Shown piece by piece: positions 1-64,000 of a stretch of 64,000 nt of DNA (within the stretch, counting starts at the first letter, position 1; the number at the start of each line of letters is the position of its first letter). Location of the stretch: the IMG/VR virus record IMGVR_UViG_3300009103_002187, positions 1 through 64,000 of that record. One strand, given 5' to 3'. The DNA is from a virus. Made by a program: the position numbers and the translations under genes. The notes beneath the pieces are model-generated. The model had not been told where the DNA came from. It did no database searches and worked only from the letters and a program-made list of their open reading frames with translations.

Positions 1-1121
1 GCCAATCCTCTATCGCCAGCTGGACCTAATGTATATGATCCTCCAGCAGATGAAGAAGCAATACCCAATGCAATAATCGGATCCTTGACAATCATGTTGG
101 ACGAAGAAACCGTGGTTGTGTTCCCCTTGACAATCAGATCACCAGCAATGGTAACTGTGTCGGAAACTGCATTGCCCAGATCAACGTTTCCAGTTGCTGA
201 GAAGGCATCCACCGCGAAAGTTCCACCAGCAACTGTGAGAGTGTCAGCAGAGTGAGTCATCGTGACGTCACCACCATCGAAGTTGACAACACCGCCTGAT
301 CCCAGGTGAAGGTCGTTCCAACCTACTGTAGATGTTCCTAGATCCTTACTAGCGTCAGCGCTGGGGACCAATGAACCAGTGACACCAATGTGATCAGTAG
401 CTGAATCTAACTGAACGCTAGCATCAGTGTTCAGAACGATAGATCCGGCTGCGATTGCTTCAAGATTTCCTGCAGAATTCTTTGCCAGATACTCATTTGC
501 ACCACCAAACTGAATCTGACCTGTGCTATTTGCCCTAAAATTACCACCAGCAACTGTAAGCACATTAGAAGAGTGAGTTAGTGTGACATCACCAGCGTTA
601 AAGTTAATTACGCCAGCGTTAGCTAGGAATAGATCTGACCATGATTTGGCAGTTGTACCTAGTGCAAGTCCATCGTTTCCTGAACCTGGTGCGAGATTTG
701 ATGCGCTTAATACAAGCTTATCGCTGCCTCCCACCTCGAACATGATAACATCGTCAACAGGTGATCTAATTGATGTATCGTTATCGACATCAAGATCAAT
801 CCTGCTGCCGAAGCTACCATCAGCACCGAGATCGATATCACCTGACAGGTAAAGCGAACCTGTGATGTCAATATCGGTTTTGACCTGAAGGTGATTTGGT
901 GCACCGCTGAGGTGTCCAGCCAGGGCAGATATATCTGACCCGGATGTCACTGCTGTGTACCAGTTATCTCCCTTAAGATCGTTAAGTACAGTTCTGATAT
1001 TATTGAGATCTTCTTGCAAAGACTCTGTTTCAGCCATCGCTGAGCCCATCGTTCGGGTCATCGAATGTGCTGATGCTTTTGTACCAGAGACCTGTAACTG
1101 TCTTACTTTATTAAATGACAT
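1..1121 (-). CDS. Tail fibre / virion structural protein (partial, runs off left edge; not in ORF track)
   Basis: ATG at 1121 preceded by GGAGG SD; the segments I translated at both ends are open and in the same frame (MSFNKVRQLQVSG...GDLIVKGNTTTVSSSNMIVKDPIIALG...GDRG), a G/S/T-rich pattern typical of phage tail fibres. Confidence 0.75.
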   Translation of the reverse strand, partial: MSFNKVRQLQVSGTKASAHSMTRTMGSAMAETESLQEDLNNIRTVLNDLKGDNWYTAVTSGSDISALAGHLSGAPNHLQVKTDIDITGSLYLSGDIDLGADGSFGSRIDLDVDNDTSIRSPVDDVIMFEVGGSDKLVLSASNLAPGSGNDGLALGTTAKSWSDLFLANAGVINFNAGDVTLTHSSNVLTVAGGNFRANSTGQIQFGGANEYLAKNSAGNLEAIAAGSIVLNTDASVQLDSATDHIGVTGSLVPSADASKDLGTSTVGWNDLHLGSGGVVNFDGGDVTMTHSADTLTVAGGTFAVDAFSATGNVDLGNAVSDTVTIAGDLIVKGNTTTVSSSNMIVKDPIIALGIASSSAGGSYTLGPAGDRGL

Positions 1122-1236
1122 TTATATTTCCTCCAAAGTTAATTTGTCATAAATACCATAACTTAACTGGACAAATACAAAACTATACTGAACTGATACC
1201 GAACTTTACTGAGACTGCGACGAACTAAAACATGAC

Positions 1237-1251
1237 TGAGACAGTGTCTCA
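1237..1251. promoter_or_regulatory. Perfect 7-1-7 palindrome TGAGACA-G-TGTCTCA, possible operator
   Basis: Directly visible in the intergenic leader between the DUF5659-like gene and the tail-fibre gene. Confidence 0.4.
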
Positions 1252-1259
1252 AAAATTTC

Positions 1260-1478
1260 TTAAGGCCTATAAAGCATCTTCTTTAGAGATCTTAGATAGG
1301 TATCAAACTTTCCGAATTCACTATTTATATATTCGATTGTGAGAGAATTTCCTAAATTATCTGGATCTTCCAGAATAAATTCAAACTTATTTCCTGACCG
1401 TCCTGCACTTACTAACTTGAGACCTCGCATCATTAGAAAGGCTGCTAGTGGCAAATCTGAAGTAGTATATTGATTCAT
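1260..1478 (-). CDS. Small DUF5659-like protein
   Basis: TSDLPLAAFLMMRG...F.F pattern resembles DUF5659 small phage proteins. Confidence 0.55.
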   Translation of the reverse strand: MNQYTTSDLPLAAFLMMRGLKLVSAGRSGNKFEFILEDPDNLGNSLTIEYINSEFGKFDTYLRSLKKMLYRP

Positions 1479-1726
1479 TCTGCACGGTTTCCTCTAATCG
1501 GTGAGGTTCTTTGAGGTTCTTTCCCACACAATATTAAATATGGATATCACTGGAATTTAATAATCAAAGTTATTTTGTTAGATAATGGTCGCTGCAATCT
1601 TACGGGGGCATTATTATAACTTAATAAGCACCATAGATCATGTGGTTTTCGTGAATTGTGAGAAAAAAAAGTTAACTCTTTTTCTTGTTAGCAGCATTGT
1701 TGTAAAAAAAAAGTTAAGTAAATACC

Positions 1727-3154
1727 CTAATATTTATATGTCACCAGCACGGAATCATTTGAGTGTGGTGCGCTTGCTGTAACAAAATAAATTGTAGATC
1801 CCGTAACTTCAAAATCATGCGTGCCATAAATTCCCGCTGGTACCTGAAGAACTCCGTTAATAAAGATCTGCACATCTGACACAGAAGCAGGAGAATTAGT
1901 TAACGTGAATTGTGTATTTGAGCTATTTTGTGTGCCACTAGGTCTTTCATTAAAAGTTACTCTCAATGAGGGTGAAAATCTTGAGATCGAGATTCGATCA
2001 TTAGTGTCTAACTCGAAAGAAAATCTCACAGTTGTGTCATTTATCAGAGTATAGTCTGCCTGATCAGCTGTCACCTGTGATAGTGTTCCTGACACAACCT
2101 CCATTCCGTTTAGATGAAGGTCAATTAAATCCTCATCATGTCTGGAATAACTAAAATCTGTTGTTGAGATGACTAGATTCTTTTTAGCTGCATGTGAACC
2201 GGTAACTCTATACATTTCTCTTCTTCTCGTAGAAGCACCCCAGTCAGCCTTTGGGGCAGAGAGCTTTACATGACCATCTGACCCAGATGTAATAGTCACA
2301 TTATCTCCGGCGACAAGATAAGATTTCCCAGTCGCCAAAGTTGTTAAAGATCCAGATAGACTTGTCACAGTCATCGCATTGGTTGTCTTGTTAAATGTAA
2401 ACGCAGCATCCCCGCCTAAAGAAGAGCCCCCATCATTAAACTGAACCTGAGTGTCGTCACCTCCACTTGCGTTTGAACCAGAGGAGATAACCTCGTCAAT
2501 CATCTTTCCAACATACGCAAACGCCTTGGCATAAGCCGGAATCTTAGACGCGCTGTAGTCCTGGAGAAAAAGAATTCCATTGTAATAATCAACACTCCAG
2601 TCAATATTGTCCAGCAAGGGAATCTCATCTCCTACACTCCCACTGTCGTCCTTAAAGATCTTTACGGTATACGGATTAGGCGCTGCCTGAGAAAAGTAAG
2701 GAGGAACTAGCTGTATCTTCCCTAGTGACTCATGAATAATCCTTCCGTTATTAAAAACACCATTTCCTCTTCTTGCACAGCTTGAAGTTGTCTGATAATT
2801 TGAAGGCAACACAAGCTTATATGTGTGAACACCTGATATCTGCGAACTTTCACCTGAGTCTGATCCGGCTCCTCCCCCAGAACTATTTGCATCATAAGTT
2901 GTACCTGTCAAGGCTTGCAAGTCAAACAGCACATATTCAACAGTAGCACCTGTATCAGCTGACGCACTTTGAAGAAGCCACAATGTTGTTGAAGGCTCAG
3001 AGGGAATTCCTTCACCGAAGAATAGCGAAGATCCACCTTGAACATTTGATCCAATTACCTCTTCACCATCAACCTTTAGATTTGAAGTGTGCGCCTTTCC
3101 TAAAAGCTTCTTCTGAGCAAAATAAGTTGCGGATTCATTACTCTTTTTTGCCAT
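1727..3154 (-). CDS. Virion structural / tail-associated protein
   Basis: Start MAKKS is coupled (TAATG) to the upstream gene; GGDDTQVQFNDGG and FNERPSG...FTL...IFINGVLQ modules are typical of phage tail/baseplate proteins. Confidence 0.65.
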   Translation of the reverse strand: MAKKSNESATYFAQKKLLGKAHTSNLKVDGEEVIGSNVQGGSSLFFGEGIPSEPSTTLWLLQSASADTGATVEYVLFDLQALTGTTYDANSSGGGAGSDSGESSQISGVHTYKLVLPSNYQTTSSCARRGNGVFNNGRIIHESLGKIQLVPPYFSQAAPNPYTVKIFKDDSGSVGDEIPLLDNIDWSVDYYNGILFLQDYSASKIPAYAKAFAYVGKMIDEVISSGSNASGGDDTQVQFNDGGSSLGGDAAFTFNKTTNAMTVTSLSGSLTTLATGKSYLVAGDNVTITSGSDGHVKLSAPKADWGASTRRREMYRVTGSHAAKKNLVISTTDFSYSRHDEDLIDLHLNGMEVVSGTLSQVTADQADYTLINDTTVRFSFELDTNDRISISRFSPSLRVTFNERPSGTQNSSNTQFTLTNSPASVSDVQIFINGVLQVPAGIYGTHDFEVTGSTIYFVTASAPHSNDSVLVTYKY

Positions 3155-6100
3155 TATGCACTCCACGCAACGGTTATCTGATTAACATAACCCGCCCAAT
3201 TCTTATCAGCAGATAGCCTTATGACAAAATACTGCGCTCCCGAAGTGGTCCCATCAACAGTCTGGCCATTGAATGTGCATACATTTCCAGCACCCCCTCC
3301 ATCAATTGTTGCGTCTAAGTCTCCGCTTAGACAACCGTCTCCGTCGCTAATATTTCCAGAACCCGCTGAAGGGCGGCCCAAATCTAAGAAGCCTGTCTTT
3401 CCAGGTATTCTAACATCTACATGCACATTCTTGTTTGTCCCTAATGATCCCGAGTTAGCTCCTGTTCGTCCAACAATTGTAGCGTCTCCATATAAGGTAA
3501 TGGTGACACTTGGTCGATCATCTGTGGTATTGTTCAAGAACCCCCGATAGTATTCCCTGGTTGCTGCTCCTAAGCTGCTATAATTCACATTAGAAGCAGG
3601 CCCCTCTAAAACACCTCCCTCACTATGGCGCCTAAAGTCTCCTGAATTACCGCCCTTAAGCGGGCTGATTAGATAGCTATCGTAAATCATTAAGCCGGTA
3701 TAATATCCCGGGTAGCCTCCATTGTCATTCATTGAACCCGTCGAAGACCATTTATTAGACACAGACGTCACTGCAGCTTGTGAGGTATAAGATCCACTTT
3801 GAATTCTAAATTGCTCTCCGTTGAAATACTCATTTGTGTTTGCGTTGGAATTGTCGCTAGCGGAGTAAACGTGCAGGGTCGTTTTAGAAGCCGTTGCAGT
3901 AGTCAAATTAGATTTTAACGGATGAACAAATACCATCGCCCCGCCGCTATTATAGGCAGTTGTCCATGTTCCCATCAAAGACTTGGAACGAGAAAATCTA
4001 ATTGTTCCTGTGACGTGGACATCAGCTGCCTGTGAATCTGTTGATGTGTTTAAAGTCTGTAGAGAATCAGTTGACGAACTCGTAGACTTAGTGGAAGATA
4101 AGCCACTACCAGACTGAATAATTTTTGTTGCTGTCGCGTTGGTGAGGCTTGTAAATGAAATTGCAGAATTACTGTCTGAATAAACATTTTTGTAAAGATT
4201 AGAAAGCTTTGTTTCTATTGTCCCGCTTGGGTTGGTGAAATACTTTACTCCGCTTAGATGAAATAGATTGTCGTCTTGGAAAGCTTGAATTGCAAAGCTT
4301 GAAGAAGACAACGCGTTTGAATTATTATCATTTACCCATTCAACATAATTCGTCTCTCGATCACTACCCCCCACAGAATGTATCACTCTCGCATAGTTCC
4401 ACCCATTCCGTTGGTCTGCTGTCACAACTCTCCACTTTCCTGTTCGATAAATCTCTGTATAATCAGGAACACCATTATTATACTCGGCAGCTTCCCACGT
4501 GCTCAAACTAAAGAATCCCGAACCGTTGCCATTTACAGAAGTTCCCCCGCCAGATCCTGGCACCCCAGACCCTACAAGGTTGTACGATCCAGTAATTTCA
4601 ACTGTGTGGACAACTGATCCATTTACCTCTAACTTTAATGATCCGCTATTAGCGTCTGAGAAAGCATTTGCTGTATGATTTGTATGTGATCCATTTGAAT
4701 CAGCTGATACATCTTCGTTTAAATCACCTTCGATTATTGTATTTAAGGCAAACACAGACCGCCTTAGATTGTTAGACGAAGCAGCTGTTTGATATTTTCC
4801 GTTTACATCGACTGCAGAAAATCCTGCCGTAGTTCCTACGCTTGTATAGCCGGTGACAGCCTTTGAAGCACCAAAGGATAGGTTGCAATCAGTTCCGTCA
4901 TCGTTGCAATCAATATCATCAAGGTCTGGAATTGCTGCGATAGTCCCAGTTCCTGCCCCAAATGATACTGTAATTTGACTGATATACCCTGACCATGCTG
5001 TATCTGCTTCTATCCTCAGTCCGATATACTCATTATTCCCTATTCCTACAGTGCCTAATGTAACGTAATTTGTTGCATTTAAGCTGCTATCAAAGCTCAA
5101 AGAACCGTTAGCTGTATGTGCTCCGTTATTATCACTGTATGAGTCCAAGACAAACTCAGATGCCAAATCTAGCCATCCTGTCTCCCTGGTCCCATCTGAT
5201 GGAAATTTCACAAAGACTCTTATTCTACTACTGTTCAGCGCAGTTGCAGCAGTCACTATTGTGCCTGATCCGTTTATCGCAACTGTTAGATCATATTTTG
5301 TAGATCCCGTTTCATTTTTAAACCATCTATAAAAAGTTCTCTGGCCCGACTGACCAGAGTAATTTGGGTTCTTTGCTGGCGCATTGTTAAGCTTTCCACC
5401 ATCAGCATTGTCTCTAAAATCTCCAGAACGCAAGGTATTCAGAGGCGAATACAAGCGCTGATTATAAAAATGAAGACCATTTGAATGACCTCCATTAGAA
5501 GCTGTCATGTGCTTTGTTGAATCCCAAGTATTTGCAGCGTCTGTTAAAGATGCTTGGGTGCTATAAGCTCCACTAATAATTCTATAGTTTTCTCTTCTAA
5601 ATGTCTCAAGAAGCGCTGTCGAAGAATTTGATAAATTGTACATTAAGATGCCAGTTGTGTTAGCACTTGCACCATTAGTCAGATCACTCTTGAGTGGGTG
5701 TGTTACATTTACAGCAGTACTTACTGCACCGCTAATAAAGTAATTAGCAGTAATATTTCCAGTTCCTGTTAGATGTAGAAACTTGGTGTGAGTTTCTCCC
5801 CCAGCTGTATTGATAGTGGGTTTCGTTTGACTAGACACTGTAAAAGACACGCTTGAACTAGCTGCAGCTGTGTTTGTGACGGTAAAGGTTATGTCTTGGG
5901 TATCGTAAACATACTTATAAGCATTGCTTACTCGTGCCATGTAACGAGCGCTACCACTTTGATAGTATTGAATTCCTGAAAGATAGATACTTCCACTACC
6001 TTCGAAAGATATTGACTGACCAGTTCCTGCCAGAGCATCAGAATTATCATCATTCACCCATTCAATATAATTTGTGGTTTTAGTTGACCCAGTCTTTACA

Positions 6101-7749
6101 TGACTTACTCTCGCATAATTCCACCCTCTCCTCTGGCTGCCCGAAGCAACAACAAACCTACCCGTTCTATGCTTGAAGGATGCAAACGAATTCCCATTTG
6201 AAAGCGTACCTGTTGAAGCGAGAGAGAATAGATTGAACCCAGAACCGTTTGCGTCAAGATAAGAGCCGCTCCCGATCCCTGACGTTCCACTCCCATATAA
6301 GCTTGTTGATAAATCAATCTCTTTTATTGTCGAGCCGTTGACATCGAGTCGCAGCACTCCAGTATCAGCATCACCAAATGAATAGGCGGGATAATTTTGA
6401 ACACTATTCCCTTGACTATTATAGGAAACGTCAGCGTTTAAAATGCCGCTAATGTGTGTATTTCCTGTAAAGACAGCCAGGCGGATATTGTTGCTACTAG
6501 TTGTCACTGTATAAGCACCGTTTACATCAACCGCTGCACTTATTCCAGCATTCCCTGCAACAGATAAATAAGCAGGATTTCCAGATGACTGATTGTTGCT
6601 TGACCCAAAAGATAGGGAAGCTGTCACACCTGTATTTGTAGAATTAATATCATCAAGTGCAGGTGCAGGATCAGGAGCGAGCGCTTTTAAAACTTCATTA
6701 AATCTATCAATTGCTGTTCCAATTTCTGTTGAAGATGTAAAATCTGAGAATAGTCCATCTGTGTAATCATCATCCTCTGCGGATCCGATTGTACTTCCCC
6801 CAGCACCAGAAGATGCAATTGTTACTTGCCCTGCAGAGCTTGTAGTGATAGTAACGTTGCTGCCTGCGACTAAATAAGAGTTACCATCAGATAGGTGGGT
6901 GAGAGATCCAGAAATTCCCTTGACAGCTTTGAGTGTTCCTGAAGAAACGACGTCTCCTCCGAAAAGTGCTGCACCCCTCGGGAGGGGTGTCTGTCCTGCA
7001 ATAGCGCCAGAAACAAAGAACCACACATCTTCCCCTGGAGATACAGCATTAGGATCTTTTCCATGAAAATGAAGCTGGCCTTTTGTTAAAAATTTAAATC
7101 GACGATCAGTAATAGTGTTTGAACCTGTCAAGAAAATCTTTCCTGCTGTGGATCCACCCAGGTCAATAAACCTGATAAGACCGTCGTCAGAACCAATCTT
7201 TACTTCTTCTGAGGCAAATACCTTGACACTTCCGCTTGGATTTTTTAGCGAGGTCGTCGCGCCAGAAGATGCAATGAACTCAATATCTTCAGCAACCTTA
7301 AGAGGAGAACCACCGAACACAGTTCCGCTGATAACAACATCTCCTCCAAAAACAGCAACACCCGCAGTTGATGGTGTTGTTGTTGCTGTTTGAGCTCCCG
7401 ATACGAAGAAGGTGACGTTTGTCCCAGGCAAGGGCCCATCATTGATCATCACAGAGCCTGTGAACTGATGAAGATCTCCTGCTGAATCGCCAAACTTAGT
7501 TGAGCCGCTCTTAAAAATTATAGAAGAAGATACAATCTCTGAGTGATAGTCTCTTGCAAATAAGCTGCCCGAAATTGAAACATCACCAACGATGTGTACT
7601 TTATGTGTGGGAGAAGCAGTGCCTACTCCCAGACGTTTATACGTTGGGTCAAATGTGAATGTGGAAATATTAGTGAAATCTCCACCGCCATCTGCAAGCT
7701 GAATTGCACCAGAAGAGCCTGATGACTCAGTGACTTTAATCGCTGACAT
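3154..7749 (-). CDS. Large tail-fibre/structural protein (1531 aa) with an internal duplication of about 580 aa
   Basis: RLGVGTASP and S/T-G-S rich fibre motifs; two homologous halves (LDDI..LSFG..NN(I/L)R..GWNYARV..NY(I/V)EWVND..HPLKS..W.GY..QITV). Confidence 0.7.
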   Translation of the reverse strand: MSAIKVTESSGSSGAIQLADGGGDFTNISTFTFDPTYKRLGVGTASPTHKVHIVGDVSISGSLFARDYHSEIVSSSIIFKSGSTKFGDSAGDLHQFTGSVMINDGPLPGTNVTFFVSGAQTATTTPSTAGVAVFGGDVVISGTVFGGSPLKVAEDIEFIASSGATTSLKNPSGSVKVFASEEVKIGSDDGLIRFIDLGGSTAGKIFLTGSNTITDRRFKFLTKGQLHFHGKDPNAVSPGEDVWFFVSGAIAGQTPLPRGAALFGGDVVSSGTLKAVKGISGSLTHLSDGNSYLVAGSNVTITTSSAGQVTIASSGAGGSTIGSAEDDDYTDGLFSDFTSSTEIGTAIDRFNEVLKALAPDPAPALDDINSTNTGVTASLSFGSSNNQSSGNPAYLSVAGNAGISAAVDVNGAYTVTTSSNNIRLAVFTGNTHISGILNADVSYNSQGNSVQNYPAYSFGDADTGVLRLDVNGSTIKEIDLSTSLYGSGTSGIGSGSYLDANGSGFNLFSLASTGTLSNGNSFASFKHRTGRFVVASGSQRRGWNYARVSHVKTGSTKTTNYIEWVNDDNSDALAGTGQSISFEGSGSIYLSGIQYYQSGSARYMARVSNAYKYVYDTQDITFTVTNTAAASSSVSFTVSSQTKPTINTAGGETHTKFLHLTGTGNITANYFISGAVSTAVNVTHPLKSDLTNGASANTTGILMYNLSNSSTALLETFRRENYRIISGAYSTQASLTDAANTWDSTKHMTASNGGHSNGLHFYNQRLYSPLNTLRSGDFRDNADGGKLNNAPAKNPNYSGQSGQRTFYRWFKNETGSTKYDLTVAINGSGTIVTAATALNSSRIRVFVKFPSDGTRETGWLDLASEFVLDSYSDNNGAHTANGSLSFDSSLNATNYVTLGTVGIGNNEYIGLRIEADTAWSGYISQITVSFGAGTGTIAAIPDLDDIDCNDDGTDCNLSFGASKAVTGYTSVGTTAGFSAVDVNGKYQTAASSNNLRRSVFALNTIIEGDLNEDVSADSNGSHTNHTANAFSDANSGSLKLEVNGSVVHTVEITGSYNLVGSGVPGSGGGTSVNGNGSGFFSLSTWEAAEYNNGVPDYTEIYRTGKWRVVTADQRNGWNYARVIHSVGGSDRETNYVEWVNDNNSNALSSSSFAIQAFQDDNLFHLSGVKYFTNPSGTIETKLSNLYKNVYSDSNSAISFTSLTNATATKIIQSGSGLSSTKSTSSSTDSLQTLNTSTDSQAADVHVTGTIRFSRSKSLMGTWTTAYNSGGAMVFVHPLKSNLTTATASKTTLHVYSASDNSNANTNEYFNGEQFRIQSGSYTSQAAVTSVSNKWSSTGSMNDNGGYPGYYTGLMIYDSYLISPLKGGNSGDFRRHSEGGVLEGPASNVNYSSLGAATREYYRGFLNNTTDDRPSVTITLYGDATIVGRTGANSGSLGTNKNVHVDVRIPGKTGFLDLGRPSAGSGNISDGDGCLSGDLDATIDGGGAGNVCTFNGQTVDGTTSGAQYFVIRLSADKNWAGYVNQITVAWSA

Positions 7750-8023
7750 CTATGCCTCCTGTCAAAAGTAAAGCGTGAATTGCATTCTTCACGCTGTTAA
7801 GTTGTTCATCATTAAGCTCAGTTAACATTGCAATAATGATTCCCACACCATTATTATCACATCTTTCCAAATATCTATTGGCTAATACAGACACAGCTCC
7901 TTCTGGAACAACAATTGTTCCACTGGGCAGCTTGAATGCACCCGGTATTTCGTCACGTTTAAACATCCTCAAAGCAGTTGAGTACGAAACGCCAATCTTG
8001 CTCGCAAAAGATCTAAGCCTCAT
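7736..8023 (-). CDS. MerR/IS607-TnpA-like winged HTH protein without a recombinase domain
   Basis: FASKIGVSYSTALRMFKRDEIPGAFKLPSGTIVV resembles the IS607 TnpA N-terminal HTH; no serine-recombinase motif follows. Confidence 0.6.
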   Translation of the reverse strand: MRLRSFASKIGVSYSTALRMFKRDEIPGAFKLPSGTIVVPEGAVSVLANRYLERCDNNGVGIIIAMLTELNDEQLNSVKNAIHALLLTGGIDVSD

Positions 8024-8092
8024 TGTGTATAAATATCACAATGAGGCTCATTTGTTATTACTTGATATGATTTGATTTAATCTATTTGCGCA

Positions 8093-9325
8093 TTATTTGT
8101 CATTTCTCCAACAGACAAACGTGGGAAATCTAAGACTGCCGTCAGGAGTCTCTTCCTGATATCGAATTTCTGCAATTCTGCCAATAAAATCATCAGGTGC
8201 GCTCCAGATCAATAGGCGCATCTCATCGGTTAGGCCGCTTCCCACTCCAACCTCAACACCCTTGTAATCAACAACAAGAGCTCCGCAAGTATCAGAAAAC
8301 TTTCCTGTACCTTGCTCAACCCGAAGAACCTCACAATCTGCATCGTGAAATGCCTTAAGCTTCATCACTTCTGGACCTCGACCAAATTTATAAGGCGCGT
8401 CAAGATCTTTGATCATTGCCCCTTCATAACCTTCCTCAACAAATCTATCATGAAGATTTTTAATATCATCATACTCTGAGTCAACAGGAAACCTTTCTAC
8501 TACTTTAAGGAATTGAGATGAATCAATTTTTTCCAAGTTTTGAATCCTTTTAACAAGAATATCATATCTTTCTTCACAGCTAATTTTCGCCTGACGGTCT
8601 TTCCACTCTCTAAGCGGGAGATAGTCAAATAAGGAAAGATATGTTCCTTCAGTATCTACATCTTCTTTTCGATACGCTTGACGCATCAGCGCAGTAAAAT
8701 CCTCACCCATGATCTCGCCATCATAACATCCGTCCCCCAGCTTGGCAAGTGATGCACCAACTGTACTGTCAAAATTTGTGATTAGCTTTCCAGACCGTGC
8801 ATAAAGAAGAGCATGACTATCTTCAACAATTGCAAAGCATCGAATTCCATCAAGCTTCGGTTCAACAGCGATCCGTTTTCCAACAATTCGTTTTTTCTCA
8901 AATTTTTGAGCAAGTGCAACATCAAAAGTTGGAATTAGTCCTGGGAAAACCTTATTAATTGTCTTTGTCGAGGCACCCATGTTAAGATGCTTTTTAAGCA
9001 CCCTTCTCATCCATTTCTCTTCTTCCTTTGACGCAATACAAAAAACAGACTGAATCAATTCAATCGCTAAATTTCCCGTATACTCCCTCTTTTGACAGAG
9101 ATCAGCCACCTCAAAGAATGAATTCCACCGAAGAACCTCATCTTTCGCCGGATAACGATTTTTAACTGCAGGAACCTTTACAACATTAAAGGTCAGAAAA
9201 GGATCACCCGCATATCTCAAAATCTTCTTAAGCAGGTCGTTGTCTTTGTTTTGTAGAAGAATTTTAGACTTTAGCTTAGGGCCTCGTGCCTTAGAAATTT
9301 CTTCTAGAATTTCAGTTATGTTCAT
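8093..9325 (-). CDS. lig: ATP-dependent DNA ligase
   Basis: Motif I EPKLDGIR, III DGEI, IV EGAMIK, V KLK, VI SLRFPTF. Confidence 0.95.
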   Translation of the reverse strand: MNITEILEEISKARGPKLKSKILLQNKDNDLLKKILRYAGDPFLTFNVVKVPAVKNRYPAKDEVLRWNSFFEVADLCQKREYTGNLAIELIQSVFCIASKEEEKWMRRVLKKHLNMGASTKTINKVFPGLIPTFDVALAQKFEKKRIVGKRIAVEPKLDGIRCFAIVEDSHALLYARSGKLITNFDSTVGASLAKLGDGCYDGEIMGEDFTALMRQAYRKEDVDTEGTYLSLFDYLPLREWKDRQAKISCEERYDILVKRIQNLEKIDSSQFLKVVERFPVDSEYDDIKNLHDRFVEEGYEGAMIKDLDAPYKFGRGPEVMKLKAFHDADCEVLRVEQGTGKFSDTCGALVVDYKGVEVGVGSGLTDEMRLLIWSAPDDFIGRIAEIRYQEETPDGSLRFPTFVCWRNDK

Positions 9326-9581
9326 TATCACTCTTGTTATTTTTGGCAAAAATCATTTCTTCCCAAATGAGAAATACAACTCCATCTACCAATACTTTCC
9401 AACATCTCTTTGAATCTTTTCCTGTAAGAGAACTCTCTCCGCAATACTCGACTAAAAGACCGCGCGATTCGCCCTTAAGAAGGCGCATTCCCAAACTTCC
9501 CTTTTCACAAAGATACCTTCCAGGTTTTAAAAAAATTAAGTCACCAGGGCTTAATTCATGTCTTCGTCGTCTAATTGACAT
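9312..9581 (-). CDS. Hypothetical protein (SH3-like, 'PGDLI')
   Basis: ORF within the operon; beta-rich small phage protein. Confidence 0.45.
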   Translation of the reverse strand: MSIRRRRHELSPGDLIFLKPGRYLCEKGSLGMRLLKGESRGLLVEYCGESSLTGKDSKRCWKVLVDGVVFLIWEEMIFAKNNKSDNEHN

Positions 9582-9808
9582 CCCTTGAATTCAATCTCCT
9601 GAATTGTTGTTCCACAATTCGAACATGTTCCCTCGCTAATTTCAGAATATATTTGTAGCACTGTTTGAATATCATCAATCTTTTTAGAAAAAACAAAAAA
9701 ATCTTCAATCGTCAACCTTAAAATAACACTGTTAACGTCAATATAAATCTCTTGTGCTTTTACATCAAACTGCGCGTCATGAGGAAGATCCAGCATTCGA
9801 TCGGACAT
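9551..9808 (-). CDS. Hypothetical protein with a CxxC
   Basis: Likely start MSDRML; CSNC near the C-terminus. Confidence 0.45.
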   Translation of the reverse strand: MSDRMLDLPHDAQFDVKAQEIYIDVNSVILRLTIEDFFVFSKKIDDIQTVLQIYSEISEGTCSNCGTTIQEIEFKGCQLDDEDMN

Positions 9809-10100
9809 TAGTAGACTTTCTCCCGGTAGACTTTTTCTTAGCAGTGGCAGATTTTGGCTTTGCCTTTGGCTTTGCCTTTTTTGGTGCAATCGCTGCATCT
9901 TTAATATCAGGCGCAGCAGATGAATCTGCTGCAACTTTTTTAGGTACAAATAGGTCAGAAACTTCCTCTTCGTTAGGAGGCGAAACCCCGATTTCAGCTA
10001 GCTGCTTTACAAGAGCATCGTAAGATTTAATGCCACCCGCGTCTATCCACGCCCTAGGATTAATTTTTCTTCTACCTATAAAAAACTTCCAACTTACCAT
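9777..10100 (-). CDS. Hypothetical protein with a K/A/P-rich basic tail
   Basis: GGAG SD; PKKAKPKAKPKSATAKKK tail. Confidence 0.55.
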   Translation of the reverse strand: MVSWKFFIGRRKINPRAWIDAGGIKSYDALVKQLAEIGVSPPNEEEVSDLFVPKKVAADSSAAPDIKDAAIAPKKAKPKAKPKSATAKKKSTGRKSTNVRSNAGSSS

Positions 10101-10144
10101 AGCTCAACTCCAATAAGATCTCTTATTATAGGTATCTCAAAATA

Positions 10145-10432
10145 CTAGCTTAAGTCACTATTAAAAATAACTTCAGAAACTGCATCTTGAAAAAGAGGGT
10201 TGGACGCGATCTTCTTTATTTCTGATCTAGAAATGTTCTTACAACCATTAGAACGACAAAGATTTAGCGCAATCTTATGCATTGCCTTTAGAAAGACGTT
10301 TCTAGCTGTTGCATGATTCATCTTAAAGCCCTCCTCGGTCATTAGTAGGGCGATAGATCGATAATCCATTCCCCCTAGATCAGCCACTGTTGCATATCCA
10401 TTTTCAGCCTTATAGCCTTTGGGCATTGACAT
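10145..10432 (-). CDS. Sigma region-4.2-like HTH protein coupled to the sigma gene
   Basis: MDYRSIA...MNHATARNVFLKAMHKI resembles TLEEIG...TRERIRQIEAKALRKL; TAATG overlap with the sigma stop. Confidence 0.55.
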   Translation of the reverse strand: MSMPKGYKAENGYATVADLGGMDYRSIALLMTEEGFKMNHATARNVFLKAMHKIALNLCRSNGCKNISRSEIKKIASNPLFQDAVSEVIFNSDLS

Positions 10433-11199
10433 TATTCATTCTCCTCGGCGAGCATTTGAAGATCAAGCAGCTCTTGTTGTGTAATTGGAAATTTTTCGTT
10501 ATCCGTTTCAACCTCTGTTATTCCAAAGCGCAATCGAACAATTTTCTCTTCCCTTACTGTTAGTGAGCCAAAAGAACTTCTAACAGCTGCAGCAATTTTT
10601 TCTTTATCAATCATTACTTCAGGATCAACAAATCGATTATCTGGAATCAAATTTTCAAGCATACCACCACCATCTTCACCAATCGGTGTGCTCAAAGAAG
10701 TAGTAAACTTGGGTGCATTTATGATATCAATAACGATATTTTCAGAAACATCCAACAATTCAGCAATTTCCACTGAGGTTGGCTTTGCTCCGAAGTGCTC
10801 TTCATACTCTTCGATCAGCGAAGAGATTTTTGAAATCAACCCTCGAGCATGAGAGGGAATTCTAATCGTAGTCGAATTTGATGAAACATGCCTACGAACT
10901 GATTGTCTAATCCACCAAGTTGCGTATGTTGAAAATCTAAACCCACGCCGCCAATCAAACTTTTCTACTGCTTTCATTAGACCAATATTAGATTCTTGGA
11001 TAAGATCAGATAGATCACATCCAAAGTATTGGTACTTTTTGGCAATGCTTACAGCGAGCCGCAGATTTGATTCAATCATAATCTGGCGAGCAAGGTTATC
11101 ACCTTTCTCAATTCTTTGGGAGAGTGATATCTCCTCTTCACGTGTTAGCAACTTTCGCCTAGAAACATCTTTAAAATAATGATCTAGAATATTTGACAT
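10432..11199 (-). CDS. Sigma70-family RNA polymerase sigma factor (regions 1.2-4.1; 4.2 HTH missing)
   Basis: LLTREEE, SNLRLAVSIAKKY, DLIQESNIGLMKAVEKFD.RRGFRFSTYATWWIRQ, TIRIP, LTVREEKIVRLRFGI. Confidence 0.93.
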   Translation of the reverse strand: MSNILDHYFKDVSRRKLLTREEEISLSQRIEKGDNLARQIMIESNLRLAVSIAKKYQYFGCDLSDLIQESNIGLMKAVEKFDWRRGFRFSTYATWWIRQSVRRHVSSNSTTIRIPSHARGLISKISSLIEEYEEHFGAKPTSVEIAELLDVSENIVIDIINAPKFTTSLSTPIGEDGGGMLENLIPDNRFVDPEVMIDKEKIAAAVRSSFGSLTVREEKIVRLRFGITEVETDNEKFPITQQELLDLQMLAEENE

Positions 11200-11211
11200 A
11201 TATCGCTCCCT

Positions 11212-11258
11212 ATTAAAATTAAGCGACGCTTGGGTACGACATTGTACCCAAGCGTCGC
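11212..11258 (-). terminator. Intrinsic terminator-like hairpin between hsp20 and the sigma gene
   Basis: Perfect 15-bp stem GCGACGCTTGGGTAC/GTACCCAAGCGTCGC (11223-11258), 6-nt loop, followed by TTAATTTT on the minus strand. Confidence 0.75.
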
Positions 11259-11266
11259 AACTCTAC

Positions 11267-11734
11267 TCAGTCGATTTGAATTGAACGAATACTACGAGAA
11301 GTAGCATCTTCAACCGGAATAGACACAGTCAGAATGCCAGAGTCGAATCGAGCAGAAATTCCTTCATAACTCGTGGTCTTGGGCAAAGTCCAAGAACGAG
11401 AGAATGAGGCATAACCAAACTCGCGGCGTGTGTAATTATCTGACTTAGCGTCATTCTCAGCGATCTTTGCAGAGGAAATCGTAAGAACACCATTGTCAAC
11501 AGAAAGATCGATATCGCTTCGAGAAAGACCTGGAAGCGCGACTTCAATCTCATGTCCTTCTGATGTATTCATAATATTAGCAGCCGGAATATTCTTCCGA
11601 TGATTCGAAATTGACGTTGTTGAGTCAGAATGTGAGTCAAAGAAAGAGTCAAAGACATCAAACATCTCAAAGGGTGAAAGAAGCCGACGGCTCGACAGGG
11701 TTGGCATGTGGTTCAAAGTTGGCAGATTTTTCAT
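11267..11734 (-). CDS. Small heat-shock protein Hsp20/alpha-crystallin
   Basis: PAANI...ALPG...NGVLTIS...RREFGYASFSRSWTLP...A.FDSGILTVSIP; C-terminal IQI motif. Confidence 0.93.
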   Translation of the reverse strand: MKNLPTLNHMPTLSSRRLLSPFEMFDVFDSFFDSHSDSTTSISNHRKNIPAANIMNTSEGHEIEVALPGLSRSDIDLSVDNGVLTISSAKIAENDAKSDNYTRREFGYASFSRSWTLPKTTSYEGISARFDSGILTVSIPVEDATSRSIRSIQID

Positions 11735-11811
11735 ATAAACTCTCCTTATTTATGACGTTTCTATGTTGTATTGTCCTGCCAAGGACATCTTTAATATAAT
11801 CACGGTTTAGC

Positions 11812-11831
11812 GAGGGGAAACCCCTCTTTTT
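11812..11831. terminator. Short hairpin GAGGGG-AAA-CCCCTC followed by a T tract on the plus strand
   Basis: Visible stem-loop in intergenic DNA. Confidence 0.4.
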
Positions 11832-11843
11832 AAAAAAATAACT

Positions 11844-12101
11844 TTAACGTTGATTATGAGAATTTCGACGATGTGGACGATTTGGAAATCGTTTCTTCAG
11901 ATATTCTTCGTGTGCAATCTTTCGATTTTTACGCCAAACAACTTCTCGCTGGAGATAACAAAATTCGACTTCTAGGTTTGATGAATTATTTCCACGCTTA
12001 GACCGATCTTCAATCCTTGATTTCAAAGTTCTAAGATGTCGATGAAGTTCTTCATCACTAAGGGTTTTAAGCTTGTCATCATTGGTCACACGAAAAGACA
12101 T
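11844..12101 (-). CDS. Hypothetical basic protein
   Basis: AGGAG SD and an upstream promoter. Confidence 0.55.
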   Translation of the reverse strand: MSFRVTNDDKLKTLSDEELHRHLRTLKSRIEDRSKRGNNSSNLEVEFCYLQREVVWRKNRKIAHEEYLKKRFPNRPHRRNSHNQR

Positions 12102-12158
12102 TATCTATGTTGCTCCTAATCATCTCTGAGTGAAAGTATGTGCCCCAAGCACTTATAT

Positions 12159-12186
12159 ATTATACCACATAACGTAGCAGTGTACA
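12159..12186 (-). promoter_or_regulatory. Class I (early/middle-type) promoter TGTACA-N16-TATAAT
   Basis: Same architecture recurs before several replication/metabolism genes. Confidence 0.6.
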
Positions 12187-12194
12187 CGAATTGC

Positions 12195-12446
12195 TTAATA
12201 GTTTTTAATCACATTTTTAATTGCAGTTACAACCTGATTTGGATCTAATGACTGATAAAGATCAACAACATTCTGCAAAAGTTTTTCATCTGTGCTAAAT
12301 TTCGGATTGGACATCTTTTTCCAGTGGTCAACAAATTCCACATCATTTAACGCTTTCATGTGCACAGCTAACTCAACAATTTCCTCATTAGAAAGTCTTC
12401 TCTCAGAAAGCTGTGTAATTAGAGGGTGAAAATTATCATTTATCAT
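12195..12446 (-). CDS. Hypothetical protein
   Basis: ORF preceded by TATACA-N16-TACCAT. Confidence 0.5.
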   Translation of the reverse strand: MINDNFHPLITQLSERRLSNEEIVELAVHMKALNDVEFVDHWKKMSNPKFSTDEKLLQNVVDLYQSLDPNQVVTAIKNVIKNY

Positions 12447-12483
12447 AAGATTATGGTATCAACTTTTTTCTAGCTGTATAAGC

Positions 12484-13008
12484 TTAGTTAAAATTATTTT
12501 TCCACTGACGAACAATAAACTCAGATGACTCTGACTTAATTTTCTTATTTAAAAATTTAGAAATCTCTAAATTATCTGAGAATAAATCTTGATAATGTTC
12601 ATCTAATTCATACGCATCAATTCCGTATCTTTCCATGAACTCATCAAGATGTAGATCAACTGCCGTATTGTTTACTGCACCTTTTTTAATGTGATAGCGT
12701 AGAATTTGAATTCCAATCCAGTCGGCCTGACGCTCATCTTCATCTGATCCCGAAGTATGATTTGCATAAAAATGACCTAGCTCATGAGCATGAATAATGT
12801 CTAGATGATCTTCAGTAAACCAGCTTTGTGATATTGCAGCACCGTCCATTACTATCATCTTTTCTTGGTGATAGAAAAAAGCATGTCCCCGCTTCTCAAA
12901 CATTCCAGATATCTCTGAATACTGAGAATCTTCAGGATAAACAATTAAGATGGTTACTCGATCATCAAATTTGCTGTCAAATAAAAATCTTGTTTGATCA
13001 TCGCTCAT
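12484..13008 (-). CDS. HExxH zinc-metallopeptidase-like protein (ImmA/IrrE/M48-like)
   Basis: HAHELGH...EDERQAD motif. Confidence 0.6.
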   Translation of the reverse strand: MSDDQTRFLFDSKFDDRVTILIVYPEDSQYSEISGMFEKRGHAFFYHQEKMIVMDGAAISQSWFTEDHLDIIHAHELGHFYANHTSGSDEDERQADWIGIQILRYHIKKGAVNNTAVDLHLDEFMERYGIDAYELDEHYQDLFSDNLEISKFLNKKIKSESSEFIVRQWKNNFN

Positions 13009-13204
13009 TTTCCACCTTCATCATCTTTCGATGCAATTCTTGGGTAAGATCTGAAGCTTTTGTTTCCCAGATGAAAGGGAAAATTGCATGAATTTTTAAT
13101 ACTACTGCTATCTTAAAAGCGTCCCAAGCAAAACGATATGCCCGAATCATATGCTGAAAATATGATAAATTATTCTCTGACAAATGACTGGTAAGATATT
13201 TCAC
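12998..13204 (-). CDS. DUF6356-like small protein
   Basis: HL...SYFQH...HAIFPF...AS pattern. Confidence 0.6.
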   Translation of the reverse strand: MKYLTSHLSENNLSYFQHMIRAYRFAWDAFKIAVVLKIHAIFPFIWETKASDLTQELHRKMMKVENER

Positions 13205-13545
13205 TAAAGGGCTCCGATAGAATCATACAGCGTCTTAAGCACTAAACCAATAAGTATTGATGATGTCATCCATAAAAACTGACGATATGATTTTAGCTGA
13301 GACTTCATTAGCGCAAAATCTTCATTTAAGCGTTCTGGAATTCTTGCACAATGTGATTCTAATAGTTGAATTCTAGTCTCCTGATTAGAAGTTATATTTT
13401 TAAGATCTTCCATAGACTTTTCTAATTTAGCTACAGAATCTACAACTTGATCTATCTTACTCTCAACGCTAGAAGAAGATAACATCAATTGTGTAATTGA
13501 ATCCTGTAATTTAATCAACCACTCTTCAGTATTACCATTTGCCAT
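13204..13545 (-). CDS. Coiled-coil protein with a C-terminal transmembrane helix
   Basis: Heptad pattern then FLWMTSSILIGLVL; start MANG coupled by TAATG. Confidence 0.55.
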   Translation of the reverse strand: MANGNTEEWLIKLQDSITQLMLSSSSVESKIDQVVDSVAKLEKSMEDLKNITSNQETRIQLLESHCARIPERLNEDFALMKSQLKSYRQFLWMTSSILIGLVLKTLYDSIGAL

Positions 13546-13751
13546 TAGATTACCTCCACGAACATGCCAAACCGGTCCTTGACTAAAGAGGTCAAAGATT
13601 GCTTGCTTCCTTTGTGCCGGACCCACACAATATACTTATCATCTCGCTTCTGAATTTCGCTTGTTGATCTTAGGAGGTTATTATTTTTGATCCAATATAA
13701 TGCAAGCTCAAGATCAGTTTTATAAGGTGCGATTAGCGTAGAAGATTTCAT
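13545..13751 (-). CDS. Hypothetical protein
   Basis: ORF within the operon. Confidence 0.45.
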   Translation of the reverse strand: MKSSTLIAPYKTDLELALYWIKNNNLLRSTSEIQKRDDKYIVWVRHKGSKQSLTSLVKDRFGMFVEVI

Positions 13752-13759
13752 TTTTTTTG

Positions 13760-14206
13760 TTAAAAAATATAAGGCGATCCATCAGACTTTCGATATTCTC
13801 TATCGTTTACTTTGGCAATCCTTACAATCTCAATGGCACTAATTGACTTTAATCTCTGGGCCAGGGTTTCAAGATTTGTATCTAATCCCCCAGGCCCAGG
13901 CAAGAACTTAATTGATACAGGCAAAACTGTTCTTCCTCTCTTTGATCTTAAAGAGTGATCAGTTTGTCCTACAACGGCAACGCTAGGAAGAACCCGTATT
14001 AAAGTCATTGTATCCGTGACGCTAGCATCTTTCTGAACAAAAAGTTGAAAATCCACAGCTAAAATCTTGCTTGTAGGTCCTCCCTTTTCCTCAGAAATAA
14101 TCGGCATTATCCGGGATACAAGAAGATCTTGAGCCTTGGTAAGCTTTTCAAGTAGATTTTTGTTAGAATGTTTTCGTTTCATTAGTCTTCGCGTCATGAA
14201 ATACAT
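13760..14206 (-). CDS. Hypothetical protein
   Basis: ORF preceded by an ATATATA class II element. Confidence 0.5.
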   Translation of the reverse strand: MYFMTRRLMKRKHSNKNLLEKLTKAQDLLVSRIMPIISEEKGGPTSKILAVDFQLFVQKDASVTDTMTLIRVLPSVAVVGQTDHSLRSKRGRTVLPVSIKFLPGPGGLDTNLETLAQRLKSISAIEIVRIAKVNDREYRKSDGSPYIF

Positions 14207-14246
14207 TAATATATATTGTTTTCAAACGCTAACATTAAAAGAAACG

Positions 14247-16036
<1,790 letters not shown>

Positions 16037-16050
16037 CAGTTACTCCACTA

Positions 16051-16494
16051 TTAAGCATTTTGAACATTTACCTTCGCGACTGTGCCGTCTTCTAACATCA
16101 CCTCAATGTTATCTAAGCCAGTCATTTTTTTACCCAAAGCAAGGGTATTAACATCTACAACATTGTCTGTTAGAGACTCTTTATCATCTGAGTCAGGGCG
16201 TTCTGGAATTACAAAAGAAGATGAAGCTAAGCTTTCAGCCTCACCTACCATCTTATCAATTACACCTGTGGCATTTGTTATCATAGTTTGACGAACAATG
16301 CTTAAGTCTGTAAAGATATTACCCTTGATCTTTGATAGATCAATTCCCTGAGATTTTCCAGGAACTACAACAATATACGAAGTTGTATCTCCGTTTAATG
16401 TCTGCTTAACAATTCGCTCAGACACCTGAACTGGTATTACTCGTTTTGTAGAGCTTGAGATAATATATAAAACTTGCCCAACATCATAAGACAT
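16051..16494 (-). CDS. Hypothetical protein
   Basis: AGGAG SD. Confidence 0.55.
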   Translation of the reverse strand: MSYDVGQVLYIISSSTKRVIPVQVSERIVKQTLNGDTTSYIVVVPGKSQGIDLSKIKGNIFTDLSIVRQTMITNATGVIDKMVGEAESLASSSFVIPERPDSDDKESLTDNVVDVNTLALGKKMTGLDNIEVMLEDGTVAKVNVQNA

Positions 16495-16540
16495 TGCAAC
16501 TCCTGAACATTAGGAGTATAACATTAGGATGGAGTAAAGT

Positions 16541-16729
16541 TTACTGACTTGATCTAGTATTCAGATCTTTTGTCAATACTATTATCTCATCCTGTCTGCC
16601 AGTTTGACGCTGATAAACTGAAAGTTCGAGAATTCTTAACTCTTCCTTCAGCTTTACCTGCTCTCGGTGACCACCATAATTTTCACAGATTTTTACTAGT
16701 CTTTCAACGACTGATTCATGAAGCTTCAT
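16541..16729 (-). CDS. Hypothetical protein
   Basis: ORF abutting the upstream gene. Confidence 0.4.
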   Translation of the reverse strand: MKLHESVVERLVKICENYGGHREQVKLKEELRILELSVYQRQTGRQDEIIVLTKDLNTRSSQ

Positions 16730-17209
16730 TTATCCTACCTTGGAGTTTTTAAAACCGACTCCTGCAAAACCAATTGTAACTCCTTCTTCTGACCTGTTAA
16801 TAGGTGCTCCGTAGTTATGCCAGTGTTGTTCACTAACACCGCCCATAGTATCAATTATTGACTGAATCTCACCTCTTATAGCCTTTCTTAGCTTTCGCTC
16901 TTGAACCCGTTGTTTATCGCTTTCAATTGTCTTCAAGATTTCACTTCTAATAGCCTTTCTCAGCTTAGCTTCCTCAAGATCAACTTCAACTTCTTCAATG
17001 TTGACATCTCCTGAGACATTAACATTGACATTGGTTCCTTCGGCTTTGTCATCTTCTTCTTTATAAAATAGAGACTCTACGCTTGAATTCACTTGATGAG
17101 GCGCGTGTGATGAAACAGGCTCTTCAAAATGATTTTTCTCTGTTAAAAGGTCACTCTCTTTATTATGTAAACCTGCAAGCTCTAGAAGCCTGTTGCTGTT
17201 AAATTCCAT
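16730..17209 (-). CDS. Putative virion-internal protein with two LRKAIRxEI motifs
   Basis: NRLLELAGL, KLRKAIRSEI, KLRKAIRGEI. Confidence 0.55.
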   Translation of the reverse strand: MEFNSNRLLELAGLHNKESDLLTEKNHFEEPVSSHAPHQVNSSVESLFYKEEDDKAEGTNVNVNVSGDVNIEEVEVDLEEAKLRKAIRSEILKTIESDKQRVQERKLRKAIRGEIQSIIDTMGGVSEQHWHNYGAPINRSEEGVTIGFAGVGFKNSKVG

Positions 17210-17280
17210 TATTAGCACTCCAATCAAAATTCACAGTATAAATCTAATTATGCGCTAATTTAGTTAAGTTTTATGTTTTT

Positions 17281-18042
17281 TTAAAGTGTCTCTAAGTTAA
17301 AAGAGAACTTATCTTCTACATTTTTCCAATATCTCAGACGATCGTATAGCTTGTCAATTCTTTTTTGATATCGAACTGCCTCTCGATTTTTCATTTGTTT
17401 TAGTTTGTCAAGTTTTATCGTTCCTGGCTTCGCTGTGTCAATCCTTTCATAAATTTCTCGCATCCTAACAACAAACTTTTCAATTGAAGTTTTAATTAGT
17501 GCTTCTATCTTTTTAATTTCCAAATTATTTTTATTGATAGCTTCACCGATAATCACATTACACTTTTTCATTCCCTTATGCTTGTACATCGAGACTTTTC
17601 CTCGAGCCCCTGGAGAAATTGGTCGAAAATCATCAATGGTTAGATCTTCAAAGTGTAGAACAGCAAATGATTTAAAAGTTTCATCAGCAATCACGTATAG
17701 ATAGTCAAGTGATTTCTTTTGTGCAAGAGTATCTCGATCAGTCTGAAAAGAAATTGATCCATTGGAATTTCGACTAGTTAATTTGCACTCTACTTCTCTA
17801 TTGATGTCTTTGATAAAAATATCGGGTTCACCGGTTCTTCCATCCGAAACAACATCTTTAAATTCTCTACAGAGCTCTTGGCCAAAATATTTCTCTTGTG
17901 CCTGAGAAAGAATTACATTTCTTCGTCCAAGGTTTCCCAATAGATCAATCTGATGTGATTGGCAAAGATGGAGAATATCATCGTGAAATTTGCCCATGTG
18001 TTTTAGGGCACTAATTGACATGTCTCTGGTAATATAACTCAT
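17281..18042 (-). CDS. PD-(D/E)xK nuclease-like protein
   Basis: EPDIFI...EVECKLT motif; GGAGG SD. Confidence 0.55.
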   Translation of the reverse strand: MSYITRDMSISALKHMGKFHDDILHLCQSHQIDLLGNLGRRNVILSQAQEKYFGQELCREFKDVVSDGRTGEPDIFIKDINREVECKLTSRNSNGSISFQTDRDTLAQKKSLDYLYVIADETFKSFAVLHFEDLTIDDFRPISPGARGKVSMYKHKGMKKCNVIIGEAINKNNLEIKKIEALIKTSIEKFVVRMREIYERIDTAKPGTIKLDKLKQMKNREAVRYQKRIDKLYDRLRYWKNVEDKFSFNLETL

Positions 18043-18081
18043 AACGCCTCCTTGAATTATAACACGTCAGTATTGTTTTTA

Positions 18082-18450
18082 TCAGGAATCTTCTGTAATA
18101 ACGTTTCCACGAATTCTCTCAGTGATCTCTCTTCCCTTAATTGCTGCTGTTGTCATTGACTCTAAGCCCAATGCAGATCTCACAACATCATACACGCCTG
18201 GCTCTAAATTTTCCTTTAATACAGCCATATCTGCATACTGGTGCAAATCCATCTGAATTACAGGAACCTCCTCACCAGATAAGCCAGGCTCATATTCGCC
18301 TGTCTCTCTTGACTCAAAAATATAAAGAAGGGACGGCATTGCCTCGCCTTCTGGAACGGGAACAAATGGTAACTGAGATGTTGCGCTACCATCACTTGAC
18401 TCCTCATACATTATCTCAGGAATCCAGCTACTGCTATTATTAAAATTCAT
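18082..18450 (-). CDS. Hypothetical protein
   Basis: ORF, acidic. Confidence 0.55.
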   Translation of the reverse strand: MNFNNSSSWIPEIMYEESSDGSATSQLPFVPVPEGEAMPSLLYIFESRETGEYEPGLSGEEVPVIQMDLHQYADMAVLKENLEPGVYDVVRSALGLESMTTAAIKGREITERIRGNVITEDS

Positions 18451-18512
18451 TTTTTTTACCTGGGGTTAAAACATTAATAAACTGCAAGAAAATGATCGTT
18501 AATAGTCTTGTA

Positions 18513-19637
18513 TCATCCCACCTTTTTTATAGCTTCATCAAAAGTTTCTTTTAATATCCTTCCGTACTCCGTTCCCTCAGGATTGTCAAGGCCAGAATTT
18601 TCAAGCATTGCCTGGTGCGTTGTAACAAGCCAACAAACTTGCATAATTGTCTGTAAACCAGCTAAATTCCATTCATCTTCAACTAGCTCATCTTTATTAT
18701 AATCACCTCCCGTGAGAGCTTTTTCTAAATCAGATGAAGTTTGAACAACCTTTAAAAACTTTTCATATCCCCCAGCTTTTTCCATAATTTCTCCAACGGT
18801 TCCCAAACTTGAAATCTTAGCACCCTCAGACACTATATCTTCCATCACAAAGACCTTCATGGACTTCTCACCCTCTTCCGCAAGAGATCGAGCATCCTTG
18901 TCTTTATTGACAGCATTCTGAACCTCACCCCAACCTAACCATGCCTCCATCGTTCCAAATTTGCTGTCTGTATCAATAATCTCTTCCTCATTTAACGCAA
19001 AGATATCAGTCAATCCTTTTCGATGAATAGATTCATTCTTTTTTACTCCCAATAAAGCATCCAACTCCTTAACAACTTCCCCATCTGGATCTTCATCAAC
19101 AAGTGGGCGCATTAAAACACCGGCCTTTTTAGGCTCCTTGCTAGCAAATCCTGATTGTGAAAGAAAGGCAACCGGAGCTAGCGCAAATGCCCAGTTGTGT
19201 TCGGGCCTACTAAATGATCCAGGATCTGCTCCAGCACCTCCATAACCTCCCAATGGGCCTGTTATATATTCTTTATAAACCTGCCCGAGCTTATCGCGGA
19301 GCTGATTAGAAGTTTTTCCTCCTGCAAGGATCCTATCATATTCGGGTTTCATCCAAGGAAAGATGGTGATTAGAATGCTGTGCCCTATTATCTTTACAGC
19401 TTTCTTAGCAGCGTCCTTAACAGCTTTTCCTATCTCTGTAGATGCTTTTTTAGCTGCTGTGCCTACCTTTCCAATAGACGCACCGATCGCGGTGCCCACA
19501 TCGGGAGCAGCCTCAGATAACAGCTCAAGCTGATCCTCAATTGTCAAATTCTCCAAAATTTTCTTTCTCATTGGAGCATTATTCATGTATGCGATGATCA
19601 TCTCATCTGTTAGCTTGTCTTCTGGTCCTGTCAACAT
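18513..19637 (-). CDS. Hypothetical protein, possibly virion-internal
   Basis: 374 aa; LSE/LNE motifs; ATAATTA element upstream. Confidence 0.55.
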   Translation of the reverse strand: MLTGPEDKLTDEMIIAYMNNAPMRKKILENLTIEDQLELLSEAAPDVGTAIGASIGKVGTAAKKASTEIGKAVKDAAKKAVKIIGHSILITIFPWMKPEYDRILAGGKTSNQLRDKLGQVYKEYITGPLGGYGGAGADPGSFSRPEHNWAFALAPVAFLSQSGFASKEPKKAGVLMRPLVDEDPDGEVVKELDALLGVKKNESIHRKGLTDIFALNEEEIIDTDSKFGTMEAWLGWGEVQNAVNKDKDARSLAEEGEKSMKVFVMEDIVSEGAKISSLGTVGEIMEKAGGYEKFLKVVQTSSDLEKALTGGDYNKDELVEDEWNLAGLQTIMQVCWLVTTHQAMLENSGLDNPEGTEYGRILKETFDEAIKKVG

Positions 19638-19726
19638 TGGGCCGCCTTGTTATAAATCATAAGGATCTTCTGCCATTGTATAATTATAATGTGGCACCCT
19701 AACTATGTAACAAGGAGATCAATTAA

Positions 19727-20491
19727 ATGACGACAATAGCTCGACTGCGGACCGTGCTTTTTACCTTTTTCTCACTCGCAGTCTGTGGCTGTATAAATTA
19801 TGCTAGTGGCGATTCCACAAGGCAGCTCCCTGAAAATACTGGGCCAAACATTATTGAAAGTGTTTCTCTCAATCACGTTGAGTCTCAAGCAAGAAACGCT
19901 GCTGTAAAAGTTGTTCATCCTCTAGGTGAGGGATATGGATCAGGAACATACACAATTATTAAGGGTGAGCATGTAGTATTAACAGCAGCGCATGTAGTAG
20001 ACGACAATCGAAGAATGATCATCTCGGGAAGAAACGGAGAAATGGTCGTCGGAGAAGTCATCTACACAGACTTTGGAGCAGATTTTGCTGTAATACACGT
20101 ACCACGTCTACGAACAAGAACACCAATACCGTTTAAGCCTAGAAATGAGAGATCCGACAATTTTATCGGAGACTGGACGACATATACTGGGTTTCCTTCG
20201 GGACATGACTTGACAACAATCACGGGAAGAATTGCAAGCATTGATGAATCATCAGACATCTTAATCATGCACGGTTACACCTGGATGGGTGCTTCAGGAT
20301 CTGGTGTTTTCGACGAGCACGGAAATTATATTGGAGTTTTAGTCGCTGTAGATGTTGGTCGATATCGTCAAATTCCTCAAATCGTCGAAGATATGGTCTG
20401 GGTGGTGCCTGTCAGACAGTTAAATCTAGTTAGCGTATTTGCAAAGATAGAAATGCATAGTCATGTTACGGAGATTCCCCATGCACCTTAA
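19727..20491 (+). CDS. Secreted trypsin-like (S1) serine protease
   Basis: TAAHVV (His), DFAVI (Asp), GASGSG (Ser); N-terminal signal peptide; AGGAG SD. Confidence 0.88.
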   Translation: MTTIARLRTVLFTFFSLAVCGCINYASGDSTRQLPENTGPNIIESVSLNHVESQARNAAVKVVHPLGEGYGSGTYTIIKGEHVVLTAAHVVDDNRRMIISGRNGEMVVGEVIYTDFGADFAVIHVPRLRTRTPIPFKPRNERSDNFIGDWTTYTGFPSGHDLTTITGRIASIDESSDILIMHGYTWMGASGSGVFDEHGNYIGVLVAVDVGRYRQIPQIVEDMVWVVPVRQLNLVSVFAKIEMHSHVTEIPHAP

Positions 20492-21362
20492 AAAGATACT
20501 TTTTGGTCTTTTCGCTTCTTTTTCCCTAAGCTGTACCCAGGATTTCACTGTAGTCGACAAAGAAGAAACATACGTCATCATTGATTCATTTGTTCAAATG
20601 GAGCAAATTGGAAGCCTCGACATTCTTGTAGTTCTCGACAGATCTGGATCAATGCACGATAATGAAGATGAGGTGGGTACCGGAATGGAGCTTCTAAGAA
20701 CTGATATTGGTGGGTTAACTGGGGACTATCAATTTGGCTTTATTACCACAGACGGATCAAATCTGGGATATGTCGGACCATATGACTCTAGCTCTTCAGC
20801 AATTGACCTGCTTTTAGCCCCTAGCTTGCTCCCAGCTAACGCACACGGAGAAGCAGGATTTGAATCAACATACGTTTTTCTTAGCAGTGACGAAGGAATT
20901 CAGTTTAGAAGAACAGAGGCTGACTTTTTATTATTCCTAATCTCTGACGAGGAGGAACAAAGCTCAATCACCACCAACATATTTTATGATTGGTTGCAGG
21001 CAGAGTTTTCAAACGTGAATCATGACGTCGTCTCAATCACCACGTTAGAAAGCTCAACTCTGTGCAGCGCATGGGAATATGGTTATAAATACGAAGAACT
21101 TGCAAATCTTTACGGAAAAGATGCAATCGACATCTGCTCAGAAGACTGGGCAATCTGGCTTTCAGAAAGCTCATTCCTAACACGACTCAAGGATTATATC
21201 GAGCTTAGTCACACACCCATTGCTTCCTCGATCGTGGTATACGTAAATCACGAATCGATCTATGGGTGGTCATACGATGAAGAAACAAATACCATCTACC
21301 TAGATGACACACCCGATTATGGTGCGGTGATTGAGGTGGGATACGATGTGGTAGTTGAGTAG
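20481..21362 (+). CDS. vWA-domain lipoprotein
   Basis: Lipobox SLSC; MIDAS DILVVLDRSGS, ISDEEE; C-terminal beta module. Confidence 0.8.
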   Translation: MHLKKILFGLFASFSLSCTQDFTVVDKEETYVIIDSFVQMEQIGSLDILVVLDRSGSMHDNEDEVGTGMELLRTDIGGLTGDYQFGFITTDGSNLGYVGPYDSSSSAIDLLLAPSLLPANAHGEAGFESTYVFLSSDEGIQFRRTEADFLLFLISDEEEQSSITTNIFYDWLQAEFSNVNHDVVSITTLESSTLCSAWEYGYKYEELANLYGKDAIDICSEDWAIWLSESSFLTRLKDYIELSHTPIASSIVVYVNHESIYGWSYDEETNTIYLDDTPDYGAVIEVGYDVVVE

Positions 21363-21365
21363 ATT

Positions 21366-23927
21366 TTAAGCTTCTCTTAAAATTGATCGCACTAATCTTC
21401 TTAAAGACTCGGCTGCTTGCTCTTCTTCAGGCTGAAACTCCTCAGGCGACAGATTTTCAGGCTGGGCAACTATAGGCTCTTCAATCTCTTCTGGCACCTC
21501 TTCTGGCGTGTCATCAACAGAAATTTCTAGAGGTGCAGTGGTTGTTGCTGTTGTAAATTCAGACTTAACAATCGACTTCCAACCTCTCATGCCAAGGATC
21601 TGCGGCCCTGTGGACTTACCGTCATTTCGTGCTTTTAAACTAAAATATGGATTTCCAGACGGTCCCACATTTGCCTTAAGCGTTGTTCCATCGGTAATCC
21701 ACTCAAATTTTAAATTATCTAAAAATCCCTTCGCCCCACCGATATTTTCAAGATCAAACTTTTCAATAATCACAGTGACTTCTTCTTTGCAGAGCCAACA
21801 AACCCGAAGAACAATAATCGTCTTTGGTGTCGATGAATCCTCTCGAGTTTCTCGACGGGGTCCAGCCCCAAGGAGATCTTTAGCCCCGGGTATTTTTCCA
21901 TACATATCAGACCTTATATCAAAAAACGCTGCCATGATATCATCTTTAAATACCTCAGTAAAAGGTCTTCCGCTTAAAGTCGGTGGATCATGCTTTATTT
22001 CACCTATCTCGAGCTGCTCTCCGCTTAACAATTTTGCCAAATCCTCATAGGTCGGTTTCATTGCCTCTTGATAGGCCTCCTTAGCTAGATTAAATTTTCG
22101 GAAAATTGTATCAACCTTTTTCATCAAGTCGTCGATTTTCTCCTTGACTTCAGGATCTTTGACAGTGCTTATAAGGTTTGCGTACGCTCCTTTTGGATCT
22201 TTCCAGGAAATGTACTCTTTGTCTTTACCTCTTGGTGACCTCAGTTGAGGATCTTTCTCATCAGGTGGCAATCGATTCTTTCGATAAGTGTTGGCTTCTT
22301 GCACAGGGCCGTATATAAGATTTTTGATTCGGGTGACCTCCTCCTGTTGCTCAGAAGATAATTTTTTGAATTTTTCATTATTTTCTGTATAATAAGTCAC
22401 ATCTAAGAATTTTGCAATTTCCTCTCTTTGCGCTCCGGATTCCATGAGTCCGTCTCTGGCAAGAGTTCCTGCGGGTCGAACAAATCTGCCATCCATTTGA
22501 TTTGCATCCACAGACCCACTCTCATCTCTAAGATAATCTGTTAGCTTATCTTTCATATGCAAATCAAAAATAATTTTCGTTGCCTGATCATAGAGATCTC
22601 TAGAATAATATCCTGAAACAGCTCCAAAAATTTTATCTTCCAACTCTTCCGGAGTGGGCTCTTCCCGTTTTAATTTCCTAATATTCCCAAATCTTCCACC
22701 CTTTACCTCCTCGTTAAATTTTACGTGAATGTCTGAAATATCAGTTGGAACATCAACCATACCCGTATCTTGACCAATAGTTGTAATTAAAGGTCTACCA
22801 AGACCTTCTCGAAAAATTGGATTCTTTGTTACAGCTGTGTAAGCTGCTCGATATAAGGCAAATATCGTCTTCCTTTCATCGTCAGACAAGCTAGGATCTG
22901 TAAAAATATTTTCTGCGTCAGGCGTGTCTTCAAAGGTACCCGGGACAGGTAGCTCACCATTACCCCCGCGAGGACTTCCTAAAAGCGCATCCAAAACTGA
23001 AAACTCCACAAGTTTTCCAATCTTGACCCCTTCACGACCGCCTGTCATATTGGGAAAACAAGGCTTGGGAGGTCTCTTACATTTTGTATTTGCCTCTTGA
23101 ATTATGCGAGAGATATATTCTCTAATCAATCTGCTTGAAGTTTTATTTAGAACCTCATTCACTTTGTCAACTGCTTTTCGAGCATTCACAGGATCTCTCT
23201 TTAGCTTTGGACCAATATAGTCCTCAAAGTCAAAAAGATAATCCCTAAATGTTGAATGTGATGCCATATAATTAAGCAGCCCCTCGAAGGTCAAGACCAT
23301 GTCAGGGTGAAGATTGATATCTAGCACCTCTAGGATCTTTGCAGGATCTTCAGTTCGAACTGTTTCTCGACCCTCCATCAAAAAAGTTTGGGGGTTTCCA
23401 TCAACTCGAACCTGCAAGCCTCCCGGATAAGCGATCGCATATTTCACCTTGCGTTCAGTGGTGCATGCTGCGTCACTCTTCTTCCGAGCGATCAGATTGA
23501 TCAAGGCATTTCGATATGCTCCTTGAATCCCATTTTCATCAACACCTGCGAAAAGCCACGATGTGTGGTTAATATTTTCACCAGGCATGATGTCAACCTG
23601 AACATACTTTCCCGTGGGGCCTTCTGATAGATTAAAGATGGGATACTTCACGTGAATATTACTTCCCATCTTTCGAACATTTTCAGAACCCAGCGCTGTT
23701 GAAAGAAATCTTTCTAGTCTCTCCTTAAAGACAGGCTTGGAATCTCCCATGGGAATTTCAACAGTGATATCAGCATCTCTGCTGACCGTCTTCTTCCCTG
23801 TGCTTCCAATCATCCTATAGGTGTTAATACCTGCAGGGTGAAGATGATTTCTCAAAAAATGATCTAGCGTTGGCTTACAATCCTCTCGATTAATTCCAGA
23901 GGTTCCAACAAATATCGCGCCACCCAT
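21366..23927 (-). CDS. Multidomain protein: N-terminal Pol-beta-like nucleotidyltransferase plus an unknown (possibly nuclease-like) domain
   Basis: GSTGKK..SRDADI...VQVDIM triad; linker RLIREYISRIIQEA; C-terminal ESLRRLVRSILREA. Confidence 0.6.
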   Translation of the reverse strand: MGGAIFVGTSGINREDCKPTLDHFLRNHLHPAGINTYRMIGSTGKKTVSRDADITVEIPMGDSKPVFKERLERFLSTALGSENVRKMGSNIHVKYPIFNLSEGPTGKYVQVDIMPGENINHTSWLFAGVDENGIQGAYRNALINLIARKKSDAACTTERKVKYAIAYPGGLQVRVDGNPQTFLMEGRETVRTEDPAKILEVLDINLHPDMVLTFEGLLNYMASHSTFRDYLFDFEDYIGPKLKRDPVNARKAVDKVNEVLNKTSSRLIREYISRIIQEANTKCKRPPKPCFPNMTGGREGVKIGKLVEFSVLDALLGSPRGGNGELPVPGTFEDTPDAENIFTDPSLSDDERKTIFALYRAAYTAVTKNPIFREGLGRPLITTIGQDTGMVDVPTDISDIHVKFNEEVKGGRFGNIRKLKREEPTPEELEDKIFGAVSGYYSRDLYDQATKIIFDLHMKDKLTDYLRDESGSVDANQMDGRFVRPAGTLARDGLMESGAQREEIAKFLDVTYYTENNEKFKKLSSEQQEEVTRIKNLIYGPVQEANTYRKNRLPPDEKDPQLRSPRGKDKEYISWKDPKGAYANLISTVKDPEVKEKIDDLMKKVDTIFRKFNLAKEAYQEAMKPTYEDLAKLLSGEQLEIGEIKHDPPTLSGRPFTEVFKDDIMAAFFDIRSDMYGKIPGAKDLLGAGPRRETREDSSTPKTIIVLRVCWLCKEEVTVIIEKFDLENIGGAKGFLDNLKFEWITDGTTLKANVGPSGNPYFSLKARNDGKSTGPQILGMRGWKSIVKSEFTTATTTAPLEISVDDTPEEVPEEIEEPIVAQPENLSPEEFQPEEEQAAESLRRLVRSILREA

Positions 23928-23975
23928 ATCAATGACTCCGTCTATATGTTTTAATTATCTTGTAGATTACCCCTC

Positions 23976-25217
23976 TTACACAAGAGGGACAGAAATTTTT
24001 GCTGGAGTTTTACCGTACCTAAAAAACCCAAGGAGCTTATTGATCGGTGTAAACATTCCAGTTAGCTTACGTGTCTTTCCATTCCACTTAAAGACCACGC
24101 CTTCTGTGGCAGTCTCAAAGAGTGACTCGTTGGTCGCAAGCCTGGCAAGCGCAACTCGGATGCTTTCCAATTGATCCGGATTGGCCTCAATTCGATTCTC
24201 ATCATATGCTTTTCGAATCTCCTGGACCCGATCAGTGATCTCCTTGTGATTACTCGCAGTAAGACTAAACTCCAAGTTTCGAAAGGCATAAGTACCCACG
24301 CGTTGGATGATCTCCTCTAGAGGAATGATCGCTTCAGATACCGCTCGAGATCGACGAATCTCGACCTCTTTAAACTGCTCCCAATTCTCAGGGGGTGCAA
24401 CCTTTCGAAATTTCTTGTGCAAATTTCCTCGTCCAGTAGCTAGACGAACAGCGGTATCTTTGATCAAAGACCGAGGAATAAATCGATACCTTTGATCAGT
24501 GGAGATGTGCTGTCGAACAAGCTCAACAACCAGGTCACGAATTGTGTGTGACCGACTCAATCGAGATGATCCCAGCAAAGCATCCAAGTCGTCAGTAAGG
24601 CTTGCAATTCGATCCTCGCCTTCAATCAAAATTTTCTTTACCTGTGCTTCAGGTGTGTGATCAATCTTAAAATTATCAATCAGAACCTTGGCAGAGCTCA
24701 CAAATTCCTCATAAAGCTTCACATCAGACTCGGACCCAGGAGCAACAGCTGCAACTTGAATGAATCGAATCGAAGGCTCATCATAAGCAATGGTATTCGA
24801 GCTAGATGGGTGCAACAAGGCGGTCTCAATGAAGATCTTGCCGTCCTGAAAGAGATCTGAATATTCGATCGCAACTGGCATCAAGGCCCGATAAGCCTCA
24901 GTAAATGCAGTTAGAATATGGGGGTTGTCAGCATACCTCATCTGAATGTCCACGAGATCCATGCCTCCTCCGGACAACAGACGTCGATAGGAGGCCCCTT
25001 TGCTGAGAAACTTCAAATTTCCCTGATGCACCGTAAAGGTTACATTTTGACCATCCATTTTCTCATCTAGCTGTGTAAGCGATCCAAACAATGCTGCCTC
25101 GATCATCTGATACAGCTCACCGATCGGCATGTCCAGATCCTCATAAAAGTGATAGATGTGAGCATCCAGTTTTTCTGGAATAGGCACTGTCTTACCTTGA
25201 TACATTGGAACGATCAT
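23976..25217 (-). CDS. RNA-ligase-like covalent nucleotidyltransferase (DUF6267-like)
   Basis: HIYHFYED, motif I EKMDGQN, motif IV EGVVF, motif V-like KLTG. Confidence 0.6.
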   Translation of the reverse strand: MIVPMYQGKTVPIPEKLDAHIYHFYEDLDMPIGELYQMIEAALFGSLTQLDEKMDGQNVTFTVHQGNLKFLSKGASYRRLLSGGGMDLVDIQMRYADNPHILTAFTEAYRALMPVAIEYSDLFQDGKIFIETALLHPSSSNTIAYDEPSIRFIQVAAVAPGSESDVKLYEEFVSSAKVLIDNFKIDHTPEAQVKKILIEGEDRIASLTDDLDALLGSSRLSRSHTIRDLVVELVRQHISTDQRYRFIPRSLIKDTAVRLATGRGNLHKKFRKVAPPENWEQFKEVEIRRSRAVSEAIIPLEEIIQRVGTYAFRNLEFSLTASNHKEITDRVQEIRKAYDENRIEANPDQLESIRVALARLATNESLFETATEGVVFKWNGKTRKLTGMFTPINKLLGFFRYGKTPAKISVPLV

Positions 25218-26023
25218 CCTACTAGAATTCCCCCTACTATCTCTCGAAGCATTGCCTCTTGTGTGTTTCTTTTTAGCATTAAATCTAGCACGCGATCCTT
25301 ATCCTCAGGCGTGTAAATCGCTGGGAGAAAATCGCGGACATTCTCTCGTTCCATCGTCCGAATTTGGCTTCCTCGCACAGTGATCTTTCTAATCATGTCA
25401 GCCTTAAGCTGTGGAGATAGATAAGGCAGCTCATCTCGATAAGCTGTTAGATCGCCGGACTCGATGGCACACTGTGCTTTTAGAAGTCGATTCATGGTCT
25501 GATCTGGCTCCTGGCCCGAGTCCGTTCGAAACTCTCTGAGAATCGAGGTTCCCTCCAGGCGAGTGTAGATCTTTAGATCCTTTCTGCCTCCGTAAATTGT
25601 TAGACCCACATGAGTCGGATCCACATTTGGGATGTTAAATTGAGAAAGAACCTCACTTTTAGTCGTCCCATGATTGACCTCATCGATTACACCCCGGACT
25701 ATCTGGAAGACGTCACCGATCGGTGTTGACTTACCTATCTCACCTGTGCTCTTTTTTGGGGGCCCTGGTAGAACAGGAAATCTCGCATAGACAAGCTTGG
25801 GCAATGTCTGTTTTAGCCGATAGGTGATCCCTGTCCACCCATCATGACCTTCCCACATCTTTTCCACTGCCTTGTCAGTGATCTCCACCCCGGCACCTTT
25901 CTTTCGACCTGCACCTCCAATGATCAGGATCACACCGTCATTTTCTCGATGTGCTAGGACAAGCTTGGCAAAATGGCCAGAGTGAAAGGGCTTAAAGCCT
26001 CCAGTAAAGATTCCAATATTCAT
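25214..26023 (-). CDS. HxGH (cytidylyl/adenylyl) transferase-like protein
   Basis: GIFTGGFKPFHSGH; RGSQIR near the C-terminus; terminal EAMLREIV motif. Confidence 0.7.
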   Translation of the reverse strand: MNIGIFTGGFKPFHSGHFAKLVLAHRENDGVILIIGGAGRKKGAGVEITDKAVEKMWEGHDGWTGITYRLKQTLPKLVYARFPVLPGPPKKSTGEIGKSTPIGDVFQIVRGVIDEVNHGTTKSEVLSQFNIPNVDPTHVGLTIYGGRKDLKIYTRLEGTSILREFRTDSGQEPDQTMNRLLKAQCAIESGDLTAYRDELPYLSPQLKADMIRKITVRGSQIRTMERENVRDFLPAIYTPEDKDRVLDLMLKRNTQEAMLREIVGGILVG

Positions 26024-26667
26024 TCCTTCTCCTTGTTTTGATTTTCAATTAGTTGATATATCCTTGCCACCAATCCCGAAAGATTTTCCAAATTCAATCT
26101 TGCATCAATGGTTACCACATTGTCCTCGTCCACATCCAATTTACACCATCGATCCAAAAGTGTCAGAGGATCATCCAGTGGAAGTTGAGAGATCTTCTCA
26201 ACTGAGACTGGTGTAAAGTCCCACATGTCCACACAAACATTTACTCTCTTTCCTGAAATTGGTCTTCCTGTGTGAATATGACCGTGAATTTGTAGATCAT
26301 AGTTTGCAACCAGGTCGTGTGGCATAGGATAATGACAGATAAAAACTCGTCGATCATCAGGTAACTGATAATCCAGTGCATAGTGAACTTCGTCAAATCC
26401 TGACTTCAACATCTTAGACACACTACTATCGTGATTTCCCTTGATCAAGATCTTTCTACCGTTCAACTGTTTTACTATCTCGGTGCCCTTTTGAGAACCA
26501 CAAAGAAAAACATCACCAACGACATAGACTGTATCATCATTTGACACAGTTTTATTCCATCTCTTGATAATTTCATTGTTCATCTCATCAACTGTTTCAA
26601 AGGGCCTTCCGCAATACCTGATAATATTTTCATGACCAAAATGCATGTCTGAAGTAAAATAGTCCAT
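26020..26667 (-). CDS. Calcineurin-like metallophosphoesterase
   Basis: SDMHFGH, VGD, GNHD, HYP, HGHIH. Confidence 0.9.
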   Translation of the reverse strand: MDYFTSDMHFGHENIIRYCGRPFETVDEMNNEIIKRWNKTVSNDDTVYVVGDVFLCGSQKGTEIVKQLNGRKILIKGNHDSSVSKMLKSGFDEVHYALDYQLPDDRRVFICHYPMPHDLVANYDLQIHGHIHTGRPISGKRVNVCVDMWDFTPVSVEKISQLPLDDPLTLLDRWCKLDVDEDNVVTIDARLNLENLSGLVARIYQLIENQNKEKE

Positions 26668-26672
26668 TGTTC

Positions 26673-27644
26673 CTACAAAAAAGACAGATAAACTCTGCCT
26701 CTAACAGCTTGATTCAAGGCATGAAGATAATCTAGCTTTTTCTTTGACGCTCCAAATTTTTTCTTCTTTTCAATTGATTTATCAAGACGATTGCTAAAAT
26801 CATTGTATAGATCATGCAAAAATATATCAGCATAATCAATCACTTTGGCGTCAGCGAGAGTTCTAGATAGACCATTAATTCCTTTTGCAAGATCATCTAG
26901 ATCAATAGCATCAGGATTAACACCAGGGTTCTCTGTAAGCAATCTGTTCCTTGGCGTTCCACCTTCCAATAGATAGTTTGCGATGTCAGTCAAGAAGCTT
27001 CTAGGATTAACAGAGATCATTTCTAAATCAAAATTCTTTCGACACCTCGTTGAAACTCTTTTTCCTTTTCGAACTTTTGCAGTCACACCCTCTGTTCCAA
27101 TGCTTATCGTAAGTGCTGCACCCAGTGCCGCATAAAGATTACCCATGATGTAACCTTTCAATCCCCTCTCGGGACAGTATCTCGCCCGCATCCAATCTTG
27201 ATAACGAGGGAATGTCATCACCATGTCAACCTGAACATATCTTTCATCAGGTAGTTTCATAATTGCCATAGTTGGAGATGATCGCAACGTCTCTATGATG
27301 TCAACAATCTCAGGCTTGCGCTCCTCAACAAACTTAGCAAAGTCTGATTCATACGCAGCTTTAATTCGATTTTCTTCTTTGCGCCTCTCCCACTCTGTTC
27401 CTTGAAAATCTCGAGGAAAAGGAAGACTAACTAGATAGTCAACATCACCGTATGCAACATCATTGCGCTCCTCAAAGTCTATCATGCTATAAGCTGATGA
27501 TCCCACAGCCTGGAGAGGACAAATCTCTGCCTCCCTAAGCTCTCGCCAATCATAAATCAGCTTCTTATATAGACTAATAGACTCTAGCGCGATCGACGGC
27601 GTGATGACAGTCGTCCGCGTCTTTTGTGATTTCAAACCACCCAT
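26673..27644 (-). CDS. Pol-beta-like nucleotidyltransferase
   Basis: MGG start as in 21366-23927; VGS...YGDVDYLV...VQVDMV; GLKG. Confidence 0.6.
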   Translation of the reverse strand: MGGLKSQKTRTTVITPSIALESISLYKKLIYDWRELREAEICPLQAVGSSAYSMIDFEERNDVAYGDVDYLVSLPFPRDFQGTEWERRKEENRIKAAYESDFAKFVEERKPEIVDIIETLRSSPTMAIMKLPDERYVQVDMVMTFPRYQDWMRARYCPERGLKGYIMGNLYAALGAALTISIGTEGVTAKVRKGKRVSTRCRKNFDLEMISVNPRSFLTDIANYLLEGGTPRNRLLTENPGVNPDAIDLDDLAKGINGLSRTLADAKVIDYADIFLHDLYNDFSNRLDKSIEKKKKFGASKKKLDYLHALNQAVRGRVYLSFL

Positions 27645-27660
27645 ATCTCACCTTATGATC

Positions 27661-27688
27661 ATTATACCACATGATCAAGAGGTTTACA
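27661..27688 (-). promoter_or_regulatory. Class I promoter TGTAAA-N16-TATAAT
   Basis: Shares ATGTGGTATAAT with the promoter at 12159. Confidence 0.6.
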
Positions 27689-27979
27689 TTAAAAATCGGA
27701 TTCTTCTATCAAACCTTTATTGACGCCAGCTCTTAGTGCCTTTTTTCTAAGAAATCGAAGACTTTCTAAACATCGAGTAATCCGATCTCTTTCTTTTCTA
27801 TCTCTCTGGGGTAACTGGTGTCGGATCGACTTCAACTCTGTGATAATCTTATCATAATCATCTACGTGTGCAGAAGAACCAAATTCCACCTCTGAGCCTT
27901 CAAAGGTATGATATCTTCGCTCTCTAGACTCATTAATAACACTCTGAATCAGAGTTCTCAAATCTTTTTTCGATAACAT
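27689..27979 (-). CDS. Hypothetical protein with N-terminal LRTLIQSVINE motif
   Basis: Shared motif; ATAATTA upstream. Confidence 0.55.
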   Translation of the reverse strand: MLSKKDLRTLIQSVINESRERRYHTFEGSEVEFGSSAHVDDYDKIITELKSIRHQLPQRDRKERDRITRCLESLRFLRKKALRAGVNKGLIEESDF

Positions 27980-28028
27980 TATAATTTACCTCGCAGAATA
28001 ATTATTCCTTCGCAAAGTAAACTTCAGA

Positions 28029-28310
28029 TCAATCACTCTTCTTTGATCTTCCCTTCTTGCGTTTATTAGAGCGATCATCTCTCTTTTCTTTTAGTCCCTT
28101 TTTTGATCTTTTTTTCTCTTCTAATGACTCAATCATCATGTGAAGTCGTTGTCTTTCCTTAACAGCCCCGACATCTCTGCCAAGGCGCTGATCAAGCAGG
28201 GCAATCTGCTGCACTGGGCTTCTTTTAGCTCGCTCTTCAGCGAGAACACTTGCTCTATTTTGAAGCTCTGCTCGTCGAGCATGCCCCCTATTAATACGTG
28301 ATCTAGGCAT
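28029..28310 (-). CDS. Highly basic small phage protein
   Basis: RSPVQQIALLDQRLG..GAVKER; K/R-rich tail; GAGGA SD. Confidence 0.55.
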   Translation of the reverse strand: MPRSRINRGHARRAELQNRASVLAEERAKRSPVQQIALLDQRLGRDVGAVKERQRLHMMIESLEEKKRSKKGLKEKRDDRSNKRKKGRSKKSD

Positions 28311-28324
28311 TTGTCATCCTCATG

Positions 28325-28555
28325 TTAGCTATTTTGCTCTTTGACTGATTTATTTAAAGCGTTCTCAACAGCGGTGTGAATAAATTTTCGTATATCATCA
28401 TCAGATGGTGTTGCTGACGAGGGTAAACCTAAAGAAGACTTGACTACTTCTAAGAATTCTTCATTTAATTCTACCTCAAGATTTCCACCTCTGGGTAGAT
28501 CAATAGACCGAAACGTCTGCTCTTTTTCATTGTGAAATTTTATAGTGTCGCTCAT
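28325..28555 (-). CDS. Hypothetical protein
   Basis: Preceded by TAAACA-N16-TATAAT. Confidence 0.55.
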   Translation of the reverse strand: MSDTIKFHNEKEQTFRSIDLPRGGNLEVELNEEFLEVVKSSLGLPSSATPSDDDIRKFIHTAVENALNKSVKEQNS

Positions 28556-28592
28556 ATAAAAATTATATTATCGCACGACCTAATGTTTAAGT

Positions 28593-29306
28593 TTATGATC
28601 TTAAGATTGACAGCTCTCTCCGAACAGCTTCTTTCTGCTGGGACTCTCCCACCTTAATCGGAACTGGTGGAGAGGTATCTTCTTTTCCCGGGCTCTTTGA
28701 AGCTGCCTTTTTTGTAGGTGCTGACTTACTTTTAGCAACCTTCTTCTCTCTCTTCTTGGGATCAGGTGCTGAGACCTTTGTCTGGGATGTCATCTCAATT
28801 CGTCCAGGTTTGTCATCGGGTTGGGGAACAGAATTGCCATCTGCACCTGCTGTCACAATATTCTTAATTGAATTTAAAAACTTGTAAAGTGCAATTCTCT
28901 CAGGCTCATCCATGTCTTCATAATACTCGATTAACTCCATCTTAATATCAGAATCTTTCAATGATCGCCCTGATCGGATATCATTGATTAGATCACGAAT
29001 ATCATTAAACTTAATCTCCTCGGGCATGTTATCAACAGGCTTCTGTTCCGGAGATGCTTCTTGTTTCTCAGGCTCAGGAGATGCCTGTTCAACATCCTCT
29101 TCGCGAACATCTGACTCTGACTCCCGATGAGGGCTGTCAACTTGGCCAGAAATCTTTTTTGACATCGCCATTTGATCTTGACGTGCAGATGTGTAATCAT
29201 CTTCAGGAACGTCAATGGCACTTTTTGCCCTAGAAACAGACTCCTCAGCAATTAATCTGAGAAAAGTCTCGAGATTTCGCTTAGAAGTAATTTTTATCTT
29301 TTTCAT
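28593..29306 (-). CDS. Putative virion-internal protein
   Basis: MKKIKIT...LRLIAEES N-terminal motif; INDIRSGRSLKD core. Confidence 0.55.
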   Translation of the reverse strand: MKKIKITSKRNLETFLRLIAEESVSRAKSAIDVPEDDYTSARQDQMAMSKKISGQVDSPHRESESDVREEDVEQASPEPEKQEASPEQKPVDNMPEEIKFNDIRDLINDIRSGRSLKDSDIKMELIEYYEDMDEPERIALYKFLNSIKNIVTAGADGNSVPQPDDKPGRIEMTSQTKVSAPDPKKREKKVAKSKSAPTKKAASKSPGKEDTSPPVPIKVGESQQKEAVRRELSILRS

Positions 29307-29509
29307 TTCTTATTCCCACGACGCTGCCATACAACCCGATTTTGAGGGCGCTCACGATAAAGTTTGTTATAACGACGCTGAGGTAACGCATCTTGATCCT
29401 CTGCGTATTCCTTTATCTTCTCTTTGTGCGTAACCTCACGAGTTGCGATATCATCAACAAACTTGTCAAAATTGAACTCTACTTCTTCTAAATTTTTCTT
29501 ATTGCTCAT
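29303..29509 (-). CDS. Hypothetical protein
   Basis: GAGGAG SD. Confidence 0.5.
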   Translation of the reverse strand: MSNKKNLEEVEFNFDKFVDDIATREVTHKEKIKEYAEDQDALPQRRYNKLYRERPQNRVVWQRRGNKK

Positions 29510-29527
29510 AACGATGTCTCCTCAATA

Positions 29528-29914
29528 TTATTTATCTTGTTCATAAAGAAGTGTTATGTCAACAGCAGCTTCTTCATCTCCGTGCATCACATTTACTTCA
29601 AATTTAGAATCTGACGCATTAATCTCTTCAATTATCTCTCGGCCAGTTCCTAAGATTTTTACAGTATGAAAAGTTTCACCAAGGATAAAAGGCCGTGTGT
29701 CTTCCTTTGTTGTTAAGCTTAGAGTTCTCGATTGATCTTTGTTTACAATTCCTGACAACGCACCTGAAATAGTCACATTGTCAAATAAGACCTCACACGA
29801 GTAAACTGCCTGTTTTGATTCTTCGCCCATTAACAATTCAGGAGTGATCCTATCTGTTAAAGAATCACTCATAATCAAAACGTCGTTATCTGCACCTTCA
29901 ATCTTAAAACTCAC
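29528..29914 (-). CDS. Hypothetical protein
   Basis: ORF within the operon. Confidence 0.5.
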   Translation of the reverse strand: MSFKIEGADNDVLIMSDSLTDRITPELLMGEESKQAVYSCEVLFDNVTISGALSGIVNKDQSRTLSLTTKEDTRPFILGETFHTVKILGTGREIIEEINASDSKFEVNVMHGDEEAAVDITLLYEQDK

Positions 29915-30341
29915 GCTCTTTCCTTTTATTCAAAATTAATTTTCTAGTTTGAATTACATCACTATAAATTTGATCAACAGATTTTGAGTATTCTAAATCT
30001 AGCTCAGTAACCTCATCTAAATCGTGTGTATACACCTCGACCCTAACAACATCTGAGTCAATTTGCAAAAATCCGTGGTGATCAGTCTCATCTTGATGCT
30101 CAAGAACAAATGCAACAAACTTACGAAGATCTTTGTAAAATTTAAACTTAAAAGATCTTCTAATCCTATTGGGTGACTCTAACATTTCCCATTTGGACTC
30201 TCCAACCTGTAAAGGCAGGCCGTTATCTACTTCTTCTTTAGAATATGCACCGAAAGTCTTAAGTACTATCTCAGAAGAATCTGATGATTCAAATAAACCG
30301 TTATTCTTGAATATTCTTGATACTGTTCTATTCTTAAGCAT
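29904..30341 (-). CDS. Pterin-4a-carbinolamine dehydratase-like protein
   Basis: W...I.RSFKF..F....DHHG...V.VYTHD...VTELD. Confidence 0.8.
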   Translation of the reverse strand: MLKNRTVSRIFKNNGLFESSDSSEIVLKTFGAYSKEEVDNGLPLQVGESKWEMLESPNRIRRSFKFKFYKDLRKFVAFVLEHQDETDHHGFLQIDSDVVRVEVYTHDLDEVTELDLEYSKSVDQIYSDVIQTRKLILNKRKEREF

Positions 30342-31716
30342 TCTTAGCGCCGCGCCCTTGTTTTGCGTATAACTTGTCAAGCTTATTACCAAATGCGCCT
30401 TTCAAGATTTTAGCAACAACTTGATCTGGTATCAGATGATATTGATCAATCACATCTTGCAAGATCAAGCCTTGTATGGGATTGTTTGTGCTGTGAGGTC
30501 GCTTGACTCTCTTTCCATGCTTTTTTGGGCTGGCAAATGTGTGCCACTTTGCCTGAAGATGCCTTGCATCCTTTATCTCCTTATCGTACATCTCCTTGTA
30601 GAGGCCTTGCGCAAACAGCTTAAAAGCAGCCAAATAAGCTGAATGATCTGGGCCTTTCCCCACCTTGAGATCGCTTAATCCTGTCTTGCCGCCATCGGGT
30701 AATACTTCCTCTACAGCTGGGTTTATTCCTATCACAAGATCTCTAAAGATCGTAAATGTTACAGCCTCAATATTATGCGCAGTTCCAAATTTTTCCATAT
30801 CATATACAATAGGTAGCTTTTTACCAGGTGGGGGCAGATCTCCCAAGAGCTTTAGGTCGTCGTAGATAATATTTCGAACATTATTGAGACCCGTTCCAAT
30901 CTCTTGCGCAATGAGCTTAATTAAATCTCCTAAATTCATTCTTCTAACAATGTCTGGCGTTAGCTTTTCAGCGCCCAGCTCAGCAGACACATGATTAGCC
31001 AAGGCTACCCCTGTCGCTTCCTCAACAGGGTTTAGATCGTATTCATGACCGGGTGGCAAGTCTTCTATATTACCCCTGGCCTCACCACTGTCCCCTTCAG
31101 CAGCTCCTGGGTCATCAAGATCAGACAAGTCTTCTGACCCTGGCGTGTATGATCCAAGCGCCTCCAAGGCTTCAGGATCCTGCTCTGCTGCCATGATCTC
31201 TTCATGGGATGGGGCACCCCATTCATCCTCGTCTTTTTTCTTGTCTTTCCATCGATGTTGAGATCCCATGGGCTCGTCACCCCACCTTGCACCGGGTCGC
31301 CATTCTGGATCACCTGGCTGTGGAATCATCCCAGGGCCGACTTCGATCAAAATCTTTCGAATTGCTGCTCGAAGATGGGATTCATTTTGATTCTTTTGTC
31401 TGGCTCTTTTTCTAGCATTTCTTGCCACTCGTTTTACCTGTCGCTTAACCTTGTCAGACTCATCCTCAGGTACCTGAGATAAAACAGATATTAAAGATTG
31501 AACTAGCTCATCTTCACTAGACAGCGGGTCACCTCCCAAACTGGGCTTCTCTTTCGCCTTTTTAAGGGGTTGAACATCCATAGTTTCATCAGGTTGCACG
31601 GGTGGTTCATTTATGACTCTCGGCGCTGATTTGTCACCGGTACTTTTTTCCTTCCCCGCGTCCAAAAATTCCTGAATAATTTGGCGTACGGCACTCTTTT
31701 TAACAACTACTTTCAT
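30334..31716 (-). CDS. Putative virion-internal protein
   Basis: MKVVVKKSAVRQIIQE and internal ESHLRAAIRKILIE motifs; ATATTTA upstream. Confidence 0.55.
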   Translation of the reverse strand: MKVVVKKSAVRQIIQEFLDAGKEKSTGDKSAPRVINEPPVQPDETMDVQPLKKAKEKPSLGGDPLSSEDELVQSLISVLSQVPEDESDKVKRQVKRVARNARKRARQKNQNESHLRAAIRKILIEVGPGMIPQPGDPEWRPGARWGDEPMGSQHRWKDKKKDEDEWGAPSHEEIMAAEQDPEALEALGSYTPGSEDLSDLDDPGAAEGDSGEARGNIEDLPPGHEYDLNPVEEATGVALANHVSAELGAEKLTPDIVRRMNLGDLIKLIAQEIGTGLNNVRNIIYDDLKLLGDLPPPGKKLPIVYDMEKFGTAHNIEAVTFTIFRDLVIGINPAVEEVLPDGGKTGLSDLKVGKGPDHSAYLAAFKLFAQGLYKEMYDKEIKDARHLQAKWHTFASPKKHGKRVKRPHSTNNPIQGLILQDVIDQYHLIPDQVVAKILKGAFGNKLDKLYAKQGRGAKNA

Positions 31717-31786
31717 TATAGCACCCTCAAGATAAATAACTTTCAATCTATAAATATTGAGGGAAAATTATTAATACAATCAATCA

Positions 31787-32275
31787 CTAATCTATTTGTC
31801 CCAATGTCCATCCCGCAGCAGCAGTCACCAAGACGCCTCCTACTATGCCTAAGCCAAACCACAAACCATTATCAGGCCTAGAAGACTTTAAAAGCTGATC
31901 ATTTAGAAATTCGATTTGTCCATTTTTAATCTCAAGGATATCACTATGCATCGTTTGACACGAAGTCAATGATGCTGCTATCGAATCAATCTCAAGCTGC
32001 ATCTGTGCTGACTGAAGACCTATCTGCCTATCAATCTCAAGCTGGCACGTTTCTTGTGTATACTCTAAGTCAATCACCAACTGTGCTGCAGCTTCCACAC
32101 TAAAAAGTGTACCTGAAAATGGGGCTGCGTCTCCCTCATCTAACGTCACAATCGATGCTCCATCCCACGTAGGTGGATCAGCTAATACTGGTGCAGCAAC
32201 TAAAAATGAGCAAAGGTATAAGCTTAAAACCTTGCACCAGATGTTATCAAATCTCATTATTACCTCACAAATCAA
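31787..32275 (-). CDS. Exported/membrane protein (signal peptide, coiled coil, C-terminal TM)
   Basis: FLVAAPVLA-D signal; GDAAPFSGTL; WFGLGIVGGVLV TM. Confidence 0.55.
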   Translation of the reverse strand: MICEVIMRFDNIWCKVLSLYLCSFLVAAPVLADPPTWDGASIVTLDEGDAAPFSGTLFSVEAAAQLVIDLEYTQETCQLEIDRQIGLQSAQMQLEIDSIAASLTSCQTMHSDILEIKNGQIEFLNDQLLKSSRPDNGLWFGLGIVGGVLVTAAAGWTLGQID

Positions 32276-32308
32276 TAAATTATTCTATCTTTGTGAGATT
32301 ACGTTAAA

Positions 32309-33370
32309 TCAATCTTGGAGCAATCCTGCAAGTCGTTGCCATCGCTCCATGATTAAATTGTCAGACTTTTTCGTCCCCTCTTCAACTGGGTCGAAAGGAA
32401 GCGACACATTAAACTTACCTGATTCAAGACCTGTATAAATTGCTGACTTAGTCGCATCCTGATCTGGGCCCATAGTCTTGTGATCAACCTGGGGCATATC
32501 AGCTCGAGCAGGTGCTCCTGAGTTAGAAGGAATATCGCTTAAATTGCCTGCAACCTTTTTCGAAATTGCATCGATAACAGTTTCGTGGTCAGCACCCATC
32601 TCAAATCCTGCCCACTCAGCAACTTTCTGACTCTGTGCTGCTGCTGATAAAAACTCATTATTTAACAATGCACCCGGTGCGTTTGGATCAGTCTGATTTC
32701 CAACATTATCCTTGATCATCTGCTCGATGGTCTCAGAAGACGCTCCCAAAATATTCGTGGGAAAAGGATCGCTCTCTGACGGTTGGGGTAGATCTGGCGC
32801 TTTATGCGCAGCAACTGCTAGCTGTGTCGCAGCCAGCTTTTCCTCCGTGCCGCCTGGAAGATCCAAATCTCGAGCTACTATCTTTCCGCCACCCTCTTTT
32901 CCTAAGATTCCCCAAACACCGGACCACCGGTGATGACCATCCATAACCTCATTGCCTGATACTGAAATCTCTCCATGTCCCATCTTTTTAGTCAATAAAT
33001 TCTCAAGCGCACCAATGCTAGAAAGGGGAAAGCTTACAGACTTCATTAGGTCAATCTCTCGCTGTGTAGGAATAAGCCCGCCAACGTCTATAGAGGAAGC
33101 TCCCCCAATATCAACGACATCATCTTCAACCTTATTGTCATAATCACCCTGTAGAACTGTTTTTAACAAATCGTCATCTGCAGTATTTACCAGACTTCTC
33201 ACAGCAGCAGGTCCTGCCTTGACAGCAGCAGCCACCTGATCATCAAGCTCTTCAGCAGTTTCTGCCTCAAAAATTAGAGAAGTAATCGAAGAGACCCTTG
33301 TTTCTCCAGCAAGCTCTTCCTGGATTAGCCTTCGAATTCCAGCTCTTAACTTTTTCTCACTAAAACCCAC
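32309..33370 (-). CDS. ParB/Srx-like domain protein with head-cargo motifs
   Basis: LIPTQREI...VMDGHHRW; KLRAGIRRLIQEEL; ERWQRLAGL. Confidence 0.65.
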   Translation of the reverse strand: MGFSEKKLRAGIRRLIQEELAGETRVSSITSLIFEAETAEELDDQVAAAVKAGPAAVRSLVNTADDDLLKTVLQGDYDNKVEDDVVDIGGASSIDVGGLIPTQREIDLMKSVSFPLSSIGALENLLTKKMGHGEISVSGNEVMDGHHRWSGVWGILGKEGGGKIVARDLDLPGGTEEKLAATQLAVAAHKAPDLPQPSESDPFPTNILGASSETIEQMIKDNVGNQTDPNAPGALLNNEFLSAAAQSQKVAEWAGFEMGADHETVIDAISKKVAGNLSDIPSNSGAPARADMPQVDHKTMGPDQDATKSAIYTGLESGKFNVSLPFDPVEEGTKKSDNLIMERWQRLAGLLQD

Positions 33371-33377
33371 AGTGATA

Positions 33378-34544
33378 TCACCCCTTTAAGGTTCCAGCAA
33401 TCTTCTGCCATCTCTCAAAGATAAATCGATCGGAAGTTTTATTTTCTAGAGACTCATCTTTTTTTGGAACGCCTTTCTGCCCTCTGCCAAACGCATTTGC
33501 GACTGATACCAACAATGGGATCAATGTTTCTGCATCGCCCTTGACACTGTGTACCCCTGAATGAGTCAAAGAACCGCCTGTCGCAATTCTGGCTCCTGAC
33601 CATCGGTGGTGCCCGTCAAGAATTTCATTACCTGAAGTTACAAACGCTCCGCCCATATCAGATAGATCATTAACTTTCCTACCATGCAAAAATGCAAACA
33701 GGAGTGATTTTCCAGCTAAAATATTACTTTGAGTCGGCTCCATCTGCCCATTATTCAAAGTTCCGTTAATTCCCACCTCAATTTGATCGTCAGCTCGAGT
33801 TCCATCAAGCTGCCCCTTTGTAAGAAAAGCCAAGGCTTTTCCTACCAACTCTTGTCGAGTTGCTGCAGTCTGCTTTTCACCTCTCAAAGGTGCGCCAGGC
33901 ATTTGTGAATTTCCAAACCGAGGAAATCTATCTTCAAAAATTGCAGAAGCTAACCTAGAATAACCTTCTTCTTTTTTGTCAGGCTCATTGGGAACTTCCC
34001 CCTTTTCAAAAGCTGCCCTATCTTCATCAGAAAGATCACTAAACCATTTTTCAAAGTTAGCTTGATTACCAGCATCTGGCGATTCAATATCAACTGTATA
34101 CTCTCCTCCCGGAGAAAGTGCATCTGCTACCTCATCGGCATCACCTCCCTCGAGAGCGGGCATATCTTTTTTAGCCGGAGCATTGCTTGGTAACTTGCTA
34201 GAAACATCCTTAATGCGCTTCTCTAGAGTAGATTGACCTATTTCATTTGCCCAAGCTGCAAGACCTTTTGGGCCACCAGCTTTTTCAAATGCACCTGGTG
34301 ACCATCTCGTTGCAGTCGCGATGGCCTGAACTAATGGTGCATTCTCATCGCCTGAGGTTAGCTGCTTCCAAGTGTCAGGATGCTTTAGATCTTTAATATT
34401 GGTCATCGTGCTCACCGCATTATAACCACCGGGATTTGGCTCTGGTTCAGCTGGATTATCTTTACCTTCCGCCTCAGCTAAAAAACGATATGGATCATAC
34501 GAATTTCGAACAAGTCTCTCAAAAAGATCTCGACGTTGGGTCAT
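33378..34544 (-). CDS. ParB/Srx-like domain protein, paralog of the neighbouring gene
   Basis: MEPTQSNI...ILDGHHRW; ERWQKIAG. Confidence 0.65.
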   Translation of the reverse strand: MTQRRDLFERLVRNSYDPYRFLAEAEGKDNPAEPEPNPGGYNAVSTMTNIKDLKHPDTWKQLTSGDENAPLVQAIATATRWSPGAFEKAGGPKGLAAWANEIGQSTLEKRIKDVSSKLPSNAPAKKDMPALEGGDADEVADALSPGGEYTVDIESPDAGNQANFEKWFSDLSDEDRAAFEKGEVPNEPDKKEEGYSRLASAIFEDRFPRFGNSQMPGAPLRGEKQTAATRQELVGKALAFLTKGQLDGTRADDQIEVGINGTLNNGQMEPTQSNILAGKSLLFAFLHGRKVNDLSDMGGAFVTSGNEILDGHHRWSGARIATGGSLTHSGVHSVKGDAETLIPLLVSVANAFGRGQKGVPKKDESLENKTSDRFIFERWQKIAGTLKG

Positions 34545-34601
34545 TCTCTAGTCCTCTATATAAAGTTACTTTGACAAAGGTAAATATTATCTAGAGAAAC
34601 A

Positions 34602-35003
34602 TTATTCCACATGGATTTTAAAACCAGTGATCTCTGAAAGCCTCTTGGTGATTTCATCAGCTGATTGATCTGATTTTAAGAGATTCTCAATTTCCTTTCT
34701 CTTTTGATCATTAAGATCTTTTTGCTCTGCTCGATATGACTCTTCAACCTTTAGCATCACCTCAATCGCTCTTTTTTGTGCCTGATCTCTTAGTTCAATC
34801 TCTTTCTGATGCGCTCTTTCTAAGGCTTCTAATTCCTTTTCATAATCCTCGCGAGTTCTTTCTAACACCTTAGATAAGTTGGGCGGCCGCCTTGTTATGA
34901 GAAAAAGAACAACTGGAACAGCCATTCCAACAAATAGCTGCCAGTTTTTCTTAGTCCACGCCCAGCATTTACGCAGGGTTAACAAGGTGGCCGCCCAGGT
35001 CAT
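34602..35003 (-). CDS. Membrane-anchored coiled-coil protein (spanin-like?)
   Basis: N-terminal TM followed by a charged helix. Confidence 0.45.
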   Translation of the reverse strand: MTWAATLLTLRKCWAWTKKNWQLFVGMAVPVVLFLITRRPPNLSKVLERTREDYEKELEALERAHQKEIELRDQAQKRAIEVMLKVEESYRAEQKDLNDQKRKEIENLLKSDQSADEITKRLSEITGFKIHVE

Positions 35004-35210
35004 TTACGAACCATGCCTATAGGCTTTCATTGCATCAACAGCTGCCTGACCTCCGATATAAACAATAGCAATCATACCCCAGGTTTCTGAAGTAAGACCA
35101 TCCCATATCATTAGTCCTGTTGCTGTAAGAAACACAAAAAGCTTTCTAGAGATTAATTTCTCCATAAGCATGTCAAGTTTGCTTTGCTTAACTTGTAGAT
35201 CTTCAGACAT
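35004..35210 (-). CDS. Holin-like small protein with two TM helices
   Basis: SRKLFVFL...W..IAIVYIGGQ..VD pattern. Confidence 0.55.
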   Translation of the reverse strand: MSEDLQVKQSKLDMLMEKLISRKLFVFLTATGLMIWDGLTSETWGMIAIVYIGGQAAVDAMKAYRHGS

Positions 35211-35212
35211 GC

Positions 35213-35485
35213 TTACTCGCTAGACTCATCTGATTCAGTCGTTCCGGTCGTCTCTGTTGTCTCAGTCGTTCCAGTCGTCTCTGTTGTCTCAGTTGTCTCA
35301 GTTGAGGCTTCTTCAGTTGCGGCTTCCTCAGAGGCTTCCTCAGAGCTTTCCTCAACATCATCACCAAGTCCGGGCAAAGCCGGTACAAATGTGCATTGAC
35401 CATAGGCCGTTGCAACAACTAGGGCACCGGCGACGAAGCTAATCTGCACCTTCCACCGAACCCATAGTTCCTTTAATTTACTCAT
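35213..35485 (-). CDS. Small membrane protein with E/T low-complexity repeats
   Basis: TM + AYGQC, then EEAS and TTETTETTG repeats. Confidence 0.55.
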   Translation of the reverse strand: MSKLKELWVRWKVQISFVAGALVVATAYGQCTFVPALPGLGDDVEESSEEASEEAATEEASTETTETTETTGTTETTETTGTTESDESSE

Positions 35486-35495
35486 CTTTCTTCTC

Positions 35496-35792
35496 CTAAT
35501 TAATTAAATCATCGTCATCATCATTTACAAAAGGCATTATTAAACCTTTAGATGACCCTACTGTACTTGACTCAGATGATATGTCATACAGTGAGCTTAA
35601 AAAGCTAGCATATTCATACGCCATCTCAAATTGCACCTGGGCTAGATTATTAATCATCAGACGATTTTGTTTAATTACATCAGTCAGTTCAACAACTTTT
35701 TCACTCATCTCAGCAAGACTCTTAGACAAAAGTTGTATTTGCCGTTGCTGCTCAGAATAAGTAGGATTGCTTCCGCTTCTTCCCAATAACAT
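35496..35792 (-). CDS. Hypothetical coiled-coil protein
   Basis: Start uncertain; acidic DDDDDLIN end. Confidence 0.45.
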   Translation of the reverse strand: MLLGRSGSNPTYSEQQRQIQLLSKSLAEMSEKVVELTDVIKQNRLMINNLAQVQFEMAYEYASFLSSLYDISSESSTVGSSKGLIMPFVNDDDDDLIN

Positions 35793-35823
35793 GTTAATTA
35801 TGTTCACAATTCTTTTTCCTACG

Positions 35824-36111
35824 TTAAGAAGAGAAAGGACTCTCCTCTTCAAGTATATTAAACAGTTTTTCAGCATCTGTTTCAGATAAGCTAGCCTTTG
35901 TCTTATTTCGCTTTTTTTCGATAAGCTCATCTAACATATCCAATAAACTTGAATCTTCCAATCCAACCCTTAGTGCAAGCTCCTCAAATGTCTCTTGCAT
36001 TGACAAGCCCCGCTTAAATAATACAGTTCTAAAAGCGGAATGTGTTTCCTTGTTTAGGTTGATATGAACACTCTTCTTCTGAACAAAATCAGAATAAGAC
36101 TTATCAGACAC
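35824..36111 (-). CDS. Ribbon-helix-helix-like DNA-binding protein
   Basis: KKSVHINL..ETH..F......GLSMQE. Confidence 0.5.
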   Translation of the reverse strand: MSDKSYSDFVQKKSVHINLNKETHSAFRTVLFKRGLSMQETFEELALRVGLEDSSLLDMLDELIEKKRNKTKASLSETDAEKLFNILEEESPFSS

Positions 36112-36815
36112 TACGCACCGCCGCCGGCAGGGCCGGCGCCAGCGGCAAGAGGTGTGGCCCCTGGATCAGGATCATGATCAATTTGCTCGGTGCCGTAATC
36201 AAGACGAAGCTTCTCCTCGAACTCATCAGAAACTTCAAGTCCGTACTTGTTAGTCAGAAACTCTGTCGTCCTTTGAATGATTACTGAGGGTATATCCAGA
36301 AGATTATCATAATTTGTGATCAGGTTGTTGACGTTCTCAGTAAAGCTTGAGATGTTAAGGGGCGCTCTCACACCGCCCACATCTACATCAGCTTCAGCAG
36401 GTTCATCTCGCCCAGAGTTATCAACGGTCTTGCTCACCTCAAATCCGGCACCAGAAATCTGTCCCACCATCTTTTGAAGCTCAGCCTCGGGATCATCTTC
36501 AACAGCCTCCTCACCTTCCTCATCCCCCTCAGCCTCAGGATCATCCTCGACGGGATCCTCTTCACCCTCAGCGTCTTCTTTTTCCTCATCCTCAGGCGCC
36601 TCAAAGAGAAAATTCATCACCTTCTGAAGCTTGAATGATTCACCGGTAATTCCTGCTTTCTCATAGTCAATCTGCTCAATGGACCCTTCTTCGTAGGACG
36701 TTAACAACGCATCGATCTGATCATCAAGTGAGGTGGAGGATCGATTGGCACCTTCAGAGAGCACACGCATCTCTTCATTAATCAAGCCTCTAAGAGTATG
36801 TCTGGAGAGCTTCAT
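36111..36815 (-). CDS. Acidic putative virion-internal protein
   Basis: MKLSRHTLRGLINEEM; SLDDQID; E/D-rich linker. Confidence 0.55.
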   Translation of the reverse strand: MKLSRHTLRGLINEEMRVLSEGANRSSTSLDDQIDALLTSYEEGSIEQIDYEKAGITGESFKLQKVMNFLFEAPEDEEKEDAEGEEDPVEDDPEAEGDEEGEEAVEDDPEAELQKMVGQISGAGFEVSKTVDNSGRDEPAEADVDVGGVRAPLNISSFTENVNNLITNYDNLLDIPSVIIQRTTEFLTNKYGLEVSDEFEEKLRLDYGTEQIDHDPDPGATPLAAGAGPAGGGA

Positions 36816-36819
36816 GGTC

Positions 36820-37200
36820 TTATCCTTGTTTCTGAGTTCCAGCTTTCATTTTTAAATAAACTTGTTTCATGGCATTATCAACATCTTCTGGCTTGCGCTG
36901 GGCAAGATTTTTTGCATCAAATAGAGCTAAAATCTCTTCAATCATCTTTCGAAATACTGGAAACTCTGAAGAAAGTAGGCCTTTAGAAGCAACAATCTGA
37001 TCTTTGGCCCACATCCCAACTTCCATTCGTGCTGCCATCTTCTCCTTATCTTCCCCTTGACCGGCTTCTGCAGGTGCTTCAATTCCCTCTGTGGATCCAC
37101 CGCCTTCAACGTCAGACCCAATGTCTTCTTCGGAGTCTTCATGCAACCTTGTCATCTCTTCTCGAATAATTCTCTTAAGCTGTCCTTTTGTAACTCTCAT
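36820..37200 (-). CDS. Putative virion-internal protein
   Basis: MRVTKGQLKRIIREEM. Confidence 0.55.
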   Translation of the reverse strand: MRVTKGQLKRIIREEMTRLHEDSEEDIGSDVEGGGSTEGIEAPAEAGQGEDKEKMAARMEVGMWAKDQIVASKGLLSSEFPVFRKMIEEILALFDAKNLAQRKPEDVDNAMKQVYLKMKAGTQKQG

Positions 37201-37210
37201 TTTTAAATTC

Positions 37211-37909
37211 CTATTTTAAAGCTTTGGCAATCTTGTCAGCTCTCTTGAAACGCTCATCAATCACACCCCAGTCAAGCTCTTTCATCATAGCATAAATATA
37301 CGTCTTGCGGTTATTAATATAATCCCTATAATAAGAATGCTCCCAGCAATCTAAGACGATGACAGGATAAAAACCTGCAGGAAGATTGGAATTATGCAAG
37401 TCAACAATACAGTTCACATATGTCTGTAAAAATGTGCTAAACCCGGTCACCACCCAACCATTTCTTGCAGAAAGTGCACAGGCAATAAAATCCTTCTGCC
37501 ATCGATCAAATGTTCCAAAGTCTCTCTCTATTCTCATAAATGCGAGAGAATCCATGTTAACCTGACTGCGAACATCGCTGATATTAGCAAAGAAGAGCTC
37601 GTGCAAGTGAACAGCGTTGAGGTTATAAACCTCATCGATCTTAAGTGATCGATACTGGGAGTGATTTAGGCTCGCAGCTTCGCGATCAACAGCATCAAGC
37701 TCAGCGCTAATCCGATTCAAAGTTTTAACATACTTCTCATAAAGCGTTTTGTGTGCCTTTTTATTCTTCGCACTGAGTAGCTCAGTGGGAAGATCAAATT
37801 CCTTGATCTGTGCCACATAGGCCTCATTTAGAGTTTTTTCAGTTTCAGAATCAAGACCTAAGCTTTCTCTCACCAGGTCTCTAATATCGCCATTTTTTAA
37901 ACTATCCAT
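37211..37909 (-). CDS. sod: Fe/Mn superoxide dismutase family protein with an N-terminal extension
   Basis: HKTLYEKYV, LHELFF, IERDFG, GW, LDCWEHSYY. Confidence 0.85.
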   Translation of the reverse strand: MDSLKNGDIRDLVRESLGLDSETEKTLNEAYVAQIKEFDLPTELLSAKNKKAHKTLYEKYVKTLNRISAELDAVDREAASLNHSQYRSLKIDEVYNLNAVHLHELFFANISDVRSQVNMDSLAFMRIERDFGTFDRWQKDFIACALSARNGWVVTGFSTFLQTYVNCIVDLHNSNLPAGFYPVIVLDCWEHSYYRDYINNRKTYIYAMMKELDWGVIDERFKRADKIAKALK

Positions 37910-37919
37910 AATTTATAAC

Positions 37920-38384
37920 CTATGTGTCAACTGTATAACGCTGGGAAAGCTCATCTTTGCTCACCTCAAAGTCCTTCACGTCACCTGGGCTTCGATCCAG
38001 ATCTTCTCGGCCAGGAATTGAAGCATCTCGGCCGGTAGCGTCTTTCTCAGGAAGATCATAACCTCGAAGAACAACCGCGTGACGCTTACTAGGATCAGCG
38101 TTTGCATCAATTTGATTTCCCTGGGCATCCAAAAAGCTCACAACTGTGTAAAGCAATTTGGAGTCATCATCATCTGACTTCTTGCTAGGGTGTTGTTTTA
38201 ACTTACTCTCGATTCCCAAATCCAATATGTTTACCTCAACTGGGCCTTTTGCCTTATTGTCATCATCCTTTGAATCATGATCATCCTCAGACTCATGATG
38301 TGCCTCAGTGAGAAATCGTCTAAGCTTTCTCTCATACTGCTCTCTCATCATATTGATGATCTCAGCTTCAGTTAAAACGGACAT
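37920..38384 (-). CDS. Hypothetical protein (putative virion-internal)
   Basis: Start MSVLTEA coupled by TGATG; KLRRFLTEA. Confidence 0.5.
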   Translation of the reverse strand: MSVLTEAEIINMMREQYERKLRRFLTEAHHESEDDHDSKDDDNKAKGPVEVNILDLGIESKLKQHPSKKSDDDDSKLLYTVVSFLDAQGNQIDANADPSKRHAVVLRGYDLPEKDATGRDASIPGREDLDRSPGDVKDFEVSKDELSQRYTVDT

Positions 38385-41146
38385 CAAGATTCCTCCGAGA
38401 GGCCAGCTAATAGCGACCAACGATCTAGTGTTTGATTTGTCTCAGCAATTAAATCTGCCTGATTATTCTTGCCAATTCCCTCAGTCATCTCTTTGAACAT
38501 TGCAACGACGTCAGAAAGATCCAAGTCGATAACAGCGAACTCGCCATATCTCTTGCTCTCAGCTATGCTAGCCTTCTTAAGAACTGCCCTAATAGCTTTT
38601 CTATTTCCAGGCTTAGTCGCATTCCAAAACTCAGATGCTTTCTTTGACTTAAAGTTTTGCTGCTGAAAATATCTCTTGGGCTTTTTGCCCTTCTTCATCC
38701 AATAGTTTACCGCTCTCTGCACAAGGTATCTAGATTGATCATCATTGAGGCCAGCTTGCTGTAATCCATCTAAGACGTTCTTACCCACAAGATAGACGAT
38801 ATCAATAGTGCCTGCATTACCAGCAACACGCTTGTTGGCGCCCTTGATATTCCGTCGAACATCAGGTTCGTTAGCAACAACACCTGCCTTGGTAAAACCA
38901 CCGGTATGCATGTTATAAATCTTATCGCGACGCTGACGCTTAAATCGGATCTTAGTGGATTCTGGGCCATGCTCACCTGATGAGATGTTACCGAGGCTTG
39001 TCTGCAGATCATCTGAGTTAACATAGATATCATCATCCATCAAGCTCTTGAGAGACTTAACATACGTTGCGCCGCCCTGGCCATATCTTTGTTTTAATCT
39101 CTTCGCCGACTTTGACTTGGTCTTCTCAGCGTCCTTTACATAACCTGCAAACGTGTTCTTCTTTAAAACACGATAGACGTGAGCACCCTCTTCAGCATCA
39201 AAGACGCACACCGCGATGGGCCCTTTTCCTTTCGCTGTGTCAACAATTGGAGGGTTAGGATTAACGGGAGGCGGTGGAGGTGGATCAACTGGAGGCACTG
39301 GAGGCTCCGGTCCTGGACCTGGATCGGGACCTGGATCGGGACCTGGATCGGGACCTGGGTCTGGACCTGGGTCTGGATCGTCGTCAATTGGGTCAACGGT
39401 GATATCTTCATCGTCACCTTGTTTCTCACCCAATAACTTTAGAGCATCCTGAACCACGCTAAGCTGTTGAGCTCTAGATTGATGTAATCCAATTCGTCGC
39501 ATCACTAAGATTAGAATTCCGCCTGCAGCCAAGCCCCAACCAAACGTAGATAAAACTCCTAAAATGGCAGCACGCATTAAAAAATCTGGACTAGATTGAA
39601 TAATTGACTCACCAAAAGTTGTTCCAATAGACTCAATCTGGGGTACACGCTCGGTCATAGAAGTTGTAAGTGCGTCACCGATCAGCTCTCTGTCAAATTG
39701 AAATGCTGACCAATCACCGCCGCCGTCTGGTCCAAAATAATCAGCTACAGTCTGATTTGCATTATCTGGATGGGCAGAGAAATCAAAGTGCTCTGCCCAC
39801 TTCGCCTGAAATTCGCTATCAGAAAGGCGAGAGATATCTGCGTATTCTCCTAAGGGGATATCCACACCGCCAGGGGCTTGGGCCAACTCAGCAAACTCGC
39901 TCATAGACATATTTTGAACTGCTTCAGGAGAGGTCTCAGATATCCTAGCAACAAATTGCGTTAGCCCCTCTCCGTCACCCCAATAATACTCAGGGCCGGG
40001 GACATTCTGTTCAATAAAACCGGTTACTTCATCGTTAAACACTGTCCACTCTTGATTAATCACAGAGTCATGATTAAGATTCATCCACTCATTCATCCAA
40101 GCTGCAAGACCATCAATAAGGCCTAGCTTGTCAGCAAGAAGACCAATCAGGGGCCCTGACATCATAAGTAACGGAGCAAGCTTGCTCCGCATCTTTTTCA
40201 TCACTGGGGATTCCTTTGATGTGGTACCAAGGTACTTAAACTTTACCCTCTCACCAGTTTTAGGGTCCTTGTAGCTATTAAGTGCATCTGCTGGCGCCTC
40301 TTCCTTTTTTTCACTTAACAAATCATCATTTAAAATCGATATGAGAGAATGAATTTCATGAATCCTCTGCTCTCTTTTCTCTCTCTCAACAGACTCCTCA
40401 ACTTTGTAAACTGATGCTAGATCGTAATCTCGATATTGCGCCAGAACCCGGGTTAAAGCAACAGTCTCAGAATTGAAAATTTGTACAGCAGCAAGATTGT
40501 CTTTATCGACACTGTCCTTTCGCTCACGATAAAGTTGATATATCGACCCTAAAACCGCAGAAAAAACATAGGCATCAGCACCCGTTGTTGCAGCCCTTTG
40601 TCCTTCCTTGCCCGCCTTTTTTCTAGGGTCGGAACCTGCGGGTCCCACACCTGTGTCGGCACTTTCCCCCTCACCTCCAAGACCCTCTGATGCCTGCATG
40701 ACTTTTTCATAAAAATCAGGAAGGTGAGCTTTTACATCCTTGTTTGTGATGTTTGGAAAGTTAGCAGTGAGATCATTTCCTTTAATTACAGAAAGTAACT
40801 CTTGAAAGTATGCCTCACTGTGCTCCGCCATTATCGCCTGAAATTCTTCTTGTGCCGTGTGAATTCTTGCCTTTGATGTCAGCTTTCCCTTCCACTTCTC
40901 AAAATTTCCTAGCTTGGCAAGGGTGTCCTTTAAGGGCGCATTCATTCTCTTTATGCCCTTAACATACATTCCTTTAAGCTTGGAGCCTAGTTCTCCAAAC
41001 TTAATCTCATTTATTAACTCATCTAGCTGAGCTTCCGTAATAAGACTATCATCTTCAACTAAACCCATTAGAGAATAATTCTTTCGTGAGTACTCTAACA
41101 AGGCGAGTTCATTAACTAAAGACATGTTTAATCGCTCCAGTGACAC
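38384..41146 (-). CDS. Large membrane-spanning putative ejection/internal protein (920 aa)
   Basis: Two hydrophobic segments, PDPG/polyproline linker, C-terminal DRWSLLAGL. Confidence 0.55.
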   Translation of the reverse strand: MSLERLNMSLVNELALLEYSRKNYSLMGLVEDDSLITEAQLDELINEIKFGELGSKLKGMYVKGIKRMNAPLKDTLAKLGNFEKWKGKLTSKARIHTAQEEFQAIMAEHSEAYFQELLSVIKGNDLTANFPNITNKDVKAHLPDFYEKVMQASEGLGGEGESADTGVGPAGSDPRKKAGKEGQRAATTGADAYVFSAVLGSIYQLYRERKDSVDKDNLAAVQIFNSETVALTRVLAQYRDYDLASVYKVEESVEREKREQRIHEIHSLISILNDDLLSEKKEEAPADALNSYKDPKTGERVKFKYLGTTSKESPVMKKMRSKLAPLLMMSGPLIGLLADKLGLIDGLAAWMNEWMNLNHDSVINQEWTVFNDEVTGFIEQNVPGPEYYWGDGEGLTQFVARISETSPEAVQNMSMSEFAELAQAPGGVDIPLGEYADISRLSDSEFQAKWAEHFDFSAHPDNANQTVADYFGPDGGGDWSAFQFDRELIGDALTTSMTERVPQIESIGTTFGESIIQSSPDFLMRAAILGVLSTFGWGLAAGGILILVMRRIGLHQSRAQQLSVVQDALKLLGEKQGDDEDITVDPIDDDPDPGPDPGPDPGPDPGPDPGPGPEPPVPPVDPPPPPPVNPNPPIVDTAKGKGPIAVCVFDAEEGAHVYRVLKKNTFAGYVKDAEKTKSKSAKRLKQRYGQGGATYVKSLKSLMDDDIYVNSDDLQTSLGNISSGEHGPESTKIRFKRQRRDKIYNMHTGGFTKAGVVANEPDVRRNIKGANKRVAGNAGTIDIVYLVGKNVLDGLQQAGLNDDQSRYLVQRAVNYWMKKGKKPKRYFQQQNFKSKKASEFWNATKPGNRKAIRAVLKKASIAESKRYGEFAVIDLDLSDVVAMFKEMTEGIGKNNQADLIAETNQTLDRWSLLAGLSEES
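39309..39380. repeat. 12-bp tandem repeat (GGACCTGGATCG x3, GGACCTGGGTCT x2) encoding PDPG
   Basis: Directly visible. Confidence 0.9.
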
Positions 41147-41254
41147 AATCTAGTTATAATTATGCAGCAAAAGATTAATTTATGGCTTTGATGATATAAG
41201 ACAGACACTTATTCTTTACAGACAAATCAAGATAATTCTAGCACTTCTATACTG

Positions 41255-41659
41255 CTAAAGTTTAATTATTTCAATGCCCGCTTCAGTTAAAATCTCAAGG
41301 CTTGATTGATCACGATATTTCTCACCATAAACCACTCGGTCGATTCCAGAGTTAACAATCGCCTTCGCGCACATCCTGCAAGGTGACAGGGTAACATATA
41401 ACGTCTTCTTCTTTGGATTGTTGTAATCCATTTTCAGCAAAGCATTTATCTCGGCATGCAGCATGCCTGACTCACCGGGCGTCTCTGATTCAACCTCATT
41501 TGGGCCACCCTTATAGTTACCGTTGTAACCCACGGCCAGAACCTGGGTATTATCTTCAGTCACAACAACAGCACCCACCTGATGTCTGGGATCATATGAT
41601 CGCCTTGCGATAACCTGTGCACAATTCATCCAGACGTTATTCCAGTCAGGCCTGCTCAT
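41255..41659 (-). CDS. dCMP deaminase (ComEB-like)
   Basis: VGAV, GYNG, HAEINAL, TLSPCRMC. Confidence 0.9.
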   Translation of the reverse strand: MSRPDWNNVWMNCAQVIARRSYDPRHQVGAVVVTEDNTQVLAVGYNGNYKGGPNEVESETPGESGMLHAEINALLKMDYNNPKKKTLYVTLSPCRMCAKAIVNSGIDRVVYGEKYRDQSSLEILTEAGIEIIKL

Positions 41660-42572
41660 CTTCCTTCTTTTCCTTTACAACCTTTGTAGATTTCGAGGTC
41701 TTTGCCTTGGTGCTTCTTCTTTTTCTTGTCTTAGGCTTATCAAATAAATCCTCGACATGCTTATTCTTTGGAAGCTGGAATCCTGCAGCTTTTTTATGTC
41801 CACCCCCGCCAAATCTCTTAGCAATTTCCGACACGTCAACTGTCTCATGAAAGGCCCGAAGGCTCACCTTTGTCAACTTGTCATCGTGATCCCAATACCA
41901 AATCATTGCAAAGTCACAGTCCGGGGCAAGACGAGCTCCGATCTCCGACATCCAGTGGGAGGCATTTACAACCATCACATCCATACCGTCAAATTTTCTA
42001 AGGGTAGCCTTTTCACAAACTTTCTTTACCACCGTTTTTGAATAAGCAAGAATAAACGAACCTCGTTTTCTAGCATCGTCAAATACAGAGTCATCTTCAA
42101 ACTTTTCAAATTCTTCAAATTCAAATGGCACCATATCAAATGCTGCACTAAATTCTTTCGAATACTCTAGCTCCCATGTCCAAAGATCACGATCTTGAAT
42201 GTATCGAATAAATTTAGGCGGCTCTTTCCCAGGATGAAAAAACTCCCAGGAAAGTATTGCTCCGCTCTTAGTCATATCAAAATGAGTATTTGAAATATCG
42301 TGAAGCTCTACCATTGCTGACTTGTGATGATCGATAATCAATAATGCGTCAGCATCCTCAATCATCTGCTTAGTTGTTGCATTATCAAATGAAAAATCGA
42401 GAATTACAACATTCTTTCCAGATACATCAGGTGGAGGCGTGCCGTGTTTGCAGGCATGATACTCAGCACGATTTCCAAGCAGCTTCCAAGCAGCATAAGC
42501 AGCACCAAAGCCATCGGTACAATCTGCATGATATATCACGCAATTCACGCTTGTTGGTTCAACCAGAGCCAT
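41646..42572 (-). CDS. DHH/DHHA1 phosphoesterase
   Basis: YHADCTDG, LDF, IDHH, SLR, GGGHKKAAG. Confidence 0.9.
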   Translation of the reverse strand: MALVEPTSVNCVIYHADCTDGFGAAYAAWKLLGNRAEYHACKHGTPPPDVSGKNVVILDFSFDNATTKQMIEDADALLIIDHHKSAMVELHDISNTHFDMTKSGAILSWEFFHPGKEPPKFIRYIQDRDLWTWELEYSKEFSAAFDMVPFEFEEFEKFEDDSVFDDARKRGSFILAYSKTVVKKVCEKATLRKFDGMDVMVVNASHWMSEIGARLAPDCDFAMIWYWDHDDKLTKVSLRAFHETVDVSEIAKRFGGGGHKKAAGFQLPKNKHVEDLFDKPKTRKRRSTKAKTSKSTKVVKEKKEDEQA

Positions 42573-43149
42573 GGTGGTTCCTTTGATTCATAAAGTCATG
42601 ATGCTCCCAACACCGGGGTTCATAAAGCTCAGCTCCCCCTACGGTGATCTCATTCATGTCTTCAAATTTTCTATATGTGTAATATGCATCTCTGCCAGTG
42701 ATAGGGCAGACAGCGGGACAAACTTCTATTTTAGTTGCCCAAGGCATCATGTCTTTGATCTCATCAAAGACATTACCAGTAGCTGAAAGCTGCAAGGAAG
42801 ATACCACAACAGTCTTTCCAGACCGAAAAATATCTAGCAATGCAGGCGCAGAACCCTTAATCATAAAGGCTTCATCAACTGCCACAACATCAAAATCTTC
42901 TTTTCTATCGCTAACGTTCTCTATAATTTCATCTCCTGATCGTACGCACACAGCAGAAAGACTGCCTCCCGAATGTGTGCTGATATCAGTGTGAGAATAT
43001 CTATCGTCCATCAATGGTTTGAAAGCAATTACCCGCTTATTCTGATAGCGATAACGATCTACAGCTGCGAGCAGCCTCGTCGTCTTAGATCCGAACATTG
43101 GTCCGGTAAAAATGATAAACTCAGGATCATTGTTAACCCCGTTCTTCAT
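42559..43149 (-). CDS. tdk: Thymidine kinase (type II)
   Basis: GPMFGSKTT, D.RY, VDEA, VGGAELYEPRC; start uncertain. Confidence 0.88.
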   Translation of the reverse strand: MKNGVNNDPEFIIFTGPMFGSKTTRLLAAVDRYRYQNKRVIAFKPLMDDRYSHTDISTHSGGSLSAVCVRSGDEIIENVSDRKEDFDVVAVDEAFMIKGSAPALLDIFRSGKTVVVSSLQLSATGNVFDEIKDMMPWATKIEVCPAVCPITGRDAYYTYRKFEDMNEITVGGAELYEPRCWEHHDFMNQRNHHGSG

Positions 43150-43594
43150 CTGACGCATCAGAATTTTTCTCCTTCTCATCAGCGGTGAGGTGTCGATCAT
43201 AATCATCATCTAACCGAACAGGAGAAAGAGAAGGCTTATCTCCTATCTCGATTATTTCGCAGTCTTCTAGCGCTTCAATTCGATATGGGCAACCTGACTG
43301 GACATTTAAAACGTCCCCTGGATTAAAAATTCCAATCCTATACGGATACCGTTCTGGATTTTTTACTGTTCTTTCATCGCCAAACATCACCTTTGCCTTT
43401 CCCACTCGAAAGAATAGTGCCTCATTTTTAAGCGGGTGATACTTTAAGCTAGTTCGGTAGCCCTTTTTTAGAAAAAGTGTCTTTCCTGTCACCCCTCCAA
43501 AACTTGACCATTGAATCTCCGAGCCCCACGGCTTGTCAGACTTTGCAGACCCAGACCGCCAGGCGGTTTTTGCTTCTTTTAATGCCATTAACAT
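43133..43594 (-). CDS. Cupin (mannose-6-phosphate-isomerase-like)
   Basis: KPWG.E, TSLKYHPLKNE, RIEALEDCEIIEI, RLDDDY. Confidence 0.75.
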   Translation of the reverse strand: MLMALKEAKTAWRSGSAKSDKPWGSEIQWSSFGGVTGKTLFLKKGYRTSLKYHPLKNEALFFRVGKAKVMFGDERTVKNPERYPYRIGIFNPGDVLNVQSGCPYRIEALEDCEIIEIGDKPSLSPVRLDDDYDRHLTADEKEKNSDASDEERG

Positions 43595-43602
43595 GCGTCC
43601 TC

Positions 43603-44631
43603 CTACGATTTTGCTAGAATATGAGGCGTTCCCTCATAAAGACCAGAAAAGGTCTGAACGCCCCACTGAGACTTAATAGAAATTTCAGATAATTGTTTCG
43701 CTCCACAATATGACATACCACTCTGAATGCCCTTCTTCAAATTAATAATTATCTGATTAACGGGCCCTTTACTCTTTACATAAGTTCCTACTCCCTCATC
43801 TGTAGGAAGATTCGTTCTAGTGCTCCCGTACCGGGAACGCATTGCTTCTTGTGAAGCCATTCCTCGAAATTCTTTCATGACACCATCTTTGGTGGAAACC
43901 ATCTTTCCGGGTGTCTCAATAGATCCTGCCAACAAGGAACCAATCATCACAAGATCAGATCCGGCTGCAAAAGCTTTTACAGCGTCACCAGAACCTCTAA
44001 TGCCACCATCAGCGATAACCTTCACACCTTGAATATCAGCTTGAGCGCAACACTCAAGCAAGCATGAAAACATAGGAACCCCGTGTCCAGTAACAACACG
44101 CGTCTTACAGCAAGATCCCGCACCAATGCCAACTTTTACACAATCTGCGCCCCATGAAGCAAGATCATTAACAGCATCAGGTGTTGCAACATTACCAGCA
44201 ACAATATAAATCTTAGACTTAAAATACTTTCTCAAGTCGCGCAACGCAGTGCGCATCATTTCAGAATGGCCATGTGCAATATCAATAATAAAATGACGTG
44301 CGCCTGCTGAATAAAGTGTTCGGGCCCTGTCAATGCTGTCACCATTGACCCCTATGGATACAAAACAATTAGCATTTGAATCTGTAATCTTTTCATACAT
44401 CTTCAAATTTTCATCTATCGTTGAAAATCTATGCAAAGCTCCAACTGCACCCAGTCCCCACATCTCAGTAGCCATCGCTGGGCCAGTAATTGTATCCATA
44501 TTTGCAGAAATAACAGGAATCTTTAACGAAAAATCTCCAATTTCTACCGAGGTACTTAAATCACTACGAGAAAAACAGTCAGTAAACTTCGGAATAAGAA
44601 AAATATCATCGAATGAATAATATGACTTCAT
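43603..44631 (-). CDS. guaB: IMP dehydrogenase (no CBS domain)
   Basis: [40 protein letters not shown], flap RY. Confidence 0.85.
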
Positions 44632-44636
44632 AGCTT

Positions 44637-45647
44637 CTATGACAAACCCCACCACACTAGTGTCTTTTCAAGACCTTCCCAGAATCCAATCTTTGGATCG
44701 TATCCTAAATCTTCCTTTGCTCTCGTTACATCTGCTTTTGTATGCATCACATCCCCTGGGCGCCAAGGCGCAGTTCGAACAACTGTGTGTGGGAATCTCT
44801 CTAGAAAGAATTCAGCAATCTGATTATTAGAGGTCCTATCGCCACAAGCAATGTTATAACACCTTCCTTGAAATCCTCCTTCTATATCTGACGTTGCAGC
44901 AAGCAAATTCGCATCAATTACATTGTCAATATAACAATGATCTCTTGATTGTGTTCCATCACCATCTGATCTCAAAGGCTTCGCTTCCTTTGTATTGTTA
45001 CACCAGGCAGAAATTACCGTTGAGTAAGGTGAATCTCCATACTGCCCTGGCCCAAAAACATTAAAATATCGCAAACAGACAATATCAATATTATAAAGCT
45101 CACAAAAGATTTTTGATAAATCTTCTACAGCAGATTTTTGCCAAGCATACGGGGACTTGGGGCTCTTGGGCTGTGTTTCAGGGGTTGGCATTACTTCAGC
45201 CCCGCCGTAAATTGACGAAGACGAAGCCCATACAACTCGATCTACATTGTCCCTACAGGCTTCAAAAAGTCGTGTAGTGGACCAGACATTCACCTCTGTC
45301 GTAAAGCCAGGGTTTTCAACTGAAAATGATACACGTGGAACAGCAGCCTGATGAAAGACAACATCGTACATCTTTCGCTTGATTCTTGCCAAAACACCTG
45401 GATGCGCAAAGTCATCCTGTATTACAAGAACATCCTTGTCAGCACGCGCAGCATCTTCAACTTCTTCAAAATCAACAAGCATTGTTCCAGCAGCAGGAAG
45501 AACCCGAAGCTTTAGACCCTCAAGAAGCTCAAGGTGCCCATTGTACATGTTATCCACAACATCAACAGTCCAGCCTTCCTGGACGAGTCTATGAGTAAGG
45601 TTGCTTCCAATGAATCCGCAACCTCCCGTTACTAAAGCTCTTTTCAT
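44637..45647 (-). CDS. NAD-dependent nucleotide-sugar epimerase/dehydratase
   Basis: TGGCGFIGS, SSSSIYG, YAWQK, RYFNVFGP. Confidence 0.92.
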   Translation of the reverse strand: MKRALVTGGCGFIGSNLTHRLVQEGWTVDVVDNMYNGHLELLEGLKLRVLPAAGTMLVDFEEVEDAARADKDVLVIQDDFAHPGVLARIKRKMYDVVFHQAAVPRVSFSVENPGFTTEVNVWSTTRLFEACRDNVDRVVWASSSSIYGGAEVMPTPETQPKSPKSPYAWQKSAVEDLSKIFCELYNIDIVCLRYFNVFGPGQYGDSPYSTVISAWCNNTKEAKPLRSDGDGTQSRDHCYIDNVIDANLLAATSDIEGGFQGRCYNIACGDRTSNNQIAEFFLERFPHTVVRTAPWRPGDVMHTKADVTRAKEDLGYDPKIGFWEGLEKTLVWWGLS

Positions 45648-45673
45648 AATTTCTCCATAATTTCGTTTATATT

Positions 45674-46594
45674 TTAATCAAGAATGTGAGCAGAGTTTAA
45701 GTTAAATCTCATTCGTACAACATCATTTTCTTGACTTAGTTGAAACTCATCATATACACATTTGGTTAAATAGTACAGGAACTTTAAATCAGTCTTTAAT
45801 TTATTTTTTACATCTGTTGATCTTAATACAAAATGCATATCAAGAATGTTATCTCGATAAACACCTTGAATAAATGAGATACACGAATCATCTGCGTATA
45901 CAAACCTTCTAGAAGAAAGATTTTGTATTAGATTATACTCATTCTTTCCTGACCGCTCGTCCCTAATCTTTTCCAAAAATCTGGTAATAATTTCACGATA
46001 ATACTCTTTTTCGCCCTGCGTTTCAAGAACACTCTCATCTATCTCTGAAAATGTTCCATCATCATAAAATGTAAACGTTATTGGTGTGGCTTCATTTCTA
46101 GGGCAGCTATCAGCAAAACGCTGAATAAATCTTGAAATATCAGACAATGATAGCATCTCGAGCTTATCAAGATAGCTTACAACCTTTTTAGCATTCTCAT
46201 CTACTTCACCGTCAATTAGACAACACACGTTTGGTTGATACATCAATCGGGTAAATCTCCCATAAAAAAGTTCATACACTCGACGAAGAGATGTCAAATC
46301 TTGAAGCTCATCACCCCTTAGATTAAATCTTTTTTCAATTTCTGAAAAAGACGGCAATAAAAATATCATCCTATTATTTAGATCATACATTTCTTTTTGA
46401 TGATTTTCTCGATGTCTAAATTGATCACGACCGTAAAGATCAGCATATACCATCATTGACAAAGATGATCTATCTTGAATGTTCCATCGAAACTTGGTTA
46501 GCTTATGGATTTTGTTATAAAGTGAAGTTTTTCCAGAAAGATCTGGCCCTTCAAGAATTACCGTTGTAGACGGAAAACGTATCATCGTAAGCAC
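45674..46594 (-). CDS. Fusion of a dNMP kinase and a thymidylate-synthase-fold (dCMP hydroxymethylase-like) domain
   Basis: P-loop EGPDLSGKTS, DRS, R; C-terminal SRR, CISFIQ..YRD, RSTDVKNKLKTD, NSAHI. Confidence 0.7.
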   Translation of the reverse strand: MLTMIRFPSTTVILEGPDLSGKTSLYNKIHKLTKFRWNIQDRSSLSMMVYADLYGRDQFRHRENHQKEMYDLNNRMIFLLPSFSEIEKRFNLRGDELQDLTSLRRVYELFYGRFTRLMYQPNVCCLIDGEVDENAKKVVSYLDKLEMLSLSDISRFIQRFADSCPRNEATPITFTFYDDGTFSEIDESVLETQGEKEYYREIITRFLEKIRDERSGKNEYNLIQNLSSRRFVYADDSCISFIQGVYRDNILDMHFVLRSTDVKNKLKTDLKFLYYLTKCVYDEFQLSQENDVVRMRFNLNSAHILD

Positions 46595-46607
46595 ACCCTC
46601 AAGATTA

Positions 46608-46635
46608 ATAGTACTTACAAAATTTCAAATGTTCA
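46608..46635 (-). promoter_or_regulatory. Class I promoter TGAACA-N16-TACTAT
   Basis: Same spacing as the other class I promoters. Confidence 0.5.
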
Positions 46636-46641
46636 GTGTTT

Positions 46642-47568
46642 TTATAGACCAGCGATCTTAGACCAATATTCAGCCAGGCCTGGAGGATCACATGATTGAT
46701 AATCATCAGCTTTTCCATCTCCTTCGGGTTCAACAACAAAAGTCTCAATTGAAAGATGTGGAAATCTCTCACCACACATATCCATAATCCTATTTAAATT
46801 TTTTGTCTGATCATCATAAAAATACAGTTTTTCTGGGTTGTATTTTTTAACAAGCCCTGATATTACGATTAGCTTATCCTCGGGTTGACCTCCACGAATT
46901 ACTTCACCCTCAGGACCGTATTTATCATCTCCCGTTGTATAAATGTCTGTTGGATCAATTCTAACTCCCGCGCTGGTTAAAATATCATGAATCTGATCTC
47001 TATTTTTTCCACTAATCGGCTTTCCTTTTCTGTCCCTAAAGGCAGACGATGTTGTAGCCCTTGCTGTGACAACAGCAACCTCAGTGTCTGGTCGATGTGA
47101 AACATCCTTTAAAATGCTGAGAACATTATTGAGGGGATCGTGGTTTAAGATATAATAAGCTTGAGAATAGTCTCTGGTGTCTTTTTTTCTAAACTCATGT
47201 CCGTACTGATCAACTGTTACCTTCTCATATACACCAAACGCAAAAGAATCTAAAAAGACAGGATCATCGGGTGTTCCAGCACCGCCAGATTCTTCATCCC
47301 ATTCAATGTTATTTGCATGAAGAAATTCTTTAAATGATCTGTTAGGGCCTCCAACTGCAACCTCAGCACCGTCAGATCTTCCCACACCCACAAGAGTATC
47401 AGTTACAGCTAGCGTGTCGTCAAAATCAAAAATATAAATTGCTTTAATTCCGTAAATCTCTGGGCCGTAATGAGAAGGAGTTTCTAAAGCCTCTTCTTCA
47501 GGCTGTTCCTTAATCATTCTTAGCTCTTCCAAGATTAAAGATCTTAATTTATCGTGAGTAATCTTCAT
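46642..47568 (-). CDS. HAD-superfamily phosphatase with head-cargo motifs
   Basis: FDFDDTL, VTAR, K, FYDD..N; MKITHDKLRSLILEEL; YWSKIAGL. Confidence 0.75.
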   Translation of the reverse strand: MKITHDKLRSLILEELRMIKEQPEEEALETPSHYGPEIYGIKAIYIFDFDDTLAVTDTLVGVGRSDGAEVAVGGPNRSFKEFLHANNIEWDEESGGAGTPDDPVFLDSFAFGVYEKVTVDQYGHEFRKKDTRDYSQAYYILNHDPLNNVLSILKDVSHRPDTEVAVVTARATTSSAFRDRKGKPISGKNRDQIHDILTSAGVRIDPTDIYTTGDDKYGPEGEVIRGGQPEDKLIVISGLVKKYNPEKLYFYDDQTKNLNRIMDMCGERFPHLSIETFVVEPEGDGKADDYQSCDPPGLAEYWSKIAGL

Positions 47569-47605
47569 AGTGTCCTCACAGTAAATATGTCGAACGATGA
47601 CCTGT

Positions 47606-50600
47606 TTACACAACAACAGGCTTCATTTTTGCACCTGATGAAGAGGCACCCCAGTTCGGATCATTCGCAGCATCAATCATCCAAAGTGTATATAACGTCG
47701 CATCTCTAGGAAGAAAGCCCCAGACACGAAGCCAGGTTGAATTATTATCACTGTCAATCATTTTAAGTCGATAGAATTTCTTACCCTTCTTAGTTCTCTT
47801 CTCAACAATTTCTTGAATACAGCCCCAGACAATTCCTCTCTGACTACCTGACAATGTGGTGATTGGTGGAATGTCAGCTTTTTCAAGCTTTTCCAAAACA
47901 TTATCAGGATAAATCAGATCTCTTGGTACTGTAGACGTGATATCTTGATAGTTGTTTACCTTTTCAGCCCTAGACCAGTCAATTGTGCCAGAAGATAGTT
48001 CAATTAACTGAGGAATAATCGGAGATGCTCCCATCTTCTTTGCTTTTCTCATCGTCATTCCAAACTTACTTTTTCGAAGATTGTCATAATTTTCAAGAAT
48101 AATTTCATAAATTTGCTTATGATTTTCAATCAATCCCGATGACATTTCTTCTAAAGATCCAAATGCTTCAATCTTGCAAAGTGACTCAAAACATCGCTTG
48201 TTCATCTTAGAATGTTTCCACACACCGTCGCTGTCATACAAGAGATTATCAAGATTTTTATATGGTCGCATCTTCATAATTTCACTAACAGCGGTGTCAC
48301 CGACACCCTTTACTGCGGTCAGAGGGGGAACAAACGCTTCAATTTCATCAGAATACTCCCATGAAATGCCCGAATAATTGATATCGGCTGGCGCAAGTTT
48401 ATATCCCATTTGCTTAATTTCACCAATTGTCTTAGACAATCCCTTCGGATTATTATTTTCAGATTGAAGAATTGTTGCCAACCACTCCTTTTCATAATGT
48501 GTGTGAAGCCAAGCTGCATAATACGAATCAATTGCGTAAGCAACAGCGTGTGATTTATTAAAGCCATACACAGAAAAGAATTCAATTCGATCAAATAGGC
48601 TGTGCAGCTTATCTTCAGGCAAGCTGTGAAGCTTCTTAGCACCTTCGACAAATTTCTCTCTTAGGGCATCTCGCTCTGCACCTTTCTTCCCAATGGTATC
48701 CAGCGATTTTTTAACAAGCGTCTTGCGCATCTTGTCAGACTCACCGGGAGTAAATCCAGCAAGCTTTTGTGCCAGAAGCATAAACTGTTCCTGAAAAGTG
48801 ATATGACCGAATGTCGGGCCCAAAATTTCTTCAATGATTGGATGATCATACTTGATCTGATCGGCTCTTCGCTTATCATTCACATACTTCTTGTGAACAT
48901 TCGCTCGAAGAGGCCCTGGACGATAAATCGCAGTCAAAGCAGCAAGCTCTTCAATAGAAGACGGCTTAGCATCTTCACAGAATCTTCTTGCTCCTTCTGC
49001 AGTAAATTGAAATACTCCCGTCTTTCTTCGCTGGTGATAGACATGCTCCCATACTTTACTATCGTCTAGAGTATTATAGCGACAATTGATATTATCATCA
49101 AAAAATGTTTTTATTTCTTGAAATGCTGGATTTTCATTTCCCTGCTTCTTTAAAATCCTGCCAATACAATTTTCCACATCTTTTAGCAGGGTCAGACCGA
49201 GAAAATCAAACTTAATAAATCCATTATCTTCTAGATTTCTAAAGTTCATGCCTTCAGTCCACGGTGTCTGAAGTTCACCTCTGACGCCCACTAGCGGCAT
49301 TGACTTTTCAAGGTCTTCAGCAGGCGCAATAATTACTCCTCCAGCATGTCTACCAATACTTCTATTCTGCATGAATAGAGACTCAATGTGATCCTTGACC
49401 TTTGGATATTTTTCCATAAACTCACGATAACGCTTAGAGTGAGTCATGCAATCCTCGTGTTTCAAAACAAAAACAGACTTTTCAGTATTTTCATCTTTGA
49501 CCTGGGGCATTACCTCAAACTGCAGGGGACCAGTAACAGCATTTACCTCATCAAAAGGAACATCATAAAATTTAGAAATATCTTTGACAAGTGACTTTAG
49601 CTTTAACGTGTTGAAATTTGAAACAGGAATTACAGCATCATCACCGTAAAGTTCTCGAGCTGCATCAATTAGAGCATCTCGATCCCCAGCATCAGAATCA
49701 ATATCGGGCCAGCTAGTTCGATGCCGTCCCAAAAACCGATCCCATAGAAGACCGTATGGAAGTGGATCGAGCTGTGTAATTCCCAAAAGATAATTTACAA
49801 TACTTCCTCCACCAGATCCTCGAGCAGGCCCAAAAAGAGTTCGATCTTCCGCTTTGTGAAAAACCTGATACATCGTTAGGAAATAATTTTCAAATCCCAA
49901 ATATTTGATATCAGCAAGTTCAGTCTTGGCCCTAGATACATACTCATCATTATCAACCAAGTCCTCCTTAACTAGCCCTTCCTTGACGAGATCTAAGAGC
50001 TGTTGAAAAGCAGTTTTCTTTGGAGTGTTGAAATTTGGAAGCTTTACCGATTGATCAATCCAGGTATCTTCGCACATCTCCCAAGCAATATCATGGGTCC
50101 GCTCAATTGCGTCACGAACTCTTTCTTGCGTCCCATTGTAAAAGTCATGCTTATCATAATGAAGCATATACTCATCCCACATCTGAGAAGCATTTTTAGG
50201 ATATAATTCACATTTTAGATCATCGAATTCGGGCAACGGAGAAACTGACTTTCCCATCCATCCTAGCTTCTTATAAAGCTCACGAGCTTCCCATTTATTT
50301 GGGCCGTAATAGTGAGAATCAGCAGTTGCGATTAGAGGAATTCCAGTTGTTTCTGAAAGAGAAAGCAAGTGCTTGTTGACAGAGTGCTGTGCATTAAGCT
50401 TATTGAATTGAAGCTCAAGAAAGAAATTTTCAACCCCTACAGCGTCAACAAAACGGTCTGTTATATTTGACAAAGTCAATTGGATCTCCTCAAAAGAGGC
50501 ACCTGATGCCTCGCCCCGAAGAACTCTATTTGACATGATCCCACCTAAGCACGCGGTAGAAACAATCAATCCTTCACCGTGCTGCTTAAGCATCTCAAAG

Positions 50601-51145
50601 TCAATTCGAGGAAACCGATAAAACCCATGTTTATAGGACTTCTTAATTAGAGTAAAAAGGTTGCCTAACCCCGTCCGATTCTTAGCAACTACAACAAGAT
50701 GATATCTTCGCTTCCAGTCATCTTTGTCCACGTCAATAGTCTTAGTTTCTTCCTCATTTTCAATAGTATGGCCAGCTGCAACTACGTCTTCATCAGCATC
50801 AATATCTGTCTTCTCTTTGGCTTTCTTTTCAGACCTTGCAGCTTTTACTGCCTCCCGATGATTATTGTAATCAATCCTCCACTGACTAAGAGATGGAACA
50901 AAATAAAATTCACACCCATAAATCTGCCGATATTTCTGGCCTGATTCCTGAACTTTCTTGGCATGCTTATACGCATGTGCCAGTCCAGATCCATTCCCAT
51001 GATCAGTTAGCGCCAACGCATCCATTTCGTTTGAAAGAACGAAATCAATGTGATCAGCGGGATATCCCAAGCCATCAAAAACTGAAAAACCTGAATGTGC
51101 GTGCAACCCGACAAAGCGCCGAGGTGGCTTGATAATCTTACTCAT
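47606..51145 (-). CDS. dnaE: DNA polymerase III alpha subunit (family C)
   Basis: PHP HAHS..S.FDG, ALTDHG, RGSGGGS, PDIDSD, HAGG, KFDFLGL, YGFNKSHA. Confidence 0.97.
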   Translation of the reverse strand: MSKIIKPPRRFVGLHAHSGFSVFDGLGYPADHIDFVLSNEMDALALTDHGNGSGLAHAYKHAKKVQESGQKYRQIYGCEFYFVPSLSQWRIDYNNHREAVKAARSEKKAKEKTDIDADEDVVAAGHTIENEEETKTIDVDKDDWKRRYHLVVVAKNRTGLGNLFTLIKKSYKHGFYRFPRIDFEMLKQHGEGLIVSTACLGGIMSNRVLRGEASGASFEEIQLTLSNITDRFVDAVGVENFFLELQFNKLNAQHSVNKHLLSLSETTGIPLIATADSHYYGPNKWEARELYKKLGWMGKSVSPLPEFDDLKCELYPKNASQMWDEYMLHYDKHDFYNGTQERVRDAIERTHDIAWEMCEDTWIDQSVKLPNFNTPKKTAFQQLLDLVKEGLVKEDLVDNDEYVSRAKTELADIKYLGFENYFLTMYQVFHKAEDRTLFGPARGSGGGSIVNYLLGITQLDPLPYGLLWDRFLGRHRTSWPDIDSDAGDRDALIDAARELYGDDAVIPVSNFNTLKLKSLVKDISKFYDVPFDEVNAVTGPLQFEVMPQVKDENTEKSVFVLKHEDCMTHSKRYREFMEKYPKVKDHIESLFMQNRSIGRHAGGVIIAPAEDLEKSMPLVGVRGELQTPWTEGMNFRNLEDNGFIKFDFLGLTLLKDVENCIGRILKKQGNENPAFQEIKTFFDDNINCRYNTLDDSKVWEHVYHQRRKTGVFQFTAEGARRFCEDAKPSSIEELAALTAIYRPGPLRANVHKKYVNDKRRADQIKYDHPIIEEILGPTFGHITFQEQFMLLAQKLAGFTPGESDKMRKTLVKKSLDTIGKKGAERDALREKFVEGAKKLHSLPEDKLHSLFDRIEFFSVYGFNKSHAVAYAIDSYYAAWLHTHYEKEWLATILQSENNNPKGLSKTIGEIKQMGYKLAPADINYSGISWEYSDEIEAFVPPLTAVKGVGDTAVSEIMKMRPYKNLDNLLYDSDGVWKHSKMNKRCFESLCKIEAFGSLEEMSSGLIENHKQIYEIILENYDNLRKSKFGMTMRKAKKMGASPIIPQLIELSSGTIDWSRAEKVNNYQDITSTVPRDLIYPDNVLEKLEKADIPPITTLSGSQRGIVWGCIQEIVEKRTKKGKKFYRLKMIDSDNNSTWLRVWGFLPRDATLYTLWMIDAANDPNWGASSSGAKMKPVVV

Positions 51146-51169
51146 TGCTCACCTTAAATAGACATCTCT

Positions 51170-51197
51170 ATTATACACTAACAGACTGAGATTTACA
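51170..51197 (-). promoter_or_regulatory. Class I promoter TGTAAA-N16-TATAAT upstream of dnaE
   Basis: Directly visible. Confidence 0.6.
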
Positions 51198-51205
51198 CGA
51201 GATTT

Positions 51206-51487
51206 TTAAGCATCGCCGAACAAAACAAATACTCTATCAAAAAAAGTTATCTCAAAACCAGGCGGGAAAAACATTTCTTTTCCTGACTCGGTGATAACTG
51301 ACAATGGAGATTCTAGCGTCACGGTTTCTGAGTGGGGTTGAGGAAAAATGTCATAAATATAAACTTCATTTCCATGTGCATTCTCAAGTCGCTGGAGCAG
51401 CTCATCAACGTGCACCTCGTACGTAAAATAAAATGTTAGTCTACTTTTCTCATTCTCAGCGATATATCGATAAATGTCCATCTTCAC
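51206..51487 (-). CDS. Hypothetical protein
   Basis: ORF coupled to the upstream gene. Confidence 0.5.
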   Translation of the reverse strand: MKMDIYRYIAENEKSRLTFYFTYEVHVDELLQRLENAHGNEVYIYDIFPQPHSETVTLESPLSVITESGKEMFFPPGFEITFFDRVFVLFGDA

Positions 51488-54342
51488 CCATCCGGGGCTT
51501 CGGCCTCCTTGTCTTCCTCTTTCTTCTTCACATCAACTGCGCCTAGCGCGTCAAGACGATCATCCAGTCGATTAAGCCACTTATCAACAATTCTTGACAT
51601 GACCGGGCCCAGTTCTTCTGCATTAAAGCCTCTTGATGTAGCTTTTTTGAACACAGATATCACATCGTTTCTGAGTAGACTATTGTAATCCACTTCGTAG
51701 CCCTCCAGCTCCATCTCCCTGCCGCGGCCGAGGATACCTGCAACGTGTGCGCGTGTCTCAGCGTCAGACGTGTAATAACGCTCAATGTGATCGAGGCTTA
51801 GCCACTTATCTTCGCCCTCAGGAATATCTGCAGTCAACATCTCTGTTGTGTCACAGCTATGTTGAAGCTCATGTGATAGTGCATCGGCTAAATCAAATCT
51901 AAGCCACTTCTCAAACTCTTTATATCCTGCAGGGTCAGAATACATTCGTGGTATATTCATGTCTATGACTAAATCAGATTCTGATCGATTAGAAGGAACG
52001 CATCTGTAATACGCTTTAACTTGTCCAGAGTCTTTGTTGTTGACTGAAATTATCATTCTCACCTTATTAATATTCTCATAGTCGCCAAAAATCTTTCCCT
52101 CGCTATCTAAAATGGACGGCCATTCTTCGTCAGGATTCATAGATTTCACTTCTTCTTTGACTCTGTCGCTTCTTAACGCGCCTAAGATTATCGAAAGAAG
52201 GATGTCAACATACTGAGTCATATCAGGCTCTTCTTCAACAGACTCAAGTAAAATATCAATCAATTGAATTCTAGACTCTCCTATTAGCTGAGCATATGCT
52301 TCACTCTCAGCATCCTCTAAAGCAGCTCCTAAAGATGGTCCCTTAATTCCCTGAGACATTAATTCTCTAGCATCTGCAGCTGGAGGTGAGACCACAAACG
52401 TTAAAAATCCTGACAAGATGTTTGGTGATATGTTGGCTTCTCTTGTAAACTCCTTCATAAAGGATCGACTCAAATCCAGGCGATTAAATAACTTCTTTAG
52501 TTTTGGTGCAGTTTCTTTCGTAATATCCTTAAAACTCATTAAGAACATTATCGATCCGATATCTTGATTAGTATAACGCATCTTTTTCAAAGAAGACTGA
52601 ACTGTGGGTAAATCACTTGTAGAAGAAGCCAATAAAGCGATCTGTATGCTAGAATCACTTGAATCCCCTACTTTTGTGATATCTAAAGGTATCGCAGGCA
52701 AGACTTGAGATAATAATCCTAGATCATTCAAGCCAACGATATACTCTTTTGGATTTATCGCGGTCTTTAGTCCTTTCTTAAACTCTTCTGTAATTCGCTC
52801 GTTGCCCTTAATAGCACCCTCACCCTGGAGAAGCCCATCATCATCTTTAATCGCTTGAGAAACATCACTTGAAAGATCAAATCCCATTCTTGCAGCAAAT
52901 CGAACTGCTCTAAGCATCCTCAGCTTATCTTCAGCAAATCGATCTTGAGCGCTGCCTCCTGCTGCACGAACTACGCCATTCCTGATATCTTCCAAGCCTC
53001 CTACATAATCTACCACCTCGCTTGTATCTAAATCATAAAAGAGGGCGTTGATAGTTAAATCTCTTCGGAGAACATCTTTGTCAATAGTTGTAAACGACAC
53101 ACCTGTCGGGCGCCTGCCAGATCCCAGATCCTCCCGAAATGTCGCAATCTCATACTCATTATCTCCCGGCGTCTTTACTCTCACAACTCCGAATGCCTTG
53201 CCCGTTAGATCCAATCTTAGGCGTCCATGCCTACTAAGAATATCTATTGTCTGATCTGGGGTGGCATCTGATACTAGGTCATAATCTTTGGGTGTTTTTC
53301 CTACCAGTGTATCCCGAACAGCGCCACCAACCACATATAGCTGTTTCCCAGAACCCTTCATACGTTTGTGAATATCTCGCAAGTCGTCAGGAATCTTCAG
53401 ATCAAGCTTCTGTCTAATTGGGTTATGGGTCAATTCTTCACGAATTGCTGCCCTTATCGAAGACTCATTCATGTGTTTTTTCAATAGTGCTAAAAGCTCT
53501 TTATCTTTTCTATCCAGCGCAGGTGATATCCCAGGAACTACAATTCCCCTAATATCTCTGGGACCTCTTTCAACTCTCTGTGGTTCAGGCTCAGTCTTTG
53601 CCATAATAGCTGCAACAGCCTTTCGTCGTTCCTCGGGTTTAAGAAGCTTGATCACATCCTCTGGGTGATTTGTGGCCCGCAAACCACTCAAATTAAATCT
53701 TTCTTGTTGTGCTTTCCACGCTGCCATTTCTTCATCATTCAGCCAGCTGGGCGATCGGGGCGTTCCTCTTCTATTAACTGTAGCTGCAGTGTCACTATAA
53801 CTGCTCTCATACTCTTCGAATACTTCATCTACATCTTTGCTCTTGCCAAGAAATTCTATCTCATTGCCAGCCTCATTCCATATTTCTTCAGATATCAGGA
53901 TCTCAGAACCATGATCGTAGCGATGGACGCCCCCCGCTTTTTTAATTACCCACTCTGGAACTTTAAGCGCGTAAACGTGCCCAATTCTTCCGTGGAATGA
54001 TGAAATGGCACGCCAATTGGGCGTCAAAAACACACCAGATTCAATTGGTTTGTCCAGCCAGTACCGTTGCCATGAATCATCAGCTCCAGTCCGGACATAC
54101 TCTCCCGTTCTCTCACCGGTATGTCTATCCACAGCCTGCGCATCCCACTCTTCAATCCACTTCATTTTAGGAACAGGTCTCGGTGGTCGTGGGCCGATGT
54201 GATAAAGAACTCGCTTGTTTTTCTGGCTGCGAATTGCCTTCTCAGTCAATTGAAGATCCGCTAGAACATCAAGAATATCATTAGAAACAGGCTCTCTCTT
54301 TTTCTGCAAACTTGTAAATATTTGACGATTCTCTGGTTTCAT
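51484..54342 (-). CDS. Polyprotein: ADP-ribosyltransferase-like domain + CCA-adding/poly(A) polymerase + HExxH domain
   Basis: LYHIG..GVFLT..HVYAL..SEI; VGGAVRD..KDYD..EIATFR..RRDLTINAL..EDKLRMLRAVRF; LSHELQH..ETRAH. Confidence 0.8.
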   Translation of the reverse strand: MKPENRQIFTSLQKKREPVSNDILDVLADLQLTEKAIRSQKNKRVLYHIGPRPPRPVPKMKWIEEWDAQAVDRHTGERTGEYVRTGADDSWQRYWLDKPIESGVFLTPNWRAISSFHGRIGHVYALKVPEWVIKKAGGVHRYDHGSEILISEEIWNEAGNEIEFLGKSKDVDEVFEEYESSYSDTAATVNRRGTPRSPSWLNDEEMAAWKAQQERFNLSGLRATNHPEDVIKLLKPEERRKAVAAIMAKTEPEPQRVERGPRDIRGIVVPGISPALDRKDKELLALLKKHMNESSIRAAIREELTHNPIRQKLDLKIPDDLRDIHKRMKGSGKQLYVVGGAVRDTLVGKTPKDYDLVSDATPDQTIDILSRHGRLRLDLTGKAFGVVRVKTPGDNEYEIATFREDLGSGRRPTGVSFTTIDKDVLRRDLTINALFYDLDTSEVVDYVGGLEDIRNGVVRAAGGSAQDRFAEDKLRMLRAVRFAARMGFDLSSDVSQAIKDDDGLLQGEGAIKGNERITEEFKKGLKTAINPKEYIVGLNDLGLLSQVLPAIPLDITKVGDSSDSSIQIALLASSTSDLPTVQSSLKKMRYTNQDIGSIMFLMSFKDITKETAPKLKKLFNRLDLSRSFMKEFTREANISPNILSGFLTFVVSPPAADARELMSQGIKGPSLGAALEDAESEAYAQLIGESRIQLIDILLESVEEEPDMTQYVDILLSIILGALRSDRVKEEVKSMNPDEEWPSILDSEGKIFGDYENINKVRMIISVNNKDSGQVKAYYRCVPSNRSESDLVIDMNIPRMYSDPAGYKEFEKWLRFDLADALSHELQHSCDTTEMLTADIPEGEDKWLSLDHIERYYTSDAETRAHVAGILGRGREMELEGYEVDYNSLLRNDVISVFKKATSRGFNAEELGPVMSRIVDKWLNRLDDRLDALGAVDVKKKEEDKEAEAPDG

Positions 54343-54950
54343 AAACCCGTCTCCGTCTTAAGATCCCAAGGGCCCCAGTGCTTATATTCTAATATCTTCT
54401 GACGAGCTTCTTCCCAAGAGTAACGATGTATATTACCCCCTTTAACAGTGGCGGCATTAGAAGAACTAAATCCTGGTTGCCCCCACTTCGACATGTCAAC
54501 TTCAATTTCTCCAATTCTTCCAAGCTGATAATATAAAAATTTGGGTATCTCAATGTCTCGACCATTTGATTTATCAATAACAAGATCGCCCTTTTCGACC
54601 CAGGCATGTCCATACTTGATTCCCTCTAAGCGGCCCTGCCCAGTCACCTCTCCATGCACAAGAATTAAATCACAGTGATCTGAGGTTAGCATACACAGAT
54701 CCATTATGTATTTTCCAGCTGACTCATAACAATCACCGTTATCGGTATTTCTCGCCTCGTTGATCTTTTGTTCAACCATTAAGCCCATATCTTTTAGCCA
54801 CTTAACAATCTGATCATTGACAGAAGGCTCATACTCCCCTTCAGGCCAGCCTCCATGAGATGAGGGCTTGTCTAGGTGAAGATCTTTCTTCGTCCCTTTT
54901 TTATATGCATCATTGATAAGATCTCGAAGATCGTTTCGCTTAATCTTCAT
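54339..54950 (-). CDS. Papain/transglutaminase-like Cys-His-Asp protein with an N-terminal cargo motif
   Basis: GDCY, LVHG, GHAWVE, VID; MKIKRNDLRDLIND. Confidence 0.6.
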   Translation of the reverse strand: MKIKRNDLRDLINDAYKKGTKKDLHLDKPSSHGGWPEGEYEPSVNDQIVKWLKDMGLMVEQKINEARNTDNGDCYESAGKYIMDLCMLTSDHCDLILVHGEVTGQGRLEGIKYGHAWVEKGDLVIDKSNGRDIEIPKFLYYQLGRIGEIEVDMSKWGQPGFSSSNAATVKGGNIHRYSWEEARQKILEYKHWGPWDLKTETGL

Positions 54951-55003
54951 TTTTAACCTTCTAGTTATTCACATATAATTATTTTTCTAAACAGTTTATT
55001 ACG

Positions 55004-55990
55004 TCAATAAAAATCTATGAGATCTATTCCTTCTGACTTTGCTTTCTCAAGATGCATCAGAGGATTATATTCGGCAGCCCCAGATAACTCTGAAATGCTT
55101 TCCCAAGATCTCTTTAAACCGTTATACAAACCATGTCTCGGAGTCCATCCTGAAGCATCTCTAAACTTTTGAGAACTTAAAATATGATTACCCAGATAGT
55201 CAGTCTCAGGATGCCATTGTATAATTGAACCAATATCATATCCTGAAATTTCAGACATCATGTCAACAATTTCTCCAGTTACACACGGTGTCTCTGCCGC
55301 AACATTAAAATCATCATTCCACAATCCCAAGTGACAAGCAGTCGCAACTGCATCACAAAAATCAAAAACATGCATATAGTCCTTTTGCTTTTTTGGATCT
55401 AAAAACATGGCAAGATCTTTCACACCGTTTTTTACTGCAAAAAATGACTTTGCCATTAGCGAGTTCATATCACCTACACCCCCGTAAGCAAACAAGGGTC
55501 TGATGATCATCCATTTATCACAGTGAGATTTGACAATATGTTCTCCTGAAAGTTTAAGCGCACCATAAAATGTTTTTGGTTGAAGAATGCTATCTTCAAA
55601 GATTGTAGAACTTTGATATAAATCAGTTTTGTAAATTACGGTTGTACCCATATAACAAACCGGTATCTTCATCTCATTTGCTGCTCGGCAGATATTATAA
55701 GTTCCCGCGACATTTGTTAGTGTTGCATGATTTGAGTTTAATGCCACAACATCAGTTCCTACAACGGCAGCATTATGAACAACCACATCAATGTTCAATC
55801 TAGAAAGAGCATCCTTCCATACCTCAGTATCATTTCGATAAACACAGGGCTCTAATGTTCCAACAATCTTTTCAGTTAGACCATGATCATCTCGATTACA
55901 TAGGGATACAACGTCATGACCCAAAGTTTTAAAGGACTGAAATAGATTGCTAGCGATAAAACCTTTCTCACCCGTCACTAATACTCTCAC
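55004..55990 (-). CDS. NAD-dependent epimerase/dehydratase (atypical Rossmann motif GEKGFIA)
   Basis: VTGEKGFIAS, HNAA, YGALK, IRP..YG, DYMHVFD. Confidence 0.85.
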   Translation of the reverse strand: MRVLVTGEKGFIASNLFQSFKTLGHDVVSLCNRDDHGLTEKIVGTLEPCVYRNDTEVWKDALSRLNIDVVVHNAAVVGTDVVALNSNHATLTNVAGTYNICRAANEMKIPVCYMGTTVIYKTDLYQSSTIFEDSILQPKTFYGALKLSGEHIVKSHCDKWMIIRPLFAYGGVGDMNSLMAKSFFAVKNGVKDLAMFLDPKKQKDYMHVFDFCDAVATACHLGLWNDDFNVAAETPCVTGEIVDMMSEISGYDIGSIIQWHPETDYLGNHILSSQKFRDASGWTPRHGLYNGLKRSWESISELSGAAEYNPLMHLEKAKSEGIDLIDFY

Positions 55991-56048
55991 ATTAACTCCT
56001 ATAATTTAATACTATTATAGGCTGTCAATCTTTAGATTTATAGGGTTT

Positions 56049-56594
56049 TTATCCGCAGCCACCGTCATCTTGAGGAAGTAATTGTGGCAACTCTCCACCC
56101 ACTGGTGTGATGCCAACCGGCTCAGGCATCATTGTCATATCAGATCCTGCACCAGACAGCTCGGTCAAAAGAATACCAATCCAATCTAAAATATCAGATT
56201 CAGATGCACCTGATGATCGGATCATCTCAGCGGTCATTACAGGGCAAGGCATCGCCTTGCTATGCTCATGTCCCATCTCAGAAGATGAATCTGCAACACC
56301 TCCATCCATTCCTTCAGGACACTCAAGCTGCATAATTTCAGCAATACTTCCTGCCTTTATCCAGTTCTGTTTTCTTTCGAGATTTTCTCCGCTTCCCCAC
56401 TTAGAAGTCTTCGACTTTATCTTTTTACTGTTCATCTTGTCCCAATCGACATCATTATGAACATTTTGTCCACCTGCCCAAGCATCTTCCTGACGTTCAA
56501 CTGAGGAAGGATGCTCATGAGCAAATGGATCATCAGTTGTCTTCTTTGCTTCTTCAATGATCAAGTTTCTAAGATAAGATCGTGTTAGCTTCAT
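56049..56594 (-). CDS. Putative virion-internal protein
   Basis: MKLTRSYLRNLIIEEA; repeated W.GG/SGEN. Confidence 0.55.
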   Translation of the reverse strand: MKLTRSYLRNLIIEEAKKTTDDPFAHEHPSSVERQEDAWAGGQNVHNDVDWDKMNSKKIKSKTSKWGSGENLERKQNWIKAGSIAEIMQLECPEGMDGGVADSSSEMGHEHSKAMPCPVMTAEMIRSSGASESDILDWIGILLTELSGAGSDMTMMPEPVGITPVGGELPQLLPQDDGGCG

Positions 56595-56645
56595 TTTATC
56601 AACCCTGTAGATTACCTTAATATATATGCCCTATTATTAAGAAAT

Positions 56646-56834
56646 TTATAACTTAGGATTTGCTTCAATCATTACTCTTTTCGATTTTATATCGACAATT
56701 CGTATTAAATCTGACATGCATGTGGGCCCTACACAAATTATCATATCAGCTTTTTTGGCAGAAGAATAAAACATTCCTCCGCAGTCTCTACACTCACACA
56801 CATAGGTTCTCTCAACAGTCGTCTTAATTTTCAT
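56646..56834 (-). CDS. Small zinc-ribbon protein
   Basis: CRDC...CVGPTC; AGGAG SD. Confidence 0.5.
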   Translation of the reverse strand: MKIKTTVERTYVCECRDCGGMFYSSAKKADMIICVGPTCMSDLIRIVDIKSKRVMIEANPKL

Positions 56835-56846
56835 TGTTTCGCTCCT

Positions 56847-56873
56847 AAAAAAAACCTCGGGGGTTACCCGAGG
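56847..56873 (-). terminator. Intrinsic terminator after glutamine synthetase
   Basis: CCTCGGG-loop-CCCGAGG followed by T8 on the minus strand. Confidence 0.85.
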
Positions 56874-56899
56874 CTTTACATATTCTAGATTAGATATTT

Positions 56900-57964
56900 T
56901 TACTTGTAATTAAGACAGATAGTTTCTAACAACAGCCTTGTAACCACATAAGGGTCACAATTTGCATTAGGGCGACGATCTTCTAAATAGCCGCTTTCCT
57001 TATTTGCAACTGCCCTTGGAATTCGAATAGACGCAGTCCTATCTGCAATGCCCCAACGAAAATCCTCATAAGAACAAGTCTCATGTTCACCTGTTAGCCT
57101 CAGTTCAATGCCTTCACCATAACCCGAAAGATGAGCTTCAGTTCTACCTTGAAGCTTCTTACATGCCTGTTCAATATGACTTAAGCCTCCGGGTTGTCTC
57201 ATTCTATTTGTGCTAAAGTTAGTATGACATCCAGCACCATTCCAATCTCCCATCATCGGTTTTGGTTCAAAAGTCACAGTCATTCCAGACTTTTCAGAAA
57301 TCTTCAAGAGAAGCCAGCGAGAAAGCCAGATTTGATCACTCACATCAACAGCACCGACATTGGGACCACCAATCTGATATTCCCATTGTCCTGGCATCAC
57401 TTCTGCATTTGTTCCAGTGATGTCAAGGCCTGCATGAATACACACATACAGATGATTATCTGAGACCTCTCTTCCAAATGCTCGATCACCTCCTGCGCTA
57501 CAATAATAAATTCCCTGTGGTGACGGATAACCCGTTGGAGGAAAACCTAAAGGGCGTTTATCTTTGCAAATTGTATACTCTTGTTCTAAACCAAACCACG
57601 GATCACTATCACTAGTGTCTGCTGCCACTTGACTCAAAAGTCTTCGATAGTTTGTTTTGTGGGGAGACCCATCTCCATTTAAGACCTCACACAAAACAAT
57701 AAAAGCGGTATTATCACCACGAACTGCGTCAGGAATTACCTTTACTGGTGACAGTAAACAATCTGAATCTCCTCCTGACGCCTGACCTGTTGATGATCCA
57801 TCGAAGCCCCATTCAGGTAGACATGTATGATCCATGGTCTCTCTAAGGTATTTAAAATCTCCCAGAGGAAGTGTATGAACACCAATCTTAGATCTTAGTC
57901 CCCAGGGAGTAAATCCGTCTATCCAGACATACTCAAGCTTTACTTTGACTAAATTACTATTCAT
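56900..57964 (-). CDS. glnII: Glutamine synthetase type II
   Basis: EYVWIDG, FDGSSTGQA, EQEY, EVMPGQWEYQIG, DWNGAGCH, RLTGEHET, GYLEDRRP. Confidence 0.95.
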   Translation of the reverse strand: MNSNLVKVKLEYVWIDGFTPWGLRSKIGVHTLPLGDFKYLRETMDHTCLPEWGFDGSSTGQASGGDSDCLLSPVKVIPDAVRGDNTAFIVLCEVLNGDGSPHKTNYRRLLSQVAADTSDSDPWFGLEQEYTICKDKRPLGFPPTGYPSPQGIYYCSAGGDRAFGREVSDNHLYVCIHAGLDITGTNAEVMPGQWEYQIGGPNVGAVDVSDQIWLSRWLLLKISEKSGMTVTFEPKPMMGDWNGAGCHTNFSTNRMRQPGGLSHIEQACKKLQGRTEAHLSGYGEGIELRLTGEHETCSYEDFRWGIADRTASIRIPRAVANKESGYLEDRRPNANCDPYVVTRLLLETICLNYK

Positions 57965-58404
57965 TACTCTATGCTTCCATAGTAAGGCTCATAAAGCAAC
58001 TCACCAACTTCAGCACAGCGCTCGAGATAATCATCAAGATCTTCGATAGAAGTACACACCTTAATTCCAGACTGTGCTAACATTAGATTGAATGTTGCGC
58101 CCGAAGGCAATCCTGAACAAAAATAGACAATCGGAGTATCTGATTGAAATGCTACACCTGCTTCAAAAATACTTCCCATATCTTTGTCGCGTGTATTACA
58201 AATCACAAAATCGTTTCCAAGAATATGTTTTACGTTCCCTTCAAACGTTGCTTTTTGTGTCTTTAAGTCTGCCGTAGGAGGACAGACAAAAAAATCCTTT
58301 GGAGAAAAATACTCAAACTGATGTTTTGTCAGCATCTCCTTGATCATTTCAACTTCTTCAAAAGCTGGTGGTGTGAACCAAGAACTTGCGATATATGCTT
58401 TCAT
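57964..58404 (-). CDS. Nucleoside 2-deoxyribosyltransferase / nucleotide N-glycosidase family
   Basis: YIASSWF, FSP, D.GSIFEAG.A, FNLML. Confidence 0.85.
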   Translation of the reverse strand: MKAYIASSWFTPPAFEEVEMIKEMLTKHQFEYFSPKDFFVCPPTADLKTQKATFEGNVKHILGNDFVICNTRDKDMGSIFEAGVAFQSDTPIVYFCSGLPSGATFNLMLAQSGIKVCTSIEDLDDYLERCAEVGELLYEPYYGSIE

Positions 58405-58416
58405 TTTTATTTCCTT

Positions 58417-59397
58417 TTAATTAAAGCGATTTTGATACTCTTCTTCAAGCAAGCTAATCTCACTTATAATAGAGTTCCAGAGTTGTCTAAACTTAGTGTT
58501 ACCATCACACTCATCATCGGGTGGGCTTGTCCCGTTTAGATCATAACGGTATCCTTGATAGATAGTGTCATTAGGGTGATACTCAATGTGCTCAGCGCTA
58601 TCGTCATCAGGCCAGTAAAGATTTGTTCCAGTTCCTGACCTGAGATTCTTAATATAATGCCACGCTGGACTTGTCAATGTTTTTGATCCAATGACAGCGC
58701 TAGCTTCGGGAAGAACCTTAATGATTTCAAGGGCCATTTTTGCTGCAATTAAATTATCAACAGCAGGCTGAATCTGCTTATCTGACCGTTGTTTAATAAA
58801 CCCGATAATATCTTTTAGATTAAATCGACCATAGTAAAATGTGGACAGACATTTTGGAAGAATGGTTCTTGCGTCCATCATAGAAATCTTCTTGGAATCA
58901 ACCATGTCAGCGTAAAGCTGCTTTCCATCTTCTACATGTCGCTGCCATCGTCGATAAAGCTCTGGGCTATTTTCCACTGAGCTGGGAACAAGACAAGGTT
59001 CATGGTGAAGAAAACGATCTCCCGTACACTGCGCTGCCCATGATCCCGCACGATGTCGAATCAAGTGGGTCACAGTTTGAAGATCAATTCCTGCAAACTT
59101 AAAGGTGAAGCTAAAAATCTCCATCGGAGTTGGCAAAGCACGAAAACAAAGAACATCTTCAAGATTTTCGCTTAACTCAATAGCTGAAGCACCGTCAGGG
59201 TTAGTAAAATCAGGAGTATCAGCCCATGTTGCCTTCACAAACCTCCAAGCAACATCTCGCATCTGTTCAGCTGTGGGATGATCTACAAGTTCAACTTGTA
59301 AAGCATTTAAATCATTTAAAAATTCCGTAGTTGGTTCCTCATCAAAACGAAGGGTCATGGGAAGAACGACAGGATCAAGATCAGTATTTTGTGCCAA
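58417..59397 (-). CDS. thyX: ThyX-like flavin-dependent thymidylate synthase variant
   Basis: THLIRHRAGSWAAQC, DARTILP, R; TTG start. Confidence 0.75.
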   Translation of the reverse strand: MAQNTDLDPVVLPMTLRFDEEPTTEFLNDLNALQVELVDHPTAEQMRDVAWRFVKATWADTPDFTNPDGASAIELSENLEDVLCFRALPTPMEIFSFTFKFAGIDLQTVTHLIRHRAGSWAAQCTGDRFLHHEPCLVPSSVENSPELYRRWQRHVEDGKQLYADMVDSKKISMMDARTILPKCLSTFYYGRFNLKDIIGFIKQRSDKQIQPAVDNLIAAKMALEIIKVLPEASAVIGSKTLTSPAWHYIKNLRSGTGTNLYWPDDDSAEHIEYHPNDTIYQGYRYDLNGTSPPDDECDGNTKFRQLWNSIISEISLLEEEYQNRFN

Positions 59398-59398
59398 T

Positions 59399-60367
59399 TT
59401 ATTTCTCCTTATTGATCAAATTATGCACTAAACTATAAACTTCAGAAACGTCTTTGTACACAGACACTCCAGAAATATTTGATAATTCTTTATTATAACT
59501 TTTAGCAGGTGAAAGGACTTCGATACCATGCTTAGCGTACTCTGAAGAATGCTTGGCAGAGTCATCAATTGCGCACACAACCTTGTCAGCATCATAAAAA
59601 TCCTTTTGAACTAGCCACCTAAATTTTTCAGGAGAAAAATCAAGATGATGAAACCTTACGCCTGCATTGGAAATCCAATAGAATGTGTCATATAAACAAG
59701 TTAAGTTTTCCTTTGGTCTCGCTGTGATTATCTGAATCCAAAAACCCTCATTGTAAAATGTGTTAATCAAGTCAATCATCTCCTGATTCTTGCTAATCTT
59801 GCGCAAACCTCTATCTGAAATAAACTCTTGAAAAACGCCCTCTGGCAAAAATCCAGCTTCTTTTACCTCTTTTGTGCTATAATACTCTGTTGATTCGGGA
59901 TCAACACTAATTCCCTTTTTATCGCGCAACCAATCAGTAAAATCTTCTCTAAAATTATTAAGAACATCGTCCATGTCAACTAAAAGAACAGGCTTATTAT
60001 TCCAGACATTCTTTTCCATCTCATGACGAACATGAAGATAAAGATCTTTATCCCAAAATGCCCTAATAAAGTCTTCAGTGCTAAAGTCCCACATATTGAG
60101 AATCGCCAACAAATAACGAAAAGCATCAATTGACTTATATAAGATCTTATCAGTGTCAATATCATGCTTAATAAGTCGATGATCTTTAAAATTAACAGAA
60201 GTTGCAAGTCCTGTGGCTTCAGCGTGCAAAGCCAGAGAAAATGATTTAGTCATCTCTTCCTTTTGTCTATCAGACATCTTATCTTTGTCAAAGAATAAAG
60301 ATGAAAATTCATCCTGTCTCTCCAACATTGTCTTTAGCAAAAGGATATCTTTTTCTTTATTACTCAA
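59399..60367 (-). CDS. Fusion of a degenerate MazG/dUTPase-like domain and a HAD 5'(3')-nucleotidase
   Basis: N-terminus parallels the upstream gene; LVDMDDVL, ITARP, K, IDD. Confidence 0.7.
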   Translation of the reverse strand: MSNKEKDILLLKTMLERQDEFSSLFFDKDKMSDRQKEEMTKSFSLALHAEATGLATSVNFKDHRLIKHDIDTDKILYKSIDAFRYLLAILNMWDFSTEDFIRAFWDKDLYLHVRHEMEKNVWNNKPVLLVDMDDVLNNFREDFTDWLRDKKGISVDPESTEYYSTKEVKEAGFLPEGVFQEFISDRGLRKISKNQEMIDLINTFYNEGFWIQIITARPKENLTCLYDTFYWISNAGVRFHHLDFSPEKFRWLVQKDFYDADKVVCAIDDSAKHSSEYAKHGIEVLSPAKSYNKELSNISGVSVYKDVSEVYSLVHNLINKEK

Positions 60368-60382
60368 AAGAACATCCTCTAA

Positions 60383-60757
60383 TTAGTATCCCTCTAGAAG
60401 TCGCTGATGTATAATTTTATCTTTCTTTTCATACGCTTCAAAAAGATCTTCAGCAGTAACTCCTGTCAAAATTAATAGTGAAAAAAAGTAATTGAAAGCA
60501 TCTACGACTTCCTCAAGAAACTCGTCTTGATTAAACTCCTTGATCTCAGTCACCCTATGAGGCTTCCAGTTTTTAAGATGACCAAGTGCCTCAAACATTT
60601 CCTCAACCCCCCGTAATGCGATATCTCGAACAAACTGTTGGTTCTTCTTAGACGTCAGATCTAATGGCCAAGAAGGATGAGATTCGGGAACCCTAGCTTT
60701 TAGCTTTTGCATAAATCTTTCTCTCATCTCAAACATTTCTGAAAGCTGATCACTCAT
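60383..60757 (-). CDS. Dimeric dUTPase / dCTPase-like (all-alpha NTP pyrophosphatase)
   Basis: EEMFEA...WKPH...EEVVDAFNYF...Y.KK...HQR..EGY. Confidence 0.8.
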   Translation of the reverse strand: MSDQLSEMFEMRERFMQKLKARVPESHPSWPLDLTSKKNQQFVRDIALRGVEEMFEALGHLKNWKPHRVTEIKEFNQDEFLEEVVDAFNYFFSLLILTGVTAEDLFEAYEKKDKIIHQRLLEGY

Positions 60758-61011
60758 TATTCATCCTTTAGCGGTGATTCATCTTCACCTACATCTTGTT
60801 CAGAAAGATTTGCCACCTCTTCCATTAATCGTTCAAGGCCTTCCTCAAACTGTTTTGAATACTCCTTGGTGGGAATTAATGTTTCACCATCAAGTGTCTT
60901 TTCAAAACGCATCAACCTCAAATTGTCAATAACGTCAGTGCCTGTCAAGATTGCAATCTGTAGTAGCTTTGCAACTTGAATAATAGCGTCATCAGATAAT
61001 TTTAAACTCAT
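60757..61011 (-). CDS. Hypothetical protein
   Basis: Start MSLKLSD with AGGA SD. Confidence 0.55.
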   Translation of the reverse strand: MSLKLSDDAIIQVAKLLQIAILTGTDVIDNLRLMRFEKTLDGETLIPTKEYSKQFEEGLERLMEEVANLSEQDVGEDESPLKDE

Positions 61012-61024
61012 TTTAACTTCCTTT

Positions 61025-61828
61025 TTAATGTTGAACTGCAGGTGACCAGTGGGTTGTTCGCTTATCTTTGGTTGTTTCTTTGATAACCTCATTTCCCTTT
61101 GGATCCTGCTTACGATTATAAACCAAAAACTTTTCCCCGTATTCCCCTAATGACCCATCAAAATTCTTATAAGAATAGATTGTGGCCCCGCCTGAATCAA
61201 AGCTAGTCTTCATAATTTTATGAATATTGTGATTTAAATCAACTAAATCTTGATCAGAAAGAGAAGAAACCTGTCGATGGGGAGAGATTCCTGTCAGCCA
61301 CAGTGCATCAGCCTTTATATAGTTTCCTACTCCTGCAACAACCTTTTGATCCATTATCACCTCAGTGATGTTTTTATGATTTTTAGATCGTAATCTTTCA
61401 ATGAAAAGATCATTATCACATTTTTCAGCAAGCAAATCAGGACCTAAGCTTGACAGTTTATCAATCAAAGGTTTTCTTCCCTCAACAAATTTTAACGTTC
61501 CAAAATTTCTAGTATCATTATAGTAAACATCACCGTCATTTAGTGAAAATCTAACTCTGGAATTTTTTTGACGATTATCTGACCATGCACCTGTCAAACC
61601 TAACGTGCACCAAATTGACATGTCATTTTCAATAATCCAATATAAAAACTTTCCATGAACACCGACACCAACAATGCGACTTGGAAGCTTGGCACGAAAA
61701 TCACCGATACCTGACGGATCTTTCTTTAGATACCTCCCAGATAAAATTGTGACAGAGCTCAAGGCACGAGACGACGCTCGCTTAGCTAAATCGATCCCAT
61801 ACTTCCTAACTTCTGGTCCTTCAGGCAT
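61025..61828 (-). CDS. Fpg/Nei DNA glycosylase with a zincless finger
   Basis: MPEGPE, GKFL, D.RNFG, LGPD, DQKVVAGVGNY, RTTHWSP..Q; no CxxC. Confidence 0.92.
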   Translation of the reverse strand: MPEGPEVRKYGIDLAKRASSRALSSVTILSGRYLKKDPSGIGDFRAKLPSRIVGVGVHGKFLYWIIENDMSIWCTLGLTGAWSDNRQKNSRVRFSLNDGDVYYNDTRNFGTLKFVEGRKPLIDKLSSLGPDLLAEKCDNDLFIERLRSKNHKNITEVIMDQKVVAGVGNYIKADALWLTGISPHRQVSSLSDQDLVDLNHNIHKIMKTSFDSGGATIYSYKNFDGSLGEYGEKFLVYNRKQDPKGNEVIKETTKDKRTTHWSPAVQH

Positions 61829-61862
61829 TTCTTTGTGTATTTCCTAACGTATTTACAGTATT

Positions 61863-61890
61863 ATTATAAGTACATTATAGGAGATGTTCA
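61863..61890 (-). promoter_or_regulatory. Class I promoter TGAACA-N16-TATAAT
   Basis: Lies in the divergent intergenic region. Confidence 0.55.
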
Positions 61891-62574
61891 ATGAAAAGAG
61901 TGATCATTTCTGACACTCACATCGGCACAAAATTCTACAAAGCAGAGGAGCTGCTAAATTTTCTAGCATCTGAAACTTATGATCAGCTTATCTTGGCCGG
62001 AGATATCATTGACTTTATTAAAATTCCTGTTTTCACTGAGCGCTGTCTCAGAATAGTTGAAACAATTAGCGAACAAAAAGATGTTATCTATATCGTGGGA
62101 AATCATGATGAAAGCTTGATCAATGTTGCTGGCAAATCATTAAAAAATATTACATTTGTAAAAAGATACGATTTTGAAGATGGTGGAAGAAAATTCAGAA
62201 TAGAGCACGGTGATGCCTATGACAAAGGCGCATTAGCTAATCGAGTGTTCGTAAAACTTTTATCTGTTATTCAAAATATGCTTGAGTTCACCTTTAACTT
62301 TGATTTCACAACATGGTGGACTGAAATTCAAATTAAAAAGCATAAACTAAGAAGCATCATTAACATTCTTCGGCATCATCCAAAGATTGACGTTTTTATT
62401 ATGGGTCACACTCATATTCCAGAAGCTTTAATTTGGGTAGATGAAGATCAAAATATCAAAACTTATATTAACGCCGGAGACTGGGTCACACACCAAACAT
62501 ACGTCACAGTAATAGACGGTGTTTCTAGATTAAGAAAATTTAATCACGAGAAGAAATCTTCACAAGATCACTAA
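61891..62574 (+). CDS. LpxH-like metallophosphoesterase
   Basis: SDTHIG, GDIID, GNHD, HGD, GHTH, N.GDW. Confidence 0.85.
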   Translation: MKRVIISDTHIGTKFYKAEELLNFLASETYDQLILAGDIIDFIKIPVFTERCLRIVETISEQKDVIYIVGNHDESLINVAGKSLKNITFVKRYDFEDGGRKFRIEHGDAYDKGALANRVFVKLLSVIQNMLEFTFNFDFTTWWTEIQIKKHKLRSIINILRHHPKIDVFIMGHTHIPEALIWVDEDQNIKTYINAGDWVTHQTYVTVIDGVSRLRKFNHEKKSSQDH

Positions 62575-62800
62575 TTGGAATTGATTCAATTTTTCCTGTC
62601 TGAAGAAGAACGTTTCCCAATCTCGATGTCCCAGGGACACGATTTTTATCCCAGCCCACTAAAATTCCTATTAATCGCTCCCGCAAATCTAACTCTGACC
62701 CTTCAGGTATCGTTAAAAACATATCCCATCTTTGAGGCTTTAAAAAAAAGACAAGATCACCGATTCCTATTTTAAATTTCTTTTTTATCTTTGTTGCCAT
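62540..62800 (-). CDS. Hypothetical protein (SH3-like, IGDLV)
   Basis: Similar architecture to 9312-9581. Confidence 0.45.
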   Translation of the reverse strand: MATKIKKKFKIGIGDLVFFLKPQRWDMFLTIPEGSELDLRERLIGILVGWDKNRVPGTSRLGNVLLQTGKIESIPISDLVKISSRD

Positions 62801-62808
62801 TTTCTAGA

Positions 62809-63261
62809 TTATTCAAGACACTTAAAATCGTCTTTGAGGCGGTCACCGATCTCTTCATACTGATTTAATTCAGCAGTAAATGAACCCAAGCCAAAATCAA
62901 ATTCTATCAATGCTGAATCTTCTGATAATTGAGACTTTACACACTGAGAACCTATCAATAAGCAGTCAGTTATCATCTCATCTTCCCCAAAATAATAATT
63001 TCCAAAAACTTCAGTTGATTCACACGGACGAGTTTCATACTCATCTTGTATGATATAGATTCCCTCCGTGTGATAAATCCAACCAGTCAAATAATCATCC
63101 TCATCCTGAAAAAGCTGGAGATGCATATTTGTATCAATTTCAACCCACCCTGGATTATTTTGATACACATTTCCCGACCACATGCCCGGCAGGAGACAAA
63201 TATCGTCACATATTACCGTCTCTGAAAAACAGCCCATAAGGAAAAACATAAGGAAAAACAC
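62809..63261 (-). CDS. Putative lipoprotein
   Basis: MFFLMFFLMGC lipobox. Confidence 0.55.
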   Translation of the reverse strand: MFFLMFFLMGCFSETVICDDICLLPGMWSGNVYQNNPGWVEIDTNMHLQLFQDEDDYLTGWIYHTEGIYIIQDEYETRPCESTEVFGNYYFGEDEMITDCLLIGSQCVKSQLSEDSALIEFDFGLGSFTAELNQYEEIGDRLKDDFKCLE

Positions 63262-63272
63262 GGCTATAACTA

Positions 63273-63704
63273 TTAGTTCTCGCCAAATGTCTCCTTTAAA
63301 AAGCTATGATAATTGCTTAACGCCCTATCTTTTGGCTCTACGTTTCGCCATTCACCCACACAAAATATTTGATAAGCATCAGAAGCATACTTTCCAATCC
63401 CATAAAGAACCTTAGGATCTTCTTTCCAGTTCTTTTTAAGGTAGCCATCAGACATTTGAATCAATGTATTTGCACGCCTTTTAGACAATCCTAAGGGTTG
63501 TATCATTTCCTGAACTTCAAATAAATTAGCTTTAGCTGCCTGCTTGGGACCCGAATATTTCTTAAAAAATTTCCACAAATAGGGTTCGGCATCGACCCTT
63601 CTAGTTAAATTGCAAAAAATACAAGCAACAAATATTTTCCAAGGATCGTGATACAAATGTTCCTGAATTAGATTGTATGGTGACTTTGGTGGAATCCACG
63701 ACAT
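63273..63704 (-). CDS. MBD4-like HhH-GPD mismatch DNA glycosylase
   Basis: WIPPKSPYNLIQE..DPWK...IFCNLT, LGL..R, LYGIGKYASD, V.PKD..L. Confidence 0.88.
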   Translation of the reverse strand: MSWIPPKSPYNLIQEHLYHDPWKIFVACIFCNLTRRVDAEPYLWKFFKKYSGPKQAAKANLFEVQEMIQPLGLSKRRANTLIQMSDGYLKKNWKEDPKVLYGIGKYASDAYQIFCVGEWRNVEPKDRALSNYHSFLKETFGEN

Positions 63705-63751
63705 AGTAATATTATAAAGAGAAAAATAGAAGAATTACATTACAATTTCTA

Positions 63752-64000
63752 TTAAAACGAAAAAGACTCTCCACATCCGCAGCTTCTTTTTGCTGAGGGA
63801 ATATTAAATTCTAGACCTGATTTAAGAAGGTCTTCCTTGTAGTCTATCTCCATTCCATTAAGATAGATGTATGACTTAAGATCAACGCAGAGCTTAACAT
63901 CATTAAATTCAAAAATCTTATCCTTTTCATCAGGAACAGAGATAAAGCTATAATCAAACATAAAGCCAGAACAACCTCCTCCTCTGAGGCTGATTTTAAG
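63752..64000 (-). CDS. iscA: IscA/HesB Fe-S cluster assembly protein (partial, starts beyond right edge)
   Basis: Frame extends upstream of the ORF-track start: LKISLRGGGCSGF...IDY...CGCGESF. Confidence 0.92.
   Translation of the reverse strand, partial: LKISLRGGGCSGFMFDYSFISVPDEKDKIFEFNDVKLCVDLKSYIYLNGMEIDYKEDLLKSGLEFNIPSAKRSCGCGESFSF

Follow-up and report, generated by a model that had tools for sequence, protein, structure and literature searches.

The internal proteins IPI, IPII and IPIII of bacteriophage T4, together with Alt, carry a capsid-targeting sequence (CTS, MKTYQEFIAE), which is removed by the gp21 prohead protease. In herpesviruses, the scaffold (pre-VP22a) and the protease precursor share a C-terminal capsid-binding tail, and the scaffold of phage P22 has a C-terminal coat-binding helix-turn-helix. 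Encapsulin cargo-loading peptides are short and terminal, and they load unrelated enzymes into a shell of the HK97 fold. Finally, the ejection proteins of phiKZ, SPN3US and other giant phages have long propeptides, which S80 proteases cut at (S/A/G)-x-E (PMC5694885).

Here we analyse a stretch of DNA of 64,000 nucleotides from a huge, uncultured marine phage (positions 1 to 64,000 of IMG/VR record IMGVR_UViG_3300009103_002187), which we call the window at its full length. Its proteins share two short peptides, an N-terminal tag A, MK[LIV]xxxxL[RK]xLIxEE, and a C-terminal motif B, (E/D)(R/Y)WxxAG(L/T). Literature searches returned no paper on either of them. All tag positions given below are on the minus strand.

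Results and Discussion

Tag A opens five ORFs of the window, with starts at 36815, 37200, 47568, 56594 and 54950. All five share their first 14–15 residues; past the first 20–30 residues the five bodies show no relation by blastp. The 234-aa protein begins with MKLSRHTLRGLINEE (36771..36815), the 126-aa protein with MRVTKGQLKRIIREE (37156..37200), a 308-aa HAD-type phosphatase with MKITHDKLRSLILEE (47524..47568) and the 181-aa protein with MKLTRSYLRNLIIEE (56550..56594). All four are exact matches to a degenerate DNA pattern of tag A, and this pattern occurs 4 times in the window versus 0 times in 100 shuffles. The 203-aa protein starts with a variant, MKIKRNDLRDLIND (54909..54950), which was seen in a six-frame scan and as a weak HMM match. 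The genome-wide HMM search that had been proposed beforehand, run with a model built from 170 IMG/VR tags, recovered three tag A ORFs of the window with iE <4e-4 and the start at 36815 with an iE of 0.25. The HAD protein is among the HMM matches, the 181-aa protein reaches an iE of 2.5e-5, and the 126-aa protein has the top score of the genome (23.2 bits, iE 2.6e-6). Because the copies in the window use differing codons, the conservation lies at the protein level, and judged from these sequence comparisons tag A is real and under selection at that level. It is present in at least 120 IMG/VR contigs, where it likewise heads proteins with unrelated bodies; the unconstrained positions of these tags still yield the consensus MKITKSQLKQIIKEEL and recover T4, K5 and Q7 (residue positions). 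The I/L-I-x-E ending is invariant across the 170 IMG/VR tags, an invariance that the search pattern partly imposed.

Comparison with relatives shows how the tags behave on conserved bodies. Orthologues of the 234-aa protein in 17 relatives retain degenerate forms such as RRLILEE and RRLLNE, and the orthologue in the near-complete relative G058 has a motif-B-like N-terminus in place of tag A. The N-terminal tag of the HAD protein, predicted to be an isolated helix at residues 5–20 (low-confidence model, pLDDT 50.5), is present in the homologues P0002 and P0003 and missing in P0004. The 203-aa protein has a modular build: G022 and G058 encode the N-module and the C-domain separately. The first 57 residues of the 181-aa protein weakly match a small head-module protein of G021 and G058. 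HAD homologues thus gain or lose tags, and orthologues exchange one tag for the other. By these alignments the tags are portable, being gained, lost and swapped on conserved protein bodies.

Looser versions of the helix are over-represented in the window as well. The variant LRx[AG]IR is observed 5 times versus 0.12 expected and [LI]R[DNSTRG]L[IV] 11 times versus 0.94, with P values that are optimistic because the patterns were picked after the data had been seen. Taken singly, these looser copies are indistinguishable from ordinary amphipathic helices. The first pattern is found at the N-terminus of the ORF starting at 33370, twice within ORF 16730-17227, within ORF 30334-31746 and in a 952-aa protein. 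Among the second set are the N-terminus of a superoxide dismutase (SOD), the start at 27979, a copy inside ORF 28593-29306 and the last residues of an 853-aa protein. The 353-aa ParB-like protein starts with the variant KKLRAGIRRLIQEELAG (33311..33370), also detected by HMM, and its IRRLIEAELAG is found again in the G058 scaffold. In the 165-aa protein, two internal KLRKAIRxEI copies (16850..16969) are combined with a motif-B-like N-terminus, MEFNSNRLLELAGLHN (17162..17209), whose NRLLEMAGII also opens a G058 protein. The 237-aa protein has the leader …ETFLRLIAEES (29238..29306), kept as FLR[IV]LAEES in 8/8 orthologues, and an internal copy IKFNDIRDLINDIRS (28971..29015) that fits the variant pattern and matches the N-terminus of the 203-aa protein by blastp. 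Further over-represented variants are the internal SHLRAAIRKILIEV of a 460/470-aa protein (31339..31380), the weak N-terminus MLSKKDLRTLIQSVINES of a 96-aa protein (27926..27979) and the C-terminal helix ESLRRLVRSILREA of the 853-aa protein (21369..21410). C-terminal copies also occur elsewhere, in the HAD protein of the relative L126 (LRRFIREILSE), in L074 and in L077.

The original prediction had counted about 16 carriers of one motif. Its five strong N-termini and the over-represented variants stand, but about a third of its examples are weak. The N-terminus at 33370, the two copies in the 16730 protein and the 853-aa C-terminus fall within the excess, and the SOD and 29306 leaders are conserved in orthologues. 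LRTLIQSVINE at 27979 belongs to an over-represented set but is weak singly. No excess over background was seen for EAMLREIV at the end of ORF 25214-26023 (HxGH transferase) or for VRQIIQE at start 31716. The enzyme names fared unevenly: Pfam backs Sod_Fe_C and PolyA_pol only, a DxDxT motif speaks for the HAD assignment, as do a paralogue and a weak PHROG match, the ParB-like label is an Atlas lead only, the NTases are putative, and the Cys protease-like label is unsupported, its sole lead being YunG-like. We keep the names HAD and ParB-like in this qualified sense.

Some copies sit where a cut could set free a domain. The Fe/Mn SOD, identified by its Sod_Fe_C match, has an N-terminal leader (37823..37909) composed of the helix DIRDLVRESLGL, a spacer and then TLNE|A. 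In 20/20 orthologues a leader with an invariant [LIV]-x-E-[AS] immediately precedes the SOD fold, and this placement of LxE[AS] suggests release of the intact enzyme. In the 952-aa protein, the copy SSIRAAIREELTHN (53422..53463) separates the N-terminal domain from the CCA/poly(A)-polymerase domain; the 38-residue linker has 66% identity to a segment inside a 536-aa protein of L126 that differs in all other respects. The second linker, SRIQLIDILLESVEEE (52228..52275), aligns to MNLLREFIRALLVES, with which a separate 234-aa gene of L126 begins (45% identity over 231 residues). Of the interdomain copies claimed before, the two of the 952-aa protein are thus backed by the variant excess and by conservation, respectively, while the internal helix SSRLIREYISRIIQEA of the 853-aa protein (23091..23138) was only read directly off the sequence.

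The earlier reading assumed a single label and missed a second one at the C-terminus; we find two. Motif B, counted at C-termini as W..[LI]AG[LT], ends four unrelated window proteins (4 observed vs 0.03 expected): the HAD protein with GLAEYWSKIAGL (46645..46680), the 353-aa ParB-like protein with LIMERWQRLAGLLQD (32312..32356), its 388-aa paralogue with FIFERWQKIAGTLKG (33381..33425) and a 920-aa protein with QTLDRWSLLAGLSEES (38387..38434). Orthologues of the last in L126 (1012 aa) and G058 (872 aa) retain it, and the HAD copy is present in P0002 and P0003 and missing in P0004. Among the IMG/VR ORFs that end in RWxxLAGxK, 103/114 are directly upstream of a gp23(-like) gene, and the scaffold bears C-terminal motif B in all five close relatives, in G058 and in the cultured Flavobacterium phage immuto. 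By this gene context, the scaffold at the gp22 position has motif B as its tail, and the motif is nearly exclusive to that gene. On non-scaffold proteins it occurs four times in the window, three times in G058, and in L084, L086, L098, L101, L126, L128 and L285. Directly ahead of it stands (L/I)-x-E in 3/4 window carriers (L-A-E before the YW of the HAD protein), where a cut like that at the herpesvirus M-site could remove the tail.

No head genes and no S77 gene were found in the window or in its own 80-kb record (27% complete). We therefore infer the protease from relatives at 57–65% DnaE identity, of which the five largest carry an S77 (gp21) protease, Portal_T4 and Gp23; G058 likewise has a protease of this family and a gp23-type capsid. 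In the gp23 maturation site, T4 L63 and E65 are invariant in the alignment with the relatives, which reads LLRE or LLKE. The genes after the protease open with tag-like helices (MKMTRQDLKSIVKE… and …LRRLVLEEK), and the relatives' scaffold contains AIAEAK, PRIRxFIEEQL and the C-terminal RWAxLAG(L/I). A T4 portal, protease, MCP or scaffold is encoded in 49/120 tag loci (mean 8.9 kb; among the matches listed). Where the locus contains the protease, 35/35 tag ORFs are on its strand and a tag ORF abuts it in 13/27 loci; an S77 protease is encoded in 24/50 tag-bearing records and in 3/3 of those at least 90% complete. G058 has 27 tag ORFs, in arrays, and with an HMM that does not force Glu the first Glu is kept in 26/27, followed by E, S, A, T, V or I. 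Of the five relatives with head modules, four lack strict tag A and have degenerate forms only. Neither tag was found in the cultured marine T4-like phages Syn9, S-PM2, P-SSM2 and HTVC008M, so their published proteomes are uninformative here, and our search met no cultured phage with a CTS-like N-terminal tag. The idea of an address label cleaved after Glu is strengthened in part, by the S77 protease of the lineage, the LLRE site, the tag-like helices on core genes, the clustering of tag genes at head modules across IMG/VR and the portability, so that all the indirect tests agree with it; the comparison with phiKZ gp175 once attached to it is beside the point, since the protease here belongs to the T4 gp21 family.

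We consider it probable, at roughly 0.6, that the two peptides direct their carriers to the prohead core, where a cut after Glu then removes the N-terminal one. The pair would be docking peptides of the phage's own prohead-core and scaffold proteins, copied onto others for co-assembly into the prohead. A tagged protein would enter the scaffold core via its terminal helix, with tag A possible at either end or between domains, and the gp23-type shell would then close round the core. The S77 protease would cut after the Glu of (L/I)(L/I)xE, the same kind of site as the capsid LLRE, thereby removing the N-terminal tag and splitting multi-domain proteins at their tag-like linkers. Once freed, these proteins may stay inside the head and pass into the host along with the DNA. 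The SOD, the HAD phosphatase, both ParB-like proteins, the Pro-rich protein of 920 aa and the CCA-enzyme polyprotein are candidates for such injection.

One could alternatively regard the tagged proteins as entering the prohead not as delivered cargo but as assembly parts, that is, as diverged paralogues or fusions of core and scaffold proteins (gp22, gp67 and gp68 roles) that are degraded and expelled at maturation and share their termini by common descent. Indeed, tag ORFs flank the protease at the positions of T4 genes 68 and 22, the IMG/VR tag ORFs are mostly small (median 104 aa) and in tandem arrays (among the matches listed), the bodies of many carriers, acidic and of low complexity, resemble T4 gp67, and the weak head-module match of the 181-aa protein extends past its tag. 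We nevertheless believe this to be unlikely, because folded enzyme domains with no obvious assembly role are tagged (SOD, HAD, CCA/poly(A) polymerase), the carrier bodies are unrelated and the SOD site suggests release of an intact enzyme. Moreover, in T4 itself both classes share one CTS.

Quite improbable, in our view, is that the motifs are general-purpose amphipathic helices (oligomerisation or coiled-coil modules, linkers), easily evolved or recombined and with no specific link to the capsid. The looser window copies, low in information content and placed N-terminally, C-terminally and internally, would fit such a role, as would the absence of strict tag A from several relatives, but convergence could hardly produce so specific a 15-residue consensus with its recovered positions, the tags are strongly associated with head modules and protease, and motif B is nearly confined to one gene. 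Finally, this phage encodes a GroEL-like protein (ORF 14247-15833), and the tags might steer proteins to that chaperonin, to a Clp-type protease, the membrane or a host factor. We give this very little credence: many ordinary T4-like contigs have the tags, and the chaperonin is a trait of this huge phage. The tags have no signal-peptide or membrane-anchor character, and the scaffold itself bears them.

Conclusion

Building on prohead addressing as the preferred reading, we tentatively propose, with somewhat less than even confidence, that uncultured T4-type phages of a large clade, to which the ~290-kb DnaE lineage belongs, run a cargo system with two labels. One would be a CTS-like helix, N-terminal or between domains, that S77 cuts, the other a C-terminal copy of the scaffold tail. 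Interchangeable and combinable, they would load folded enzymes into the capsid (SOD, HAD phosphatase, ParB-like proteins and a multi-enzyme polyprotein set free by cuts at tag-like linkers) for delivery with the DNA. New from the present work are the scaffold-tail tag and the huge-phage, enzyme-bearing setting.

With phiKZ and SPN3US this phage shares its large size, and there many head proteins are trimmed after Glu, with more than one cut inside a single protein. Their propeptides, however, exceed 100 residues and have no shared portable tag, and their protease is S80, not S77. Encapsulins differ in being cellular nanocompartments with other motifs, no maturation protease and no injection. 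Motif B resembles the herpesvirus and P22 scaffold tails in being a short scaffold C-terminus that other proteins can share, presumably for carriage into the procapsid; it has no sequence relation to them, its capsid binding is suggested only by the scaffold position, and T4 gp22 lacks it. Different from T4 are also the ~290-kb genome, the DnaE-type polymerase, the copies at C-termini and between domains, the second, C-terminal tag and the residue after the predicted cut, usually A, S or G in T4 and often Glu here. Tag A differs from the T4 CTS in sequence and is longer (~15–16 residues), basic and amphipathic; visual comparison shows no more in common than the general pattern MK.T..Q..(F/I)I.E. 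Like the CTS, it is a short N-terminal peptide on unrelated proteins that ends in hydrophobic-x-Glu, it is similar to how the phage's own core and scaffold proteins begin (T4 gp22 MLKEQLIAE, gp24 MAKINELLRE), and its carriers are variable genes, often arrayed; a gp21-family (S77) protease and a gp23-type capsid are encoded by the relatives. Tag A thus appears to be an analogue or a very distant relative of the T4 CTS.

Results and Discussion

The tag in the window is a real feature, of the same kind as the capsid targeting sequence (CTS) of T4. A six-frame scan for M[KR][ILV]xxxx[LI][RK]xx[ILV] at a start codon finds exactly five places in the window, at 36815, 37200, 47568, 56594 and 54950 on the minus strand, and all of them are starts of long ORFs. 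A degenerate DNA pattern matched four of these five starts, vs 0 matches in 100 dinucleotide-preserving shuffles, and the blastp similarity between the five proteins is confined to the first 21-31 residues. The conserved residues of this tag A, MK[LIV]xxxxL[RK]xLIxEE, are encoded by differing codons among the window copies. Selection hence acts on the peptide, and a nucleotide-level cause such as a shared 5' mRNA element is ruled out. Looser patterns are enriched over shuffled proteomes (LRx[AG]IR, 5 observed vs 0.12 expected; [LI]R[DNSTRG]L[IV], 11 vs 0.94); picked after inspection of the data, they show enrichment and do not validate individual copies. With an HMM of unrelated IMG/VR tags, the match was clear only at 37200, 56594 and 47568 and marginal at 36815, 33370 and 54950. 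From the about 16 unrelated tagged proteins of the original prediction, a hard core of five and about eight credible variants stand, next to a few over-readings; EAMLREIV in ORF 25214-26023 and VRQIIQE at start 31716 are indistinguishable from background, and the 'Cys protease-like' label given to one carrier is unsupported. Pfam and PHROGs searches with the tag carriers were mostly empty, and the ParB-like identity of the 353-aa carrier (ORF 32309-33370) is a lead, from an Atlas match only.

The IMG/VR source record of the 64-kb window comprises 79.8 kb and is rated 27% complete by CheckV, which implies a genome near 290 kb. Nearly all window genes lie on the minus strand. They encode a DnaE-type polymerase, a GroEL-like protein, a sigma factor and nucleotide-metabolism proteins; almost none of the other window proteins is recognised by PHROGs. 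The polymerase has no close cultured relative (best match 28% identity), and 26 IMG/VR contigs share it at 57-79% identity. A distant relative, G058 (IMGVR_UViG_3300020473_000010; 288.7 kb, 96% complete), has a DnaE 44% identical to that of the window. The phage-borne GroEL-like chaperonin gene (528 aa) lies at 14247-15833 (-).

A degenerate-pattern scan for tag A through 2.9 million IMG/VR contigs gave at least 178 matches in at least 120 contigs. Among the matches listed, the unconstrained positions converge on MKITKSQLKQIIKEEL (residue T4 in 136/170, K5 in 110/170, Q7 in 80/170). Because free positions still converge, tag A is one homologous module and not chance. The carriers are mostly small (median 104 aa) and often arranged in tandem arrays, again among the matches listed. 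G058 holds 27 small tag-A genes (MKITKRQLKRIIREE…), 26 of them in three arrays at 52.6-60.5 kb, 88.5-89.8 kb and 108.7-109.4 kb. We also saw three tag-A ORFs (MKISKRQLRRIIKEEK) in IMGVR_UViG_GVMAG-S-1030632-100_000001, labelled as a giant-virus MAG, which may be a mis-binned phage fragment. The tag A pattern was not detected in the cultured phages Syn9, S-PM2, P-SSM2, HTVC008M and Flavobacterium phage immuto, and we found no cultured carrier with a proteome. A tblastn search with the 21-aa tag against 50,697 phage records gave no match, the query being too short, and literature searches for the tags and for capsid targeting in marine T4-like metagenomes yielded nothing relevant.

Tag genes lie close to T4-type head genes. 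Among the matches listed, a T4-type gene for the portal, protease, capsid or scaffold is present in 49 of the 120 tag loci (mean 8.9 kb); we roughly estimate that chance placement in genomes of at least 170 kb would put such a gene in about one locus in ten. All tag ORFs (35/35) of the 27 protease-containing loci listed are on the protease strand. In 13 of these loci a tag ORF is the immediate neighbour of the protease gene (upstream in 8, downstream in 5), at the positions of T4 genes 68 and 22. Peptidase_S77 (S77), the gp21-family prohead protease, was found in 24/50 tag-bearing records listed, including 3/3 that are at least 90% complete and 8/10 rated 57% or more. The window's own record (27% complete) has no S77 gene, and we infer its head module from relatives. 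Five DnaE relatives, which are five of the six above 110 kb, contain S77 above the Pfam cut-off. For one of these five, Pfam identifies Portal_T4 and Gp23 next to the protease gene, and PHROGs assigns portal, head maturation protease and major head protein. Strict tag A is missing from 4/5 relatives with head modules. The head-module genes of the relatives start with tag-like helices. The gene after the protease starts MKMTRQDLKSIVKECLVEIL and the next one …LRRLVLEEK, while the protein in the position of the T4 scaffold gp22 starts …LYxEAIAEAK (cf. T4 gp22, MLKEQLIAEAQK). The latter also contains PRIRxFIEEQL, in G058 IRRLIEAELAG, which is nearly the N-terminus of ORF 33370, and it ends with (D/S/N)RWAxLAG(L/I).

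This ending is motif B, (E/D)(R/Y)WxxAG(L/T). Four unrelated window proteins (ORFs 32309-33370, 33378-34544, 38384-41146 and 46642-47568) end (E/D)(R/Y)W(Q/S)xxAG(L/T), vs 0.03 expected, and the 165-aa protein at 16730-17227 has the related N-terminus NRLLELAGL. The 308-aa HAD-type phosphatase (46642-47568) bears both peptides, tag A at its N-terminus and motif B at its C-terminus. A scan of the collection gave at least 114 ORFs ending RWxxLAG[LI]K. Among the matches listed, a gp23-like major capsid gene follows directly in 103/114, 8/114 are at a contig edge with the neighbour out of view, and 3/114 are something else, one with a tag-A-like N-terminus. Judged by sequence and gene order, motif B is the tail of the scaffold, so the four window carriers are non-scaffold proteins that have acquired the same ending. 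Such proteins occur in other contigs too, often with an N-terminal tag A (contigs L098 and L285; a 358-aa protein of G058). Motif B was absent from T4 gp22 and, in pattern scans, from the cyanomyophages Syn9, S-PM2 and P-SSM2 and from HTVC008M; in the cultured Flavobacterium phage immuto, the only protein with this tail is the product of the gene preceding the capsid gene. This protein, immuto35A_203 (L182:7731-8972; vB_FspM_immuto_3-5A, MW353176.1), has the N-terminus …LLKQAIAEAK and the C-terminus VSRWQKLAGIIK, and is encoded directly 5' of the major capsid gene. It is most likely a gp22-type scaffold, and its annotation as 'DNA polymerase phi-like protein' therefore looks wrong. In the 920-aa motif B protein (38384-41146 (-)), the regions around residues 320-345 and 515-545 are hydrophobic, and a long repeat rich in Pro reads DPGPDPGP…PPPPPPV. 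Its gene is conserved next to those for dCMP deaminase and SOD in relatives and in G058. The protein may form a channel or act in ejection.

Both peptides behave as portable units. Both tags are retained in HAD homologues of 72-80% identity, whose linker behind tag A is freely variable; one with a 68% identical core has a different N-terminal extension and neither tag, and the HAD of one relative lacks an N-terminal tag and ends LRRFIREILSE. A poor AlphaFold2 model of the window's HAD protein (4-sequence alignment, pLDDT 50.5, used for secondary structure alone) places isolated helices at residues 5-20 and 298-306 beside low-confidence linkers, which is only suggestive. In the closest relative, the third domain of the 952-aa multi-domain protein has a gene of its own, and the N-terminus encoded there, MNLLREFIRALLVES, aligns with the internal linker SRIQLIDILLES of the window protein. 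The first linker (…SSIRAAIREEL) shares 66% identity with a segment inside a protein that is otherwise different. The 203-aa protein combines two modules, each encoded by its own gene in other genomes. The 234-aa protein beside the superoxide dismutase (SOD) gene has tag A in the window, degenerate RRLLNE or RRLYEE in some relatives and the motif-B-like NRLLEMAGII in G058 (orthology by E = 2e-11 and shared synteny). In all SOD orthologues (20/20) the enzyme fold is immediately preceded by an invariant [LIV]-x-E-[AS], with an N-terminal helix ahead of this site. The window SOD (37211-37909 (-)) and its 20 orthologues thus share a leader, about 30 residues long, that looks cleavable; delivery of an SOD by the capsid would be unusual.

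When the relatives' capsid proteins are aligned with T4 gp23, L63 and E65 are invariant, as LLRE or LLKE. Both belong to the FLTE|AE segment that we take to be the T4 maturation cut, so the best-conserved protease substrate site resembles the end of tag A (IIKE, IIRE, LIIE). In G058 the first Glu is kept in 26/27 tag ORFs and followed by E, S, A, T, V or I, a pattern that fits a cut after that Glu. A Glu directly after a prohead-protease cut is unusual for T4. The gp23-type proteins of the lineage (L176:11269-13197 and homologues) have 642-654 aa vs 521 aa in T4, and the extra sequence starts soon after the maturation site. Tag-A-like helices at both protein ends were seen at L074:11263-12036, L077:4972-5514 and G058 41818-42363, e.g. 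MKLTKAQLKKLIKEEL…SKLKRIIKEELKNL. T4 Alt is cut at both ends (PMC5694885).

The T4 late promoter TATAAATA is not used in the window (2 sense-strand copies). An ATAAT(T/A)A-like element, too short to score, lies 15-35 nt before several tagged genes (starts 54950, 27979, 17227, 41146, 23927, 31746 and 19637). It differs from the TATAAT boxes in front of dnaE and further replication genes, and similar strings precede some head genes in relatives.

We think that the phage follows a T4-like logic with different peptides, and give this a probability of about 0.6. Tag A and motif B would be core-docking peptides common to the scaffold set and the cargo, tag A would terminate in a protease site, and cleavage at tag-like linkers would split polyproteins into domains. 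The carriers might instead enter the prohead merely as assembly parts and then be destroyed, which suits the many small acidic ones but not SOD, the HAD phosphatase or the CCA-adding domain of the 952-aa protein; we consider this unlikely. The association with the head module is poorly explained if the tags are generic helices, an idea we find more doubtful still, and also poorly if they serve another destination, which seems very improbable.

Conclusion

If the docking and cleavage model is true, many unrelated "hypothetical" ocean-phage proteins (at least 120 IMG/VR contigs) could become readable as capsid-delivered. Proteins of this class are the first phage molecules that meet the host, and in T4 they include anti-restriction factors and host-modifying enzymes. 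The virion cargo of uncultured phages would be predictable from sequence alone through the tags, with unexpected members such as a packaged superoxide dismutase and an RNA-end-modifying polyprotein. Motif B, present in >100 gp22-position proteins, is a candidate for the scaffold-to-shell contact of T4-type heads, which to our knowledge is poorly defined. Being short and portable, the two peptides lend themselves to direct tests as tools for packing foreign proteins into phage capsids, a use to which the T4 CTS has already been put. The tag-A arrays of G058 are like the hyperplastic internal-protein loci of T-even phages, and larger. New here are the second, scaffold-derived C-terminal tag, the tags on core proteins together with the match to the capsid maturation site, the swapping of tags, and, in a huge phage with a DnaE gene, carriers predicted to be enzymes and polyproteins.

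Follow-up and report, generated by a model that had tools for sequence, protein, structure and literature searches.

We identified a conserved, unstudied gene set of a giant T4-related phage at positions 21366 to 27644 of the window, a stretch of 64,000 nucleotides that belongs to an 80-kb fragment (27% complete). We tentatively propose that these five genes, together with a 96-amino-acid ORF beside them, form a phage 'heal-fill-seal' cassette for break repair, a reading drawn from sequence comparison and structural models. DNA would be the preferred substrate; we lean towards it, with RNA repair as the chief rival. The original prediction of five coupled minus-strand genes with nucleotidyl-transfer motifs was confirmed by ORF calls and family alignments. 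The genes run in the order A, B, C, D, E from 27644 down to 21366:

96-aa ORF: 27689..27979, minus strand; N-terminal tag MLSKKDLRTLIQSVINE, C-terminal ...GLIEE/SDF
A: 26673..27644, minus strand; 323 aa, predicted miniature family-X-polymerase-like nucleotidyltransferase with palm, thumb and C-terminal helical hairpin
B: 26020..26667, minus strand; 215 aa, calcineurin-like metallophosphoesterase, presumed 3'-end healing enzyme
C: 25214..26023, minus strand; 269 aa, predicted divergent HIGH-superfamily (cytidylyltransferase-like) nucleotidyltransferase with C-terminal tag
D: 23976..25217, minus strand; 413 aa, predicted RNA-ligase-type ligase-superfamily nucleotidyltransferase
E, whole: 21366..23927, minus strand; 853 aa, PolX-like N-domain and large C-terminal region
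E, N-terminal domain (E-N, residues 1-280): 23088..23927, minus strand; predicted second PolX-like nucleotidyltransferase, then tag SRLIREYISRIIQE
E, C-terminal region: 21366..23087, minus strand; 573 aa, ends in tag LRRLVRSILREA

A and B are separated by 5 nt and D and E by 48 nt, and the B/C and C/D junctions are 4-nt ATGA overlaps. We assign the 96-aa ORF to the block as a sixth member, since in three relatives it is fused to the A homologue as the N-terminal module of that protein. The 44 nt between this ORF and A contain a TGGTATAAT element and a AAGGTGAG ribosome-binding site.

The A-B-C-D-E order is retained in eight related loci, and C-D-E-N in six loci with other genomic contexts. Fusions in relatives join C to D, D to E-N (five cases), or all three. 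The genes are therefore syntenic and even fused in relatives, and family alignments, synteny and fusions together support the predicted conserved, uncharacterised nucleotidyl-transfer module. Because the motif residues of A to E are invariant or nearly so within their families, the motifs are more than chance matches.

Both Pol-beta-type proteins carry the motifs noted previously (G48-S49 ... G66-D67-V-D69 ... V-Q-V-D140 in A; G41-S-T-G-K-K ... D51-A-D53 ... V-Q-V-D112 in E). Positions G48, S49, D67, D69 and D140 show no or almost no variation in the A family (155 clusters; 66 sequences aligned), as is true of G41, D51, D53 and D112 in E-N (21 sequences). For the AF2 model of A (pLDDT 96), every one of the top 50 Foldseek matches is a Pol lambda or a Pol beta. 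In a wide VIA search against 48,161 PDB chains, the nine best matches are PolX enzymes with moderate Z scores of 8.4-10.5. Pol beta aligns over palm and thumb (Z 10.5, 187 residues), followed by TdT and Pol lambda (both Z 10.2), ASFV Pol X (Z 10.0; 168 residues aligned to a 176-residue chain) and Thermus PolX (Z 9.8). The next class, TUTase and OAS, reaches at most Z 8.2 with the palm alone aligned. Comparison of the A and E-N families with hhalign gave a probability of 94.9% (E 4.4e-8, 193 columns). Two of 21 E-N relatives weakly match Pfam DNA_pol_B_palm, and the Atlas lists viral clusters combining CTP_transf_like with DNA_pol_B_palm. By sequence and model, A and E-N thus appear to be homologous (paralogous) miniature family-X-polymerase-like enzymes consisting of palm and thumb. 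The predicted Pol-beta fold stands for both proteins. However, the top ranks of PolX, with palm-only or low-scoring alignments for other classes, argue against the CD-NTase, MenT or CCA-type roles suggested with it and for gap filling.

The C-terminal region of E has no match in Pfam or PDB, and only one homologue of E extends over its full length. The extension that follows E-N differs among relatives, with unrelated domains at the same position.

The predicted metallophosphoesterase, B, is intact by its matches to Pfam Metallophos (PF00149, 28.2 bits against a cut-off of 21.5) and phrog_547 (E 1.7e-52) and by its metal-binding motif residues, every one of which is invariant or nearly so among 15 sequences. 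Among NCBIfam models B scores best, though far below cut-off, against PdeM, a ligase-associated DNA-damage-response enzyme. In 19 of 37 loci, homologues of A and B are direct neighbours; both orders occur, B-then-A at 31% identity. Such a tight polymerase-phosphoesterase pair is new here, as is a ligase family, that of D, outside DUF6267.

D has the expected K53-M-D-G and E372-G-V-V-F motifs. K53 is at least 90% conserved among 24 aligned sequences, in which E372, G373, V375, F376, R383 and K384 are invariant; these residues fall in ligase motifs I, IV and V. The top fold matches of its AF2 model (pLDDT 84) are all ligases, with moderate Z scores of which the best is 8.6 (Naegleria Rnl5), followed by T4 Rnl2 (8.3), T4 Rnl1 (8.1), Trl1 (7.8) and the ASFV ligase (7.5). 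A helical insert at about residues 190-370 interrupts the modelled nucleotidyltransferase domain, and the model is without an OB domain. Among the 24 homologues, 21 weakly match PF09414 (RNA_ligase). The ligase fold proposed for this protein is thus borne out by model and structure matches, and D is best described, on the model, as an RNA-ligase-type fold without an OB domain.

These features of D are the main argument for a role in RNA (tRNA) repair, which we regard as possible but rather unlikely. Anticodon nucleases leave 2',3'-cyclic or 3'-phosphate ends, which B would heal; A and E-N would restore lost nucleotides at RNA 3' ends in the manner of RlaP, and D would seal the RNA. RNA ligases are the nearest structures to D, which has no OB domain, and weak RNA_ligase matches are widespread in its family, but the ASFV DNA ligase trails them by only about one Z unit. 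The combination of ligase, Pol-beta-superfamily nucleotidyltransferase and end-healing phosphoesterase fits the RNA-repair 'syntax' of jumbo phages (PMC7824862), as seen in T4 Pnkp/Rnl1, bacterial Pnkp-Hen1, and RlaP with RtcB or Rnl (PMC7824862, PMC12776372). RlaP adds 1-2 NMP to damaged RNA (PMC12776372), Lambda-type metallophosphoesterases have 2',3'-cyclic phosphodiesterase activity (PMC2190708), and the Pnkp phosphatase module is, like B, a metallophosphoesterase, of the dinuclear type (PMC3675462). Additionally, a tagged CCA-adding polyprotein in the window indicates that RNA-directed enzymes carry the cargo tag too. However, A and E-N are not RlaP, as PF10127 has no match in either, even at E 10 in six frames, and they resemble family X DNA polymerases over palm and thumb where RNA-specific nucleotidyltransferases align over the palm only. 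The cassette is without a polynucleotide kinase, 2H, RtcB or Hen1 partner, the 64-kb window has no tRNA genes, and the HIGH nucleotidyltransferase that is an obligate partner in the phage cassette is absent from the RNA repair systems. The suggestion of a phosphoesterase and RNA ligase that heal and seal stays viable, with DNA preferred over RNA as the substrate.

C contains the predicted HxGH motif (F-H-S-G-H17). Its family conserves GGFKPF(H/T)xGH and (V/I)RG(S/T)xxR, and G16, H17 and R222 are invariant or nearly so among 15 sequences. The nearest Atlas clusters are all viral PF01467, although C itself falls under the cut-offs of PF01467 and the NMNAT models. Sequence comparison thus places C as a divergent enzyme of the cytidylyltransferase superfamily. 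NMNAT domains are its only cellular matches: the NadR NMNAT domain 6gye (phmmer E 1.7e-4 over 47 residues) and NCBIfam models far below cut-off. The proposed regeneration of NAD+ by C as an NMNAT has no basis beyond this 47-residue likeness, and no Nampt or NAPRTase gene occurs in the 80-kb record. C is also without a Nudix or kinase partner, its conserved fusion partner being a ligase-fold enzyme. In the same scheme of cofactor or signalling metabolism, signal nucleotides would be produced or broken down by the Pol-beta-fold proteins, acting like CD-NTase, MenT or OAS enzymes. cGAS-like and OAS chains do occur in the fold list of A; the cGAS-like chains, however, score Z 6.8-6.9 with an rmsd of 9-10 Å, against 10.5 for PolX. 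Signal-nucleotide synthesis or degradation is without support, and the whole scheme is very improbable. It is just as hard to credit that C, as a cytidylyltransferase, activates a phospho-sugar or similar compound for DNA hypermodification, with the other proteins installing it. Its superfamily would suit this, and the window has nucleotide-sugar epimerase and dehydrogenase genes at 43603-45647 that could contribute, but these lie 18 kb off and show no synteny with the cassette in relatives, and the ligase and PolX-like folds would be left unaccounted for.

In the break-repair cassette that we prefer, there would be two sub-modules, A with B, and C with D and E-N. B would clear 3' ends of blocking groups (phosphate or cyclic phosphate, for example), and A would be the miniature family-X-type polymerase that partners it, echoing the polymerase-plus-phosphoesterase design of bacterial PolX-PHP. 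In the second sub-module, E-N would serve as another PolX-like polymerase, D would self-adenylylate at Lys53 and seal the nick, and C might act on a phosphate-bearing cofactor such as NMN, or on a terminal phosphate. Likely substrates would be nicks, gaps or abasic-site intermediates of the phage genome; ribonucleotides may serve as the patch, which an RNA-ligase-type enzyme can seal. The cassette may have a counter-defence role, as originally predicted. Against the DNA-repair reading, a canonical ATP-dependent DNA ligase is already encoded by the phage at 8093-9349, and the cassette contains no AP endonuclease, dRP lyase or 8-kDa domain.

C and E both end in the cargo tag predicted on two genes (MLREIVGGILVG and LRRLVRSILREA, respectively), and E is also tagged internally at about residues 265-280. 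At domain borders there are (L/I/V)-x-E sites of the kind that the T4 head protease cleaves. Of 100 A-family domains that have upstream sequence, 95 carry Glu at -1, ahead of a conserved GG, and 93 have L, I or V at -3. Many members have leaders of 8-10 residues (e.g., MRAKEFIIE/GGW), and 26 others start M-GG. A gp21-type protease is above the Pfam cut-off in all five larger related contigs; none is found in the 80-kb fragment. The border sites and the protease in related contigs make capsid loading and injection plausible. In relatives, where the parts are made as polyproteins, junctions and leaders match the logic of T4 capsid targeting and the head protease, which suggests that the enzymes probably enter the prohead, are separated by cleavage and are injected along with the DNA. 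By this analogy, the case for packaging is evenly poised for the family as a whole. It is weaker for this phage, because A and E begin M-G-G without a leader.

The fusions at tag junctions could mean co-packaging rather than a common pathway. The proteins would then be independent enzymes, merely co-translated and co-packaged as tagged cargo by 'polyvalent protein' logic, and the fusions would reflect shared delivery. Every fusion sits at a tag or cleavage junction, the domain following E-N is swapped among relatives, many unrelated proteins of the window bear the same tag, and capsid-packaged polyvalent multi-enzyme proteins are documented in phages (PMC5512222). We nonetheless consider this improbable: the same four domain types recur jointly in unrelated lineages and arrangements, which is hard to explain without functional coupling. 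A and B adjoin in both orders, DUF6267 (KWDG...EGYVF motifs) is fused to A-like and E-N-like domains in a separate lineage (two proteins), and the HIGH nucleotidyltransferase and DUF6267 lie side by side in T4-like cyanophages and are also found fused.

The proposed cassette resembles the base excision repair of ASFV, in which a viral Pol X is paired with a virus-encoded ligase. Like ASFV Pol X (174 aa), A is a minimal palm-plus-thumb family-X polymerase by its model, without 8-kDa or fingers domains. However, sequence similarity is not detectable, D lacks both the OB domain and the DNA-binding domain of the ASFV ligase, and the ASFV system is without a HIGH nucleotidyltransferase, a metallophosphoesterase partner or a second polymerase paralogue. 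ASFV virions carry Pol X and ligase. Nucleotide addition, 3'-end cleaning and sealing are likewise combined in bacterial LigD (polymerase, 3'-phosphoesterase, ligase), and the A-B pair mimics bacterial PolX-PHP, a PolX core with a phosphoesterase domain. The folds all differ: LigD combines an AEP primase-polymerase with a PE fold of its own, and bacterial PolX has a PHP domain.

Experiments have established that PgVPolX of Phaeocystis globosa virus 16T, a fusion of PolX core and ligase, fills and seals BER intermediates (PMC5537341). In both cases a virus brings PolX and ligase together, but here the parts are separate genes or cleavable polyproteins. Moreover, the Pol-beta-like core of PgVPolX is complete and has dRP/AP lyase activity, and its ligase is of the NAD+-dependent LigA type, whereas the phage polymerases are miniature and the phage ligase has an OB-less RNA-ligase-type fold.

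The leaders of 8-10 residues that end in (L/I/V)-x-E before the mature domain are like those of T4 IPI, IPII, IPIII and Alt, which are gp21-processed cargo (PMC9026906). In T4, residues 8 and 10 of the 10-residue capsid-targeting sequence determine its processing, the cut falls after Glu, and Alt is processed at both termini (PMC9026906), which the C-terminal tags of the phage cassette parallel. Unlike the T4 internal proteins, the cargo here would be nucleic-acid repair enzymes, tags also occur at internal polyprotein junctions, and A and E in the window have no N-terminal leader.

In the cyanomyovirus core pair, a ligase-motif protein (DUF6267, T4-GC71; KWDG...EGYV) likewise adjoins a HIGH nucleotidyltransferase (cytidyltransferase, T4-GC190). 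No PolX-like or phosphoesterase neighbours were detected at these loci, and the DUF6267 model does not pick up D, profile comparison being collinear but not significant (E 0.21). The cyanophage HIGH nucleotidyltransferase carries the same unusual P-x-T-T-G-H motif, and fusions of DUF6267 with this enzyme are common, including in S-PM2. T4-GC190 neighbours DUF6267 in P-HM1 and was detected by mass spectrometry in virions of S-SM1 (PMC3037559).

The original prediction described a block of five genes on the minus strand at 21366-27644, and both the block and every motif quoted for it are present as described. The genes, lettered A to E, are as follows.

26673-27644, minus strand: A (323 aa), PolX-like protein
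26020-26667, minus strand: B (215 aa), metallophosphoesterase
25214-26023, minus strand: C (269 aa), HIGH (HxGH) nucleotidyltransferase
23976-25217, minus strand: D (413 aa), ligase-like protein
21366-23927, minus strand: E (853 aa), with a second PolX-like domain (E-N) at residues 1-280

The B and C genes, and likewise C and D, overlap by ATGA, and gaps of 5 nt and 48 nt separate A from B and D from E. The motifs lie at invariant columns of the family alignments and are therefore not chance matches. The block had no blastn match among 50,697 phage records. The record is 79.8 kb long with an estimated completeness of 27%, which implies a phage genome of roughly 300 kb, and the window is its first 64 kb. 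Other genes in the window encode GroEL, an ATP-dependent DNA ligase, a large DNA polymerase, and a CCA-adding-enzyme fusion. Colinearity with the window is largely kept in related contigs. A gp21-type prohead protease (PF03420, above the Pfam cut-off) is encoded in all five of the larger related contigs, one of which holds the syntenic locus L004, and this points to a T4-related giant phage lineage. The six frames of the 80-kb record, itself 27% complete, contain no match to PF03420/Peptidase_S77.

A 96-aa ORF at 27689-27979 is also part of the set, and the A proteins of the related viral loci L003, L009 and L010 begin with its counterpart. The 44-nt spacer between this ORF and A (27645-27688) contains an extended -10-like TGGTATAAT and a AAGGTGAG Shine-Dalgarno sequence (ribosome-binding site). 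At the same position in relatives the reading frame is continuous (…GLLxE|GGLK).

The AlphaFold model of A, with 66 homologues in the input, has a pLDDT of 96. Each of the best 50 Foldseek matches is to Pol lambda or Pol beta, and in a second, all-against-representatives search of 48,161 chains the nine best are family-X polymerases. Z scores are 10.5 for the Pol beta palm-thumb, 10.2 for both TdT and Pol lambda, 10.0 for ASFV Pol X (168 residues aligned to a 176-residue chain), and 9.8 for Thermus PolX. Residues 6-254 of A align to Pol beta residues 142-338, whereas Pol-beta-superfamily enzymes other than PolX align over only 105-124 residues. The palm-only matches GLD-2, OAS1 and TUT7 score at most 8.2, and cGAS-like enzymes score about 6.9 with an rmsd of 9-10 Å. 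Residues G48, S49, D67, D69 and D140 are invariant in 66 A sequences, as are G41, D51, D53 and D112 in 21 E-N sequences. The two families are homologous by hhalign (probability 94.9%, E 4.4e-8, 193 columns). Neither A nor its 66 relatives match Pfam DNA_pol_B_palm or thumb, and only two of 21 E-N relatives match the palm family weakly (E 0.0045); the palm family also found nothing in six frames of the record, in a search whose control was insensitive. The fold ranking of A, the homology of A and E-N, and the two palm matches together indicate that both are miniature PolX-like enzymes. Like ASFV Pol X, they lack the 8-kDa dRP-lyase and fingers (HhH) domains, starting directly at the palm (M-G-G). 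The earlier assignment of both to the Pol-beta superfamily and its catalytic motifs stands, but the fold ranking argues against a role like that of CD-NTases, MenT or tRNA nucleotidyltransferases. CD-NTase, MenT and CCA readings of A were rejected on this ranking. An RlaP identity for A and E-N was also rejected: PF10127 matches neither A nor E at E 0.1, nor any of six frames of the record at E 10. The A family comprises 155 clusters at 50% identity.

The ligase-like protein D was modeled with 24 homologues in the input (pLDDT 84). The best 40 chains in structure searches are all ligases, with moderate Z scores: Naegleria Rnl5 (8.6; 187 residues aligned, rmsd 4.7), T4 Rnl2 (8.3), T4 Rnl1 (8.1), fungal Trl1 (7.8) and ASFV DNA ligase (7.5). 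Foldseek matches D to Rnl3 with a probability of 1.00. In motif I (K53-M-D-G-Q-N), K53, D55 and G56 are conserved in at least 90% of the 24 homologues. Assigned by conservation and order, E131 fits motif III, and the (near-)invariant E372-G-x-V-F and K381/R383/K384 (EGxVF...GKTRK) fit motifs IV and V. The nucleotidyltransferase domain is split in two by some 180 inserted helical residues. An OB domain follows motif V in DNA ligases and in capping enzymes but not in RNA ligases. In the model D has no such domain; the chain ends about 30 residues past motif V and is predicted to form only a helix there. D falls below the Pfam RNA_ligase (PF09414) cut-off (16.8 bits against 27), with only motif I covered, and 21 of the 24 homologues match this family weakly (best E 2.1e-6). 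From the model, D is predicted to have a ligase-superfamily fold of the RNA-ligase type.

B exceeds the cut-off for Metallophos PF00149 (28.2 bits against 21.5) and contains the metal-binding motifs DxH, GD, GNHD, H and GHxH, in which D7, H9, D52, N78, H79, H112, H130 and H132 are invariant. It falls below the PdeM equivalog cut-off (26 bits against 150). By sequence, B is a predicted intact calcineurin-like metallophosphoesterase. C contains the motif GGFKPF(H/T)xGH, with G16 and H17 invariant, and (V/I)RG(S/T)xxR of the ISSTxxR type, with R222 invariant. A phmmer search of the PDB gave an NMNAT-domain match (E 1.7e-4) over 47 residues of C; for A, D and E, sequence and profile searches of the PDB yielded nothing but noise. 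The neighbors of C in the Atlas are exclusively viral PF01467 clusters. C itself fails every curated cut-off, without a match to PF01467 and with 23.6 bits against 341 for TIGR01526. The original calls for these three proteins hold: D has the fold and conserved motif I of a ligase, B passes its family cut-off with invariant motif residues, and C keeps the superfamily motifs of HxGH transferases.

A homologue of D was found in 23 viral loci with the D family alignment as the query; the search with the single D protein found nothing. The full A-B-C-D-E(N) order, where E(N) is the E-N domain, is present in a colinear clade (L002, L004, L009-L012, L015, L023), and C-D-E(N) is kept in other surroundings (L005-L008, L016, L017). 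The parts are also fused: C with D (P0005, P0010), D with E(N) (P0003, P0006, P0009, P0011, P0026), and all three in proteins of 934-1444 aa. B directly adjoins an A homologue in 19 of the 37 loci found through A. Six of these 19 have about 30% identity and the reversed order, B then A, and some have no C and D nearby. These linkage patterns indicate that the cassette consists of two sub-modules, A+B and C+D+E(N). Synteny in relatives, whose absence would have counted against the original prediction, is thus evident both as kept order and as fusion of the parts.

The C-terminal region of E (573 residues) contains no recognizable family and no significant Pfam match, and a search with full-length E found one homologue only. 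The domain after the second PolX-like domain is swapped among relatives, with at least three unrelated types, at these positions:

L002, 12086-13288: post-E-N domain
L004, 12092-13333: post-E-N domain
L010, 12137-13363: post-E-N domain
L011, 12104-13393: post-E-N domain
L013, 12167-13336: post-E-N domain

Two types have D...(E)xK stretches (e.g. GEDL...YELKK, SDVYV...IEVK) reminiscent of PD-(D/E)xK nucleases. The possible motif occurs in L002, L004 and L010, where the sole Pfam match is RE_NgoPII (E 0.13); Pfam searches of the extensions of seven relatives gave nothing significant. Between E and the next conserved gene, at 18513-21362, are three genes:

within 18513-21362, minus strand: 374-aa ORF
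19727-20491, plus strand: Trypsin_2/S32-like serine protease
20463-21362, plus strand: 299-aa ORF

None of the three is found at that position in relatives, and a protease homologue occurs in L009 only, elsewhere in the genome. The stretch looks like a local insertion.

Every module border of the fusions is marked by an amphipathic stretch of the LRxxIRxx type, and its last residues, (L/I/V)-x-E, directly precede the next domain. Among 131 domain N-termini in the A family, 26 start M-G-G and 100 have other preceding residues, with Glu at -1 in 95 of the 100 and L, I or V at -3 in 93. Many of these leaders are just 8-10 residues long (e.g. MRAKEFIIE|GGW), and (L/I/V)-x-E also precedes E-N in fusions. 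In the window, A and E start M-G-G without a leader, and D has I-P-E ahead of its conserved core. The amphipathic stretch, which the original prediction called a cargo tag and placed on two block proteins, was indeed found at the C-termini of C and E, as well as inside E and in the 96-aa ORF. In T4, residues 8 and 10 of the 10-residue capsid-targeting sequence determine its processing; the gp21 cut falls behind a Glu, and Alt loses sequence at both termini (PMC9026906). Given the (L/I/V)-x-E borders and the gp21-type protease of relatives, the simplest reading is that the proteins are prohead cargo cut into single enzymes. By these sequence features the block is probably linked to T4-type capsid delivery, although for the window itself the leaderless starts of A and E, the positions of the tags and the absence of a protease gene from the 80-kb fragment weaken the case.

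The regular expression L(R/K)xx(I/V)(R/x)... also matches ten or more ORFs of the window that have no other relation to each other, close to their N-termini or domain borders, in agreement with a separate cargo-tag note made with the original prediction. Examples are:

16730-17227: ORF with tag motif
27689-27979: the 96-aa ORF, with tag motif
30334-31746: ORF with tag motif
32309-33370: ORF with tag motif
36820-37200: ORF with tag motif
37211-37909: ORF with tag motif

A protein of 952 aa (51484-54342) has, at residues 335-459, the head domain of a class II CCA/poly(A) polymerase. Near residue 300, a linker that resembles the tag (SSIRAAIREEL) lies between this domain and the N-terminal one, which suggests that enzymes acting on RNA carry the tag too. 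Four A-family proteins of 1116-1708 aa (P0118, P0155, P0164, P0172) have PolX domains inside long multi-domain chains, one with Amidoligase_2 and one with DUF6934, and each A-like domain follows (L/I/V)-x-E|GG. These chains resemble polyproteins that can be cut apart and that carry other cargo as well.

As judged from sequence and predicted structures, the block is a putative variant, built from unclassified families, of known viral and bacterial fill-and-seal repair designs. B would clean 3' ends, the PolX-like enzymes would add nucleotides, and D would seal. The HIGH enzymes transfer an NMP to a phosphate-bearing acceptor, which makes NMN or a terminal phosphate candidate acceptors of C. Repair of DNA breaks or gaps may be the function, a reading to which we give slightly less than an even chance. 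It is favored by the specific PolX palm-thumb fold of A, the pairing of polymerase with phosphoesterase, the ASFV precedent, in which PolX is paired with a ligase, the proposed co-delivery with DNA, and the proven PolX-ligase fusion of PgV (PMC5537341). Against these stand clues for RNA repair, which we consider somewhat unlikely: the OB-less D is closest to RNA ligases, the cassette matches published RNA-repair syntax, the phage already has a second, canonical DNA ligase, and a tagged CCA-adding enzyme lies in the same window. Minor alternatives share the probability left by these two. Rnl2 is reported to close nicks in duplexes when the 3'-OH side of the broken strand is RNA (PMC3884662). 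The structure entry for Naegleria Rnl5 is titled 'nick-sealing RNA ligase'. LigD follows a ribonucleotide-patch scheme of DNA repair, and by analogy such a scheme would reconcile the DNA-pointing and RNA-pointing clues.

A more specific version of DNA repair, which we consider unlikely when taken as a whole, is a head-loaded, protease-cut repair kit of T4-related marine and giant phages, co-injected with the genome and patching DNA damage inflicted by defences. The kit would comprise two PolX-like polymerases, a 3'-phosphoesterase, an OB-less ligase and a HIGH nucleotidyltransferase, cut into single enzymes by the head protease and injected alongside the genome. There they would patch nicks, gaps or abasic sites that nicking or glycosylase defences of the host make in the DNA as it enters, perhaps using a ribonucleotide patch that an RNA-ligase-type enzyme could seal. 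The HIGH enzyme might supply or recycle the nucleotide cofactor of the ligase (e.g. NMN to NAD+) or transfer AMP to a terminal phosphate. No NAPRTase or CTP_transf_like match occurs in six frames of the record, a 27% fragment. The observation behind the original prediction is confirmed; its interpretation, a counter-defence module for RNA repair, NAD regeneration or signal nucleotides, is supported only in part.

We found no paper that describes the cassette or gives A, D or E-N a function, and these three reach no Pfam family at the curated cut-off. Surveys of jumbo phages and of NAD-ADPr do not mention the cassette; a 2016 RNA-repair survey was outside our coverage and may mention parts of the association. 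The four enzyme families are widespread among uncultured T4-related and giant phages of marine and fresh waters. Should the fill-and-seal system prove true, phages would gain a viral repair pathway so far known only in eukaryotic giant viruses (ASFV, PgV), the proteins that phages inject would include ready-made repair enzymes, and the new compact polymerases and OB-less ligase might be of biotechnological use. The cassette is also a concrete case on which to test whether capsid-targeting leaders of the T4 type serve to deliver enzymes other than Alt and the internal proteins.

Possible counterparts occur in cultured T4-like cyanophages, where DUF6267, a Pfam family with ligase-like motifs (KWDG, EGYVF), adjoins a 'cytidyltransferase':

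L026, 4040-5751: DUF6267/cytidyltransferase pair of Synechococcus phage S-CAM3
L027, 4016-5778: DUF6267/cytidyltransferase pair of Prochlorococcus phage P-HM1

In both, the DUF6267 gene (TKWDG, PEGYV) lies just downstream of mazG and overlaps the start of a 188-aa cytidyltransferase (P-P-T-T-G-H). Fusions of the two form an Atlas cluster of 78 members, and in two proteins outside the block lineage (P0070, P0075) DUF6267 shares one chain with both an A-like domain and an E-N-like one. The D model matches phage proteins annotated as 'cytidyltransferase-like domain-containing' with TM scores of 0.71-0.72, and an S-PM2 protein more weakly. D lies outside the DUF6267 model, and its hhalign alignment with a small DUF6267 alignment is collinear over 323 columns with motifs aligned, but is not significant (E 0.21); we therefore treat the two as equivalent partners and do not claim homology. 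No DUF6267 match occurs in six frames of the record, a 27% fragment, and HMMs of A, E-N and C detected nothing among the genes flanking DUF6267 in S-CAM3, P-HM1 and Microcystis phage Mel-JY01. The T4-GC190 cytidyltransferase, which neighbors DUF6267 in P-HM1, is described as a cyanophage core protein and was detected in purified S-SM1 virions (PMC3037559), which gives the capsid-loading reading an indirect experimental pointer. The cultured, 190-kb phage Mel-JY01 (PP395634) encodes a 639-aa fusion of a HIGH nucleotidyltransferase and a D-type ligase-like protein (L025, 5281-7200), annotated just as 'cytidylyltransferase like protein' and located 2.6 kb upstream of the large terminase. Mel-JY01 is a possible experimental model.

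What the first reader, a model, noticed from the sequence alone, without database searches (positions are those of the whole stretch)
45674..46594. dNMP kinase fused to a minimal thymidylate-synthase fold carrying the dCMP-specificity Asp
Seen: an N-terminal P-loop kinase (EGPDLSGKTS...DRS) and a C-terminal CISFIQGVYRD...RSTDVKNKLKTD...NSAHI segment. Known: in ThyA the residue 11 positions after the RS arginine is Asn (dUMP-specific, E. coli N177), while in T4 gp42 dCMP hydroxymethylase it is Asp. Here it is Asp, and the catalytic Cys is retained. The domain is short and seems to lack much of the folate-binding region. Inference: a single polypeptide modifies dCMP and phosphorylates the product, possibly with non-folate chemistry, feeding a modified cytosine to the phage DnaE.
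Basis: partly seen in the sequence, partly recalled or inferred. Interest (0 to 1): 0.82.

Follow-up and report, generated by a model that had tools for sequence, protein, structure and literature searches.

The report
Phage kinase fused to mini thymidylate-synthase
An uncultured marine giant phage encodes one protein that joins a small nucleotide kinase to a stripped-down thymidylate-synthase-type domain built to bind dCMP. It and hundreds of relatives probably make and phosphorylate an altered cytosine nucleotide for phage DNA, but the chemistry is not shown.

Summary
ORF 45674-46594 (-), with a likely start at ATG 46585, has two domains. Residues 10-147 form a YorR/TMK-like P-loop nucleotide kinase (Z 14.0). 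Residues 148-306 form a minimal thymidylate-synthase (TS) fold.

With the domain folded alone, the seven best of 48,161 PDB representatives are all TS-superfamily chains (Z 11.3-7.9), and the next hit scores 6.0. The profile-profile comparison gives E 2e-10.

The catalytic Cys, the cross-subunit Arg-Arg pair, Arg-Ser, His and the cytosine-specifying Asp (Arg+11) are invariant. A TS-like homodimer is predicted (0.90 against 0.04 for the best control).

The parts that bind folate in ThyA and T4 dCMP hydroxymethylase are missing. The D169 position varies D/N/E across the family.

The closest structure is the flavin/O2-dependent dCMP 5-hydroxylase AfhB (about 99% identical to RB69 gp48). Known clusters of that enzyme also hold a YorR/TMK-like kinase gene.

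The gene lies beside DnaE in 81 of 81 loci, with TK and dCMP deaminase nearby.

A bifunctional modified-dCMP synthase plus kinase is the best reading. The chemistry, and whether the DNA is modified at all, remain untested.

This scan had already reached the same reading for relatives in other genomes. I class it as a new variant of a known kind.

The parts
45674..46594 (-). Whole ORF, 306 aa from the GTG. The probable true start is ATG 46585, which gives 303 aa.
46154..46567 (-). N-terminal P-loop nucleotide kinase domain, residues 10-147 (YorR/TMK/dNK-like)
   Evidence: VIA: 3kb2 YorR Z 14.0, rmsd 2.9, 139 aligned. PDB profile hit to YorR, E 2.6e-7. phrog_761 thymidylate kinase, E 1.9e-8.
46526..46552 (-). 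P-loop EGPDLSGKT (residues 15-23). E15, G16, D18, G21 and K22 are invariant.
46466..46474 (-). DRS motif (residues 41-43), invariant. It is the counterpart of the DR[YHF] nucleotide-binding motif of TMK and dNK.
   Evidence: motif assignment from general knowledge of the family
46310..46330 (-). LID-like RFNLRGD (residues 89-95). R89, R93, G94 and D95 are invariant. It aligns with RVRGDE of YorR.
45677..46153 (-). C-terminal minimal thymidylate-synthase-fold domain, residues 148-306
   Evidence: Domain-alone model: VIA over 48,161 chains gives a top 7 that is all TS superfamily (9iqc Z 11.3, 144 aligned, down to T4 dCH Z 7.9), then Z 6.0. Foldseek: 9iqu E 2.4e-6, TMq 0.58. hhalign E 2.2e-10.
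45905..45913 (-). S228-R229-R230, equivalent to E. coli S125-R126-R127, the phosphate-binding Arg pair donated to the partner subunit
   Evidence: Invariant. In the predicted dimer, R229 of one copy touches R258/S259 of the other.
45881..45883 (-). C238, equivalent to the catalytic nucleophile C146 (T4 dCH C148)
   Evidence: Invariant in 36 and in 20 sequences. Aligned by hhalign and hmmsearch.
45812..45823 (-). R258-S259-T260-D261, equivalent to R166-S167-C168-D169. R and S are invariant. Position 261 varies D/N/E in the family.
45788..45790 (-). D269, equivalent to N177 of ThyA and D179 of T4 dCH (the cytosine-specifying residue)
   Evidence: Invariant in A3 and at least 90% in A1. Mapping.
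45686..45697 (-). N300-S301-A302-H303, the SAH motif. H303 equals H207. The protein ends three residues later, so Y209 and the whole C-terminal folate lid are absent.
47606..51145 (-). DnaE-type replicative polymerase, the upstream neighbour of the target in 81 of 81 related loci
44637..45647 (-). SDR nucleotide-sugar epimerase/dehydratase directly downstream (family present in 61 of 81 loci)
42559..43209 (-). Thymidine kinase (70 of 81 loci)
41255..41659 (-). dCMP deaminase (69 of 81 loci)
57964..60757 (-). Nucleotide-pool genes of the same conserved block: an NDT-family protein, a divergent ThyX and two MazG/dUTPase_2-like proteins

Best explanation
The gene encodes a homodimeric bifunctional enzyme of deoxypyrimidine metabolism that supplies the neighbouring DnaE polymerase.

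The C-terminal mini-TS domain binds dCMP. R258 and S259, together with R229 and R230 of the partner subunit, hold the phosphate. D269 reads and protonates the cytosine. C238 attacks C6, so that C5 becomes nucleophilic and takes up an electrophile.

The folate-binding helices and the C-terminal lid are missing, and the D169 position is free to vary. The electrophile is therefore most likely not methylene-tetrahydrofolate.

The nearest precedent is hydroxylation by a loosely bound flavin hydroperoxide, as in AfhB and RB69 gp48, which gives 5-hydroxy-dCMP.

The N-terminal YorR/TMK-like kinase then phosphorylates the modified dNMP to the diphosphate. Alternatively it supplies dCMP. The DNA would then carry a C5-modified cytosine.

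Shown here: the folds, the conserved residues, a predicted TS-like dimer and the synteny. Inferred: catalysis, the substrate, the product, the order of the steps and incorporation into DNA.

My odds are about 0.55 for 'makes and phosphorylates a C5-modified dCMP'. Within that, I put about half on 5-hydroxylation.
For: Fold:
- Residues 148-306 match only the TS superfamily. Z is 11.3 for AfhB 9iqc with 144 of 166 residues aligned. ThyA scores 10.6-9.4, MilA 8.9 and T4 dCH 7.9. The next unrelated chain scores 6.0.
- All of Foldseek's listed matches (ranks to 50) are TS superfamily. AfhB is best at E 2.4e-6.
- The whole-protein searches agree.

Sequence:
- hhalign gives E 2.2e-10 with residue-for-residue mapping of the nucleotide-binding and catalytic residues.
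- The best PDB profile hits are the two dCMP-acting enzymes, T4 dCH (E 0.0036) and AfhB (E 0.022).

Conservation:
- C238, R229, R230, R258, S259, D269 and H303 are invariant in sequences down to 32% identity.
- The residue at Cys-3 (L143 in E. coli) is D/N/S/E, as in the hydroxymethyl and hydroxyl synthases (PMC13326640).
- The SAH-I/V motif is shared with RB69 gp48, PTm5_167, LG08_64 and PAU gp182. ThyA has DTHLY and dCH has SLHVY.

Dimer:
- The predicted homodimer scores ipSAE 0.90 against 0.04 for the best of 3 controls. The runs share at least 94% of contacts and the partner pLDDT is at least 90.
- In the tool's calibration, 20 of 30 proteins solved as pairs and 1 of 23 solved as single chains reached the mark.
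- The interface is sheet to sheet, and R229 of one copy touches R258/S259 of the other, as in TS.
- Because TS dimers are solved, this pass may reflect likeness to them.

Kinase:
- The domain is intact: P-loop, DRS motif and LID arginines are present, with Z 14.0 to YorR.

Rosetta-stone link:
- The 5hodCMP synthase clusters of DLP3, RB69 and RL38J1 each carry a YorR/TMK-like nucleotide kinase one to three genes away (PMC13326640, Table 1; for RB69p045 and RB69p048).

Context:
- The gene is next to DnaE in 81 of 81 loci, with TK (70), dCMP deaminase (69), and ThyX, NDT and MazG-like genes nearby.
- A separate ThyX covers dTMP synthesis, so the Asp-type domain is not needed for thymidylate.
Against: - No direct evidence exists for activity or for modified DNA.
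- The domain lacks roughly 55 residues that AfhB still has before the SRR motif, so a flavin site like AfhB's is not assured.
- The D169N signature that Lee et al. propose as diagnostic for 5hodCMP synthases is not met by this protein, which has D261. By my reading of alignment A1, only about a third of the family has N.
- An R21 equivalent could not be identified.
- No flavin reductase, no DHFR and no lineage-wide glycosyltransferase were found in five related genomes, one of them 100% complete.
- Some family members, including this window, also encode an Fpg/Nei-type glycosylase. Nei-type enzymes excise 5-hydroxycytosine (general knowledge).
- The target is the only TMK-like match in its own record. 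Three weak P-loop-only matches in two relatives were not examined. The fusion could therefore mainly be the phage's dTMP/dNMP kinase.
Confidence: 0.55

Rival explanations
1. The protein is a folate-dependent dCMP hydroxymethylase or methylase of the T4 gp42 or XP12 type, fused to its dNMP kinase. The missing folate-binding elements are replaced by the kinase domain of the partner subunit, which packs against the TS-like domain.
For: - T4 dCH is the best PDB sequence-profile hit (E 0.0036).
- The window's own protein keeps Asp at the D169 position and an acidic residue at the L143 position, as T4 dCH does.
- In the predicted dimer, kinase residues 59-68 of one copy touch strands 175-177 and 294 of the other copy's TS-like domain. 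A composite site is therefore conceivable.
- The phage already depends on host CH2-THF for its ThyX.
Against: - The PABA crevice (T4 dCH Y56, I81, W82, V85), E60 and the C-terminal Y218 and R220 have no counterpart. The protein ends three residues after H303 (PMC6400193).
- The D169 position varies D/N/E among apparent orthologues in conserved synteny. That is hard to square with its pterin-binding role.
- T4 dCH scores lowest of the TS-superfamily representatives in structure (Z 7.9 against 11.3 for AfhB).
- Pfam PF00303 does not detect the domain.
Confidence: 0.15
2. The protein is chiefly the phage's dTMP/dNMP kinase. The TS-like domain is then a non-catalytic dCMP/dUMP-binding module that serves for dimerisation or for allosteric sensing of the pyrimidine pool. 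The DNA is canonical.
For: - The target is the only match to the TMK model in its own record, and the 100% complete relative shows none. Yet the lineage encodes TK, ThyX and dCMP deaminase and so needs a dTMP kinase.
- The cofactor-binding parts of the TS fold are gone, and D169 is unconstrained.
- No glycosyltransferase or dedicated reductase is conserved.
- Both parent families are dimers, and the predicted interface uses both domains.
Against: - The nucleophilic Cys, the Asp that protonates N3, and His303 are invariant across sequences down to about 32% identity. A mere scaffold or sensor would not be expected to keep the full catalytic set.
- Three unrelated 5hoC phage groups pair the same two activities (PMC13326640).
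Confidence: 0.18
3. The protein is a salvage-type enzyme. The kinase domain is a deoxynucleoside kinase that makes dCMP from deoxycytidine, and the TS-like domain converts it further. One possibility is Cys-assisted C5 chemistry or deamination. The steps would run in the opposite order to the first reader's proposal.
For: - The kinase domain matches deoxynucleoside kinases about as well as TMKs: M. mycoides dAK Z 13.0, Giardia dAK Z 11.6, S. aureus TMK Z 12.1.
- Some databases name homologues 'deoxyadenosine/deoxycytidine kinase'.
Against: - The phage has its own TK and a zinc dCMP deaminase.
- The modified dNMP would still need a kinase able to accept it, as in T4 and RB69 (PMC13326640).
- Nothing in the sequence separates nucleoside from nucleotide substrates.
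Confidence: 0.1

Closest known systems
Flavin/O2-dependent dCMP 5-hydroxylase, or 5hodCMP synthase: phage HY126 AfhB (PDB 9iqu, 9iqc), RB69 gp48, DLP3 gp80, RL38J1 gp216 (PMC13326640)
   Same: - Best structural match: Z 11.3-11.7 with 144-146 residues aligned, and Foldseek E 1.4e-6 to 2.4e-6.
- Shares the catalytic Cys, RS, the Asp at the N177 position, a polar or acidic residue at the L143 position, and the SAH-I/V motif.
- Its gene clusters also contain a YorR/TMK-like nucleotide kinase.
   Different: - AfhB and gp48 are stand-alone proteins of 238 aa. They have about 135 residues before SRR, against about 80 here.
- The D169N signature is not met in this protein (D261) and varies D/N/E in the family.
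- Here the kinase is fused.
- No arabinose or UDP-sugar genes and no glycosyltransferases are conserved.
T4 gp42 dCMP hydroxymethylase together with T4 gp1 dNMP kinase
   Same: - Same pathway logic: a TS-fold enzyme with Cys and Asp acts on dCMP, and a phage kinase then takes the product to the diphosphate.
- Best PDB sequence-profile hit (E 0.0036).
- Asp is kept at the D169 position in this window's protein.
   Different: - In T4 these are two separate proteins, and gp1 belongs to a different kinase family.
- T4 dCH has a full folate site (Y56, E60, I81, W82, V85, F174, Y218, R220; PMC6400193). For most of these residues no counterpart was found here.
- The structural score is lower (Z 7.9-9.0).
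Bacillus prophage SPbeta YorR (PDB 3kb2, 2axp) and thymidylate or deoxynucleoside kinases
   Same: The N-terminal domain matches YorR at Z 14.0, rmsd 2.9, 139 residues aligned and 26% identity. The P-loop, DR-x motif and LID arginines are present.
   Different: YorR is a stand-alone protein of 173 aa with no assigned substrate. It has no TS-like domain.
Viral 'Thymidylate kinase/Thymidylate synthase domain-containing protein' cluster in the ESM Atlas (about 437 aa; PF00303 in 100% of members, PF02223 in 39%)
   Same: It carries the same two families in one protein (domain order not checked). Its TS part superposes on residues 148-306 (TM 0.74 by query).
   Different: Its TS domain is full length and detectable by Pfam. 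The family here is about 135 aa shorter and invisible to PF00303. I could not fetch members to compare residues.

Membership tests
Thymidylate synthase superfamily (ThyA / dCH / MilA / AfhB fold) | The TS alpha/beta fold with the central sheet | tested here: met
   With the domain alone, the top 7 of 48,161 chains are all TS superfamily (Z 11.3-7.9, 137-146 residues aligned), and the next is Z 6.0. hhalign E 2.2e-10.
Thymidylate synthase superfamily | Catalytic Cys (E. coli C146) | tested here: met
   C238 aligns with C146 and with T4 C148, and is invariant.
Thymidylate synthase superfamily | Phosphate-binding arginines R166 (with S167) and R126'/R127' from the partner subunit | tested here: met
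   R258/S259 and R229/R230 are invariant. Cross-subunit contacts 229 with 258/259 appear in the predicted dimer.
Thymidylate synthase superfamily | Fourth phosphate-binding arginine (R21), and the catalytic Glu (E58) and Tyr (Y94) of the N-terminal half | tested here: inconclusive
   The profile alignment stops at E. coli residue 120. The invariant E195, Y198 and Y199 and the nearly invariant E168 are candidates. No residue-level structural alignment was available.
Thymidylate synthase superfamily | Obligate sheet-to-sheet homodimer | tested here: met
   Complex prediction gives ipSAE 0.90 against 0.04 for the best control. The interface strands are 232-236, 240-247, 252-258 and 292-300. This is a prediction only and may reflect likeness to solved TS dimers.
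Thymidylate synthase superfamily | Match to Pfam PF00303 above its gathering score | tested here: not met
   No PF00303 hit at E <= 1 and none in the genome at E <= 10. There is only a weak phrog_160 hit, E 7e-4.
Folate-dependent TS and dCMP hydroxymethylase (ThyA, T4 gp42) | Folate site: the PABA crevice helices (W80/W83; T4 Y56, I81, W82, V85), a conserved D169, and a C-terminal lid (Y209 and beyond; T4 Y218, R220) | tested here: not met
   - The domain has only about 80 residues before SRR, against 125 in E. coli.
- It ends 3 residues after H303.
- The Y209 position is L/I/V.
- D261 varies D/N/E (PMC6400193).
dCMP-specific TS homologues (T4 gp42, MilA, AfhB) | Asp in place of N177 | tested here: met
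   D269 lies at Arg258+11. It is invariant in A3 and at least 90% in A1.
5hodCMP synthase (AfhB / RB69 gp48) | The D169N signature proposed as diagnostic (PMC13326640) | tested here: not met
   This protein has D261. Counted by eye in A1, the family has roughly 15 D, 13 N and 7 E among 36 sequences.
5hodCMP synthase (AfhB / RB69 gp48) | Flavin binding and O2-dependent hydroxylation | not testable with these tools
   No coordinates or ligand docking were available. No phage flavin reductase was found.
P-loop NMP / deoxynucleoside kinases (YorR, TMK, dNK) | Kinase fold with the Walker A lysine, the DR-x nucleotide-binding motif and LID arginines | tested here: met
   Z 14.0 to 3kb2. G16, G21, K22, D41, R42, R89 and R93 are invariant. 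PDB profile E 2.6e-7. Pfam PF02223 gives only 15.6 bits, below its cut-off of 27.

The most novel reading that the evidence does not exclude
The mini-TS domain has lost both the folate-binding parts of ThyA and dCH and much of the extra N-terminal half that AfhB keeps. It may use a different electrophile or cofactor. Or it may use the partner protomer's kinase domain as its lid, giving a composite, channelling active site. In either case it would produce a C5-modified dCMP not yet described. A cosmopolitan lineage of ocean giant phages would then carry an unrecognised cytosine modification.
Probability: 0.15. Interest if true: 0.85.

Novelty: new variant of a known kind. Interest (0 to 1): 0.6.

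Why it matters
If the domain is active, a whole lineage of uncultured marine giant phages would replace or supplement cytosine with a C5-modified base. The lineage is large: at least 242 protein clusters at 50% identity, on contigs up to 284 kb, always with the gene beside the polymerase.

That would have three consequences:
- It would affect how these phages evade restriction and CRISPR.
- It would affect how their DNA behaves in sequencing and in metagenomic quantification.
- It would offer the smallest known thymidylate-synthase-fold catalyst, fused to the kinase that consumes its product. That is a compact system for studying how this fold moved from folate to other cofactors, a question Lee et al. 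(PMC13326640) leave open.

If the domain turns out to be a non-catalytic sensor, it would be a clear example of a TS fold recruited for regulation.

Tried and rejected
- tblastn of the whole protein and of residues 150-306 against 50,697 phage records found nothing, even at E 1. No cultured phage in that collection carries the family. The DnaE is only 28% identical to the nearest isolate.
- phmmer of the single sequence against the PDB saw only YorR, weakly. A profile was needed to go further.
- The Pfam TS model finds nothing in this record or in four large relatives.
- A search for longer architectures with the domain profile returned only the same fusion family at 311-328 aa. The 'near' search was filled by the family itself. 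Stand-alone mini-TS proteins and the 437-aa and 577-aa architectures seen in the ESM Atlas therefore could not be fetched or checked.
- I considered that the neighbouring SDR epimerases plus the cupin form an Rml-like pathway for DNA glycosylation. All NCBIfam scores are far below their cut-offs. GT1 and GT2 genes occur in only 2 of 5 genomes. This is left open and not used as support.
- I looked for a link between D, N or E at position 261 and gene context. None was evident by eye.
- Public runs hold the stretch only as assembled contigs of marine metagenomes. Reads could not show base-modification signals.
- The script machine was lost. No tree was built, the D/N/E tally could not be scripted, and there was no residue-level structural superposition.
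Full report
**What is there.** The minus-strand ORF 45674-46594 encodes 306 aa from a GTG. An ATG three codons in (46585) is preceded by GAGGG at a 10-nt spacing, and database homologues of 303 aa start there. I take 46585 as the probable start. D269 lies exactly 11 residues after R258.

**The family.** A word-indexed search found 308 homologues. An exhaustive HMMER pass over 1.84 billion cluster representatives found 242 clusters at E <= 0.001. Apart from evident fragments, they are about 300 aa long and align over both halves. Sources are marine, including Tara, JGI and ENA, on contigs up to 284 kb. In a 36-sequence alignment (A1) the invariant residues fall into two blocks:
- E15, G16, D18, G21, K22, D41, R42, S43, R89, R93, G94 and D95 in the N-terminal half
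- E195, Y198, Y199, S228, R229, R230, C238, S240, R258, S259, N300, S301 and H303, with D269 nearly invariant, in the C-terminal half

A more diverse 20-sequence alignment of the C-terminal half alone (A3) keeps E195, Y198, R229, R230, C238, R258, S259, D269 and H303 invariant down to 32% identity.

**Structure.** AlphaFold2 on A1 gave mean pLDDT 94.0 and pTM 0.90. Residues 10-153 superpose on the SPbeta prophage protein YorR (3kb2: Z 14.0, rmsd 2.9, 139 aligned, 26% identity). They match thymidylate, guanylate and deoxynucleoside kinases slightly less well.

Residues 148-306 superpose on the TS superfamily. To keep the kinase from crowding the hit list, I folded residues 141-306 alone (pLDDT 92.7). 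An exhaustive comparison with 48,161 PDB representatives put seven TS-superfamily chains on top:
- AfhB-type 9iqc: Z 11.3, 144 of 166 residues aligned
- four ThyA chains: Z 10.6-9.4
- MilA: Z 8.9
- T4 dCH: Z 7.9

The next chain, which is unrelated, scores Z 6.0. All of Foldseek's listed matches (ranks to 50) are TS superfamily, with 9iqu best at E 2.4e-6 and TMq 0.58. AfhB leads ThyA by about one Z unit or less, so 'closest to AfhB' is a lean and not a separation.

**Sequence mapping.** I built a small reference alignment (A2) from six proteins:
- E. coli ThyA
- a T4-like dCMP hydroxymethylase (Salmonella phage NP4)
- RB69 gp48, which is about 99% identical to the crystallised AfhB
- three more gp48-like phage proteins (PTm5_167, LG08_64, PAU gp182)

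hhalign of A3 against A2 gives probability 96.8% and E 2.2e-10. It maps:
- S228/R229/R230 to S125/R126/R127
- C238 to C146
- R258/S259 to R166/S167
- D261 to D169
- D269 to N177
- H303 to H207

A profile search of the PDB with A3 returns T4 dCH (E 0.0036) and AfhB (E 0.022) as the only meaningful hits. Both are dCMP-acting enzymes. Pfam's TS model does not see the domain at all, and PHROGs sees it weakly.

**What is missing.** The domain has about 80 residues before the SRR motif. E. coli ThyA has 125 and AfhB/gp48 about 135. The protein stops three residues after H303.

The T4 dCH ternary complex (PMC6400193) shows THF held by Y56, E60, I81, W82, V85, F174, Y218 and R220, and through water by D171. 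The first five lie in the part of the fold that, by domain length and by where the profile alignment stops, is absent here. Y218 and R220 lie beyond the C-terminus.

The D171/D169 equivalent (D261) varies freely among apparent orthologues in conserved synteny. Counted by eye in A1, there are roughly 15 D, 13 N and 7 E. A canonical folate site is therefore not present.

Lee et al. (PMC13326640) propose D169N as the signature of 5hodCMP synthases. The window's protein has Asp, so I do not file it as a member of that family.

Two features still lean toward the hydroxyl or hydroxymethyl branch:
- The Cys-3 position (L143) is polar or acidic.
- The C-terminal motif is SAH-I/V, as in gp48, PTm5_167, LG08_64 and PAU gp182. 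ThyA has DTHLY and dCH has SLHVY.

**Dimer.** TS active sites are built across a sheet-to-sheet dimer. A two-copy prediction scored ipSAE 0.90 in each of three runs, against 0.04 for the best of 3 controls. The runs share at least 94% of contacts and pLDDT is 90. The tool's calibration is 20 of 30 proteins solved as pairs and 1 of 23 solved as single chains reaching the mark.

The interface uses strands 232-236, 240-247, 252-258 and 292-300. R229 of one copy touches R258 and S259 of the other, which is the TS arrangement. Kinase residues 34-68 also lie in the interface. Helix 59-68 of one copy packs on strands 175-177 and 294 of the other's TS-like domain.

TS dimers are solved, so this pass may partly be memory of a known complex. 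It is a prediction, not a measurement.

**Context.** Eighty related viral loci were fetched with 10-kb flanks and their ORFs clustered. Counting the window, the gene is near a DnaE-type polymerase in 81 of 81 loci. Thymidine kinase is present in 70, dCMP deaminase in 69, an SDR sugar epimerase/dehydratase family in 61 and superoxide dismutase in 57.

Upstream of DnaE many loci carry MazG-like, ThyX and NDT-family genes, as does this window at 57964-60757. The gene is thus a fixed part of the replication and nucleotide-pool module of a lineage of giant marine phages. This record is 79.8 kb and an estimated 27% complete. Relatives reach 284 kb.

In five related genomes there is no PF00303 TS, no DHFR and no flavin reductase. 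Glycosyltransferases of families 1 and 2 occur in only two of the five. The Pfam TMK model finds only the target itself in this record, and weakly. Three other weak matches in two relatives cover only the P-loop start of the model and were not examined.

**Literature link.** Lee et al. 2026 (PMC13326640) show that RB69 gp48, DLP3 gp80 and other TS homologues convert dCMP to 5-hydroxy-dCMP with O2 and a loosely bound flavin. They cite the HY126 AfhB crystal structures for the flavin.

Their Table 1 lists a YorR/TMK-like 'nucleotide kinase' one to three genes from the synthase in DLP3 (gp78), RB69 (p045) and RL38J1 (gp214). I confirmed the RB69 arrangement in the record. The fusion here joins the same two families in one chain. 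That is a Rosetta-stone argument that they work together.

The ESM Atlas also holds a viral cluster of about 437 aa named thymidylate kinase/thymidylate synthase. PF00303 is present in all its members and PF02223 in 39%. A fusion of these two families in one viral protein is therefore not new in itself. The minimal form is uncharacterised.

**Reading.** I think the most likely function is a homodimeric bifunctional enzyme. Its mini-TS domain activates C5 of dCMP through C238 and D269 and adds a small group by non-folate chemistry. Its kinase domain phosphorylates the product for the adjacent polymerase. I put this at 0.55, with 5-hydroxylation the leading single chemistry at roughly half of that.

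The rivals are:
- a folate enzyme with a composite site (0.15)
- a dTMP/dNMP kinase whose TS-like domain is a non-catalytic nucleotide-binding or dimerisation module (0.18)
- a salvage-type order of steps (0.10)

Three points count against naked 5-hydroxycytosine: the Asp at the D169 position, the absence of conserved sugar transferases, and an Fpg/Nei-family glycosylase in this window (61025-61828) and in ten other loci.

**Earlier notes of this scan.** The same family was noted in at least five other genomes, and follow-up agents reached the same reading. My tests were run independently on this window and agree.
- the D/N/E variability at the D169 position
- the dimer prediction with the cross-subunit Arg contacts
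- the 81 of 81 linkage to DnaE
- the lack of any other clear TMK-like match

I could not see the earlier agents' full reports, so I cannot say which of these are new to the scan.

**Limits.** I therefore could not build a tree, tally residues by script or superpose models residue by residue.

Noticed in passing
window 61025-61828 (-): An Fpg/Nei-family DNA glycosylase with all three Pfam domains. It sits in the same nucleotide block, and the cluster is present in 11 of the 81 loci. Nei-type enzymes excise 5-hydroxycytosine, which sits oddly with a 5hoC genome unless the base is protected or the enzyme is Fpg-specific.
   Followed up: partly
window 58417-59397 (-), with 57964-58404 and 59399-60757: A divergent ThyX: 59 bits in Pfam, but only 37 bits against an NCBIfam cut-off of 87.9. 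It is flanked by an NDT-family (DNPH1/MilB-like) gene and two MazG/dUTPase_2-like genes. The block is conserved upstream of DnaE in many relatives.
   Followed up: partly
related loci L028, L059, L060, L063, L066, L068, L070: In these loci DnaE appears as 2-4 ORF pieces separated by small ORFs. One intervening ORF in L066 has a Phage_endo_I-like match. This suggests mobile insertions, introns or inteins in the polymerase gene.
   Followed up: no
window 44637-45647, 43133-43594, 55004-55990 (-): Two SDR nucleotide-sugar epimerase/dehydratase genes and a small cupin lie within the nucleotide operon. Their specificity is unassigned, as all NCBIfam scores are far below cut-off. Sphingomonas phage PAU likewise has RmlB- and RmlC-like genes three and four genes downstream of its gp48-like TS homologue (L087).
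   Followed up: partly
G002 203-213 kb; G003 124-149 kb (loci L088-L095): Clusters of three GT1 and two GT2 glycosyltransferase genes are present in two large relatives. They are absent from G001 (87% complete) and G004.
   Followed up: no
ESM Atlas, no coordinates: Bacillota proteins of about 577 aa with a metallophosphoesterase domain carry a part that superposes on the mini-TS domain (TM 0.74 by query). Stand-alone viral and bacterial proteins of 168-195 aa are the nearest neighbours by language-model features.
   Followed up: no
window 14247-15833, 37211-37909, 56900-57964, 51484-54342, 8093-9349 (-); L017 3349-6323: The phage carries several cell-like genes: a GroEL-type chaperonin, Fe/Mn superoxide dismutase, a glutamine-synthetase-like protein, a 952-aa protein with a CCA/poly(A)-polymerase head domain and an ATP-dependent DNA ligase. 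Relatives carry DnaK and DnaJ next to DnaE.
   Followed up: no
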